This document shows positions 1 to 64,000 of a stretch of DNA of 64,000 nucleotides, piece by piece. The translations under genes were made by a program, and so were the position numbers. The DNA lies in assembly GCF_006345805.1 (NCBI RefSeq), contig NC_043010.1, positions 68,014,001-68,078,000 of the forward strand, in the 5' to 3' direction. The DNA comes from Octopus sinensis. Its lineage: Eukaryota. Position 1 is the first letter of the stretch, and each line of letters opens with the position of its first letter. Under the pieces are notes generated by a model. The model had not been told where the DNA came from. It saw only the letters and a program-made list of their open reading frames with translations, and did no database searches.

Positions 1-54
1 AATGATTTTAATGAGTCTACTTCAGTTAATAATAATAATAATAATGATGATGAT

Positions 55-767
55 AAAGGTTTCAAATTTTGGTTCAAGGCCAACAATCTTGGGGTGGTGG
101 GCGAGTCAGTTACAGCAATCTCAGTGTTCAACTGTTACTGATTTTGTCGACTCCGAAAGGATGAAAGGCAAAGTCAACCGTAGCAGAATTTGAGTTCAGA
201 ATGCAAAGACAAAATGAAATGCTACTAAGCATTCCATCCAGCATGCTAATAATTCTGCCAGATCACCACCTTATTAATAATAATAATCCTTTCTACTATA
301 GGCACATGGCCAGGAAATTTGGGGGAGGGGGATGGTTGATTAGATCGACACCAGTACGCTACTGGTACTTAATTTATCAACCCCAAAAGGGTGAAAGGCA
401 AAGTCGACCTCGGCGGAATTTGAACTCAGAACGTAGCGACAAACGAAATTCTAACGATTCTGTCAATTACAATCCTTTCAACTAAAGAAGGCACTAGCCT
501 TGAAATTTGGGTAAGGGGGATAATTAAAGACATTGAGCCCGGTACTCAACTGGTACTTATTTTATTGACCCCCAAAAGGATGAAAGGCAAAATTGACCTT
601 GATGGAATTTGAACTCAGAGCGTAGTGACAGATAAAATGCTGCTAAGCATTTTGCCTGGTGTGCTAACGATTCTGCCAGCTCACTGCCTTCAATATTATT
701 ATTATTATTATTAATAATAATAATGATAATGATGATAATAATAATAGTAATAATAATGATAATGATA

Positions 768-803
<36 letters not shown>

Positions 804-935
804 GTTTCAAATTTTGGCTCAGGGCCAGCAGTCTTAGGGAAGGGTAAGTCTATTATATTGCCCTCAGTGCTCAAATGCTATTTATTTTATTGACCCCGAA
901 AGGATGATAAGCCAAATTGACTTTGGTGGAATTGG
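55..935 (-). mobile_element. Cluster of four decayed tRNA-derived SINE family B copies separated by (AAT)n tracts
   Basis: Four recurrences of the reverse-strand motif 'gaaaggatgaaaggcaaagtcgacctcggcggaatttgaactcagaa' (B box GTTCAAATTCC on the minus strand), interleaved with (AAT)n. Confidence 0.85.
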
Positions 936-1344
936 ATCTTGGATGGTAACAAGTTTAAATCTGAGGAAAGCCATCTTATGTGTGATTTTTAGTAAAATGA
1001 CTACCATTAACATATTGCAATTAATTCAATGAATATTTCCATTTTCCTTTTCCCCTTGACTGCAAAGATTTTTCCTTTGGTTTTATCAAGATTTCTTAGC
1101 AGTAATAATCTAGGTTGAATATTCTTATGCAAAAAACACCCAGTGCACTCTGTAAAGTGGTTGGCATTCATCTATAGACAGTTTTCTAAAACAGACTATT
1201 GGAATCTGGTGCAGTTCTTTGGCTAGCCAGTTCCTGCCAAACTGTCCAACCCATGTCAGCAAGGATAATTGGACGTTAAAGGATGATTATTCAATATTCT
1301 GTATACTCTAAAAACATCCATCCACCCATTTTCTCTACCCCCCC

Positions 1345-1540
1345 CATTCCTGGGAGGGTCATGGAGATGGAGACCTCTGGCACCTCTGTAGGGTCCCAGC
1401 AGATGCAACAGTCATTAGATGTTCTTGCTGGATTCCCGAGTATGACCAGCTGAGACTGTGGATTTTATCCGATCATCTTGTTCTCCATTGGTCTCCTGTT
1501 GGTCGGCTTGGCTCGAGGAATCTGTCTTGTGATTCTTTCT
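1345..1540 (-). mobile_element. RTE-clade LINE 3' end fragment, degraded
   Basis: Minus-strand translation ERITRQIPRAKPTNRRP resembles the RTE ORF2 C-terminal R.PRQ...KP.GRRPRGRP motif. It shares 'cctgggagggtcatg' with the fragment at 20.8-21.2 kb. Confidence 0.55.
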
Positions 1541-1549
1541 AAAATTTAT

Positions 1550-1583
<34 letters not shown>

Positions 1584-1601
1584 ATATATATGTGTGTGTG
1601 T

Positions 1602-1642
<41 letters not shown>

Positions 1643-1943
1643 TTCTAAAACGTTACTTCACCATGGTGGTTGGTACTAGAGGCAAAGAGAAGCAAGGTCC
1701 ACACATACACACACACATATATTGTTTACCTCTTAAGAATTTATAAGCTTTGAGAGAGAAATGAAGTAAATTTCTTTTAGCAGTGGAATTCCAAGTATTT
1801 CACTGTTCTGTGAAAATATGTCGAGCCATGTAGAAATATTTACCATGCTTGGAAACAGGTAGAGGTTGGCAACAAAAGGAGCAACCGGCCATAGAAGATC
1901 TACCTCAAACTTTGCCTGACCCATGCAGTTATGGAATATGGTT

Positions 1944-2174
1944 GTTGTGTGTGTATGTGTGTGTGTGTATATATATGTGTGTGTGTATGTGTATATATGT
2001 GTATGTGTGTATATATGTGCGTGTGTGTGTGTGTATATATATATATATTTATATATATATATATAGATGTTTGTGTGTATATATAGATGTGTGTGTATAT
2101 AGATGTGCGTGTGTGTGTGTGTGTGTTATATATATATATCTATATATATATAGATGTTTGTGTGTGTATATAGA

Positions 2175-2207
<33 letters not shown>

Positions 2208-2260
2208 CTATATATATATATAGATGTTTGTGTGTATATATAGATGTGTGTGTATATAGA

Positions 2261-2302
<42 letters not shown>

Positions 2303-2368
2303 GATGTGTGTGTAAATATATATAGTGTGTGTATATATATGTATACATATGTGTGTATATGTATATAT
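1944..2368. repeat. Compound (TG)n/(TA)n microsatellite
   Basis: Read directly; source of the spurious VCVYIY ORFs. Confidence 0.95.
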
Positions 2369-2649
2369 CATCATCATCATCATCATCATCATCGTTTAAC
2401 GTCCGTTTTCCGCGCTAGCACGGGTTGGACGGTTTCGACCGGGGTCTGGGGAGCACGGGTTGGACGGTTTCGACCGGGGTCTGGGGAGCTCGGGACTGCC
2501 CCAGGCTCCAGTCTAGTCTGGCAGTGTTTCTACAGCTGGATGCCCTTCCTAACGCCAACCACTCCGCGAGTGTAGTGGGTGTTTTTTACGTGCCACCTGC
2601 ACAGGTGCCAGAGGGGTCTGGCATCGGCCACGTTCGGATGGTGCTTTTT
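2369..2649 (-). mobile_element. SINE family D with (GAT)n tail and a 35-bp internal tandem duplication
   Basis: (ATC)n followed by 'gtttaacgtcc' and the family core 'ctacagctggatgcccttcctaacgccaacc'. The segment 'gcacgggttggacggtttcgaccggggtctgggga' occurs twice in tandem (about 2418-2487). Confidence 0.85.
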
Positions 2650-3286
2650 ATGGGGGGGGGTGCAGAAATATAGGGGAGCACCAGTGGGAGGGGTGGTGCA
2701 GAGGACAGGTTCTAGGCAAGTAGAACGTAGGAAATCGAGAGAGGGGTAATGCATGGTGAAATAGCGTATTGAAGAGGGGGGTTCAAAGAGTAGACACCTA
2801 TAATGGTGGTGGGGGGGTGCAGAAATATAGGGGGGCACCAGTGGGAGGGGTGGTTCAGAGGACAGGTTCTAGGCAAGTAGAACGTAGGAAATCGAGAGAG
2901 GGGTAATGCATGGTGAAATAGCGTATTGAAGAGGGGGGTTCAAAGAGTAGACACCTATAATGGTGGTGGGGGGGTGCAGAAATATAGGGGAGCACCAGTG
3001 GGAGGGGTGGTTCAGAGGACAGGTTCTAGGCAAGTAGAACGTAGGATATCGAAAGAGGGGTAATGCATGGTGAAATAGCGTATTGAAGAGGGGGGTTCAA
3101 AGAGTAGACACCTATAATGGTGGTGGGGGGGTGTGCAGAAATATAGGGGAGCACCAGTGGGAGGGGTGTTTCAGAGGACAGGTTCTAGGCAAGTAGAACG
3201 TAGGATATCGAGAGAGGGGTAATGCATGGTGAAATAGCGTATTGAAGAGGGGGGTTCAAAGAGTAGACACCTATAATGGTGGTGGG
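2650..3286. repeat. 157-bp tandem repeat, four near-identical units
   Basis: 'gcagaaatatagggg' starts at 2662, 2819, 2976 and 3135 (periods 157, 157, 159). Confidence 0.95.
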
Positions 3287-3362
3287 AGAAACGACATCCG
3301 GTATAGTTGGAGCAAAATAGAGATATCCGGTATTGGTGGTGGGGGTGGGTAGGGCGGGCGCG

Positions 3363-3779
3363 CCGCGAAGAATCAGCGGCCAATTCGATCAGCCCTGTAA
3401 GGGAGATAGATCTTAAATATCTATAACGATAACTAATGAATTATACAGAATATGCAAAAACGAGGCGAGGCTGAAATAGTAAACAGAGTGGCGACTAGGG
3501 AGCTCAGAATAATGATACATAATAAATAATAATAAATGAGATAACGGGTGAATTAAAGTTCAAAGATTTCTTATCTTGGGATCACTTCGTTTACGGACAG
3601 ACTTGGCAAAAGGAATTCGGAATCAAGAATGAGGCAGGTTACTAGCTTATATGCATAGCCATGGAGAGAAGTAGGAAGAGAGGAGTCCAGACAGACAATG
3701 TAAAAAGAGGGGGAGAGAAGGGGAAGAGAACCCCGCGAAGAAATCGGCGGCCAATTCGATCAGCCCTGTAAGGGAGATA
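3363..3779. repeat. About 370-bp segment bounded by a 46-bp direct repeat
   Basis: 'ccgcgaagaatcagcggccaattcgatcagccctgtaagggagata' at 3363-3408 recurs almost identically at 3733-3779, followed by (TA)n. Confidence 0.85.
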
Positions 3780-4697
3780 TATATATATATATATATATAT
3801 AAATACATATATATGCGTGTATATGTTTATATGCGTGTATATGTTTATATGCGTGTATATGTTTATATGCATGTATATGTGTATATGTATATATACATAT
3901 ATATATATATGTATATATACACACACACACACACACACACCATATACACTTGTATAAATGTCCTGTATATTTTGTATATATACTATTTTACTTGTTTCAG
4001 TCTTTTTGACTGTGGCCATGCTGGAGCACTGCTTTTAGTTGAACAGATTGACCCCCCCAAGACTTATTCTTTGTAATCTTAGTACTTATACAATCAGTCA
4101 CTTTTGCTGAAGTCACCAACATCAGTTGTCAAGCGATGGTTTGGGGGTGGGGTGTAGTGGAAAACACAGGCATAAATGTTATTATATTAAGAAAAAGTGG
4201 GGGGGGGGCATCAGGATTTGAATGAAAACTACTTATTTAGTACACTTGTCCTTTTGAGTGATTCATCATGAATTATTTCATGATGAATCTCTCAAAGGGA
4301 TGAGCCTCCTAAATAATATTTATGCAAATCCTGACTACCTTCTCCTTCTTAACACCACTTCAAACAATCTATGCACACACACACACTCACACACACACAC
4401 ACTTATATTGACATCTATTCATGTTCTGTGTGTATGTCTATCTTTGATTGTATTCGTGTTGTATTCATTTGCTGTCCTAAAACTTAGCAGCTTGGTAAGT
4501 GGATTGATAAAAGTATTGCTCTAAAGTACACACTAGGTTTGACTGAACCCTTGAAGGTAGTGCTCCAGCATGGCCATTGTCCAATCATTGATACTGGTAC
4601 ATTGAAAATTTTCTTTTTGTGTCTGTGTGTGTGTTATGAAGGGCATACAACATTAGGAAGGGCACCCAGCATTAGGAAGGGCATCCAACCATAAAAA

Positions 4698-4921
4698 CCT
4701 ATTTCTTTACTACCCACAAGGGGCTAAACACAGAGAGGACAAACAAGGACAGACAAACAGATTAAGTCGATAATATTGACCCCAGTGCACAACTGGTACT
4801 TATTTAATCGACCCCAAAAGGATGAGAGGCAAAATCGACCTCGGCGGAATTTGAACTCAGGATGTAGCGGCAGACGAAATACCGCTAAGCATTTCACCTG
4901 GCGTGCTAACGATTCTGCCAG
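4698..4921 (-). mobile_element. SINE family B (long-tail form) nested inside a family D copy
   Basis: Full B body, reverse of '...gtagtaaagaaataggt'. Family D motifs 'ttaggaagggcatcc' lie to the left and 'ggacgttaaatgatgatg' to the right. Confidence 0.85.
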
Positions 4922-5088
4922 TATGCCAAGTTAAACTTGAGTTTGGTGCAGCCCTCAGCTTACCAGCCCTGGTCAAACCATCCAGCCCATGCTAGCATGG
5001 ACAGTGGACGTTAAATGATGATGATGATAATATATATGTTATATGTATGTGTTTGTGTGTGTATATTTATATATATATATATATTATG

Positions 5089-5205
5089 TGTTTTCTAAAT
5101 ATTCTCTTTGTTTCATTTTAGGTAAGTGCTCCCGTTTAGAAATATCTGGAAAGTTTTCTCTACTCAGGTGTTCATAGAAACTAGTTTACTCTGGATCAGG
5201 TACGT
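5089..5205 (+). other. Candidate recursive splice site (AG|GTAAGT at 5121/5122) with 78-nt RS-exon-like segment 5122-5199
   Basis: 'ttttctaaatattctctttgtttcattttAG|GTAAGT', downstream donor 'cag|GTACGT' at 5199/5200, and stops in all three frames (5123, 5137, 5175). Confidence 0.5.
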
Positions 5206-5689
5206 GTCACTTTAACTGCAAATGAAATATTTCTGCTTACCCATATTGTCAAGGCTGGTACTAGAAACCGAGGTATTAATGTTGTTTTGATTTAGTCCCA
5301 AGTCAGCCCTGATTAACCCTCCCAGACCTGGGCCCCTGTTTCTGACTTTGTCCTCCACCTGGTCTCCTGAGCAAAAAAGAAAAAAAGTTGTATATACAGC
5401 TTGAGTAATAAGTGCAGGCAAATTAATGGACAGAATCATGAATAAATTCTGGAGAGGAGTAGTAGTAATAATAAATAAGGGTTTAAAATTCTTTTCAAGG
5501 GTAGCAGTTTTGGAGGAGGGGCTGAACCAATTACATCGGTCCCAGTGCTCAACTGGTACTTATTTTGTCAACCCCGAAATGATGAAAAGCAAAATCGACC
5601 TCAGCAGAATTTGAACTCAGAATGAAGCTTTGGGTGAAATACTGTTAAGCATTTCGTCCAGCATGCTGATGAGTCTGCCAGCTCACCAC

Positions 5690-6017
5690 CTTAATAATAA
5701 TAATAATAATAATTAATAAATAATAATTAATAAATAATAATAATAATTAATAAATAATAAATAATAATAATAAATAATAATAATAATAATTAATAATAAT
5801 AAATAATAATAATTAATAATAATAAATAATAATAATTAATAATAATAATTAATAATAATAAATAATAATAATTAATAATAATAAATAATAATAAATAATA
5901 ATAATAATAATAATATTAATATTAATAAATAATAATAATTATAATTAATAAATAATAATTATAATTAATAAATAATAAATAATAATAATAATAAATAATA
6001 ATAATTAATAATAATAA
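5690..6017. repeat. Long degenerate (AAT)n tract with no G or C
   Basis: Read directly; follows a SINE B copy (about 5465-5690). Confidence 0.95.
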
Positions 6018-6431
6018 GAAGACAACTACTGTAGTTGTCCATCCAAATTGCTACTTTTCTCATCTCGTTCACCTGTCTGATTGTCTAAATCACTAGGAAT
6101 CCATACCTGCTATACCAGGAACCGGGAACATGGTGTGATAGTGTTCTATCTGTAACTATGCCATCCTTTTGTCCAGTGGAGACCAACCTTTTATGCATCT
6201 TGTAGCTGAAACATGAGACCAGTCTGTGAAGCAATGCACTCACAGCTGAGTGCTTGAGTGTCACTATGGTGCTTCAAACATTAAGTGTCACTGCATGTTT
6301 GAAGCTCCAGGATGATACACAAGCACTCGACTATGAGTGTATTGCGTCTTGTGGCAGAAACAGCTGTAAGTTAATGCAGTTCATAACATGAGTTGTTTAT
6401 CCCTTTTTCATCCAAATTTTTTGATGATGAC

Positions 6432-6830
6432 TGTGTGTGTGTGAATGGGTGCATATATGTGTGTGTGCATACGTGTATGTACATGAGCATGTATGTACAT
6501 GAGCATGTATGTATGCATGTGTATGCATGTGTGTGTGCATGTCTATGCACATGTGTGTATGCACACTGCATGTATGTACGTGTGTGTATGCATGTATGTA
6601 TGCATGTGTGTATGTATGCTGCATGTATGCACGCACGTTTGCGTGTATGTATGTGTGTGTATGTCTGTGTATGTACATGAGTGTGTAATGCATGCATGCA
6701 CATATGTGCATGTGTATATGTACGTGTCAATCCAATTTGATGTGTATATGTGTCCCTCACCACCGTAGTGCAATGCCTGCAGCTTATTATACATACATAT
6801 GTATGTATGCATATGTTTATGCACACACAC
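6432..6830. repeat. Degenerate (TG)n/(TATG)n microsatellite
   Basis: Read directly; rich in CATG/TGCA variants. Confidence 0.9.
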
Positions 6831-6876
6831 ACACTTTTAGATAGTTTTGTAATCTTTTTCTTTTCCCTGTCTCTGC

Positions 6877-7185
6877 CTTGAAAGAGCTGTTCTTCACTCC
6901 TGCTCCAGAGCGTCGGCTGCGGGGTCACTCCGAAAAGCTCTATCTGTGACGATTTCATCTCAGTCGAAGGAGAGAGGCTTTCTCCGTCCGGGTTGCGGAT
7001 CCATGGAATAAGCTGCCGGACGAGATAGTGAAGATGCCGACGACCGCTCGTTTCAAAGTCTCTCTTGACCAGAATTGGCCTGAACTCTTTGCATGAACAC
7101 CCTCCCTGTACATAACTCCATGTCCCCCTACATGGCCTTGCTTTTTGCTTTTTGAGCCAAAAAATTAACCTAACTTAACTTAACT
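6877..7185 (+). mobile_element. CR1-clade LINE, 5'-truncated 3' end with (CTTAA)n-like tail
   Basis: Translates KELFFTPAPERRLRGHSEKLYL*RFHLSRRREAFSVRVADPWNKLPDEIVKMPTTARFKVSLDQNWPELFA*, the CR1-type ORF2 C-terminus (RGH..KL...F..RV...WN.LP...FK..LD). Ends 'ttaacctaacttaacttaact'. Confidence 0.85.
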
Positions 7186-7358
7186 CTACAGCAAAGTGTT
7201 TGGAGCAGAATCCATACTGCAGAACATAACATAACTGTATCTACCAGAAGTCTGGTGCCAGCTTCTGCCTGGGGCCAGCTCCTGTCAAACCGTCCCACCC
7301 ATGCCAGCATGAAAAGGCAGCCGTTAAACGATGATGATATCTGTTTGTTGATCTCATG

Positions 7359-7390
<32 letters not shown>

Positions 7391-7769
7391 CAAACAAAAG
7401 TTTATTTCAATTATAAAGTCTGCCATCTTCAGCCAATTTGAATTTTTATTTCCTTTGTTATTTTGTTTTCTTCTTTTTCTGGTTTTTCTATTGTTCACAC
7501 CTCCTTCAATATCAGTTGCTACATCCTTCTTTATCCAGTCTTGTCAGCGCTGGTATACACCCATTTCTGCAAGCCAACATAAGCTGGCAACTCCACCACC
7601 ACCGCCACCACCACCACCGCCACCACCCCACACTGCTTCCCTCACAGCTACTCCCCACCACCCATCTTTCAGCCCAGCAGGCCACCATCTTTGTTCCTTG
7701 TATCTCTTCTATCTGTGTAACCTATGACTTAAATCTTACCTTTTAGCAACCTGCTGACTCTTGTAATCA

Positions 7770-8250
7770 GCTTTGTCTGTCTGCCTGCCTGTGTGTCTGT
7801 CTATGTCTGACACTCTCTCTCTGTATTGTCTGTCTATGTCTCTGTCTGTATGTCTGTCTGTCTCTCTCTCTGTATGTATGTATGTATGTATGTATGTATG
7901 TATGTATGTATGTATGTATGTCTGTCTCTCTCTCTGTATGTATGTCTGTCTCTCTCTCTGTATGTATGTCTGTCTCTCTCTGTGTATGTATGTCTGTCTC
8001 TCTCTGTGTATATATGTCTCTCTCTCTCTCTGTATGTCTTTCTCTCTCTATGTATGTCTCTCTCTCTATGTCTCTCTCTCTATCCATCTCTGTCTGCCTC
8101 TCTCTCTTTGTCTGTCTCTCTTTGTCTGTCTCTCTCTGTGTCTCTTTGTCTGTACCTCTGCCTTTCTCTCTCTCTCTCTCTCTTGTCTGTCTGTCTCTCT
8201 CTGTCTCTCTCTCACTCTCTCCCCTCCTTGTCTCTCTCTCTCTTACATAC
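7770..8250. repeat. Compound (CT)n/(TCTG)n/(TATG)n microsatellite
   Basis: Read directly. Confidence 0.95.
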
Positions 8251-9551
8251 ACAGTCAGCATCCAATCTCTCTCATCACTCATCTCAGTTCTCTTGGGTGT
8301 GGGTGTGTATGTATAGGTCTCACTTTGTTACATTTCACTTACAACTTACATTCAGTTCAATTTCCTGTAGAGGTCTTTGTGCATTTTCTTTTATTATCTG
8401 TTTTTACCATGGTGTGCCTCTATGAAAGACAACCTGACTCATAGAACGCACCCCTTCCCCAACAAGCCAATACAATACCCCCTTCTTACCAACACCATCT
8501 GGCCCACTTTCAAATATTATATTTATCTTCTCTGCCTCTACTGCTGCAACAACAGTCCCACAACCCCATCCTTACTGGATGTAATGGCACATGGCTTAAT
8601 GATTAAGTGTGTTGGCCCTATCATGTGGTCATGGGTTCTTGAGCAAGGCATTTCATTTCACAACACTCCAGTCTACTCAGCTGTAAACAACTACCAGCTG
8701 AGTGTTGGTTGCTGGCCTCTCTCCTATCGGCTGCCTGTCATATTCTCAAGGATATCCGACTTGGTCAAGGATTAGAGGACCCCCCCCCCCACCAGCATTC
8801 TGAGATGGGTGTGTACATGGATTTTCAATTACTTGTGACCTCTGAAACGATAAACATTTGATGAAAGCATGCGTACTACCAAATCACAATCGTAGTCTTG
8901 GCTGTTGCCGGCACTTGTGAAATCATAACCATGGCCATTGCTGGTAGCATGATCTTCAAATGTTGGGCCTCATGGAGGTGATGGCAAGTGACTGAAACCT
9001 TGGAGATACACTGCTCTTGAGAAGACTCGTCAAAGCTAAATGAAATTGTAGTCAAGGCTGTTGCTGGTGTCCTGTAAATGGCACCTGTGCTGGTGGTACA
9101 CAAAAGGCATCCCTTAATCTTGCACTCTTGGAGTGGTTGGCGTTAGGATGGGCATCCAGCTGTAGAAACCATGCCAAATGAGACTGGAACCTGGGGCAGC
9201 TCTCTGCTATACCAGTTCCAGTCAAACTGTCTTACCCATGCCAACATGGAAAGTGGATGCTAAATGATGATGGTGTTGGCTATGTTTTATGAAATGGGTA
9301 TGTGTGTTAATAAAGGTTTTAGGGATAGTGGAGGGCAAAATTTGTAAGGGTAGACAACACTTTGATGTCTTTATCTTTCACCTTTTGCTTGTTTCAGTCA
9401 TTGGATTATAGATTTGAGTTGAATGGATTGATGCCAGTACTTATTTTTGTTACAGTCCAGTTCTTGTTCTGTCAATCTCTTTTGTCAAACCACTTAGTCA
9501 TGGGGATGTAAACAAACCAACACCGGTTGTCAAATGGTGTGTGACTGCGAA

Positions 9552-9714
9552 ACACACACACACTCACACACACATACTCACTCACACACTCTCACACACA
9601 CACACCACACACACACACCACACACACACACATACTCACACACACATACTCACACACACATACTCACACACACATACTCACACACACACACACTCACACA
9701 CATACTCACACACA

Positions 9715-9745
<31 letters not shown>

Positions 9746-9887
9746 CACACACACACACACACATACTCACACACACATTACTCACACACACATTACTCAC
9801 ACACACATACTCACACACACACACACTCACACACATACTCACACACACTCGTACACACACACACACACAACACACACACACACGCAT
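9552..9887. repeat. Expanded (CA)n tract inside a minus-strand SINE A
   Basis: SINE A 3'-half motifs lie to the left (about 9385-9545) and head motifs 'cactcacaaggcc' to the right (about 10090-10215). Confidence 0.9.
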
Positions 9888-10943
9888 GCACAGTTGCTTT
9901 TCTCTCTGTTGCTGTATCTGTCTCTGTCTCTCTCTTTCTCCCCAAACTTTCCTCTCTCAAGTTGGAGGGCTGCACCAGGCTCTGCTCATCTGTTTTGGTA
10001 TGGTTTCTATGGCTGGGTGCCCTTCCTAGCCCTATTCATTTTACAGAGGGTATCGGGTACTTTTTATGTGACACTGGCTTGTTTACAGAATCACTCACAA
10101 GGCCTTGATCAGCTTAGGGCTCAAGTAAAAAAACACTTGCTTAAGATGCCACTCAGTAGGGACCAAACTGGAACTCATGATGTCGGGAAGCAAGCTTCTT
10201 ACCACACAGCCATGCGTATGTTTTTACACATATACACATGTTTGGATAAGTTTTGTTTATTGTTCCTTATTCATGTTTACATAAGACCATGACAACTTCT
10301 GGTGGTCGGTGATTTTGTTGTTTATGTATGAAAGATTTTCTTTTTTTTGGTTTTGTTTTGTGGGTGGGTCATTGAAGGGAGAAGCTAAATCTACTACCTC
10401 CCTCCCTCCCTTTTATTTGGAATCCCTACCACTCCTTTTCCATGCTCTCCTTTCAACCAGTCAAATATTTATTGATATGAATACACGTCAACACTTGTCT
10501 AATTTAAATAAACTCTTTCGCTACCTTAATCCCAGATTGCATGAATGAAAAACAGAGTGATGATGATTAAGTGATGATTAGATGTCCCTAATTATCAAGA
10601 TTTAAACTCTTATCTCTCTCTCCCTTCCTTCCCCCCCCCCTTACATGAATTTTTTATAAATAAAAATCTTAAAAAATAAACTCCTACCATCTTAAAATAC
10701 TGCAAAGTGATGATGGTTGTAATTAGAAATGAGAGGAGGTTTGCTGTAATCTTTGTGTAAATATAGTGTGTGTGTGTGTGTGTCTGTCTGTCTGTGTGTG
10801 TGTTCTTCCCTTTTCATTCTCTCCTTATCTCTTCTTCATCTTCCTATCTTTTCTCATTTTTCATTCCTGTGATGAGGAGTGTTGTTCTGTGAAGGATGTT
10901 TGTTAGTTGCTTTTCTCTCTCTGTCTGTTGCTGTGTCTGTCTG

Positions 10944-10976
<33 letters not shown>

Positions 10977-11689
10977 TCTCCCACCTCCTCCTCTGTACTT
11001 CAGATGTGAGCCGAGGCTGAGGCTGCTAATTCCAGAAGTCCCTAACCACATAAATAAGCACCATGCTGCCAACACATTGAATGCAGTTTCGTCTGATTTC
11101 ATCATCTTCATCAGCATCATCATCATTTTAACGTCCACTTTTGCATGCTTGCATGGGTTGGATGGAGTTTGAGACAGAATCTCTGTTCTTAGATGTCCTT
11201 CCTGTCACCGACCCTTACTTGTTTCCAAGCAGGTTAATGTCCTCCATCCCAGCTAGTTACGCATGTCTTCACAGAATATTTCGAATGTATGACACTGCTT
11301 GTAACAATCATTTTACACCTATTACATGATGCCAAGACAAAGGAACACACATGCACGCGCGGTGGACTTCTATCAGTTTCTGGCTACCTTATCCAGTCAC
11401 AAGACTTTATTTTGCCTTTATTCAGTAAAAGGCACTTGCCAAGGGTGCAATAGTTCTGGGACTGAACCCAGAACTATGTGGTTGGGAAGCAAACTTCTTG
11501 CCACGCAGCCACGCTGGCTTTCTGGGCCCAGAGCCTGCAGGGTTTGATTTTGCTATCCATCGTTTGAGGAGTTGCTCAAATAAAAGTTAAATAATGAATC
11601 AAATCTCAACAACTACACCCCTCCCTGGCAATGGATCTTGCGGCCCTGTGCCTGTGTATGAAATAATCATCAGGTATTAGGGCTCTCAG

Positions 11690-12078
11690 TGTGGCTGTGT
11701 GGTAAGTAGCTTGCTTACCAACCACAAGGTTCCGGGTTCAGTCCCACTGCGTGGCACATTGGGCAAGTGTCTTCTACTATAGCCTCAGGCTGACCAAAGC
11801 CTTGTCAGTGGATTTGGTAGACGGAAACTGAAAGAAGCCCGTCGTATATATGTACATATATCTGTGTGTGTGTGTGTTTGTCCCCACAACATTGCTTGAC
11901 AACCGATGCTGGTGTGTTACTTCTCCGTAACTTAGCGGTTCGGCAAAAGAGACCGATAGAATAAGTACTGGGCTTACAAAGAATAAGTCCTGGGGTCGAT
12001 TTGTTTGACTAAAGGTGGTGCTCCAGCGTGACCACCACAGTCGAATGACTGAAACAAGTAAAAGAGAGAGTAAAGAGT
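11690..12078 (+). mobile_element. SINE family A (tRNA head, CORE-like segment, internal microsatellite, TAAAAGAG tail)
   Basis: A box TGGCTGTGTGGTAAG, B box GGTTCAGTCCC, CORE-like 'tgggcaagtgtctt', ending 'gaaacaagtaaaagagagagtaaagag'. Confidence 0.9.
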
Positions 12079-12119
12079 ATAGGAGAAACAATCATTTTTA
12101 TCATCATCTTTGGAGCTTG

Positions 12120-12600
12120 CTACTAAAGACATAGGCTCTTTCCACTGAAGAAGCAAGAGCTTCCTGCTGAATATGTGGGCCCTTGCTGCTGGAGATGATG
12201 GAGCTTGCCACCAAAGATGCAGGCTCTTGTCACCAAAGTCGCGGGCTGTTTCCACCGAAGTTGCAGGCTGTTTTCCTGCTGAAGTCGCAGGCCATTTCCA
12301 CCGAAGTCGCTGGCCATTTCCGCCGAAGTCGCGGGCCATTCCTGCCGGAGTTGTGGGCTGTTTCTGTCGGAGTTGCGGGCCATTGCCGCTGGAGTCGAAG
12401 GCCGTTTCTGCCAGAGTGGCGGGCCATTTCCCCTGGAGTCGCGGGCCATTTCTGCTGAAGCTGCAGGCTGTTTCTGCTGAGGTTGTGGGCCGTTGCTGCC
12501 AGAGACACCAGAGCACAATGCCGGAGCTTGACTCTGAAAAAACAGGAGCTTCCTGCCAAAGACGTGGGCTCTTGCCACCAAAAACATTGGCATTTTTCCT
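12120..12600. repeat. GC-rich 22-bp minisatellite, about 21 degenerate units
   Basis: Unit about GAAGTCGCGGGCCATTTCCGCC, with anchors at 12238, 12260, 12284, 12306, 12328, 12350, 12372, 12394, 12416, 12438, 12460, 12482. Confidence 0.9.
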
Positions 12601-12996
12601 GCATACAAAACACATATGGCAGAATATCATCACACAAGTAATGAAGGGAATTGTAAGACTTTGGTTGAGAGCATCCAGTTAGTAAACAAAAACTTTGTGT
12701 TTAAAATGTCCAAGAAAAAATACATAAAAACATATTGCCAGGGAAATAATTCCCAGTAATTTGGTTGATCTGTGATGTCATGATGGGAGGAGGGCTGCAC
12801 AGTAGCTTCACCAATCACGACCATCACCATCTATGAATGAAGAGGGAGACTTTCTATAGTTGCTCATCTAGTTAGAAATAATAGCCAAATCTTCCCTCTG
12901 GCCTCCCACCCCACAAGAAAAACACACTTTAAAAAGAAAGGTCACATACTATAATAAAATTCAAAACCAAGATGAAATCATCATGGCTGGAACACA

Positions 12997-13396
12997 TCTC
13001 TATATATATATAAAGCTGAAGTTGTCAGTGTATGACAGGTTTGGTAGCCTTCAACTAATACTATCTCCTCCGAGACCCTGCAGCGCAAGTTGACCAAAAT
13101 TGAGAGCATGATAGAAGAAGGCTTGCTCTTCCTTCCGTAGAAGAAAAAATTCAAATCGGACCATGTTAACACCAAAAGTTATTTACATAATAAAGGTGCT
13201 TTTTTTCTATGAAAATCCCTATATTTTACGATTTTTTGACTCCTGTGTTGCCATTTTTCGATGTATTTCAACCAGAAAAATGTTCACTTAAAGAGAATAA
13301 CAAGCTACATAATGCAAAATTTTTACTTTTCAAAAATTCCAATTCTAAAGGGCCAAAAAGAAAACAAACCCGAGCAACGCAGGGCTATAATACTAG
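12997..13396 (+). mobile_element. Non-autonomous Helitron, 400 bp
   Basis: 5' TC in 'a|TCTCTATATATATATAAAGCTGAAG', 3' imperfect hairpin 'cccgagcaacgcaggg' (13369-13384) then CTAG|t. Inserted between A and T with no TSD. Confidence 0.8.
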
Positions 13397-14527
13397 TAGA
13401 TGATAAATCTACTTAATCAGACTAAACAACCACTGTGCCATCATCCCCAACCACTAAATCCTTTTAACGATTTTAGTGGGGTCACTGTTATTATCCTTAA
13501 TTGCCGGCTGCTCTGGCAAATGTCACATGCTAACTCTAAGTAGTCAATTGTTTAGCCCTAGGTCAACCTGGATTGAGTAGACCAGACTTATATGATCAGT
13601 AGTATTCCAGCCATGACCATATATATATATTTTTGTTTTAGACATGTTGGACTATATTTTCCAGTGCATCCGCCCTTATTGGCCGGATGTGTGTGGAGTG
13701 AGATTTGACTGCTATTTCTAGCATGTTGTGCAATTATATAGAGGCTCCCTCATTGGCTTGTAATTAGTTATGGAGGAGGAGGGGTGGTAGTAGTAGTAGT
13801 TGTAGTAGTAGACTTCCCTAGAACTGAAGTGATATCATATCCCACTCCCTTCCCTTCAGCCCCATGCCTAAATGCTTCTTTCTTCAAATGTCACAATTAT
13901 TTGCAATGTCCTTCCTGAGGATATTAGGTTTTTATGAGGTCAGTGGGGTGGAGACAGTGAAGGAGTGATGAGAGGGGGAAAGAGAGAAAAAGAAAAGGAG
14001 GGAGCACTCACCTCCCCACCCTCACTTCTATGTTTCTCAAAGTTTAATCATGGTTGTGATAGTTATGGAGGCTATGGTATATACAGCTGCTGTTGTAATT
14101 GTTTAAGTCTCAGGTCAACCTCAATCAAACAGACCTGTTTCCAGTGCATTCCAACCATGACCATCCCATCTTATATAGAGAACTTGAGTTACCACAATGT
14201 AGAACCTCCCCACTTTTTTTTACTAAGATGGTAATGTTTTTATTTGAGGAAGAGTTGGCTGCTATTTCTAAGCATGTTGAATGACTATGTAAGGGTACCT
14301 TTCTTGGTTCTTTACTGTCTGGTAGCTAGATGTGTACAGGGATTGAGGCCCCTTGGGTTGTGATAGAAGTGATAGTAAATTCAATACTATGTCAGGTAGC
14401 TAGGAGATACCTTTTGTGATTGAAGCCCTTTAGGTAGTGATAGAAGCAAAAGTAATGATATGGAAACAAGCCTCTCCCTTACATCATAACAGTTGTCAGT
14501 ACCTGAGTTGGCGATGATATTTTCCTA

Positions 14528-14744
14528 CTCTTTAGCATTCAAACTGACCGTATCTGGCCAAAATGTTCTCCCTGTTTTATGATCAAACTGGCCAGATCTC
14601 TCCTCTGCCATCTGCCTTATGTCTTTCTAAAAATATACATTCAAATCATCAAAATCTCAAAGCTACAAGATGATGCATGATTAATTCAAAACAATTTGGA
14701 TAAATAAGAATTACATATGACAGAGTAATCTGAAGGCTAAAGGG
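14528..14744. mobile_element. piggyBac-like MITE (type 2)
   Basis: Ends 'gctaaaggg|TTAA'; degenerate left end 'ctctttagc'. Related to the outer element at 62194-62603. Confidence 0.65.
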
Positions 14745-15039
14745 TTAACACCATTTTTAAAAAAAAATTCCCAACCACATGGTTCCGGGTTCAGTCCCAG
14801 TATGTAGCATCTTGTCTCGGGCCGACCAAAGCCTTGTGAGTGGATTTGGTAGAAGGAAACTAAAAGAAGCCTGTCATATATATATGTACATGTATATATA
14901 TGTATGTGTGTGTATATGTTTGTGTGTCTGTGTTTGTCCCCCCAATATCGCTTGACAACCGATGCTGGTGTGTTTATGTCCCTGTAACTTAGCGGTTTGG
15001 CAAAAGATACCGATAGAATAAGTACAATTAGAACTCAGA

Positions 15040-15550
15040 ATGGTGGAATTAGAACTCAGAATGTAAAGATAGACGAAATACTACTAAGCATTTCGCTTGG
15101 TGTGCTAACGTTTCTTTTCTACTCTAGGCACAAGACCCGAAATTTTTGGAGAAGGGAGCTAGTTGATTAGATTAACTCCAGTACACAACTGGTACTTAAT
15201 TTATCAAACCTGAAAGGATGAAAGGCAAAGTTGACCTTGGAATTTGAACCTAGAATGTAAAGACAGACAAAATATCACTGTAAGCATTTTGCCCAGTGTG
15301 CTAACGTTTCTGCCAGCTCGCCACCTTCCTTGTGCATATTATTTTTTTTCTACTCTAGGCACAAGGTCTGAAATTTTTGGGGAGGTGGGGCAGTCGATTA
15401 GATTGTCCCCAGTATGCAACTGGTGCTCAATTTATCGGCTCCGAAAGGATGAAAGGCAAAGTCAACCTCCGCGGAATTTGAACTCAGAACGTAAAGACAG
15501 ATGCGAAGCATTTCACCCAGCTTGCTAACTTTTCTGCCAGCTTGCCGCCT
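15040..15550 (-). mobile_element. Three adjacent SINE B copies or fragments
   Basis: Repeated 'gaaaggatgaaaggcaaagt...aatttgaac' and 'ttctgccagctcgcc' motifs. Confidence 0.85.
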
Positions 15551-15582
15551 TCTTTGTACATATTATTAACATATCTAATACA

Positions 15583-15901
15583 TTTTTTATTTTATTTATG
15601 CACCCTTTTCAAGCCTAGCCAGGCTCATGGGCCCGGTTTCCCGGTTTCTATGGCGTATGTGTTCCCCCCAGCTGGATGGGACACCAGTCCATCGCAGCGT
15701 TACTCAAGAAACAGGAAGAAAGAGTGAGAGAAAGTTGGGGCGAAAGAGTACAACAGGGGTCACCGCCACCCCCTGCCGGAACCTAGTGGAGCTTTAGGTG
15801 TTTTCGCTCAATAAACACACACAAAGCCCGGTCTGGGTATCGAAACCGCGATCCTCCGACCGTGGGTCCACTGCCCTAACCACTGGGCCATTGTGCCTCC
15901 A
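15583..15901 (-). mobile_element. SINE family C (tRNA-like head), tail variant 1
   Basis: Minus strand 'ggaggcacaatggcccagtggttagggcag...gtttcgatacc' (A and B boxes); ends in 'gggtgcataaataaaataaaaaa'. Confidence 0.85.
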
Positions 15902-18039
15902 CATCTAATACATATATCCTGCAAAATCACTTTGCAGACTGCCATCATAGTCAGTGGAATAGAAATGAAAAAAATTTTTTTCTTCTTTCTATGTGGTCTG
16001 GTACCAAATGATCCATGGCTAAGTACTGGTTCACCACCTAGTGGTTCTGGACTGACTTCTGATGTAAACAATACCGGTCACTGCTAATATCATTTCTCCA
16101 TCCCCCTTTCTCATAATTATTTCTTTTCTACTTAGTCCTTTTGTGCTTCCACGTTTCTCTTCATTAAATATGTTAACACTAATTTAGCTATTATTAGTTA
16201 ATTAGTTATAAGTGGCCGTCATCATCCAGCTATATGATTAATTGTTTTGACAATTGTCCAGTGTTGCTAAAACAAACAAACAACCTAGCAAAATGGTGAA
16301 TGTTAGAATCGGTAGAGCGTAGGACAAAACCCTTTGTGTTATTTTGCTATATCTGATATATTCTGAAAATCTTTCACCTTTCATGATTCCAGGTGTGGCT
16401 GTGTGGTAAGAAGCTAACTTCCCAACCACATGGTTCCAGGTTCAGTCCCACTGTATGGCACCTCGGGCAATTATCTTTTACTATAGCCTCGGGCCAACCA
16501 ATCCTTGTGAGTGGATCTGGTAGACAGAAACTGGTTTCATGTAACCCCTGCCCCCACTCAGACACTTCTGTTTCACTCATCTTCCATCCTCTTGTCATGC
16601 TTATTGACCCTCCTCCCTCCTACACTCAGCTCCCACTCGAGCTACTGCACTCAGACTTTTCTCTCCAGAAATTTAGCCCTCTGAGATTTACTCTTTGCAT
16701 ATAGCACAAGTGTGGCAGTGTGGTTAAGAAGTTTGCTTCCCAACCACTTGGTTTCAGGTTCAGTCCCACTGGGTGACAGCTTGGGCAAGTAACTTCTAAG
16801 ATAGCCCCAAGACTGACAAAAGCCTTCTGAGTGGATCTGGTTGACAGAAGCTGAAAAAAAGCCTGTTTGTGTTTTGTACTTTCTTATTTTGACTTCGTGA
16901 TGTAAAGGTACGTCATTCATTCCCCATAGTCTTTGTAAACATGTCTGGCGATAGGGAAATGTAACGTTCTTTGCTGGGAAACGTGAAGGGAATCTGACCA
17001 TAGAAAAATGTATGTGTCTCAAGGAACATTGTCCAACATATTCATGCATGGAAAAGTGGATGTTAAAACGATTATGATGATGATGGTGATGATATGATTC
17101 CCCTATGGCCTTGGCTTGCCACAGTTTAAGAATCTATTTTCCTATTCTCAGAGGGCCTGTAAAAGCCCCCCCCCCACACACAGTTACTACTTCTAGTGAA
17201 ATAAAAAATAACCCCCCCCCAATACACACAAATGCCCCCCCCCCCGGCCAAACAAGCCTCTGATAAAAAATGCGTCTGTGACCATCCAGCTCCCCCTCAT
17301 TTTTTGTTATGGTTTTAGCGTATGGTTTGAGGGATATTTGGTTGCTCTTCCTTGGTGGTGGGGGTGAGATGTGAGATTTGGCTGCTATTTCTAGTAGGTT
17401 GCATGACCATCCCGCTTTTTGGGATTTTTAAAAAATATTTTCAGACATAGCACATCTAGGAATTCATTATAAAATGTGTCCCTTTTTCGCATTATGGCAT
17501 GACAGTGTGATTTGAGGGATATTTGGCTGATCTTCCTTGACAGATGGTGGGATGTGAGATTTGGTTGTTATTTCTAGCAGGTTGCATGACCACCTAGAAG
17601 CTCCCTTGTTAGCTTGCTCAGCAAAAAAATGGAAATAGTTATAACTGAAAGAATCTATATCACTCCACAGCCAACAAACAACACGGCCAGTATTGATCTC
17701 TCTTTATAGCATCGGAATGATTACCATTTAGCATTTCAGAGAACACTAGCCGCTACCAATAGTGCGGCACCAATAAATAGTAAACTAATGGAATTGAGTA
17801 AACTTCCAACGCCTGGACTATAAAACACCATAGGATTTTTCCTCGCATTTGATGGCACTATCCACTTTGGTTGCTGCTCATTGGCTAAGCTAGCTTGCTG
17901 GCTGGCTGGCTGGTCGGCCAGTTGGTACGCAGGCTGGCCGGTTGGCTGGTTGGCAGGCTGGTTGGTTTGTTACTCTTGGCAACTGAGTTCACAGGAATCA
18001 CATAGCAAAAGACTAGAACTTAGAGCCATCTATACATAA

Positions 18040-18134
18040 ATATGCACTCACACACACACACTTATGCATATATAAACATACATATATATATATATATATA
18101 TATGTATATAGTAATTAGCTATCACTTACAGGCG

Positions 18135-18180
<46 letters not shown>

Positions 18181-18482
18181 TAAAATCAATACTGCAACAG
18201 AGCTGCACAACTCAATGTATTGACAAGGATGAAATAGAGTAGAGGTGTTAGTGTATGTGTGGTATGTAGTGGGGAGGGAGGTTGTAGGGGAATTTGAAAG
18301 GGTGAGGTGGCAGTATAAGGCAGAAATGAGTAGTCAGATATGTGTGATGTGTCTGCATGCATAAATAGTGTGTGTGTATGTATGTGTATATATGTATGTG
18401 TGTGTGTCTGTATATATATGTTTTATGCAGATACATGCATATGCAAATACACATTCATACATGCATAATACTATTTATACAA

Positions 18483-18534
<52 letters not shown>

Positions 18535-18774
18535 ACATACACATACATGCACATTTATACATGCATAATACTGTTTATACAAGTGTGTGTGTGTGTGGTG
18601 TGTGTGTACATACACATACATGCACATTTATACATGCATAATACTGTTTATACAAGTGTGTGTGTGTGTGTGTGTGTGTGGTGTATATATATATATATAT
18701 ATATCTATGTATATACACATACATGCACATTCACATACATGCATAATATTATTTACACAGACACACACATACAC

Positions 18775-18805
<31 letters not shown>

Positions 18806-18970
18806 GCACATTCATACATGCAAATTGATGTGTATATGCATGCTATATATATATGTATATATACATATATCCCCATTATAAATGTTTATTAAATTGTGCA
18901 TAACTCCACATGTGTGCTTTCTTGCATGCATACATACATACATACATACATACATACATACATACATACA

Positions 18971-19051
<81 letters not shown>

Positions 19052-19060
19052 CATTTACAT
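18040..19060. repeat. About 1-kb compound (TA)n/(TG)n/(TACA)n microsatellite region
   Basis: Read directly, with a short unique interruption near 18180-18340. Confidence 0.9.
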
Positions 19061-20059
19061 GCCTTCATTGTAAATGTATGCCTGTTTGTGTTGTGTTGTA
19101 TGCAGAATTGATACATATCTTCATACGCACAATATAGTATAATTGTTTGATAAATTTAAATACACACACACACAAAACTTCAGCTTTATTAGGCTATTAT
19201 GCAAACCAAGGCTGTGTACGCATGTGCATTATGGTCACGCCTCAGCCAGAGCTATTTGTGACATGTTGGTCATGTAATGTGAAAACAACTGAGATGGAAT
19301 CAATAAACTTTTCAGTAAAAGACTATGGTGACATGACACGGACTATCTGTATGGTCAAATACCAACCATATCCATCTCTGATGCCAGCTTCCACCCCCCT
19401 TTTTTTTTTATGTAAAAAATTTTTTAAATTTAAGGAAGTTGTCACATTTTAGTATCTATCCCCAGATCACTCCAACCAAAGTTAAATTCAATAAACACTG
19501 TACTAATTATAATTAATTATTAATATAAAATACATTAATTGCCCACACATTTATATAATGATATTAAAACTTAATAAGGTCTTCTTGTCTCTTTAAATCA
19601 CTTAAGCTCTTCACTATAAAAATTAATTTTTAATTAGTGATGTAGAGTTTACATCTTTCCTTTATATGCATCATTAGGTAGGTGCATCGTTGGAAATTTT
19701 ATTGAAAAAGTAGTTTTTTTTTTTTTTTCCCCTTCCAGCATTGTAGTAACGGTCACCTTAGCAACCAGTTACTGCAGTATACACTTTTAGAATGGTGGTT
19801 TAAAGAAAGTGTGCAGGCAGAAAAGGATGGAGATAGACAGGCTTGGTGGGCTGAATGGGGATGGTGATGTAGACATGTGGACAGAGTGGGTGGGTGGGGT
19901 GGGTGGGGTGGAGGGGAGTACATGTTGGTGAACAGTGGAAGGCATGGGTAGGTGTATGGAGGGGAGATAAGAGAAAGTGAAGAGAGAGAGAAATACAGGC
20001 TTGGTGCATGGGCTGGAAGAGAGAGGCAGCTGGATGGAGGGGTGGAGACAGGACGGTGG

Positions 20060-20210
20060 ATAGTGTGGGAAACGTAGGATGCTGGATTGTGTGGGAAACA
20101 TAGGATGCTGGATTGTGTGGGAAACATAGGATGGTGGATTGTGTGGGAAACTAGATTTTGGATGGTGGTTTCTGTGGGAAACGTAACATGGTAGATTGTG
20201 TAGGAAACAG
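20060..20210. repeat. 26-bp tandem repeat, five to six units, in a G-rich segment
   Basis: 'gtgggaaacataggatgctggattgt' anchors at 20065, 20091, 20117, 20143, then degenerate units at 20174 and 20199. Confidence 0.85.
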
Positions 20211-20829
20211 GACAGTAGTTGGTGCGGCAGAGACAGTGGACTGTTGGGAAGGCTGGTGGACGGTAGTAGGAGACGTGTGAGAGTTGATGCTGTTGGACAC
20301 TGGATCGTGGATAGAGTGAGGAATGGAGGATGGTGAGAGATTGGGAGATACAGGATGGTAGACAAAATAGGTGATGCAGGTTGGGGGACAGAAAGAATGG
20401 GTGATAAAGGGTGGCAGATGTATTGTGAGATATAGATCAACAGGTAGTGTGAATTACAAGTTCTTTGACAAATTGTGAGAGCTGGCCAGTATTTGACTGA
20501 TGAGGTCCTTTCATGGATAAACTGGGGAGTTACTGACAGATGGAGTAGGAAGGCACGAGCAGGAGGATGAAGTGAGAGACCTGTAGGGAGATGGACTGAG
20601 GGAAAATTTGGCAAATGATGCCTTGAGAAGCTGACCAGTGGATGAACTGACTAGGAGATACAATCAAGCTAATGGACACCCACAAGGGCAGTGTGTGCTC
20701 AAAAGAATCTTAAAGAAGACCAAGGAATTGTAAAAAAAAACTTCCCTTCCTGTAAATAATGGCTATCCCACTTAGTCTTTCTCAAGATTAATTAAAAAGA
20801 AAATCCATCCTTCCGTCCACCATCTATGT

Positions 20830-21240
20830 CCACTAATCCTGGGAGGGTCATGCGGGTAGAGTCCTTGGGCACGTCTCCTTTAAGGTCCTATTAGACTTTC
20901 CAGCTGGATTTCCAAGTATGATCAACTGGGATTATGGATATTATCCACCCCTCTCTCATTCTTGATCTTCCCCTAGGTCTCCTGCTGGTCAGCTCAGTTT
21001 GAAGTATCTGTCTTGTGAATTCTCTCCCGTGACATTCTAATCATGTCTATAGTGCTCATGTTGTGACCGCTCAATTCAGAGAAATAGTGGCTTGACCTGG
21101 GGAGACTCCCTGATCTCTGAGGTATGCACCTGATATCCTTCGCAAAAAAACCCATTTCAGCTACTTGTATACACAGTTCTACTATTTCAATCATTACCCA
21201 ACCATAGGTAAGGGTAGGTATTGAAACCAAGTTGAAGAAT
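20830..21240 (-). mobile_element. RTE-clade LINE ORF2 C-terminal remnant
   Basis: Track ORF 20994-21230 contains IPTLTYGWVMIE...IQVAEMGFF, like the RTE PTLTYG.E.WVMTE...IQAAEM.FL motif. Downstream TSRRPRGRSR matches the GRRPRGRPR motif. Confidence 0.7.
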
Positions 21241-21321
21241 TCGAATTATGCTTTTTTTTACTGCCCTCTCCTCATCTGAGGATTGAATACTGGAGCTGGT
21301 GCATTATTGTGCTAGCACCTA

Positions 21322-21853
21322 GGCGCAGGAGTGGCTGTGTGGTAAATAGCTTGCTTACCAACCACATGGTTCTGGGTTCATTCCCACTGTGTGGCACCTT
21401 GGGCAAGTGTCTTTTTTTTTTCAATTATTGTATTTGATGGCATATAAGATGCACATTTTATCCCCCAAAAGGTCTTTAAAAAAAATCCTCCCACATAAGT
21501 GAAATCGGACCTGTATTACATGCTCAACCTTTTAGCATTCAGATTACTCAAAGTGTCTTTCTCAGGCCGACCAAAGCCTTGTGAGTGGATTTGGTAGACA
21601 GAAACTGAAAGCAGCCCCGTCATATATGTGTATATATATATATATGTATGTGTGTGTATATGTTTGTGTGTCTGTGTTTGTCCCCCCAACATCGCTTGAC
21701 AACCAATGGTGGTGTGTTTACGTCCCCGTAAATTAGCGGTTCGGCAAAAGAGACCGATAGAGTAAGTACTAGGCTTCCAAAGAATAAGTCCTCGGGTCAA
21801 TTTGCTCAACTAAAGGCGGTGCTCCAGCATGGCTGAAACAAGTAAAAGAGTAA
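21322..21853 (+). mobile_element. SINE A interrupted by a locally templated insertion
   Basis: Head 21322-21414, insert 21415-21550, SINE resumes after a repeat of 'aagtgtcttt' (21405-21414 and 21551-21560). Confidence 0.85.
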
Positions 21854-22357
21854 ATGCACAGTTTTAATTTCTGAATTATTATTTCTAGCTGAGATTCCAG
21901 AATGTTTAATTATGTACTTTAAAATATTTTCATTGGCCTCTAAGCAGTTTGGGTTTGAATCCTGTTAGGATTTCCCTTCATTATTCTTTTTTCTTCTTTT
22001 TTTTTTTGATGGCATATAAGATGCACATTTTATCCCCCAAAAGGTCTTTAAAAGAATCCTCCCACATAAGTGAAATCAGACCTGTATTACATGCTCAACC
22101 CTTTAGCATTCAGATTACTCCAAATTAATTGAAACAAAGGCATTTTATGTCTATTGAAATATGGTAACAAAAGGGTTAAAGTGATCTAATTTGAAACTTT
22201 TTTCCACCAACATTTCATTTTCATTTATATTCTAAACATCAGATTAGTAATGACAAGGCTGTTTTTCTAAATTCTTTATTTTCAAGATTAATTGAAAGAA
22301 AGGCAGCTGAAGTCAACAAAAATATGGTAGCAAAAAGCTTAAAGCGATCTAATTTAA

Positions 22358-22570
22358 CCCTTTTGTTACTGTATTTATTTTGAGATGTTCTCTGTTTCTT
22401 TCAATTACTTTAAATATAACAAAGAATTTAGTAAAATAAGTTAGTCAGCTGATTTTAGGAACATAAATTGTGACTAAGATTTGGTGGAAGATTTTAATTC
22501 AAAACTTATGAAAACAAGACATTTATACTACAGAGCCAGGACTGTTTCTGCCGGGTTGGTATCAAAAGGG
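22358..22570. mobile_element. piggyBac-like MITE (type 1), 213 bp
   Basis: TTAA|CCCTTTTGTTAC ... GTATCAAAAGGG|TTAA: 11/12 TIR match and TTAA on both sides. Confidence 0.85.
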
Positions 22571-22601
22571 TTAAGAATTGTTTCTCTATTATATATTTCA
22601 A

Positions 22602-22823
22602 CCCTTTCATTATTTTATTTATTTTGAGGTGCTCTGTGTTTCTTTCAATTAATTTTAAATATAACAAAGAATTTAGTAAAATAACTTAGTTATCATTAAG
22701 CTAGTGTTAGGAACATAAACTGTGACTAAGGTTTGGTGGAAGATTTTAATTAAAAACTTATGAAAACAAGACATTTGTACTACAGAGCCAAAGGCGGTTT
22801 CAGCCAGGTTGGTATCGAAAGGG
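22602..22823. mobile_element. piggyBac-like MITE (type 1), second adjacent copy
   Basis: Same body as 22358-22570; ends 'gtatcgaaaggg|TTAA'; left flank TCAA. Confidence 0.8.
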
Positions 22824-23920
22824 TTAAAACTTTCCATCAACATTTCAATTCAATTTATATTCTAAACACTAGCTTAATAATGACAATGTTGTTTTTCTAG
22901 ATTTTGTATTATTTACAAAATTAATTGAAACAGGAAGTTTATGCCTGCAAAAATATGGTAAGAAAAGGGTTAAGGCAGGCTGATTTGGCAGCTATTTTTA
23001 GCTTTACAAGAGACCAACATTGTGGAGGCTCTCTTATTACTTGTTATAGGGGTGAGTTGCGAGAGAGAGAGTGGGGCTATCAGGAATCACAGAACAGTAC
23101 CGGGGGGGGGGGGGGGGGGGGTTCTCGAGATGGGTAAATGTAATGGATGTGAGGGGAAGGGGTGGGGTGGCAGAAATTTTAGAAGTCTCCCCCTCTTCCT
23201 TCCGCCACTGGTGGTTTGGTTGATATGGATGGTGAGAACATTTTACAGATGTTTTTTTTTGTGATGATGCTGCTGGTGATGATAATGATGATGGTAATGT
23301 TGCTGTTAGTTTTTTTTTTTTTTTCCTGTTTTTGTCGGGTTGGGTGTCATAGGGGGTTGCGATAAATGTATTAAGGGAAGTACTACAAATAATAAGTAAA
23401 TAAGTGAAAAATTAAATTAAAAAGTTGTCTGGGTGACTGATCCCAGAAGTTTGATCTCTCAGCTGCTGGGGTACTACTTGAGGTGTGTATGCGGTGGGAG
23501 GGAGGATGGCACTGCTGCAGTTATAGTTTGATAAGATAACCAAATTTGGAGACAGCCCTGGTTCAGGATGGTGTATGTATGGTGTGGCATGGTGTGGGAG
23601 CCAGGCATTAAATGTAGACAGGGAATTGATTGGGAGTGTGGAAGAATCTTGACTACCATATCATCTGGCCATCCCAACGCTTTACCTCCATGGTGTATAA
23701 AACTGTGTCAAGGTTCTTGTTGGTTACTGTTGGCCAAATCAGCCTTTGATGAAGCAGACCCTCTGGTCCCAAATGTGCCAGTAAAGACCAGTCCATTTTA
23801 TTATTTAGTTATTTTTTTTTTTGCAGCCAGAATGGGTCTAAGACTATGTTGCTCAGCATGTCCTTCCTTCCTGTTACTTAACAGCACAGTATATTTCAGT
23901 TTTACGAATTGACTGATAGT

Positions 23921-24330
23921 TACTCTTTTACTTGTTTCAGTCATTTGACTGCGGCCATGCTGGAGCACCGCCTTAGTCGAGCAAATCGACACCGGGACTT
24001 ATTCTTTGTAAGCCCAGTACTTATTTTATCGGTCTCTTTTGCTGAACCGCTAAGTGAAGTGACGGGGACTAAACACACCAGCATCGGTTGTCAAGCAATG
24101 CTAGGGGGACAAACACAGACACACAAACATATACACACACACATGTATATATATATATATACATATATACGACAGGCTTCTTTCAGTTTCCGTCTACTAA
24201 ATCCACTCACAAGGCATTGGTCGGCCCGAGGCTATAGCAGAAGACACTTGCCCAAGATGCCACGCAGTGGGACTGAACCCGGAACCATGTGGTTGGTTAG
24301 CAAACTACTTACCACACAGCCACTCCTGTG
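23921..24330 (-). mobile_element. SINE A, full length and young
   Basis: Complete reverse copy with CpGs retained. Confidence 0.92.
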
Positions 24331-24371
24331 TAAAATAACTTCTGTTGTGTAAAATAACTTCTGATGTTATA

Positions 24372-24754
24372 GGTGCAAGGTGTGGCTGTGTGATAAGACG
24401 CTTGCTTCTCAGCCACATGGTCCTGGGTTCAGTACCACTGCATGGCACCTTGGGCAAATGTTTTCTGCTATAGCCTCAGGCCAACCCAAAGCCTTGTGGG
24501 TGGATTTGGTAAATGGAAACTGAAAGAAGCCTGTCATATGCATACATGTGTGTGTGTATGTTTGTCTCCCACCAACACTTGACAAGTGGTATTGGAATGT
24601 TTACATCCCCCGTAACTTAGTGATTTGGCAAAAGAGACTGACAGAATAAGTACCAGGGTCACAAAAAAAAAAAGTACTGGGGTTGATTAATTTTCAAGGC
24701 AGTGCCTCAGCATGGCCACAGTCTAATGATTGAAACAAGTAAAAGATAAAAGAT
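24372..24754 (+). mobile_element. SINE A, older and CpG-decayed, head-to-head with the previous copy
   Basis: 'gtggctgtgtgataag...ggttcagtacc...tgaaacaagtaaaagataaaag'. Confidence 0.85.
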
Positions 24755-25371
24755 ATTCACCATATATGCAGAGAAATACATTTACACACATACATCATCA
24801 TCATCGCCATGTGTCTGTTTTCCATGCTGGCATGGGTTGGTTAGTCCAAGACGATTCTTCTTTAGAATTACTGTACTTCTATATGCGTCAAAGGACTTTA
24901 TATAATTTGGTCCTCCTACTTTTGACAAGGTTTCTATAGATTGATGCCCTTCTAAACACCAGCACACTTTATAGAGTGTGCTGGGTGCATTTTCTTATGG
25001 CCCTGACGCTAGAAAGGCTGTCATGTTCTGTTCAGACTAATGAGCCATATCGATTCTATGTTGCTTCCAGTTGATTTGCCAACCAATTTACATGTACTTT
25101 TACTTTCATTTTCAGTCATTAGACTGTGGCAATGCTGGAGCACTGCGTTTGGGGTTTAGTTATACAAGCCATGTGCAAAATGAGCTACCAACACTCTAAT
25201 GAATTGCCTTGTATTTCTGAAAACTCAAGATTTCCCATGGCCTTGATTGGGGAAAATGGAAAGGCGGGTTGGTGATGTAAGCTGAGCTTAAAATCATCAA
25301 AGAGTTAAGAGGAGTTAAAGCATGATTGGAGAAATAAATTTGTTTTCAGAGAGTGGTAGAGGAGGATATAT

Positions 25372-25450
<79 letters not shown>

Positions 25451-25645
25451 CATACATACATACATATTATGTTAACACATGGAAGATTCAATCATAATGT
25501 AACAATATATTTTAAGTAATGGAATTAGAATATAATTAGTGGTGTAAAATTCAGTCAGATATGCAAAGAAATACATTCGCATATAATTGTATCTACATAG
25601 CAACACGATATATTTCAGATATGATTATTATAATTATTATTAATA

Positions 25646-26715
25646 GGTGGTATGGCGGTGAGCTGGCAGAATTGTTAGCACACTGTACGGAATATTTAGC
25701 AGTATTTCACCCATTGCTATTTTCTTAGTTCAAATTCCTCCGAGGTTGACTTAGCCTTTCATCCTTTCGGGGTTGTGTACTGGAGCCGATGTAATCGGTT
25801 TAATCCCTTCCCCCAAATTTGAGACCTTGTGCTTCCAGTAGAAAGAATTATTAAAAGGTGGTGTGAGCTGGCAGAATTATTAGCAAGCTGGGGAAAAAAA
25901 ATTAGTAACATTTTGTTCCTCTTTACATTCTGAGTTCAAATTCTGTCATGGTTGACTTTGATTTTCGTTGTTTTTGATGTCAATGTATTTGACTTACCCC
26001 TCCCAAGAATTGCTAGCCTTGTTCCAAAATTTGAAATTATTATTATTGAAATAAGTAACAGTGAAACACTGGGGTCGATTTGATCGACTGGCGCTGCCCC
26101 CACCCAATCCAAGTTGGCAAAATTATTAGCAAGTTGGAGAAAGTGCTTCTGGTTTTATATTCTGAGCTCAAATTCTGTGGAGGTCAACTTTGCCTTTTGT
26201 CATTTCAGGGCTCACAAAATAGACACCAGCATTGGGGTTGGTGTAACTGACTTAACCCCCCCCCCCAAAAAAAACCCCTCAGGCCTTGTGCCTATAGCAC
26301 GAATTGTTAGAATGGTGAACTAGCAGAATTGTTACTGTGCCACACAAAATGCTCAGTGGCATTTCTTTTGGCTCTGCATTTTGAGTTCAAATGCCATCAG
26401 GGTCAACTTTGACATTCATCCTTTCAGGGTCAATAAAATAGGTACCAGTTGCACACTGCTGCTGCTGCTGTTGTTGTAATTGACTTCCCTGCCTCTCACT
26501 AAAATTTCAGGCCTTGTACTTGTTAGCTGAATTGTCTGATAAAATGCTTAGCAGCATTTATTTTAGTTTTAGGTTCTGAGTTCAAATTACACCAAGGTTG
26601 ACTTCTACTTTCATCCTCTCAGGGTTGGTAAAATAAGTACCAGCTGAGCACTGGGGTCGATGTTATTGTCTAGCACCCTCCTCCAAAATTTCAGGCCTTG
26701 TTCTTATTGCAGAAA
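25646..26715 (+). mobile_element. Head-to-tail pile-up of about five decayed SINE B copies (short-tail form)
   Basis: Repeated 'gagctggcagaatt...gagttcaaat...ctttcatcc...ggggtcgat...aggccttgt' blocks, all in one orientation. Confidence 0.8.
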
Positions 26716-26745
26716 GGATTTATTAATATTATTTATTAATATTAT

Positions 26746-27156
26746 ATTTCTTTACTACCTACAAGGGGCTAAACATAGAGGGGACAAACAAGGACAGACA
26801 AAGGGATTAAGTTGATTACATCAACCCCAGTGCGAAACTGGTACTTTATTTATCGACCTCGAAAGGATGAAAGGCAAAGTCGACCTCGACGGAATTTGAA
26901 CTCAGAACACAACGACAGAGGAAATACCTATTTCTTTATTACCCACAAGGGGCTAAACATAGAGAGGACAATCAAGGACAGACATAGGTATTAAGTCGAT
27001 TCCATCGACCCCAGTGCGTAACTGGTACTTAATTTATCGACCCCGAAAAGATGAAAGGCAAAGTCGACCTCGGCGGAATTTGAACTCAGAACGTAGAGGC
27101 AGACGAAACACCGCTAAGGATTTCGCCCAGTGTGCTAACGTTTCTGCCAGCTCGCC
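26746..27156 (-). mobile_element. SINE B tandem dimer (long-tail form)
   Basis: Two bodies joined at 'gaaatacctatttctttatt' (about 26921-26940), the same junction type as the 58.3-59.2 kb array. Confidence 0.88.
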
Positions 27157-27536
27157 TATTATTTATTAATATTAGCTGTAGTAGTTAATTGGTGGGACCT
27201 GCAGAAATTACATATTTTACCCAGTTTTGATGCATAAATTTACATATCTGCATAATAACGTTGCTTCATTATGATAACAAGCTAATCACTATATTGATGT
27301 TATTGAAAAATTAGTATTCAGATAACTTACTTAATGAGAGAAAGAGGGTTAGTAATGTTATAAAACATTCTGGTCTTTGCTAGCAGCAAAGAGATCCATT
27401 GGTTTATTGTTGTACTGTTTCAATTCTCAACTTAAATTGGTTGTCTCTTAACAGTAGTGGCAATAATAGACAAAGATGATACAAAAACATATGAAAAAAT
27501 CTCTTAAATACTAACTGTATAAGTGGAGAAATGTTT

Positions 27537-27613
<77 letters not shown>

Positions 27614-28386
27614 CTGTATACATATATCCATAGCAATACAATATCTTTCATATATTGATGGCTTATAATAGCTAGTAAGTTCAAAATATATTCAAATGTT
27701 GACCAACTATGCCGAGAAACTGATATATAAACAAATACACGCACGTGTGCGCACACACATACACACGCGCGCACATACATACATTGGCTGTGTGGTAAAA
27801 AATTTGCTTTTGAACCACATGGTTCTGGGTTCAGTCCCACTGTGTGACACCTTGAGCGAGTGTTGACTTGTGCGTGGATTTGGTAGACAGAAACTGAAAG
27901 AAGCCCATCATATGTGTGTGTGTATATACGTGTATGTTTGTGTCTTTGTTTCTCACCACTGCTTGATAACCAGTGTTGGTGTGTTTATGTCCCTGTAACT
28001 TAATAGTCCAGTAAAAGAGACTCATAAAATAACAGGCTTTAAAAAAAAGTACTGTGTGGCATCTTGGGCAAGTGTCATTTGCTATAGCCTTAAGTCAAAC
28101 GAAGCCTTGTGTGGATATAGTAGAGGGGAAACTGAAAGAAGCCTCTGTGCGTGTCTTTGTGTTTTGTCCCTCACCATCACTTTACATCTGGTGTTGGTGT
28201 GTTTACATCCCTGTAACTTAGTGGTTTGATAAAAAAAAGTACTGGGGTCAGTTCATTTGACTAAAATTCAAAGCAGTGTTCCAGCATGGCCACAGCCTAA
28301 TTCCTGAAACAAGTAAAACACACACACACACACACACACAGCATCTTTCAGATATTGGTGATTTGTATAATTAGTTGTGCAAAATT

Positions 28387-28726
28387 CGTGGCACCTTGGG
28401 CAAGTGTCTTCTACTATAGCTTCGGCCGACCAAAGCCTCGTGAGTGGATTTGGTAGACGGAAACTGAAAGAAGCCCGTCGTATATATGTATATATATATG
28501 TATATGTGTGTGTGTGCGTGTATGTCTGTGTGTCTGTGTTTGTCCCCCTAGCATTGCTTGACAACCGATGCTGGTGTGTTTATGTCCCCGTCACTTAGCG
28601 GTTCGGCAAAAGAGACCGATAGAATAAGTACTGGGCTTGCAAAGAATAAGTCCCGGGGTCGATTTGCTCGACTAAAGGCGGTGCTCCAGCATGGCCGCAG
28701 TCAAAATGACTGAAACAAGTCAAAAG
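28387..28726 (+). mobile_element. SINE A, 5'-truncated and young
   Basis: Starts at the CORE-like 'gtggcaccttgggcaagtgtc' and runs to 'tgactgaaacaagt'. Confidence 0.9.
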
Positions 28727-29249
28727 AAAAAGGAAAGAAAAATAAAGATATACTTGCTACATATTAAACGACAAAGATGAGTCATTTAAAAAAAAAAAAT
28801 ATTCCATTTTCAATGATGCAGTTTTGTGAACAATGACATCATTGGTTAGAGAGGTTTCCAGTGACCCAATCACTGGTTCACCGCATTTCTGATGGCAATA
28901 GTGACAAGGCAGTGTTAGCAAGTTGGGCGGAGGATTTTTAATATAACACACTGGTTTATTGGCTTTCTAGCTGATGCGTGCGAATAAATGAATAAATATG
29001 TTTGTGTGTGTATATACATATATATATATATATATATGTGTGTATATATATATGTATAATCACATGATGTCAAGACAAGGAGACACAGACTCTCATACCA
29101 CACATGTGTACACACACATATGCATACATGTGTGTGTGTAATTTTGCATGTATATGTATGTATATATGTCTATATAATTGTGTGTATATGTATGTATATG
29201 TGTGTGTATGTGTCTGTATATAATTGTGTGTATATGTATGAATATGTGT

Positions 29250-29530
29250 GTATATAATTATGCATGTATATGTATATATTTGTGCCTGTGTATAATTATG
29301 CAAGTATATGTATATATTTGTGCCTGTGTATAATTATGCAAGTATATGTATATATTTGTGCGTGTGTATAATTATGTGTGTATATGTATATATTTGTGCC
29401 TGTGTATAATTATGTGTGTATATGTATATATTTGTGCCTGTGTATAATTATGCGTGTATATGTATATATTTGTGCCTGTGTATAATTATGCGTGTATATG
29501 TATATATTTGTGCGTGTGTATAATTATGCA
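29250..29530. repeat. 38-bp higher-order repeat derived from a TA/TG microsatellite, about seven units
   Basis: 'tatatgtatatatttgtgcctgtgtataattatgc' recurs; anchors 29281 and 29319. Confidence 0.85.
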
Positions 29531-30537
29531 TGTATATGTGTATATATGTGTGTGTATAATTATGCATCTGTCTATGTGTGTGTATATAATTGTGTGTATG
29601 TACATATATATGTATACAGTTAAAAACGTATGCATATCTATCATAAGCTTGGGTCTTAAATTGTCTTAAAATCCCACATTTTGCATGAGACAGTTTTGTG
29701 TGTGTATGTGTGTGTGAAATCTCACATCTTACTTGAAAACTGGTTATCATTAGGGGACAGGAAGGGCATCTGGCTGAAGTAGGCAGTACCTCAACATGTT
29801 CAGTCTAACCCATGAAAACATGGGAAAATGGATGTTAAATGATGATGATGATGATGATGATGAATCCAAGATATTAATTTCATTCTATATAGGTGCATGC
29901 ATTGCTGTGCAACGGAAAAAGTTCACTTCCCAAACACATAGTGGGTTCAGTCCCACCCTGCAGCACCTTGAGCCTTGGGCAAGTGTATTTTACTGTAACA
30001 CCAGGCTGGCCCAAAACCTTGTTTGTGGATTTGGCAGATAGAAACTGAAAGAAGCTTATGCATTGTGTGTGTGCATGTATCTTGCCTTGACATTGCATGA
30101 TAGTTGAGAGTGAGTGCTGTTGTCATTGATAATTCTTCCTTCCAGAAATAGGAAACATCATTCTTGGCAATAGGTGAGGGTTGTTGACAGGAAGGGCATC
30201 TGGTTGTTTGAAAGTCTGTACTGTTGAAAATCTCTTTCATTTGCTTCTCATATATTTTATGTTAACACTATGCGTCTATCAAAGATGCCTTCTTGAGATG
30301 AATACCGTACTTCATCAAGATTTCCTAGGACATACGACATACGTAAGGCCATTTTGAACAACTACTGTTTCGGTTGCTTATAAATAAATTTGTGTTTGTG
30401 TGTGTGTACAGATAAATGTTGAGTGGACAATAGCCAGAAAAATGATACCTGATGATGACCAGAGACGTTGACCACGTGTGTATCGTTGGCGATTTTCTTC
30501 CTCCGTCTTCCCTTCCTTGGACCTTTCCTTTTTCTAT

Positions 30538-30572
30538 GTTTCTGACGAAGAGCTCTGCTCGAAACATTAAAT
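30538..30572 (+). ncRNA. Decayed minimal type I hammerhead ribozyme motif in a probable Penelope-like fragment (about 30455-30660)
   Basis: gttt-CTGACGA-A-GAGC tct GCTC-GAAA-CATT-aaat. Core with one extra A and a 4-bp stem II; stem III reads CATT where CGTT would pair (CpG decay). Confidence 0.5.
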
Positions 30573-30851
30573 CCTCCTTCTTTTTTTCCTTTCCTGAGCG
30601 TCCAATAATACTATACTTGTTCCACGTCCTCGTGTTGTGTTTTATGTTTGGATTAACTATATATGTATATATATGTGTGTGTGTGTGTGTGTATGTGTGT
30701 GTGTGTATATATATATGTGTGTGTGTATATATATATGTGTGTGTGTGTATATATATATGTGTGTGTGTGTATGTGTGTGTGTGTATATGTGTGTGTGTGT
30801 ATATATATATATGTGTGTGTATATATATGTGTGTGTGTATATATATATATA

Positions 30852-30890
<39 letters not shown>

Positions 30891-31310
30891 CCCACACACT
30901 CTCACACACATTCATAAGCACCCTAAATTATTTTAATTACGAGGTTAATTAATTATCTCGGAAAGTTTTAATCTGAGAACACAATTAGAAAAAATACTTC
31001 TTTTAGTTTTTATTTTTATTTTTTCACGCATGAACTTTTGGGTTAATGTGGTATATATGACAGGTGGGTGGGTGGGTGGGTGGATGACAAATATTTGCTT
31101 TACCAATTAGGTAATGGGACAGGAGGGTGGATATGCATGGAATATAGGTCTATATTATTGTTGCTGTCAGTATGGCAGTGAAGAGTTGAATTAGTGAAAT
31201 GCCAGGCTAAATACCAAAGTCTCATTATATTCCAGTTTCAAATAAACTGTGTACCAGTCATTTATTGTGGGTCATTTAATCAGCTAGCTTTTTATATATT
31301 TCTACATACG

Positions 31311-31344
<34 letters not shown>

Positions 31345-31475
31345 ATATATATGCATAACATATATTTAAATATATGTATATACATGTATAAATATATGTT
31401 CCAGCATGGCCACAGCTCATAAGCTGAAACTGGAAAAATCAAAATCAAAATCATACACATACATATATATATATA

Positions 31476-31830
31476 GGCGCAGGAGTGGCTGTGTGGTAAG
31501 TTCAGTCCCACTGCATGGCACCTTGGGCATGCAGTGTCTTCTACTATAGCCTCACCCGACCAAATCCTTGTGAGTGGATTTGGTAGATGGAAACTGAAAG
31601 AAGCCCGTCGTATATATACATATATATGTATGTATGTGTGTGTGTGTCCTCCTCTCCCCAACATCGCTTGACAACCGATGCTGGTGTGTTTATGTCCCTG
31701 TAACTTAGCAGTTTGGCAAAAGGGACCAATAGAATAACTACTAGGCTTACAAAGAATAAGTCCTGGGGTCAATTTGCTTGACTAAAGGCAGTGCTCCAGC
31801 ATGCTCAGTCAAAATGATTGAAACAAAGAA
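31476..31830 (+). mobile_element. SINE A with a deletion in the head
   Basis: 'ggcgcaggagtggctgtgtggtaag|ttcagtccc' joined directly; normal 3' half. Confidence 0.88.
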
Positions 31831-31831
31831 T

Positions 31832-31849
31832 ATAATATGTTCATATATT

Positions 31850-31898
<49 letters not shown>

Positions 31899-32121
31899 AT
31901 ATATATACATATGTCAATATATATATATATATATATATATATGAACATATGTATATAGATATATATATATATATATATGAACTATGTATATTCTTTTGTT
32001 TCAATCATTTGTTCTCACGTGACCGCATATGTTCATATATATATATATACATATGTTCATATATATATATATATATACATATGTTCATATATATATATAT
32101 ATAACATAGGTTCATATATAG

Positions 32122-32153
<32 letters not shown>

Positions 32154-32276
32154 TACATATGTTTATATATATTATTACATATGTTCATATATAGTTTATA
32201 TATAATATACATATGTTCATATAGATATATATATATAATATATATATTATATATATATTATATATATATACATATG

Positions 32277-32321
<45 letters not shown>

Positions 32322-32327
32322 TACATA

Positions 32328-32375
<48 letters not shown>

Positions 32376-32642
32376 ACATATGTTCATATATATATATATT
32401 AATATAATATATACATATGTTCATATATATATATAGTATATATATATTATATATATATATATAAATAATAAATATTAGGGAATAAATCCAAATATATATA
32501 TATATATATATATATAAAATAATAAATATTAGGGAATAAATCCAAATATATATATAATATATATATCTATATATATATAAATAATAAATATTAGGGAATA
32601 AATCCAAATATATATATATATATATATATATAACATATGTTC

Positions 32643-32681
<39 letters not shown>

Positions 32682-32790
32682 TATAAATAATAAATATTAG
32701 GGAATAAATCCAAATATATATATATATAATATATATATATACAACACATATACACATATATAAAACATACATATACACACACACGTGTTT
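31832..32790. repeat. About 950-bp (TA)n-rich tract with recurring 'acatatgttc' and four copies of 'aataaatattagggaataaatccaaat'
   Basis: Read directly. Confidence 0.92.
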
Positions 32791-33146
32791 GTTCCCCACC
32801 CTCTTGGCTGGACATCTAGTATTGGTTCATTACATCCCTATAACATAGTTGTTAGGCAGAAGAGAACTACAGAATAAAATATATGTTTTCACTGGGGAAA
32901 ACAAAAGCAACTTATCAGATTTTCATTCTAGTGTTGTTATCAGGTCCTCATCAATAAGGACTTCAGAGTTATTGGTCAGATAATTAAGGTTCACCATGGC
33001 TACCCTGCTATTAGATTGAAGTGTGTGGTGTGTGTGTGTGTCTTTGCCTTGACATCACCTGATAGTTGAAAGTGAGTGCTGCTGTCATGCAAGTAGCTGC
33101 TACATTGAACAGAAGGAAGGTTCTGGTGTATATATATATATACACA

Positions 33147-33429
33147 CCAGCGCTCGACCTTTATTCTCTAGAAAAACGCCGCCGCTGTGGTGATCTCATT
33201 CTTGCTCACAACATCATAAGCGGAAAGTGTAACCTCTCGAAAGAGCTGTTCTTTACTTCTGCTCCAGAGCGTCGGATGCGGGGTCACTCCGAAAAGCTCT
33301 ATCTGCGACGATTTCATCTCATTCGAAGGAGAGGGGCTTTCTCCATCCGGGTTGTGGATCCATGGAATCAGCTGCCGGACAAGACAGTGAAGATGCCGAC
33401 AACCGCTCGGTTCAAAGTCTCCCTTGACC
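33147..33429 (+). mobile_element. CR1-clade LINE internal 3' fragment, same family as 6877-7185
   Basis: PALDLYSLEKRRRCGDLILAHNIISGKCNLSKELFFTSAPERRMRGHSEKLYLRRF...WNQLP...FKVSLD, with the L.SLE.RR.RGDLI motif of CR1 ORF2. Truncated at both ends. Confidence 0.88.
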
Positions 33430-33700
33430 GTGTGTTGTGTTCTTCAGCAAGTCACTTCATTTCATGTTGTTCCAGTTCACTCAACCGTAGAAATGAGTTG
33501 CGACATGATTGGTGCCAAGCTGTACTGATGTTTGGCTTTCCCGTGGACAATGTAGGTGGCATGGAGCAGAGAGACTGGTATGCATGGACGACTGTTGGAC
33601 TTCCATAAACAACCTTGCTCAGACTTGTGCTTCTGAGGGTAACTTTCTAGTTGCAATCCCATGGTCATTCATTACTGAAGGAGGTCTTTATCCATTTAAA
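33430..33700 (-). mobile_element. SINE-like repeat family E
   Basis: Reverse of 'tcatgaatgaccatgggattgca...agaaagttaccctc...gcacaagtc...ttggcaccaatc'; homologous to 38905-39112 and 50993-51262. Confidence 0.8.
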
Positions 33701-34629
33701 AAAAAAAAATCCATGCTGATATCCAATTGGCAGCCGACTAGGGAAGTTCCCTAGTTATGCTAATGTTTCCTAGGTTCTCATGTTACTGTCTCTGCTTGTT
33801 GTGATTGTCAGATTGACTTATTTAGGATAGTACAGGTTTGCCATTATCAATAGTAGCCCAATTGCAATAAAGGAACACTGCATGCTTGTTTAACCTATTA
33901 AAAATTGCAGCCAAATCTCCCTCAGATCACTTAGTAATGTCATAAAAGGACTCATTAGATAATGGTAGATTTGGATCTTGCATCTTTTATCTTCCATGTG
34001 TTTCAGTCATTAGAATGTGGCCATGCTGGGGCTCTGCCTTGAAGGGTTTAGTTAAACAAATCAACTCCTACTTTTTTTTTTTTCCTAAGCTTGATACTTA
34101 CTCTGTTGGTCTGTTTTGCTGAACAGCTAGGTTATAAGGATGTAAACAAACCAACACTGGTTGTCAGGACAAAGACACATACACACACGCACACACTCTC
34201 ATGCTCACACATAGATATATATGTATGTGTTTGATAAGCTTCTTTCAGTTCCTATCTACCAAATCCATTCTCAAGGCTTTGGTTGGCCCAGAGCTTTCGT
34301 AGGAGAGAGACTTGCTGAAGATGCCAGTCAGTGGGCCTGAACCCAGAAACATGCATTTGGGAAACAAGCTTCTTACCATACAGCCACCACTATAGATGTA
34401 CAGAAAAAAAGAAAAAGAAAAATGTTTGCCATATGTCGTGTGTGCGTTTTCTTGTTTTACTTATTACTGTGTGGCCATGCTGGGGCTCTGCCATGAAGTT
34501 CTGTCAAGCAAATCAACCCCAGTACTTAAGTTTTCAAAGCCTGGTACTCATTTGCCAAGTTACAGAGATGTAAACACACCAACGCTAGTTGTGAAGCGGT
34601 GGTGGGAGACACACACGCGCTCACACAGA

Positions 34630-34689
<60 letters not shown>

Positions 34690-34878
34690 ACACACACACA
34701 CACACACACACACTGGCTTCTTTCAGTTTCTGCTTACCAAATCCACTCACAAGGCTTTTTGTAAGCTTGAATCTGTAGTAGAAGACACATGCCCAAGGTG
34801 CCCTGGCATGGGACTGAACCTAGAACCATGTAGTTGGGAAGCAAACTTCTTACCACACAGCCACACCTGCACCTATAC

Positions 34879-34930
<52 letters not shown>

Positions 34931-35104
34931 GTATGTATGTATATGTCTATGTATACACATACAAAATTCTATAATTATAAGCATAATTTATAATTACAGA
35001 ATTTTTGTATAAGGTTACCGGTAATGGTTCTTTTAACGTATCGAACTACTTGGTAAAACTATTAATTGATTAGTTAATTTTATCCTTTATTATTATTGAT
35101 ATGT

Positions 35105-35358
35105 ATGTGCTGGTGGCATGTATAAAAGCACCATTCAAGCGTGGTCGATGCCAGTACTGTCTGACCGGCCCTCGTGCTGGTGGCATGTGCAAGGAACACC
35201 GACTACATGCTCAGAGTGGTTGGTGTTAGGAAGGGCATCCAGATGTAGAAACCTTGCCATATCAGATTGGAGCTTGATGCAGCCTTCTAGCTTGCCAGTC
35301 CTTGGTCAGATCATCCAACCCATGCCATCATGGAAAGCGGGCATTAAACAATGATAAT
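35105..35358 (+). mobile_element. SINE family D
   Basis: 'gtgctggtggca...gagtggttggtgttaggaagggcatccag...catggaaagcgggcattaaacaatgataatg'. Confidence 0.82.
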
Positions 35359-35656
35359 GACATGCACACACACACACACACGTATTAGAGAGAAAGATAT
35401 TAGTCAATGTTGACTTGGAACTAAATAACAACTGCAGTCATTAGCATCAACAAAAACAGATGTGGTGGTGGTGTTGGTAGTGGTGGTAGTGGTGTTGGTG
35501 TTGGTGGTGGTGGTGTAAGAAATCAAAAACCAACAAAACCATGACAGATGAAAATAGATCTGAAGACTTGAACTGTTGATTCTCCTGCTGCGAAAGGATT
35601 ACTACTTTGGTTTTTGTGGTAGAAATGGTGGTGGTGGGAGTAGTAGCAGTCATTGT

Positions 35657-35691
<35 letters not shown>

Positions 35692-36761
35692 ATATATATG
35701 TACAGACATGGTGGTAGTAAGAATGTGTAGTGTAAGTGGTGGCAGTTGGAGTGTGTGTGTGTGTGTGTGATGAACATGGTGGTTCTGGTGGTAGCTAGGT
35801 GTGTATGGAGTAGTGGTGAGGTGTGTGTGTAGTTGAGTGGTGATGATGTAAACTTTTGTATAGGCATGTGTGCATTGTGGTGATGGCAGATGTGTGTGTG
35901 TGTGTGTGGTGTCAATGGTAATGGTGTTAGTGGCAGGATGTGTGTGCGTAGAGGGTACGGTGGTGGTAAACTAATCTGTGTGAGAATGGTGGCTTGGTGG
36001 TGGTGGTGATGGTGGGTGGTAAGTATCATCATCTAATTAATGGCTGTTTTCCAGGCTGGCATTGGTTGGATGGTTGGTTTGAAGAGAGCTGGTGAACCAG
36101 AGAACCATGCCAAGCTCCAATGTCTGCCTTGGTATGGTTTTCTACATATGGATGCCCTTTCTAATGTTAAAAACTTGGCAGAATGTATTGGGTGTATGTG
36201 TGTGTATATATATATATATATATACGTGTTTCAGTCATTAGACTAGCCATGCTGGTGCACTGCTTTGAAGAATTTTAGTTGAATGAATCAACCCACGAGC
36301 ATATGGCATAATGGTTATGAGTGTGGGCTACTAACCCCAGATTCCATGTTCGATTCCAAGCAGTGACTTGAATAATAACAATAATAATAATAATAATAAT
36401 AACAATGATAATAATATCAAACAATGCCTTAGGAATGAGAACCCAGGTTTGAAATTTTCCCAAGACACCTGATTAAGGCTGGCGGGTATATCAGCTGAAA
36501 TGTGTTAACAACAAACAAGATGAGGACAAATATCCGTCTAATGTAAAAAATGTACCAAGTACTTTTTGTTTTATTCTTTCAAACCTGATTCTATTGGTCT
36601 CTTTTACTGGTCCATTAATTTACAGGGATATAAACACACCAACATCAATTGTTAAGTGATGGTGTGGGGCAAACACACACACACATGACAGGCTTCTTTC
36701 AGTTTCCATCTACCAAATCCACTCACAAGGCTTTGGTCAGCCTGAGGCTATAGTAGAAGAC

Positions 36762-36995
36762 ATAATACGGTGAGCTGGCAGAAACGTTAGGATGCCGGGC
36801 GAAATGCGTAGCCGTATTTCGTCTGTCGTTACGTTCCGAGATCAAATTCCGCCGAGGTCGACTTTGCTTTCATCCTTTCAGGGTCGATAAATTAAGTACC
36901 AGTTGCGCACTGGGGTCGATGTAATCGACTTAATACCTTTGTCTGTCCTTGTTTGTTCCCTCTATGTTTAGCCCCTTGTGGGTAGTAAAGAAATA
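36762..36995 (+). mobile_element. SINE B inserted into a SINE A with a 13-bp target-site duplication
   Basis: 'tatagtagaagac' at 36749-36761 and 36996-37008 flanks a complete B copy. Confidence 0.9.
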
Positions 36996-37048
36996 TATAG
37001 TAGAAGACGCCCAAGAACAATGGGGTTGGGAAGAAAGCTTTATGTATA

Positions 37049-37452
37049 TACTCTTTTACTCTTTTACTTGTTTCAGTCATTTGACTGCGGCCATGCTGGA
37101 GCACCGCCTTTTAATCGAGCAAATCGACCCCGGGACTTATTCTTTTGTAAGCCCAGTACTTATTCTATCGGTCTCTTTTGCCGAACCGCTAAATAATGGG
37201 GACATAAACACACCAGCATCGGTTGTCAAGCAATGCTAGGGGGACAAACACAGACACACAGACACAGACACGCATATATATATATACATATATACGACAG
37301 GCTTCTTTCAGTTTCCGTCTACCAAATCCACTCACAAGGATTTGGTCGGCCCGAGGCTATAGTAGAAGACACTTGCCCAAGGTGCCATGCAGTGGGACTG
37401 AACCCGGAACCATGTGGTTGGTAAACAAGCTACTTACCACACAGCCACTCCT
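37049..37452 (-). mobile_element. SINE A, full length and young
   Basis: Complete reverse copy, nearly identical to 23921-24330. Confidence 0.92.
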
Positions 37453-38304
37453 ACATTTTTTTAATATTATTTTATATTTATTTTTTTCTATTATTTTGTC
37501 TTCTACCATAGCCTGCGATTGTATTAGACAAGGAGTCACACAGTAGGACTGAACCCAAGACCAAGTGGTTGGGAAGCAAACTTCTTAACCACATCGCCAC
37601 ACCTGCATCTATCGCTGCCCCCTCCACCAAAAAAAAGCAAAACGAAAATCTAAACAGAAATTAAATTTAAAAAGAAAGGCTCACAGCAAACAGTGCAGTT
37701 TTAGATCAGTATCTCTTAACTAAGTGGAGCTTAGACTCTTGGGAGGAATTTCTTGTCCAGAGAGAGGAATTGTGAAATAAATGTTCTCTTGATGCTTGGT
37801 AGTATGTTGGTAGTTGTGATCGGGGTGGGACATGGGTGGAGGGCTGTGAGATAATTCTCCGGATTTACTCATTTAGTGCAATAATATTTGTTCTAGTTTG
37901 GAACTTCATGACTTCCTCTGTTTTCCTCTCTCTTTCTTTCTCTCAATCTAGCTCCCCTTTATTTTCCTCTTACTCTCTCTCTCTTTCCATCTCTGTTCTT
38001 CCATCTCTTTTTCTCACTTCCTTTTTTTTCTTTTTTTTATCTCTATCATCCTTTCACCACCCTTTTCTCCACCTTTTAAACAGTCTGGCTGTTTTGTTTT
38101 TTTCCTTATTCTAGCAAGGAACATGGGATGTTTTTTTTTTTTGCATTGGGGGGTAGTGGTGATTTGTATATGTATGTAGATATATGTACTAATGGGGGTA
38201 GTGTGGCAGAAAGAAGACCCTCTCCCCTCCACATATATACACACACACATAAACTAGATTTTGACCTGGTACTTCCCCCCACCCTTCTTTAACATAGTTC
38301 TTCT

Positions 38305-38350
<46 letters not shown>

Positions 38351-38617
38351 GTATATATATGTATGTGTGTGTGTGTATTGTATTTTATGAACCTTTTATA
38401 CTTTCTACTATTGGTGGTTGTTCTATTTGTGTGTCTGTGTAGGGGTGATGGTGAGGATGGGAGATTTTGGTGGGAGCATGCAATGTGACTAAAATCTCTC
38501 TAGCAATATCCTGGGAATAACTAGATTGGTTAAGAAAACAGATTATATCTCTCTCTGTCAGTGGTAAAAAAACAAAACTATGCTCACGCTAACGCCAAAG
38601 TATTTTTGTTTAAATGC

Positions 38618-38686
<69 letters not shown>

Positions 38687-38904
38687 CTCTCTTTGTGATA
38701 GCTTGATCTGCTAATGTTAGTAATCAAATAATTTCCCTCATCAAACGCTACTTTTTCAAAATTATTATTTTCCGAAAAGGAAGCTTGTCATTCATTATAT
38801 GTATAATGTAGTGCAGAGTACACTATGCTTAGAAAAATAGAATGACCAGATGGTCATGGCTGGAAGGCTTTTGATCATGTGTTTTGGAACTAAACTGTAA
38901 TAGG

Positions 38905-39112
38905 GAAAGACCCCCTTTGGTCATGAATGACCATGGGATTGCACCTAGAAAGTTCCCCTTTGAGGCACAAGTCCAGGCAAGATTGTTTATAGAAGACCAG
39001 CAATTGCCCATACATACCAATCTCTCCTCTCCATGCCACTGATGTTGTCCAAGGGAAAGGCAAAGGCTGATACTGCTTGGTACTAATGACGCTGCAACTC
39101 ATTTCTACAGCT
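38905..39112 (+). mobile_element. SINE-like repeat family E fused to a SINE A head fragment
   Basis: 'ggtcatgaatgaccatgggattgcacctagaaagtt...gcaactcatttctacagct' followed directly by 'cacaaggctttggtcagc'. Confidence 0.8.
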
Positions 39113-39614
39113 CACAAGGCTTTGGTCAGCCCAAGGCTATAGCTGAAGACACTTGTCCAAGGTGCCACGCAGTGGGACTGAACCCAGAACCATGTGGTTG
39201 GTAAGCAAGCTACTTACCACACAGCCACTCCTGCGCCTATATATATGTAAGGTAATTTTATTGTGGATTGTTGATATTAATACTTCAAAGTATTAATAAC
39301 CCTGACCTTTGTACTAATTGTCTAGCTTTCAAAAATAGCTCCATTCAACAGTTTGATTACTGTGCATCATCTGGTATATTTTGCATATATAAATTCTTTG
39401 TGTTTTTTTTTTTCTTTTGGGTATTTTTTTTTTGGAAACAACACAAACATTATTTTGGATCCAAGAACCTTTTCTCATGGCTGGATAAGAGCCACAAGGC
39501 AGTCAAAGTTTGGAATTAGGATTTTCCAAGCAGATGAGCTCCATTTACTGATTTGCTAATCAACTCATAGCTAGAACCTTGATAGGTGCTACATATTCTG
39601 AGTCAGAATAAACC

Positions 39615-39848
39615 TATTTCTTTACTACCCACAAGGGGCTACACACAGAGAGGACAAACAAGGACAGACAAACAGATTAAGTCGATTATATCGACCCCAG
39701 TGCGTAACTGGTACTTATTTACTCGACCTCGAAAGGATGAAAGGCAAAGTTGACCTCGGCGGAATTTGAACTCAGAACATAGCGGCAGACAAAATGCCAC
39801 TGAGCATTTCTCCTAGCGTGCTAACATTTCTGCCAGTTTGCCGCCTTT
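39615..39848 (-). mobile_element. SINE B, long-tail form
   Basis: Complete reverse copy from 'cctatttctttactaccc' to 'ttctgccagtttgccgcc'. Confidence 0.88.
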
Positions 39849-40046
39849 AAATAATGTTTTGTATAGACCTGCGAACAATTGTGGCTAAGAGGTGGTTCTC
39901 AAAACCCTGGAACTCCTGAACTACTCCCTGTGGAAAATCAAGTGTTGGGGTTCCTGAGGCAGTTTGATCTTGTCCACAACTTTGATCTGGCAACTTCTGT
40001 GAAGATGCTGATACCAAATTGTAATGGCCATGTCGTTCCTTTAGAT

Positions 40047-40265
40047 CAGTGATTTTCAAATTTTTTGCTGGAGCGGAACCCCAAGGAAACATTCCACTGG
40101 CTCGAGGAACCCCTGCGCAATAATTTAATAGTCTTATGTACACATATCTGCACAGGAGAATTAAAAACTACTGCCGATTTTAGCAGTTTTGTAACTTCTT
40201 GCGGAACCCCTGGACTGTACTGGCGGAACCCTATGGTTCCGCGGAACCCTGGTTGAAAACCACTG
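40047..40265. mobile_element. hAT-superfamily MITE, 219 bp
   Basis: TIRs CAGTGATTTTCAA / TTGAAAACCACTG (12/13) and a perfect 8-bp TSD CTTTAGAT at 40039-40046 and 40266-40273. Confidence 0.92.
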
Positions 40266-42832
40266 CTTTAGATCTATAAAGAGGGAGACACTCTGCATGG
40301 ACAGCAACCTGTCCTCTTCTCCAAGCTGTCCAGGCTTGGATCCTATTTAACACCCTATACTGGAGAGACAGCCACACTTGTAGGTGCAGACAACTAAGGC
40401 CTTCGTCCTTGGTCATTAATGAAAAGTTAGCTGCATTAACTGTTTGTCTCTTCTTGGAAGGATGAAAAGTAAAGTTTACCTGGACAAAAGTTGAATTAGA
40501 GCTGGGGGAAAAATACTGTAAAGGGGAAAAAATACTGTAAAGCATTTTTTCCAAATCTCTTAATGATTTTTTCCTGCCTGTTTGGAATGATTTCTAGCCA
40601 CAAGACCCACACGTTTGGAAGGCGGGTGTATAGACAATTATATATTGGCATCAGGATTTGACCTGGCAGTTTGTCTGGCATTCTGCTGAATCTCAATGGG
40701 ACTCTGTCCCAGTAATAATAATGCTGTCTCACTCTCTCTTTTATTGCAAAATGAAAGGTCAAAAAGTAAACAGAGATGATGACAACAGTTGAACTCTGAC
40801 CTTCAACTTGTTCTCTGCAATTAAATCATTCACTGAGGCTTTTTTTTTTTTTTGAATCTTTTATTATTATTGAAGCAGCAAGCTGGTGGAATCCATGCTG
40901 GGCGAAATGCTTAGTAGTATTTGGTCTGTCTTCATTTTCTGAGTTCAAATGCCGGTGGGGTTGACTTTGCCTTTCATTAACTACCAGTTACGTAGTAGGG
41001 TCAATATAATCGACTGCCCCCCCCCCCACAGTTCATGTCTCTAATGGGCTGATTACATTACAAGGATCCCTCAGGACTATACATCTTACTATCTTCAACA
41101 TAATGCTTTCAAAGAATGGGCTCAATCTATTGAATGACCAAGTCTCTGTCTCAAGGATGTACTGAAGAGAGAGCTGGCAGAATTTGGTATCAGACTTTAC
41201 ACATGGACAGAAATAACCTACACCTGAGCTTACGTGATGCGGCTCTCCACCTCCCAGGATGTTAGTGAACAATACAAAGAACTTTGAAGCCTTGAGGTGA
41301 TGATGAAACAGTCACATGTGCTGGCTCTTCTTGATCAATGCTGTAGCTGTTGTTTTGTTGGAAGTGACAGATGTCTGTCATGCATTTTTATATTGGACAG
41401 AATTTCAGATACAGGAAGACATGAGTAGAGAAGGTGTTCATACCCTTTGCAAGGATATTAGCACAGTGAGTAGAGTTGCATCTACCAAAAATTGAAACCG
41501 GATTGCATTCTTCACTCATCAGGAGCTAGGGATGTAAAGTAAATACCACAAGGCTTCTGACTGGTATGGATGAATGAAATTGAATAGAAAAGATTCCTAA
41601 CAAAGCTACAAGGTTAGATATTTATGCAGAGAGGTGTTGTCAGTTTTATCTACCCCAGTATATGAGTGCAGGTCACTTCATCAGGTCTTGAAGGATGGAA
41701 AACTTTCAAGCTTGGTGTTACTTGGACTCGGAATAATGTTGATAGATTTTATCAGCATTTGAAGACTAGAAGCACTCACCCTTGTGGGGTTTTAACATAG
41801 AATGGTGTTACTCTACTTGGGCGTCTGTAGTCTATGCTGCGAAATGAACTGAGCTGGGTTAGCTTAGCATTTAAGGTTCAGTTTTAGGGTTAAGGTTAGA
41901 TTACATGCTAAAGTGTAAATGGCTTGGTAGATTGAATGCTAAAGTGGCACCCTCAGAGCAATGCTGAGGGATTTTCTTGACCCTGGAGGGTACCCTTGGT
42001 GTATTTGAATTCAGAACGATGTTGAGGGAAGTGACTAAACACCACATGGAATCCAGCTGGTACTATCTGGTATTTCTTCAAATGGACTCCCTCTGAGAGA
42101 GTGAAATGTAAATCTAAGCCTGATGGGATTTTGGTTGCTGTAAGTGATCACAGTGATGATGATGTTGATGAAGATGATTCAATATCAATTAAGCTTAGAA
42201 TTACTCATTCACTGAAGGAGGGGTGAGGAGGATAGCATTACTCCATTCAAATGGTTTATTCATATGGATATGTGTGTGGTGGCTGCTGCTGTTGTTAGCC
42301 GAAAGAGCAAGGGAGAAGAGGAGGAGCAGGAGGAGAGGAAGTCCGAAATCCGTTTGAGTGTTATGTACAGAAAGAAAGGTGATATGGGTGTTGGGTGGTG
42401 GTTAGTAATGTTTCAGCCATTTTCCCTCCTTGAAGGAGAGAATTTACGGAAATGGGAACTGTGTGGGTTTTACTGTCAAAGTAGAGAAATTTGTTAGTGT
42501 CCCTCAACCAGGATCAGTATAACCCCTAGAAGTTGACTTTGCCTTTCATCCTTTCAGGGGTCGATTAAATAAGTACCAGTTACACACTGGGGTTGATATA
42601 ATCAACTTAATCCGTTTGTCTGTCCTTATTTGTCTTCTGTGTGCAGCCCCTTGTGGGCAGTAAAGAAATAAGAAATAAGATTTTTGGGGGTCCACACTGG
42701 CAAAATAGCAAATTGGGGATCCACTGTATTATTTTAAGGGTCCTTTAAAAAAAAAAAAATTTGGGGTTTCTTTCTCTAATGTTTTACATAGTTCAACATG
42801 CTTCCAGGCACTGAAACATTCTCTTAGAGTTT

Positions 42833-43008
42833 ATTATTGCAAACCCAGTCTGTTTTGGTGGACCCAAAATAGGGTGCTGCCTACCCTAGAGTGTGTTATT
42901 GCAAACCTAGTCTGTTTTGGTGGACCCAAAATAGGGTGCTGCCTACCCTAGAGTGTGTTATTGCAAACCTAGTCTGTTTTGGTGGACCCAAAATAGGGTG
43001 CTGCCTAC
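42833..43008. repeat. 62-bp tandem repeat, three units
   Basis: 'gcaaac' anchors at 42839, 42901, 42963. Confidence 0.92.
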
Positions 43009-45330
43009 TCTCTCTATTCCTTTTGTCTTTCTGCTTTTTGCTTTCTACTTCCTGGCTCTTCTCTCTCCCTCCTTTCTATATCTGCTTTCATTTTATTTTT
43101 CCACCCTTCTTCATCTAGGGTTTCCCTTCTACCACTTGCACACCATCTTACAAGCACATTTTTGGTTTGGCGCATTAAGCACATATGGTTTAGCACTTTG
43201 TGTATAGGAAGTGTGCACGTGCGCACACACACACACACACACACACTAGTGTGAACATTCACATGCACGTACTACACGCATACACACCACACATTCTACA
43301 TGCATTCAGATATATCACATACTGGGTGTACATATGTGCACACTATACACATACATACACACCCACAAACATATAATGCACATACATCATGCATACACAA
43401 ATATATCACATAGTGGGTGATATATTGTGGATGTATACATGCATGTGTATAACCACACACACACACACACACGTTTGCATTAATGATTGTGTATAAGCCC
43501 CACACTTTTTGTAAAGTCCCCCCCCCCCGGTAGGGTTGGGGCGGGGCGCTCATTCATACCCCTCCCTTTTTCTCCTGATTTCCCTACTCTCTCTCTCTCT
43601 GTTTCTCCGTTCCTGTCTTTCTCCCACCTTTAGCCCTCTTTGAAGCTCTCTCCTTAATACATATCCTTCCTGCCTTCCTTCCTTTTTCCACCCCCCCCCC
43701 GTTTTCATCGGCTCTATTTCCTTCCGTTGCTGCTGCTGCTGGCCTTTTTTACCATCACCCCTAGGTTTGTCTCCACTGCCACCACTGTCCAATTGTCCTG
43801 CAAGTCAAGGCTGACAAAGAACCTTTACATAGTTGCTGGACCTGCTGAAGATAGTAGCCGAATCTCACTCAAGTCACCTACCAAAAAAAAATGACAGGAT
43901 GGTTATGGTTGGAAGGCTTTTTTTAAAATCATTTATTATTTTTTTTAATCATTTATGTCTGCTCCATCATAGTTCACCCTAGGGGTGGGGAACTACACAG
44001 CAACAATAGCAACAAACATATCACAACTTTTTAGGTCAGTTTCACCATTCCAGATAACCAGGTAATTAATATCCGGAGCAGATGTAAAAAAAAAATCTTA
44101 AAAATATGGCCCTAAATTTAACCCTGGATTACCACAGAATTTTGTAATTCATCCCAGCCAAGTGACCACCACCACTACCACAATGACAACATCATAAATC
44201 AGTGCCAGCCTATTTCCAAACCATCACAAACCTTACTATTTTTTATTGAAGGAACTAAACCAATTATAATGTCTGGTTTGCAGCCCACTCCCTAATGCCC
44301 TTCTTCCTTCCATCCCTGTTGCCTCTATTGTATGACCTAATTCTTTTTTTCCCCCCTTGTTCCTTATCATTTCTATCTTTAGTCTCCCCTAGCTTAACCT
44401 TAGCCCCCTGAAAGAGGAATAACATATCTGATTCTGAATAATGTTTTCTAATATAGATAAGAGCAAAGGCTACAAAATTTCTGAGCAAGGGACAAGGGGA
44501 CAGTTGGTTATATCAGACTTCAGAGCTCTGCTGGTTCTTGATTTCTTTTATCTACTCCCTGGGGAGGTGAGGGGCCAACTCTGGGATCTCAACAGGATTT
44601 GAACACACTCACTCACACACACACCACATTCTCTCTCTCTTTCACACTCTCTCTCTTACATTCTCTCTCTCTCTCACACTCTCTCTTTCTCGCTCTCTCG
44701 CACTCTCTCTCGCACACACTCACATTCTCTCACTCACACTCGCTCTCTCTCACACATACTCGCGCTCTTTCTCTCACACATACACTCGCGCTCTTTCTCT
44801 CACACACATACACTTACGCACTGTCTCACGCTCGCTCACTCACTCACTCACGAGTACAACTTTTTGAAGGAGAGTATAGGTTGATTATATTGATCCGCAG
44901 TATTTCACTGGTCCGTCATCTTACCGATTTTCGAAGTAAAGTTTATCTTGGCAGCATCTAAACCAAACACGGGCAATTGTTTTCGAGAAGTGTGTCACGG
45001 AGACATAACCCTTTCATCAGGTGGGCTGTACTATTAAAAACAAAAAACGGAAGGTAAAGTTTATCTTGGCAGCATTTGAAGGGACGGTATAGGTCAATTA
45101 TATCAAACCAGTATTTGACTGGTACATTTACTGACTCTAGAAGAATTGAAAGTCTGCCCCACGCGGCTGGTTATCATTTCTAACGTTCTAACGTTTCTGT
45201 GGAGAGTGGGAGTGCGTGCAATTAATTTAATTAAACTTACAGTATTTGATTGGTTAGTCTTAATTGAGTAGACCTATTCTGGAAGGCATCCCAGTTGTGT
45301 CCAATGTGTCCTGCCCATTTTAAAGTGGTT

Positions 45331-45700
45331 CTCTTTTACTTGTTTCAGTCATTTGACTCCGGGCATACTGGAGCACCGCCTTTAGTCGAGCAAATCGACC
45401 CCGGGACTTATTTTTTGTAAGCCTAGTACTCATTCTATCGGTCTCTTTTGCCGAACCGCTAAGTTACAGGGACGTAAACACACCAGCATCGGTTGTCAAA
45501 CGATGTTGGGGACACAAACACAGACACACAAACATATACACACACACACGACGGGCTTCTTTCAGTTTCCGTCTACCAAATCCACTCACAAGGCTTTGGT
45601 CGGCCCGAGGCTATAGTAGAAGACACTTGCCCAAGATGCCACGCACTGGGACTGAACCGGGAACCATGTGGTTGGTAAGCAAGCTACCTACCACACAGCC
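45331..45700 (-). mobile_element. SINE A, full length
   Basis: Complete reverse copy with CpGs retained. Confidence 0.9.
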
Positions 45701-46447
45701 TGAAGATACTTCGGTAGCTATTTCTAGCAGGCTGATTGATCGTGTAGGTACTCTCTCAGGAGCTTGATAATCTCTCAGAAACCCCCCAATGCAAGCTGAA
45801 AGGTAATCTCTCTCCCTGTCTATTAGGCCCTCATCTCCCTTCTCATTGGTCAAGGGTCTTCTACTATACCCTTGGGCCAACCAGTATCGTGTGATTGAAT
45901 TTGGTTCGCGGAAACCAAGCCCTTCGCACGCACGCGCCTATGCGCACCGCACCCGCATGGACACCCTTTCTACGTATAGGCACATGGCATGAAATTTTGG
46001 GTGAGTGGGCGAGTCAATTTCATCGACTTCAGTACTTGATTGACACTCATTTTATCGACCCCGAAAGGATGAAAGACAAAGTTGACATCAGCGGCATTTG
46101 AACTCAGAATGTAAAGCCTGACAACTGGTGTTAGTTTTACATTCCCGTAACGAAGCGGTTAGGCAAAAGAAACCGATAGAATAAGTATCAGGCTATAAGA
46201 AAAAAAACCCCAAAAAACCTCATAAGTATTGCGGTCGATTTGTTCTCTTAAAGCCCTTCGAGATAACGTAATTAGCCCCTTGTGGGTAGTAAAGAAATAG
46301 AGGTAACGTTCCAGCATGGTTGCTGTCTTATGACTGAAACATATAAAGGACATCTGTTTCTTTCGACACCTCACCACATTATTTTTCCCACTACAAACCT
46401 ATTCTCCATCTTTCTCTCATCTCACTTACACTATCTCCTTTTCATAT

Positions 46448-46778
46448 TCCCCCCGTCTCTGCTTCTTCTGAGAAGTCCGAAACGTGGTCCTTTGCTATTC
46501 GTAAGACCCGCAGAAGAGGAAGCATCGACGGATGGATGAATGCGCATCCAGGCTCAGCGGTTGCGTAGGAAGTCGGAGACAAGAAACAGGAAGAAAGAGT
46601 GAGAGAAAGTTGGAGCGAAAGAGTACAACAGGGGTCGTCACCACCCTGTGCCGGAGCCTCGTGGAGCTTTAGGTGTTTTCGCTCAATAAACACACACACA
46701 ACACCCGGTCTGGGAATCGAAACCGCGATCCTCCGACCCTGAGTTCGCTGCCCTAACCACTGGGCCATTGCGCCTCCA
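46448..46778 (-). mobile_element. SINE family C, tail variant 2
   Basis: Same head and centre as 15583-15901 up to 'ctctttcttcctgtttctt', then unrelated sequence. Distal boundary uncertain. Confidence 0.8.
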
Positions 46779-47238
46779 CTGCTGCTTCTGTAGCAAAACG
46801 TCAGAGATCATTACAAAGTTGAAACAAATGCACCATTATTTTTGTTATTCTTACATGTGTACCCTTACATATGGCTGGCTTTGCTCTCTATTGAGGCCTA
46901 TCCTCCACTTGTATTATTGTACTCAATATCACACTCATCAACCTTCTCGTAATTGATATACCCTCTATTTCCACTTCCCATAATGTGTGCTCCATTGTTT
47001 GAGCACACCCTGTTTCGCAACCGTCTGCTATCCACCCCCAATCGCCCTTTTATTCTTAGTCTCCACTCCTACACTCCTCTCCTTCAAAAGGAACGAAAAT
47101 CTCTGTGACCTTCTTCTCAGTATTTTCCTCATCTCCAAACACACTTAACCCAGTTCTTCCAAGTGTTACATTATCTCGTTGCTTTCTTGGTCGCCTTCAT
47201 CTTCTGTGCAGCCACTACTGTAGGCTCTGAGTCTGAAG

Positions 47239-47494
47239 CAGTGGTTCCCAAAGTCAGCGGTACTGCCATCCTGGGGGTGATGGAAAGATTGGGTGGGGGC
47301 CATTGAAGAAAAGTGGGGTGATAATGGGGTGGCCAAAACTACAAAATATTGGGTTAAGTTTTATTTGTGAAATAGTTTTGAATTTGTTACAGAAAGTGGT
47401 CTATGGTTGTGGTGGTGAATGGGGGGGGGGGTGTACTAAGAATGTGGCCTGAGTGCCAAGTGGGTAGCAGCCCGAAAATGTTTGGGAATCACTG
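47239..47494. mobile_element. hAT-superfamily MITE, 256 bp
   Basis: TIRs CAGTGGTTCCCAAA / TTTGGGAATCACTG; TSD GTCTGAAG / GTCTAAAG (7/8). Confidence 0.88.
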
Positions 47495-47502
47495 GTCTAA
47501 AG

Positions 47503-47656
47503 CTATCATGGACAACCTGCGGCCCGTGGGACTTTATGAGTGGCACACTTAACAAAAAATTACCTTTATTTTTTTTCCATTTTAGCACTGTGACTCGTTT
47601 GATGATGAAACGTGCCTCATGCGGCCCGCATTCCGAAAAAGTTTGTCCAAGTCCAG
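47503..47656. mobile_element. Probable second hAT-type MITE, degraded
   Basis: 'tggacaacctgcggcccg ... gcggcccgc...gtttgtcca' ends; TSD not convincing. Confidence 0.45.
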
Positions 47657-48779
47657 TCTGGAATCAGCGTGATTAATCGGACTAAAATCCTTGTGAATGG
47701 ATTTGGTAGACGGAAACCGAAAGAAGCCCGTAGTCTGTGTGTGTGTGTGTGTGTGTCGTTGTGCCCGTGTTTATTTCCTACCACCGCTTAACAACCGGTA
47801 TGGTTTGTTTACGTCCCTGTAACTTAGCGGTTCAGTAACAAGAGACCAGTAGAATAAGTACCGGCCATATCACGTTGAAAGCACCGGTTCTTGTCCGATC
47901 ACTTTGCCTTTCATCCTTTCGGGGTCGATAAATTAAGTACCAGTTACGCACTGGTGTCGATGTAATCGACTTAATGTCCTTGTTTGTTCCCTCTATGTTT
48001 AGCCCCTTGTGGACAATAAAGAAATAAGAATAAGTACCAGGTTTTAAAAACCAAAACTAAGTGTTGGGGTCGGTTCATTCAACTAAAATGTTCTTAAAGG
48101 CGGTGCCCCAGCATGGTCACAGTCTAGTGACTGAAACAGATAAAAAAAAAAAGAAAGAATATGGATGCAGTCTTTTGTGTCTCTTCTCATTGTAATAAAG
48201 CGGTGCGTGAGGGAACCAAAATATTTTCTTTTGTCAGTGGTGAAGTGAGTGAGGCTTGGCTTACTATTTGTCTGTACTTTTGTCTTCGTACACGCCTAAA
48301 CTTTCTGTTTGTCACTTCCTTTCTCCGTCCTCATCCCGTTCACTCTTCTCACCCGTAAATTCCTTATCCGTGTTTATGTTGTTATAATTAGCTATTTATA
48401 TATGTGGCTTTTAATTGCACATAGCAGCATTTAGTTGTATTTGCCGTGTTTTTTTTTTAATTATTATTTTTTTTTGCAAACACTGCACATAGTACAGTGT
48501 GTGTCACATGTGCAGCACTTCTTCGTGTGAAGAATGTATATAATTGACCTAGTTATAGTTTTGTCTTCATTTTGTTTGCATTGTCACAACACATAGGGCT
48601 GTGTGCGTGCGCAAGGAAACTTGTTTCTCAACCACGCGGTCTTGGGTTCAGTCCTACTGCGTGGCACGTTGGGCAAGTGTATTCTTCCTATAACCCCGGT
48701 TCCACCAAAGGCTTATGAGCGGATTTGGTTGACGAAAACTAAAAGAAGCTCACTGTGTATGTATGTGTGTGTGTGTGTG

Positions 48780-48820
<41 letters not shown>

Positions 48821-48876
48821 GTTATTGGTGAATTGAAGAAATGGAGCTGAACGCAGATTGAACAGAAATCGTTTTA

Positions 48877-48965
48877 TTTCATTCTACACGTGTTTCGAAA
48901 GGCACAAATTACCAAAATCCGATTGAATAATGGGACCATATTGTGTCTTTCTCTTCAGGAAGAAA
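48877..48965 (-). ncRNA. Minimal type I hammerhead ribozyme (mirror copy, left arm)
   Basis: Exact reverse complement of the motif at 49059-49147. Confidence 0.7.
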
Positions 48966-49058
48966 AAAGGAAATCCGCTGGAAAAACAAAAACAGAACAG
49001 AGGCGGAGCAAAAGCAAATCGAACTGTTCTGTTTTTGTTTTTCCAGCGGATTTCCTTT

Positions 49059-49147
49059 TTTCTTCCTGAAGAGAAAGACACAATATGGTCCCATTATTCA
49101 ATCGGATTTTGGTAATTTGTGCCTTTCGAAACACGTGTAGAATGAAA
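49059..49147 (+). ncRNA. Minimal type I hammerhead ribozyme (right arm)
   Basis: CTGAAGA 49066-49072. Stem II GAAAG/CTTTC (49073-77/49123-27) extended by CACAA/TTGTG. GAAA 49128-31. Palindromic stem III ACACGTGT. GUA triplet 49137-39. Stem I TTTCTTC/GAA(T)GAAA, 7 bp with one bulge. Confidence 0.72.
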
Positions 49148-49358
49148 TAAAACGATTTCTGTTCAATCTGCGTTCAGCTCCATTTCTTCAATTCACCAAT
49201 AACGTTTTAATTTCAATTATCCGCACCAACGCACGGTTGCAACGCCAGATGGTTGTACCTCCAACCGTGCTGTTTACTGCTGTGATTTTTGCTACTAAGG
49301 TATCGGTTAAACTTTTGATTAATCTACTACAAGATTATTCATCTTTCTATTTCACATA

Positions 49359-49390
<32 letters not shown>

Positions 49391-50604
49391 TCTGAATCTT
49401 CAGATTTTTTAATATGCTAGGCCACTGGTTTAAATTGATATTAATCAAATTAATATTAAATTTTTCACCCTTATTATTTAAATTATATATATATATATAT
49501 TGTGTGTGTGTGTGTGTGTCTTCCCCACTCCCACCATTGCTTGATGACCGATGTTGGTGTGTTTACGTCCCCATAACTTAGTGGTTTGACAAAAGAGACC
49601 GATGGAATAAGTACTAGGTTTACTAAGAATAAATCCTGGGGGTCGATTTCTTCGACTTAAAAACCCTTTAGGGCGGTGCTTCATCATGGTCGCAGTCAGA
49701 TGACAGAAACAAGTAAAAGAAGAAAAGCGTATATAACCCCAGTCCGACCAAAGCCTCGTAAGTGGATTTGTTAGACGGAAACTGAAAAGAAATCCGTCGC
49801 ACGTGTGTAGTATATCTTGTGTGCAAGATCATATGTACGACTGTTACTGCTGAGTTTAAAGCTCCATCCTGTCTTCGAGTATAGTGCTTAGGTTACTTTT
49901 ATATTAAGTAGTATTACTGGTTATAGGACACAGAGCAAATGTAGGGCAAAAAAAAATGTGATAATCTCCAGTCTGTATCAGTTGTTTCTTGCGTACGTTT
50001 CAACGTTGTGGTTGATTAAAACTATATACATTATTGGGTGTTCCTGCAACTGGATGCTTAACCACTACAGATCATCAAGGAAACACTTTGTTGCATTATG
50101 TTACTGAGATTAAATGACAGATTAAGCACCAGTCAAGTTCTAGGCGTGTCCAGGAAATTCGCCGTTTAGGAAATGAAAATTAGGAATATTCTTCGTATGG
50201 ACAATGATAAAGCGTTTTATATCAGCATTTTTAAAATAAAAGATTTGATATAAGAAACTCTTTATTCAATGTCAAACATTAAAAAAAAAATCGCGATGAG
50301 GTCATTTAAAATGAAACTTATCCAAAGTGTAATTCTTTTTTCAAGGCAATAAGATATGATTTTGAATGTTTGGCTGCCATTTCTAACAGGTCGAAGAACG
50401 ATGTAGAGACTACAATCGTTTTTGTTAAACTGAATATTTCTTTTACATTTAATTAGATCGTGTGCGCAATATGGCTGGCTGCCAGTAAGATGGTTTAGTT
50501 TAATAGCTGCAGTTTCACTGTTATTGTTACTATTATAGTATTTCGATTAATCCTTTCATATCGGCAAATCTATAATACTAATGCGTTAATGATTACACTA
50601 AATG

Positions 50605-50645
<41 letters not shown>

Positions 50646-50992
50646 GGATTTTCAGTTTGTATGGAATGTGTTGTGGATTTAGCCTATACGGTTTTCCATT
50701 TCCCTCACTTGACATTCGGTTGGCCAGATTTTGCGCATGAAGCGATGAGGTAGTCGCTTGGCTTTCTTCAATCTCTTTCTATCATTAATCTACTTTCTAT
50801 CATCACCAATCGGGTAATGTGGCCGGTAGGACTCTCATTTGCATTATTTTTCTCCAGAGCAGAGGGTTCCCGACCATCGGGACACTGACCAGTTGGCACC
50901 TGGCCGCTCAGAAAGAATAACTTTTATTTCTATGTTATTGACTATCACAGTTTGCTGGTTGTTTTTGCATTATATTTGTGTTAAAGAGTAAA

Positions 50993-51262
50993 GATAAAGG
51001 ACCTCCTTTCGGTCATGAATGACCATGGGATTGCACCTGGAAAGTTACCCTCCGAGGCACAAGTCCGGGCAAGTTTGTTTATGGAAGACCAGCAGTTGCC
51101 CATGCACACCAGCCTCCCGTCTCTACACCACCGATGTTATCCAAAGGAAAGGCAAAGGCCGATACAGCTTGGCACCAGTGATATCGCAACTCGTTCCTAC
51201 GGCTGAGGGAACTGGAGCAATGTGAAATAAAGTGTCTTGCTCAAGAACATAACGCACAGAAA
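50993..51262 (+). mobile_element. SINE-like repeat family E, least decayed copy
   Basis: 'gataaaggacctcctttcggtcatgaatgacc...ggaactggagcaatgtgaaataaagtgtcttgctcaagaac'. Confidence 0.85.
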
Positions 51263-51588
51263 TCGAGCTCGTGTAATAAAATTATACAAATGGCACTTTA
51301 TTTCGTGTTTTGTTATGCGCGTGATCCCTCGATCTGTTGAAAAAATTATCTTCCACAAAACCAGTTCGTAGTCCAAAGAAAAAAAACATTGGTGACCCCT
51401 TACTATAGAGGGCTAGCTACTTTCTTGGAAAAACTCTAGACACCGACGGGAATGAGCTGACCGTCAATTCCTCTTTTGCTTTTTCATAGATTAGTGAAGT
51501 AGACGCTTGCTGACGCTTATCATGTGATCTTTTAACCATGAGGACTGGTGAGGACACAAGATAGATATACCTTGCTATAGGTTATAAC

Positions 51589-53072
51589 CAAAGGCGAGCA
51601 CCTTTAATCGAAAAGTAAACTTCGTTAACCGTTAATCCGTTAACCAAAAAGTGAACTTCGATAACCGTTAATCAGTTAAATATTAAAAAACGTAACGGAA
51701 ATTATCGATAAACCGTTAACGTTAATTTTTTAAATTTCGTTTTGTATTTGGTTTGCAAGATTCTTTATGTGAATTCGTGTGCTGAAGCATATTTTATTGT
51801 GTCTGAGGAGAGTGATTCTCTTTCAGTGCCTCACCTGTTCGATTTCCACTCATTTACTTATTTATTTTTTCTAAAATTTTCGTTGCGTCTTGCAACCTTT
51901 TCAGTAGTCGTTGACTTTGTTAATTTTTCTTATAGAAAAAAAAAATCAGTTTTTGGTCTAAAACCACCGAAAAGCACAATTAAAAAGTGCTAAAGTCAGT
52001 CTTTTCTGACCCTTTTAAGGGCTTCAGAACCAAAAAAAAAAAAAAAAACTATCGTTTTTTTCTTTTTTGGTTTACAGTTAAAAAGGGCTAATTTCATACT
52101 TTTGACCCTTTCTTAGATTTTAAAAGCTTTTAGGGCCAGGAAAAGGTTAAAAAAAAAAAACTCAGATGAAACACAATATTAGTATTAAACTAAAAAAGTT
52201 TATTGAGGTGGCCGTAAAATAATTAAAAAAATGAAAAACACGTTATATACATAATTTAATTTTCCCTCGTCTCGTTCTCCATTCTGTTCATGAGATACTT
52301 TTTGCCCTTCATGAAAATTAGCATGTCAAAGTTTTCATTAGACAGAGATGAACTCTTGGCCCTCAAGATGTCCTTGCTCATAGAGAACAAACACTTCACT
52401 GCAGCACTGGAGGGGGTGGCTGTGTTAAACTTGATGAACAAGTCCACCAACACATGCCCACCCAAGAAGGCATCATCATCTGTCTTTGGAGAAGGCATCC
52501 TCAGCAAGTCGTTGGAGTTGGTCTCCAACCAGGTCTTGACAAAATGCTGGGCCTTGTCCTTGAGTGACCTGTAGCTCACTTTGGGCTGGGTGACACTACT
52601 GAAGAAGTCCTCCTCCTCCTTGTTGTTGCTGCCTCCACTGTTACTGATCCCTTCGTCAGACTGCTACCTCATGGTTTCCTCGACCTTACCCGCCCATGCT
52701 TTTCACCACCATGGCGACCTTGGTGTTGTCATACTTATCCAACCAGATGAGGCGAAACCTGGGGGGGGGGGCGGGAAGGCCGCAGTCAGCTGGTATTCCT
52801 CATCCTCCAGAAAGGTCTGAAACTTTTTGTCGACGCCTGTCAAAAGTGCGTCGACCAAGAGGCTGCAGTAGACGAAGCTCTTGGACTTCAAGTCTTTGAG
52901 CCAAAAGGTCGTCTCTGCAACTTGAACTCAAGCTGACTTGAGTTAGCGGAAGTTAAATGTAACGGAAGTTAATTAATCCGATAATGATTTCCGAAGTTAA
53001 CTTAGAAGTTAAATCGTTAACAAAAATGTTAATTGCGTTAATTAACGATTAACGGTTTGGTGCCCATACCTG
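51589..53072 (-). mobile_element. Internally deleted hAT DNA transposon, about 1.5 kb
   Basis: Imperfect TIRs CAAAGGCGAGCACC / CAGGTATGGGCACC (8/14), arrays of GTTAA/TTAAC subterminal motifs at both ends, and a transposase C-terminal remnant inside. No clear TSD. Confidence 0.75.
52256..52925 (-). pseudogene. hAT transposase C-terminal remnant including the dimerisation domain
   Basis: LFIKFNTATPSSAAVKCLFSMSKDILRAKSSSLSNENFDMLIFMK matches the hAT PSSA.VERLFS....L...R..LS..NF..L.F motif. Upstream AETTFWLKDLKSKSFVYCSLLVDALLTGVDKKFQTFLEDEEYQLTAAF. Frameshift at the G-run 52761-52771, further lesions, and no N-terminal or catalytic part. Confidence 0.85.
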
Positions 53073-53104
53073 GTTCACAAACACACACACACACACGCAG
53101 TGTA

Positions 53105-53293
53105 TGAGGGCGTGCTGAAAAGCTCCTGCATATGAGGGTATCTCGAGGTTCCACCTTACGAGTTCTTTTACAGGGCTTAGAAAAACTGAAGGACCGCTGC
53201 AATAAGTGTGTGAATCTGAGAATAAAATCATAATTAACTTATTCTCCTGTATTTTTATTTACCCAAAGCCTGGAACTTTTCAGCACTCCCTTG
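53105..53293 (+). mobile_element. mariner-derived MITE, 189 bp
   Basis: TA|TGAGGGCGTGCTGAAAAG ... CTTTTCAGCACTCCCTTG|TA. Internal LQGLEKLKDRCNKCVNLR resembles the mariner transposase C-terminus. Confidence 0.8.
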
Positions 53294-53518
53294 TATATGG
53301 AACGTACAAACGAGACAGGGTCCCTGGACTCGGCTAAAAGGACAGTTAACTCCTAAAAAGAACTGATTTTTTGTCCGCGATGACCTGTCCAGTCATTAAG
53401 AAGCGGATGTTAAAAGCGATGATGAAAATACGCAGAACACGCACGTGTGTGTGTATATATATATATATACATACATACACACACACATACACGTTCACGC
53501 GCAAGCACTGAGAATTCT

Positions 53519-53719
53519 TGACGTCACGGGGACAGGAAGACTTGTTTTGTTTCGTTTTTGCATATATCCGTCATTGTTATCACCGATGTCGGGGACAAGG
53601 AGGGAACGGGTGTGAGGTGACGACGACGACGATGATGATGATGATGATGATGGTGGTGGTGACGGCGGTGCCTCCCCCCCCCTCGTCTCCCACCAAACAA
53701 TCACGTGCCATTTGACTCA
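53519..53719. promoter_or_regulatory. Candidate cis-regulatory element: CRE (TGACGTCA 53519-26), E-box (CACGTG 53702-07), AP-1 (TGACTCA 53713-19)
   Basis: Motifs read directly in CpG-rich sequence that I could not assign to a repeat family; function is inference only. Confidence 0.3.
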
Positions 53720-54140
53720 TAACACTTGCTGGAGCGGGAAGACACGACGAAGAAAACTACTTGGCACTTTTTACTTCGAAGATGACTTTTCCCTTGGTGG
53801 CAAATGCCACTCTCTACTCTTAGCCTACTGATACCACCACCCCCTCTCTCTCTCTCTCTCCTCCTCCCTCCTCTTGATGTTTACCGTGAATTGGTGTTCC
53901 TAATACCCTCCTTTCTCTCTCTCTCTCCCAGTTTGTTGTTGTTGTTGCTGTACAACTCTTCCCATTTTTCTTTCTATAAATACATCTTATTTGTAATACG
54001 GACAATAGTCGGCTCTTTATTATCGGTTTTTATTTTTTTCCCCCTCTTTTCCATTTCGTCTTGCTTGCTCTATGTACCTTTAACCATACTTCTTGTTAAT
54101 ATAATATAATATTAGTATAATATAATATAGTATAATATAG

Positions 54141-54506
54141 TGGAGGCGCAATGGCCCAGTGGTTAGGGCAGCGGACTCGCGGTCATAGGATCGCTGTTTC
54201 GATTCCCAGACCGGGCGTTGTGAGTGTTTATTGAGCGGAAACACCTAAAAGCCCCACGCAGCCCCGGCAGGGGATGGTAGTGATCCCTGCTGTACTCTTT
54301 CACCACAACTTTCTCTCACTCTTACTTCCTGTTTCTGTTGTACCTGTACTTCAATGGGTCGGTCGGCCATATCCCCGAATATCCCCGAGAACTACGTGTC
54401 TGTGGAGTGCTCAGCCACTTACACGTTAATTTCACGAGCAGGCTGTTCCGTTGATTCGGATCAACCGGAACCCTCGTCGTCGTATCCGACGGAGTGCTTC
54501 CACCAG
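54141..54506 (+). mobile_element. SINE family C, tail variant 3, flanked by (TATAA)n
   Basis: 'ggaggcgcaatggcccagtggttagggcagcgg...gtttcgattcc' head; diverges from the other copies after 'cttcctgtttct'. Confidence 0.85.
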
Positions 54507-54532
54507 TATAATATAATATTATATAATATAAT

Positions 54533-54700
54533 ATATTGTTATATTTCGAAATGGTCATTTTGCAAGTTTAGCCAATAAAAACACACGCACTATATATTTA
54601 TTTTTTTTTACACATTAATCTTAATCTTATTTCGGCCAGAGTTCTTTCGTCACACTCCTGGCTAAACTTGCAAAATGACCATTCCGAAATATAACAATAT
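54533..54700. repeat. 42-bp inverted repeat (41/42) with an 84-nt spacer, MITE-like
   Basis: atattgttatatttcgaaatggtcattttgcaagtttagcca (54533-74) versus tggctaaacttgcaaaatgaccattccgaaatataacaatat (54659-700). Confidence 0.85.
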
Positions 54701-55019
54701 CTATTTCAACACACGACTTCACATAAAAAAATCTTGCACAACAAATATATAAACGTACTAATATAATATAGTATAATATAAAATGATATTATATAATATA
54801 TGGCAATCTTTCGGGGAAAGTTTATGACGTCATGAGTGAGTGAATGACTGTCTTTTTGCTTGACAGAGTCGAACAGTCAAGCACACACACATTCGCACTC
54901 ATGGCTGACGTCATGAACTAATACCGAAACACTGCATACAATAATACTATATATTTCAGAGATGAACTTACCGAGCAAGTGATTTGATCTGAGAAACTTT
55001 AGTATTATTATTATTATTA

Positions 55020-55382
55020 TTATCTCTGCCTTAGCGAAGGCGGAGGTATTGTTTTCAGTTGTGTTTGTTTGTTTCTTGGTTCGCGGACAAGATATCTCAA
55101 GAACCACTGGATGGATTCGAATGAAACTTTTAAGGGTGTTTGGCCCCGTGACTGGCACGGGATCGATCCGGTACCGGTCAAGGATTCTGGATAATTTTTC
55201 CTGTTTTTTTTTTTTTTTTCACTAAATTTTTGAGAGCGGTCGGATTCATTTTCAGTATTCTCGTTTGTGAGAGCAGTCGAGTTTATTTAAGATATTCTCA
55301 TTTTAAAGATCATCTCTGGTTAATCATTGAGAGGACGTTGGTGTTGCCTTGGTGGAGGTTTGCGCGCTCGGAGTGCTCTTGT
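55020..55382 (+). mobile_element. Helentron-associated (HINE/DINE-1-like) non-autonomous element
   Basis: 5' hairpin TCTGCCTT-agcg-AAGGCGGA (55025-44), then 'ggtattgttttc...gtttgtttg...atatctcaagaaccactggatggatt...atgaaactt'; 3' 'ccttggtggaggtttgcgcgctcggagtgct'. Sits in (ATT)n. Family assignment is from memory. Confidence 0.55.
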
Positions 55383-55708
55383 TGTTGTTATTATTCGACT
55401 TTGCCTTTCATCTTTCCGGGGGTTGATAAATTAAGTACCAGTAAAGCACTGGGGTTGATCTAATCGACTAGTCCCCTCCCCCAAAATTTCAGGCCTTGTG
55501 CCTATAGTAGAAAGGATTATTATCATTGTTTCAAATTTTGGCAAAAAGCTAGGAATTTCAGCGGGAGCAGGTTAGTCAATTACATCGCCCCCCCCCCACA
55601 ATACTTGACCGTTGCTTTATTTTACCGATTTCAAAAGGATGAAGGATGAAGCTGATCTTGTCGGAATTTGAACCCAGGACGCGCTTAACGACTCTGACAG
55701 CTTCCCGC

Positions 55709-55759
<51 letters not shown>

Positions 55760-56124
55760 ATGTCTGTATGTCTGTCTGTATGTCTGTCTGTATGTCTGTA
55801 TGTCTGTATGTCTGTATGTCTGTCTGTATGTCTGTATGTATGTATGTATCTATCTATCTATCTATCTATCTATCGGCGCTGAAACGATTGTGAAGTTAAC
55901 TGTACAACTACGTTGTTCCGGGTTCAATCTCAGTTTGCAGACTCTTAGGTATTGGAAATAGAATTTAATTAGCGTTAACAAGGAATTTTGTGAAACCGAA
56001 CAAACACCGACAAAAATCAAATTGATTTAACGTTTAATGGAATTTGAATGTCGGAGTTGTTTCCCTTCTTTTGCCGAAAAATAAAATTATCGTTGTTAAT
56101 GTACAATATGCACACACACACGTG

Positions 56125-56548
56125 TAAGGCGGTGAGATGGCAGAAACGTTAGCGCGTCGGGCGAAATGCTTAATAATACTTCCTCTATCTTTATGTTCTG
56201 AGTTCAAATTCCACCGAGGTCGACTTTGCCTTTCACCCTTTCGGGATCGATAAATTAGGTACCAGTTACGCACTGGAGTCGATGTAATCGGCTTAATCCC
56301 TTTGTCTGTTCGTGTTTGTATCCTCTATGTTTAGTCCCTTGTGGGTAATAAAGAAATAAGAAACGTTAGCAGCCGGGCGAAATGCTTACTGGTGTTTCGT
56401 CTGCCGTTACGTTCTGAGTTCAAATTCCGTCGAGGTCGACTTCGCCTTTCATCCTTTCGGTGTGGATAGATTAAGTGCCAGTTGCGTACTGGGGTCGGTC
56501 GAATCGACTGGCCCCTCCCCACAAATTTCGGGCCTTGTACCTAGAACA
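56125..56548 (+). mobile_element. Two head-to-tail SINE B copies (long tail then short tail)
   Basis: 'ggcggtgagatggcagaaacgttag...taaagaaataag|aaacgttagc...gggccttgtacctagaacagaaaag'. Confidence 0.88.
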
Positions 56549-57154
56549 GAAAAGAATATACGCACACTTACACCACTGACACACATCACATATATTCAGT
56601 TCTATCTCACTTTACGAGACCCCAGGTGTGCGAGTTTTATATTATATTTTTCAAGCACAAGATCCAAGTTTTGAACCAAGTGCAAAAGACTCTACTACCA
56701 TAACAAATGCTTCTGCGTGTAAAAAGAAATCTACAAGCCCGTCTACGAGTGCTTGTGAATTGGCGATCGTGTCTATAAGTGATGGTGTGCTCTAAGTCTA
56801 GAGCGAGTAAATCTATACTATCTGAAAGGCATTTGGAAAAAAATTTAATTGAAGTATAACCATTTTTTTTTTCTTCTGAAAATTACGAGGAAGCAAAGTC
56901 CGCTCGTGGGGCCCTTTTGTGTATGTATGCCAGTGTTTCTAGTATAGCATATCTTTCAATGTATCGAACGATGTTCTGCGGTCTATTTTTGACTTTCATT
57001 ATTGGGGAATCCCTCTCTATTCTTGTGTGAATAGTCTTCTAATGCGCTATGTGTAAAGGGAGGCAACTCTTCTTTTGCTATTGGTTTAAAATTTGGGACA
57101 AGTTTTGGATGAATTGCTCAAATGCTTTGAACGTCAATTTTCTATTAAATTACA

Positions 57155-57589
57155 TACTCTTTTACTTGTTTTCAGTCATTTGACTGCGGCCATGCTGGAG
57201 CACCGCCTTTAGTCGAGCAAATCGACCCCGGGACTTATTCTTTGTAAGCCCAGTACTTATTCTATCTGTCTCTTTTGCCGAACCGCTAAGTAACGGGGAC
57301 GTAAACACACCAGCATCGGTTGTCAAGTGATGTTGCAGGGCAAAAATACAGACACACACACACAATGCTAGGGGGACAAACACACACACACACAATGCTA
57401 GGGGGACAAACACACACACACACCACACACACCACACACACACACACACACATACACACACACATGTATATATACGACGGGCTTCTTTCAGTTTCCGTCT
57501 ACCAAATCCACTCACAAGGCATTGGTCGGCCCGGGACTATAGCAGAAGACACTTGCCCATGATGCCACGCAGTGGGACTGAACCCGGAA
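57155..57589 (-). mobile_element. SINE A, head truncated, with a small internal duplication
   Basis: Reverse copy; 'cacaatgctagggggacaaac' occurs twice. Confidence 0.9.
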
Positions 57590-58279
57590 AAAAAAAACAA
57601 AAAAACTATCGTAAAACTTTTACCTTTTCGTCCGCTGCAGGAACATGAACTGTAGCGATTCGTTATAGGGACTTTTCCTGGGGACAAAATGTTTTCTCGT
57701 TCCTCGGACACCTTAATGCTGAATAATTTCAAAAGATTTTTGGTTCCGAAGGACTGTTTGGGAATCGTTAGAATTCACGGGTCTTTAAACCTAATGCAAA
57801 TTTATTTATTTTTTTTTACTCGTTTTAGTAATTTGGTTGCGGTCATGCTGGAGCACTGCATTGAAGGGTTTAGTCGAACAAATCGGTCCCAGTACTTCGT
57901 TGGTGTCGCTTTACCGAACTGCTAATGTTACAGGGACGTAAGCATACCAACACCGGTTATCCTGCGGAGGTGGGCCCTGTTTCCCCCCGTCCCGTTTCCT
58001 TCTACCAAATCCATTCACAAGGCTTTGGTCGATCTGGAGCTATTAGTAGAAGACACTTGCTCAAGGTGTCACATAGTGGGTCTGAAACCCTTTATTAGCA
58101 ATTTCCTTTTGTATCGAAGTAGATCATACATTGTGAAGGCGCAAGGCTTAGTGGTTAGGGTATCGCAGTCACGATCGCATGATCATAGTTTCGCTTCCCG
58201 GATCAGGCGAGATCTTGAGCAAAACACTTAATTTCACTTTCTTCCAGTCGACTCAGCTGTACATGAGTAACGTTGCGAC

Positions 58280-59164
58280 GGGCGAAATGCGTAGCCGTAT
58301 ATCGTCTGTCTATACGTTCTGAGTTCAAATTCCGCCGAGTCCGACTTTGACTTTCATCCTTTCGGGGTCAATTAAATAAGTACCAGTTACGCCCTGGGGT
58401 CGATATAATCGACGTAATCCGTTTATCTGTCCTTGTTTGTCCCCTCTGTGTTTAGTCCCTTGTGGGTATTAAAGAAATAGGTATTTCGTCTGTCTATACG
58501 TTCTGAGTTCAAATTCCGCCGAGGTCGACTTTGCTTTTTATCCTTTCGGGGTCAATTAAATAAGTACCAGTTACGCACTGGGGTCGATATAATCGACGTA
58601 ATCCGTTTGTCTGTCCTTGTTTGTCCCCTCTGTGTTTAGTCCCTTGTGGGTAGTAAAGAAATAGGTATTTCGTCTGTCGTTACGTTGTGAGTTCAAATTC
58701 CGCCGAGGTCGACTTTGCTTTTCATCCTTTCGGGGTCAATTAAATAAGTACCAGTTACGCCCTGGGGTCGATATAATCGACGTAATCCGTTTGTCTATCC
58801 TTGTTTGTCCCTCCTCTGTGTTTAGCCCCTTGTGGGTAGTAAAGAAATAGGTATTTCGTCTGTCTATACGTTCTGAGTTCAAATTCCGCCGAGGTCGACT
58901 TTGCTTTTCATCCTTTCGGGGTCAATTAAATAAGTACCAGTTACGCACTGGGGTCGATATAATCGACGTAATCCGTTTGTCTGTCCTTGTTTGTCCCCCC
59001 TCTGTGTTTAGCCCCTTGTGGGTAGTAAAGAAATAGGTATTTCGTCTGTCTATACGTTCTGAGTTCAAATTCCGCCGAGGTCGACTTTGTCTGTGGTTGA
59101 TATAATCGACGTAATCCGTTTGTCCCCTCTGTGTTCAGCCCCTTGTGGGTAGTAAAGAAATAGG
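58280..59164 (+). repeat. Five-unit tandem array of the SINE B body (184-186 bp)
   Basis: 'cgtctgtc' anchors at 58303, 58487, 58671, 58857, 59043; the last unit is internally deleted. Confidence 0.93.
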
Positions 59165-59435
59165 TTACATATACTGCAAATAAAGTGCATCAGGGGAGGC
59201 AATACATGTAAAGAAATTACTACGGAGTGAATTCCCTTGATGACTTATGCGTGTACGGGGAGTGGAATTGAAATTGGTAGTTTTTAGGTGTCAGAATAAA
59301 TGAAATGAAACGAAACAAGACATTCTGTTGCTGATTATGTCTGGTTTACCTCAGTCTTTAGCTGTAAATCGTTTTAAGGTTTTATCGCGTTGCTAGAGTT
59401 GCAGAAAGAAATAGTTATCGACAGAAAACACACTG

Positions 59436-59796
59436 GAGAGTGGCTGTGTGGTAAGTAGCTTGCTTACCAACCACATGGTTTTAGGTTCAGTCCCACTGCG
59501 TGGCACCTTAGGCAAGTGTCTTCTTCTATAGCCTCGCACCGACCAAAGCCTTGTGAGTGGATTTGGTAGACGGAAACTGAAAGAAGCCCGTGTGTGTGTG
59601 TTTGTGTCTCTGTGTTTGTCCCGCCAACATCGTTTGACAACCGATGGTGGTGTGTTTACTTCCCCGTAACTTAGCGATTCGGCAAAAGAAACCGATAGAA
59701 TAAGTGCTAGGTTTACTAAGAATAAGTCCTGGGGTCGATTTGCTCGACTAAAGGCAGTGCTCCAGCATGGCCGCAGTCAAATGACTGAAACAAGTA
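59436..59796 (+). mobile_element. SINE A, full length
   Basis: A and B boxes, CORE-like segment and 3' end 'aatgactgaaacaagta'. Confidence 0.9.
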
Positions 59797-59836
59797 TGCA
59801 GGGCTTTTGTCGTGCAGAAGTGATGTTTGTACACTG

Positions 59837-60013
59837 CAGTGCTCCACAACCCGTTTCCCACTTGCAGCACACTTACATCCTTTTCACAACTTGGCGGCAT
59901 ACCTGAACTAAAAATATAACTTAAAGTGTAGGGAAAAAAAATTATGTTCAAGTTACACTAGCATCGTCTCGTGACACACCAGTGTGCCGCAGCGTACCGG
60001 TTGTGGAGCACTG
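59837..60013. mobile_element. hAT-superfamily MITE, 177 bp
   Basis: Perfect 15-bp TIRs CAGTGCTCCACAACC / GGTTGTGGAGCACTG; TSD GTACACTG / GTTTACTG (6/8). Confidence 0.85.
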
Positions 60014-60102
60014 GTTTACTGAGATGGGTAATTACTTTCTCTTTTATTATCTTACACGTTTCAGCTCTAAGGTTGTGGCCAGGCTGGAGCTTGCCTATTA
60101 AG

Positions 60103-60222
60103 TTTACTTCACACACAATTTTTTTAGACATGTGTTGACTGTTACTTCACACACAATTTTTTTAAACATGTGTTGACTGTTACTTCACACACAATTTTTT
60201 TAAACAAGTGTTGACTGTTATT
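60103..60222. repeat. 38-bp tandem repeat, three units
   Basis: 'ttacttcacacacaattttttt..acatgtgttgactg' at 60104, 60142, 60180. Confidence 0.92.
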
Positions 60223-60546
60223 TCCAGCACGTTGAAGATTATCATATTAATGGAGTTTCTAATTATAAATTGTGGTGTTAGTGTTAATAATTCGTTGGTC
60301 TTCATCTAGTAATCTTAGGATCAAAGGCGTTCCAACTGTGACCTTCATATGTATTCACACAACATGAAATGTATCGTTCCGTTGTTTAAGATCTGGTTTG
60401 AGATGAATTTCTATCAATTAGTTAATTATATATTTTACATTCTTCCAACAACAGAAGTACGTTTGATTACTCTGATGAATGAACTTGCTTAAGCTGTTTG
60501 ATTAACATTATTTTCCTAACTTGAAACAATTGTTAGCATTTTGTTA

Positions 60547-60766
60547 CCCTTTCGTTACCAACCTGGCTGAAACTGGTTCTGGCTCTGAGTACAAATGTCT
60601 TGTTTGCATAAGTTTTGAATTAAAATCTTCCACCAAACCTTAGTCACAATTTATGTTCCTAACACTAGTTGAAGGATATCTAAGGTATTTAACTAAATTC
60701 TTTGTTATATTTAAAGTAATTGAAAGAAATACAGAACATCTCAAAATAAATACAGTAACGAAAGGG
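60547..60766. mobile_element. piggyBac-like MITE (type 1), opposite orientation to the 22-kb copies
   Basis: CCCTTTCGTTAC ... GTAACGAAAGGG|TTAA, a perfect 12-bp TIR. Confidence 0.85.
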
Positions 60767-61218
60767 TTAAAATATATAATAGAGAAACAATTCTTAACCC
60801 TTTTGATACTAACCTGGTTGAAACCAGCTCTGGCGTATTCTACTGCTAAACTGGATATAAACAGAAGCAATACTGGTCTTCAAGCAGTAGTCACACACAC
60901 ACACACACACACACACAAAATACATTGGATTTCCACACAGTTTCCATCTACCAAATTCACTCACAAGTCATTGGTTGGCCCAGGGTTAGAGTAGAAAACA
61001 TTTACCTGTTTATTGTCTGGTTGCATTTTTCTATTGATGTGGTGAAAGTTGTTCCAGGTATCAAGGGTTCAAACACTGGATTTTGAAAAAGTTTTTTTTT
61101 TGCAGAATTGTTTTTGTTTAGTACTTTTATTGAAAATGTTTGAAGTCTAATTCTCACAGCGTGTAATGTTAGGTACTCTTAATCATTATTTTGTTATTCT
61201 CATTTACATTATTTCCTA

Positions 61219-61386
61219 CTGACTAACCTCTTTCTTTTTTCCTTTTTTCTATTTTCAGGTAAGTCTAAGGTACTTGTATTGCAAGCTCCTTTTATCTGGG
61301 AAGCCATTGTCATGATTAAAAGCTTTGAGCTAAAATAAGTGAAGAAATGCAAACATCTGGCAGCCGTCTTGATGTATGAGGTAAGT
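61219..61386 (+). other. Candidate recursive splice site (CAG|GTAAGT at 61258/61259) with 122-nt RS-exon-like segment 61259-61380
   Basis: Branch point 'ctgACTAAC' (61219-61227), near-pure pyrimidine tract 61227-61256, CAG|GTAAGT, second donor 'gag|GTAAGT' at 61380/61381, and stops in all three frames (61260, 61313, 61336). Confidence 0.65.
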
Positions 61387-61661
61387 CACTATCTGAGCAA
61401 AACTATGAACATGGTCTTCAGGTTTAAGGTTTTATTTGGGACAAGCATTTCAATGGTTGGATGGTAGATACAAATAAGACAAATGCCAACAAGATAACAA
61501 TAGATATTCTAAATTATTTGGGAAATAGTTAACTATTTTGATATAATCCTACCTGAGACTGCCCTTGGTTCTATGACATAAACTTCATGTTTTAAAGCAA
61601 TCTAAATTAAAACTTTCCTTCAAAATTTCACTTTATGTTCTGAATACCAGCGTAATAATGA

Positions 61662-62100
61662 GTCATCATCATCATCATCTTTTAACGTCTGCTTTCCATG
61701 CAAGCATGGGTTGGACGATTTTGACTGAGGGCTGGCGAACCAGATGGCTGCACCAGGCTCCAATCTTGATCTGGCAGTGTTTCTACAGCTGGGTGCCCTT
61801 CCTAACGCCAACCACTCCGAGAGTTTAGTGGGTGCTTTTTATGTGCCACCGACACGGGGGTCAGTCAGGCGGTACTAGCAACAACCTCGCTCGAATCCTT
61901 TTACACATGCCACTGGCACAGGTGCCAGTAAGATGATGTTGGTAACGATCACACTCGAGTGCCTTTTACGTGCCACCAGCCTGGAAGCCAGTTAGCCGCT
62001 CTGGCAATGATCACGCTCAGATGGTGCTCTTCGCACCCTACTAGCACGGGCACAAATGCCAGTAAGGCAATGCTGGTAACAATCACACTTGAATGGTGCC
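61662..62100 (-). mobile_element. SINE family D, long copy
   Basis: (ATC)n then 'ttttaacgtctgctttccatgcaagcatggg...ctacagctgggtgcccttcctaacgccaacc...'. Confidence 0.85.
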
Positions 62101-62193
62101 TTTAAATTCTTCATTATTTTCAAAATTAATTGAAACAGAAGCAGTATAATACTTTAACATGAATGATATAACAAAAGGGTTAACCTTGTTTAA

Positions 62194-62603
62194 TCTTTTA
62201 GCATTCAACTTATTCTGTCAAGGGTAATGCTCATTTTGAATTAATCATGCATTATCTTGGGACTTTGAGATTTTGATGATGTAGTTGCTCATTTTCAGAA
62301 TGATTTTGTAGGGTAAGGGAAAGAGGTCGAATCTGGCCCGTTTGAACATAAAACAGTTAGAATGTTTGGGTTGGATATGGCCTGTTTAACCCTTTCCCTA
62401 GTGTATTTATTTTGAGATGCTCTCTGTTTCTTTCAATTACTTTAAATATAACAAAAAATTTAGTAAAATAATTTAGTTATCATTAAGCTAGTGTTAGGAA
62501 CATAAAATGTGACTAAGGTTTGGTGGAAGATTTTAATTCAAAACTTATGAAAACAGAGCCGATTTCAGCCGGGTTGGTAACTAAAGGGTTAAATCGTAAA
62601 GTG
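62194..62603. mobile_element. Nested piggyBac-like MITEs: type 1 (62390-62588) inside type 2
   Basis: Inner element is flanked by TTAA (62386-89 and 62589-92); removing it restores the type 2 end 'cctgtttaaatcgtaaagtg|ttaa'. Confidence 0.8.
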
Positions 62604-63371
62604 TTAAGGACTTTTGTTTCTCTGCACTAACCATGCACTACTTCAATCTGAACCCACTTTACCAGGGTTATATTCCCTCTTTACTCTCTCCACAAAAAAA
62701 AAAAAAAATTCACTTTTCTCAGTCTTGTCCTCTACAATTTTCTTACATGGCCATGTGTTTTTTTCTGTAGGCATCAACCAACATAATATTTCACAAAGAT
62801 CATAGACTGTCTTCTTGATCTTCTGACTTTTGAAAAAAAAAAATCAAAAGTGGCAGTGGGAGGATATCTGTCTATGTGCAACTCCAGTTGTGTGTATGTG
62901 GGGGTTTATGATTTCTTTTTCTTTTGTTATTCCTGCCTCACGTGCTTCATAATAATCAAAATGCTAACCCAAAATATATCAAATGAGCAAGCAAGTAAAA
63001 ACAAGGCAAACCATGGGATGTTGTTATACACATTGTTCATTCATAAACTGGTCACAAGATGTGAAAGCAGTTTGAGATTTTGTTGCAAATGAGGTTTGTG
63101 ATGTGTAAATGGGTTGATAAACCAAGGCATGAAAAAAAAAGTCCTCAAAACTCCACTGACTGTCATTCATGATTTCAAGAAAGAAAGAAACCAGGAGGAT
63201 ATTATCTTTTTTATCTTTCACCCTGTTCAGTCATTAGACAGAAGCTATGTTGTGTGTGGCACACTCCTGTTAAGGGTTTTGGTCAAACAAATCAACCTTG
63301 GTTTCTTTTGCCAAACTGCTGAGTTACAGAGATGTAAACAAACCAGCACTGGTTGTCAAGTGGTGGCAGCG

Positions 63372-63718
63372 ACATGCACACACTCATGCATGCACTTATG
63401 CACACACTCACTCATGCACACACTCATTCATGCACACAGTCATTCATACACTCACACATGCACACCCTCCCACACACACGTGCACACTCACATACTCATA
63501 CTCACACTATCACTCACGTACACACTCATTCACACACTCATTCACACACTCACTCACGCACACACTCACGTGCACACTCACATACTCATACTCATGCACA
63601 CACTCACACACTCATGCATACACTCACACCCACTCATGCACACTCACACTCCTGCACACAAGTACACACCCACTCACTCACTCACACACACACACACACA
63701 CACACACACATTCACTCA
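63372..63718. repeat. Degenerate (CA)n/(CACT)n tract inside a minus-strand SINE A (about 63215-63875)
   Basis: SINE A 3'-half motifs to the left, head motifs to the right. Confidence 0.88.
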
Positions 63719-63898
63719 CCCTCCCGATGGGCTTCTACACAATTTCTGTCTACCAAATTCAGTGACAGAGCATTGGTCAATCCAGAGCTGTAGTAGACGA
63801 CACTGGTTCAACGTGCCACACTGTGAGACTGGAGACCACATTGTTACAAAGTCAGTCTCTTAACCACATAGTCATGCCTGTGCCAATAAAATTGAAAC

Positions 63899-63970
63899 TT
63901 CTTTGGTAGGGGATTGAACCCGGGCCTCCTGCATGACAAGTGTGGATACTTACCACTATACCACCAAGGA
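63899..63970 (-). pseudogene. tRNA-Asp(GTC) pseudogene
   Basis: Minus strand TCCTTGGTGGTATAGTGGTAAGTATCCACACTTGTCATGCAGGAGGCCCGGGTTCAATCCCCTACCAAAGAA aligns to eukaryotic tRNA-Asp with anticodon GTC and intact A and B boxes. Anticodon stem (CACAC/GCAGG) and T stem are broken. A TTTT run follows within about 15 nt. Confidence 0.8.
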
Positions 63971-64000
63971 ATTAGCATGAATTAAATAATTTACAGAAAT

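Follow-up and report, generated by a model that had tools for sequence, protein, structure and literature searches.

Two positions on the plus strand of the octopus DNA analysed here (a 64 kb stretch of Octopus sinensis, hereafter the window) carry adjacent 3′ and 5′ splice sites that conform to the extended consensus (Y)nNYAG/GTRAGT, in which the slash marks the junction. The junctions, at 5121/5122 and 61258/61259, lie 56 kb apart. On balance, the evidence leans towards both sites being recursion-competent splice units with RS-exons, of the kind known from Drosophila and vertebrates, within a single long plus-strand intron, or within consecutive long introns, of an octopus transcript. The plus strand would be transcribed across the window, both sites would be used, the cryptic exons that follow them would be skipped rather than included, and the intron would be removed stepwise.

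Candidate ratchet point 1 (5120..5127) reads ATATTCTCTTTGTTTCATTT-TAG/GTAAGT, with 16 pyrimidines in the 20 nt of its tract (5100..5119), and candidate ratchet point 2 (61257..61264) reads TTTTTCCTTTTTTCTATTTT-CAG/GTAAGT, with 19 pyrimidines in 20 nt and a donor match of 9/9. The whole tract of site 2 extends over 29 nt (61228..61256), contains one purine and is free of AG. Both sites combine a prominent pyrimidine tract with T at −5 and −6, a pair that 99.5% of ratchet points in flies share (Duff et al., bioRxiv 10.1101/006163). Motifs resembling branch points lie upstream of both junctions, separated from them by an AG-free zone and within the 20–50 nt interval that, at human RS sites, is enriched in such motifs (PMC6110456). 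The match is approximate at site 1, where CTAAA (5095..5099) agrees with YTNAY at 4/5 positions and the putative branch A (5098) precedes the 3′ splice-site G by 23 nt with no AG in between; at site 2, TACTGAC and CTAAC (61217..61227) offer candidate branch-point adenosines at 61222 and 61226, which are 36 and 32 nt before the corresponding G. Site 1 is the weaker of the two, in its tract as well as in its branch-point motif, and the tract is located immediately 3′ of a TA/TG microsatellite (about 5017-5088). The TT pair, the branch-point-like motif and the AG-free zone, found at both sites, were not among the features listed in an earlier note on this DNA. The same note had claimed that an acceptor and a perfect donor meet at two plus-strand junctions, and that the only other plus-strand copy of the 8-mer AGGTAAGT is the downstream donor of site 2. 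The sequences given above and a motif count bear out both statements: the 8-mer occurs three times in the 64 kb (5120, 61257 and 61379), always on the plus strand and never on the minus strand. Two further positions, 21206 and 44565, were considered as intermediate ratchet points and were rejected, as they have no TT at −5/−6, a poor acceptor and a weaker donor.

Each candidate ratchet point is followed by a second 5′ splice site that delimits a short exon, an arrangement known as the RS-exon architecture (PMC8605326; PMC6110456). Putative cryptic RS-exon 1 (5122..5199, plus strand, 78 nt) lies in an island of unique sequence (about 5120-5440) and ends at the donor CAG/GTACGT (5200..5205), and putative cryptic RS-exon 2 (61259..61380, plus strand, 122 nt) lies in a second unique island (about 61020-61500) and ends at the donor GAG/GTAAGT (61381..61386). 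The second donors had been placed 78 and 122 nt downstream by the earlier note, which had also described the intervening segments as closed in all three frames; each donor proves to match MAG/GTRAGT at 8/9 positions, and stop codons interrupt 3/3 frames of both segments. The second donor of site 2 is not a tandem duplicate of the first, a possibility that was rejected on account of their unrelated flanks. Non-coding content of this kind resembles that of known RS-exons, which are poorly conserved and out of frame when cryptic in flies (PMC8605326) and of which 68% contain a premature stop in humans (PMC6110456). An ordinary cassette or coding exon would have an open reading frame or homology to a protein, and usually a frame-preserving length, and the two segments differ from it in their closed frames, in their lack of protein hits and, for the second, in a length of 122 nt that is not a multiple of 3. 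According to the competition model, the donor of a ratchet point must equal or exceed that of its RS-exon in strength (PMC8605326). In the intronic half, to which our comparison applies given that the exonic bases from −3 to −1 are supplied by the upstream exon, GTAAGT is stronger than GTACGT at site 1, the latter being weaker at +4, and the two donors are identical (GTAAGT) at site 2.

A feasible model may be that splicing begins by joining an upstream exon to the acceptor at 5121, which would be recognised with the aid of exon definition, the 78-nt cryptic exon and the donor at 5200 forming the defined unit. Ligation at this point would set GTAAGT directly behind the upstream exon and so recreate a consensus donor, which would match or out-compete the donor of the RS-exon and splice onward, with the result that the cryptic exon would be skipped. 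Equivalent steps might follow at 61258/61259 with the 122-nt cryptic exon, and the pieces in which the intron is removed would measure up to about 56 kb.

The same pairs of splice sites might instead define ordinary plus-strand exons in mature RNA, namely lncRNA or UTR exons or poison cassette exons (5121 to 5200 and 61258 to 61381), the 5′ GTAAGT of which is never used as a donor. We regard this reading as unlikely, if not negligibly so. A good acceptor and a good donor are present at both segments, their lengths (78 and 122 nt) are those of typical exons, and their closed frames would suit non-coding exons; moreover, flies also have expressed RS-exons (PMC8605326), and human cassette exons that start with GT are mostly non-recursive (PMC6110456). 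However, such exons would be under no selection on their first six bases, and for two of them in one transcript to begin with the perfect donor hexamer (P about 3.6e-4 in each case) would have a likelihood of the order of 1e-7. Ligation to the upstream exon would also recreate a consensus donor, which needs active repression, and neither segment matches a protein, whether annotated or unannotated.

The count of the bare 8-mer is ordinary, three occurrences against 2.6 expected from shuffles on both strands, and this is one reason to consider that the motifs may have arisen by chance, in DNA that is untranscribed or transcribed only from the minus strand, and that the sites are never used. The outcome differs when the acceptor is taken into account. 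With an acceptor-like site defined as at least 80% pyrimidines in 20 nt followed by YAG, the window contains 62 such sites on the plus strand and 34 on the minus strand. The probability that GTAAGT follows AG is about 3.6e-4 by an analytic estimate, so that 0.034 composite sites are expected from the 96 acceptor-like sites, and two are observed (Poisson about 6e-4, or about 6e-3 at a threshold of 70% pyrimidines). As a control, 10/4096 hexamers occur at least twice after the same 96 sites. Several of the most frequent hexamers in this position (e.g., CCCCTT, seven times) are probably repeat copies. Both composite sites are on the plus strand and none is on the minus strand, which corresponds to densities of 3.1 and 0 per 100 kb, respectively; the antisense background in long introns was 0.07-0.12 per 100 kb in 12/13 animal genomes and 0 in the mosquito (PMC2773006). 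There are 11 donors per strand that match at 8/9 positions or better, and 4/11 on the plus strand cluster at the two sites; an equally good donor (at least 8/9) is found 30-130 nt downstream of 1.7% of positions.

The two-site pattern is beyond chance at the scale of the window, with the limit that the thresholds were fixed after the sites had been seen and that many windows may have been scanned at an earlier stage. Selection of sites after the fact during pattern scanning favours chance, as does the size of a gigabase genome, some windows of which would contain two composite sites at roughly 6e-4 to 6e-3 per window. AG/GT behind an acceptor-like tract also occurs without strand bias (five on the plus strand and four on the minus strand), and T>A skews of about 4% exist without annotated genes. 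Against this, the joint probability that a single strand carries two composite sites and that both are followed within 130 nt by an 8/9 donor (1.7% each) is roughly 1e-6 to 1e-7 per window, an estimate that leaves out the TT at −5/−6, the branch-point motifs and the AG-free zones, and 4/11 of the strong plus-strand donors of the 64 kb are gathered at these two sites. Chance is an improbable source of the pattern in our judgment, and recursion-competent units account for it better.

The DNA surrounding the sites is of octopod origin, and its repeats share 80-95.5% identity with the repeats of another, unrelated Octopus sinensis locus. The window has no recognisable coding exon, as the earlier note had asserted. 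The ORFs that run across the two sites (431 aa) gave no match among 5.8 billion proteins, and 4966 aa of unique ORFs (each at least 62 aa) gave no homologue in the same number of proteins; an exact look-up of ten window ORFs in a protein collection found none of them, a Pfam search of ten long ORFs gave nothing above threshold, and a search of the unique sequence for open segments bounded by splice sites yielded 31 short candidates, none of them convincing. A tRNA scan of the window returned nothing, and neither site had an exact match in the metagenome contigs that were scanned for it. Five protein-search matches concerned hAT-like and LINE-tail ORFs in the window and served only to establish the taxon.

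On the plus strand, T exceeds A by 5.2%, with the same sign in 8/8 bins of 8 kb, and by 5.8% in unique sequence. An excess of T over A on the coding strand is a general eukaryotic pattern (PMC5786239), and the skew has the sign expected of a sense strand. It is only suggestive, because a similar skew (+4.4% over 10 kb) is found in an Octopus sinensis flank without an annotated gene, and the one annotated gene at that locus has −3.4%. Overall, the interpretation in the earlier note is partly supported: the sequence predictions of the recursive-splicing model that were examined hold with respect to the motif, acceptor, TT pair, branch-point-like motif, closed RS-exon, location in unique sequence outside transposable elements, strand bias (two versus none) and sign of the T>A skew.

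As 46% of the window consists of tandem or interspersed repeats, the motifs might come from something else: single copies of TE families that carry splice-like cassettes, intronic U1 decoys that act against premature polyadenylation, or, on the minus strand, fragments related to the 5′ end of U1 snRNA (ACTTACCT). The reverse complement of AGGTAAGT equals that 5′ end, and only one other octopus locus was compared, so that any family present just once in the window would escape notice. Nevertheless, both site islands are unique within the window and missing from the compared Octopus sinensis locus (L001). The possibility that both sites are copies of one repeat was rejected: their alignment is limited to the 28-nt motif and they share no sequence outside it; being unique and alike only in the motif, they are not copies of one element. 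A U1 snRNA gene or pseudogene on the minus strand was likewise rejected, as a scan of the whole window at the Rfam gathering thresholds gave 0 matches to U1 or any other RNA family, and a U1 decoy has no need of an upstream pyrimidine tract, an AG or a branch point. Another origin of the motifs is the least credible of the alternatives and, in our estimation, very unlikely; recursion-competent RS-exon units are the preferred reading of both sites.

To our knowledge, recursive splicing has been proven experimentally only in Drosophila and vertebrates. The earlier note had remarked that it was undescribed in cephalopods, and our literature searches, in which no report from cephalopods or molluscs was found, agree. 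Cephalopod genomes are very large and laden with repeats. If the two sites are used, the known mechanism would be extended to a third major bilaterian branch, and two concrete coordinates would be available for junction and lariat assays. The finding would extend a known mechanism to a new clade, the mechanism itself not being new; if true, recursive splicing in the octopus would have no precedent in Mollusca or Lophotrochozoa, and would point to an ancestral mechanism of bilaterians with long introns, as opposed to a speciality of insects and vertebrates. It is also tempting to speculate, with somewhat less than even confidence, that octopuses remove giant introns in the Drosophila style, by zero-nucleotide recursive splicing via cryptic RS-exons, and at a fly-like density of sites. 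Whether the octopus follows the fly regime (strong sense enrichment) or the vertebrate regime (almost none) bears on the evolution of accurate splicing of giant introns.

A motif survey has already predicted recursive splicing in other insects and the sea urchin (Shepard et al., 2009; PMC2773006). In the long introns of insects and the sea urchin, the sense strand showed a 4- to 22-fold enrichment of composite sites, which makes the mechanism plausible outside flies. The present evidence is of the same type, motif and strand bias only, and is set against a control-strand background that is likewise about 0.1 per 100 kb. By contrast, the invertebrates in that survey were sea urchin, fly, mosquito, bee and beetle, molluscs and other lophotrochozoans being absent, and the survey used annotated introns of known strand, whereas the octopus sites are judged from sequence alone.

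In 2015, Sibley et al. reportedly described recursive splice sites, together with RS-exons, in long neuronal genes of vertebrates. The octopus sites resemble vertebrate sites (PMC6110456) in their AGGT core, strong acceptor and branch-point motif 20-50 nt upstream, in an RS-exon of about 100 nt that contains premature stops and is delimited by a downstream donor, and in the competition, putative in the octopus, between a reconstituted donor and that of the RS-exon. They differ in that sense-strand enrichment in vertebrate genomes is little or none (ratio 0.9-1.5; PMC2773006) and few sites are highly used, whereas the octopus window has two perfect sites on one strand within 64 kb.

Conservation of the motif is a defining feature of recursive sites in flies and humans. 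For Drosophila, the comparison was made with intronic ratchet points in Ubx, kuz, Bx and luna (bioRxiv 10.1101/006163; PMC8605326; PMC6110457). The fly sites are defined by ultraconservation and RNA intermediates, whereas those of the octopus, a cephalopod mollusc, are known from their sequence; the putative RS-exons of the octopus are 78 and 122 nt long, against a norm of about 50 nt in flies. Recursive segments in flies measure 2.6-63.6 kb (Duff et al., bioRxiv 10.1101/006163), a range that includes the spacing of 56 kb, albeit near its upper end; this is long for one segment in view of the fly median of 16 kb. The density of 3.1 per 100 kb is close to the 2.2 per 100 kb of fly introns >50 kb. 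The two systems share the (Y)n-YAG/GTAAGT composite with TT at −5/−6, the short downstream cryptic exon that ends in a second donor, its non-coding content closed in all frames, and a ratchet-point donor whose intronic half is at least as strong as that of the RS-exon donor.

The window holds three copies of the sequence AGGTAAGT (at 5120, 61257 and 61379), every one of them on the plus strand and none on the minus strand. At site 1, a candidate ratchet point, a pyrimidine-rich acceptor directly abuts a donor (ATATTCTCTTTGTTTCATTT-TAG/GTAAGT, junction 5121/5122), and site 2 has the same plus-strand arrangement (TTTTTCCTTTTTTCTATTTT-CAG/GTAAGT, junction 61258/61259). A second consensus-like donor follows each site, namely CAG/GTACGT at 5200 (78 nt downstream) and GAG/GTAAGT at 61381 (122 nt downstream), and the putative RS-exons between the first and second donors (5122-5199 and 61259-61380) are interrupted by stop codons in each reading frame. 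The sequence agrees with its description in the earlier note. Both sites carry T at positions -5 and -6, a dinucleotide present at 99.5% of Drosophila ratchet points and, among ordinary introns of the fly, at 44% (bioRxiv 10.1101/006163). Site 2 is preceded by the branch-point motifs TACTGAC and CTAAC (61217-61227, plus strand), so that the candidate branch adenosines lie 36 and 32 nt before the splice site; the 29-nt tract that comes next contains a single purine and lacks AG. For site 1 the corresponding motif is CTAAA, 23 nt upstream, with an AG-free zone; the tract is less strong than at site 2 and adjoins a TA/TG microsatellite. The ratchet-point donor of site 1 (GTAAGT) is stronger than that of its RS-exon (GTACGT), and the two donors of site 2 are equal in strength. 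These strengths appear compatible with a model of donor competition, whereby the donor at the ratchet point keeps the cryptic exon from being included (PMC8605326; PMC6110456).

The sequence around each site (about 5120-5440 and 61020-61500) occurs nowhere else in the window, with repeat copies on either side. Alignment of the two regions is limited to a 28-nt motif, and thus the sites are not copies of one element; other origins, such as unseen repeat families or U1 decoys, are considered improbable. Two weaker plus-strand composites, at 21206 (TAG/GTAAGG) and 44565 (GAG/GTGAGG), would cut the 56-kb interval into pieces of 16, 23 and 17 kb. They were rejected as ratchet points and are probably non-functional, because neither has TT at -5/-6 and the acceptor of 44565 is poor.

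The count of AGGTAAGT by itself is ordinary (three observed vs. 2.6 in dinucleotide shuffles); unlike this bare 8-mer count, the conjunction of features is unusual. Acceptor-like sites, taken as YAG preceded by 20 nt of which at least 80% are pyrimidines, number 62 on the plus strand of the window and 34 on the minus strand. An AG has a probability of ~3.6e-4 of being followed by GTAAGT; therefore, the expectation for the two strands combined is 0.034 composite sites vs. two observed (Poisson probability ~6e-4, or ~6e-3 at a pyrimidine threshold of 70%), the thresholds having been set once the sites had been seen. As an empirical control on real sequence, 10 of the 4096 hexamers follow at least two of the 96 acceptor-like sites, and several of the commonest (e.g., CCCCTT, 7 times) probably derive from repeat copies. 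Donors that match MAG/GTRAGT at 8/9 positions or better are rare (11 on each strand of the 64 kb); sites 1 and 2 account for four of those on the plus strand, and a donor of this quality lies 30-130 nt downstream of only 1.7% of positions. If the features are treated as independent, the probability of the complete architecture is ~1e-6 to 1e-7 per window; this figure, like the other chance figures, applies to one window that may have been picked from many. Our chance estimate agrees with published background rates: the antisense strands of long introns carry 0.07-0.12 composites per 100 kb in 12 of the 13 animal genomes of a survey (in mosquito the value is 0), and the fly sense strand carries 2.2 per 100 kb (PMC2773006). 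The density in the window is 3.1 per 100 kb on the plus strand and 0 on the minus strand. An accidental origin of such an architecture is very unlikely, and chance is regarded as an unlikely overall explanation of the sites. Unlikely, too, is the reading that the two segments are ordinary included non-coding or poison exons in which the first GT is unused; both exons would then start with a perfect donor by coincidence, with a probability on the order of 1e-7.

The G+C content of the window is 40%; tandem repeats make up 19% of it, and tandem and interspersed repeats together 46%. No tRNA gene (ARAGORN) or Rfam family was found in the window, and no Pfam domain in ten long ORFs. Neither the ORFs across the two sites nor the unique ORFs of at least 62 aa (4966 aa in total) had a homologue among 5.8 billion proteins, and exact-pattern scans of metagenome contigs gave no matches. 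Protein similarity was confined to a decayed piece of a hAT-type transposase, from its C-terminal part (52259-52927, minus strand), which resembles four proteins: two ENA contigs and a hagfish supply three that are 55-58% identical to it, and the fourth, Octopus sinensis LOC118763785, is 50% identical. One relative exceeds the Pfam Dimer_Tnp_hAT cut-off; the window's own copy has no Pfam match. Since these searches were otherwise empty, no host coding exon is recognisable, as the earlier note had stated.

Judged by its repeats, the window is from Octopus or a close relative, which bears out the proposed cephalopod origin: many interspersed repeats are shared, at 80-95.5% identity, with L001, an unrelated O. 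sinensis locus (CM016864.1) that encodes the hAT-like protein. Three copies of one 3′ end, by eye that of a LINE-like element (33066-33698, plus; 38898-39112 and 50989-51257, minus), are 79-81% identical among themselves and 84-90% identical to a copy in L001; their ORF, with the motif ...RVVDPWNQLP..., has no Pfam match. A 184-nt unit forms a tandem array at 58297-59089 (4.3 copies, 95% match) and is also dispersed in both orientations (26745-27092, 56131-56358, 4693-4945 and 39612-39847). It contains a tRNA-like segment discerned by eye (GAGTTCAAATTCCGCCGAGGTCGAC), although ARAGORN finds no tRNA in the window, and looks SINE-like; its tandem and scattered arrangement is unusual for such an element. 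A perfectly complementary inverted repeat of 186 nt (48815-49000/49024-49209; 23-nt spacer) adjoins a TA microsatellite; it may represent an assembly artefact or else a foldback or MITE-like element of very recent origin.

On the plus strand, T exceeds A by 5.2% overall (5.8% in unique sequence), and the skew is positive in all eight 8-kb bins; the excess of G over C is only 1-1.6% and variable. A G-rich 157-nt repeat (2654-3286; 4.0 copies, 97% match) accounts for a strong local GC skew of +0.42. The uniform T>A skew fits a strand-asymmetric process, such as transcription, over the full 64 kb. Because a passage in PMC5786239, citing Touchon et al. (2004), describes an excess of T over A on coding strands within transcribed regions as general in eukaryotes, the skew may indicate that the plus strand is the sense strand throughout the window. 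It is only suggestive, since in L001 a 10-kb flank without an annotated gene shows +4.4% and the sole annotated gene -3.4%. Counts of polyadenylation signals and bare donor hexamers in the window gave no informative strand bias.

It seems somewhat more probable than not that the two sites are recursion-competent units in a long plus-strand intron, the cryptic exons of which would most likely be skipped; recursive splicing at these sites is a prediction from the motif. Full-text searches linked no paper's recursive splicing to cephalopods, octopus or molluscs, the few co-occurrences being incidental or in reference lists, which upholds the earlier impression that the process is undescribed in cephalopods. 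In flies and vertebrates the mechanism is already well known. A survey has also reported that the motif is enriched in other insects and in the sea urchin, with a sense-to-antisense ratio of at least 4 in insects and sea urchin vs. a ratio close to 1 in vertebrates (PMC2773006); if confirmed, the present case would add a new clade to a known mechanism. At the level of sequence, both sites match exactly the architecture described for recursive splicing through RS-exons.
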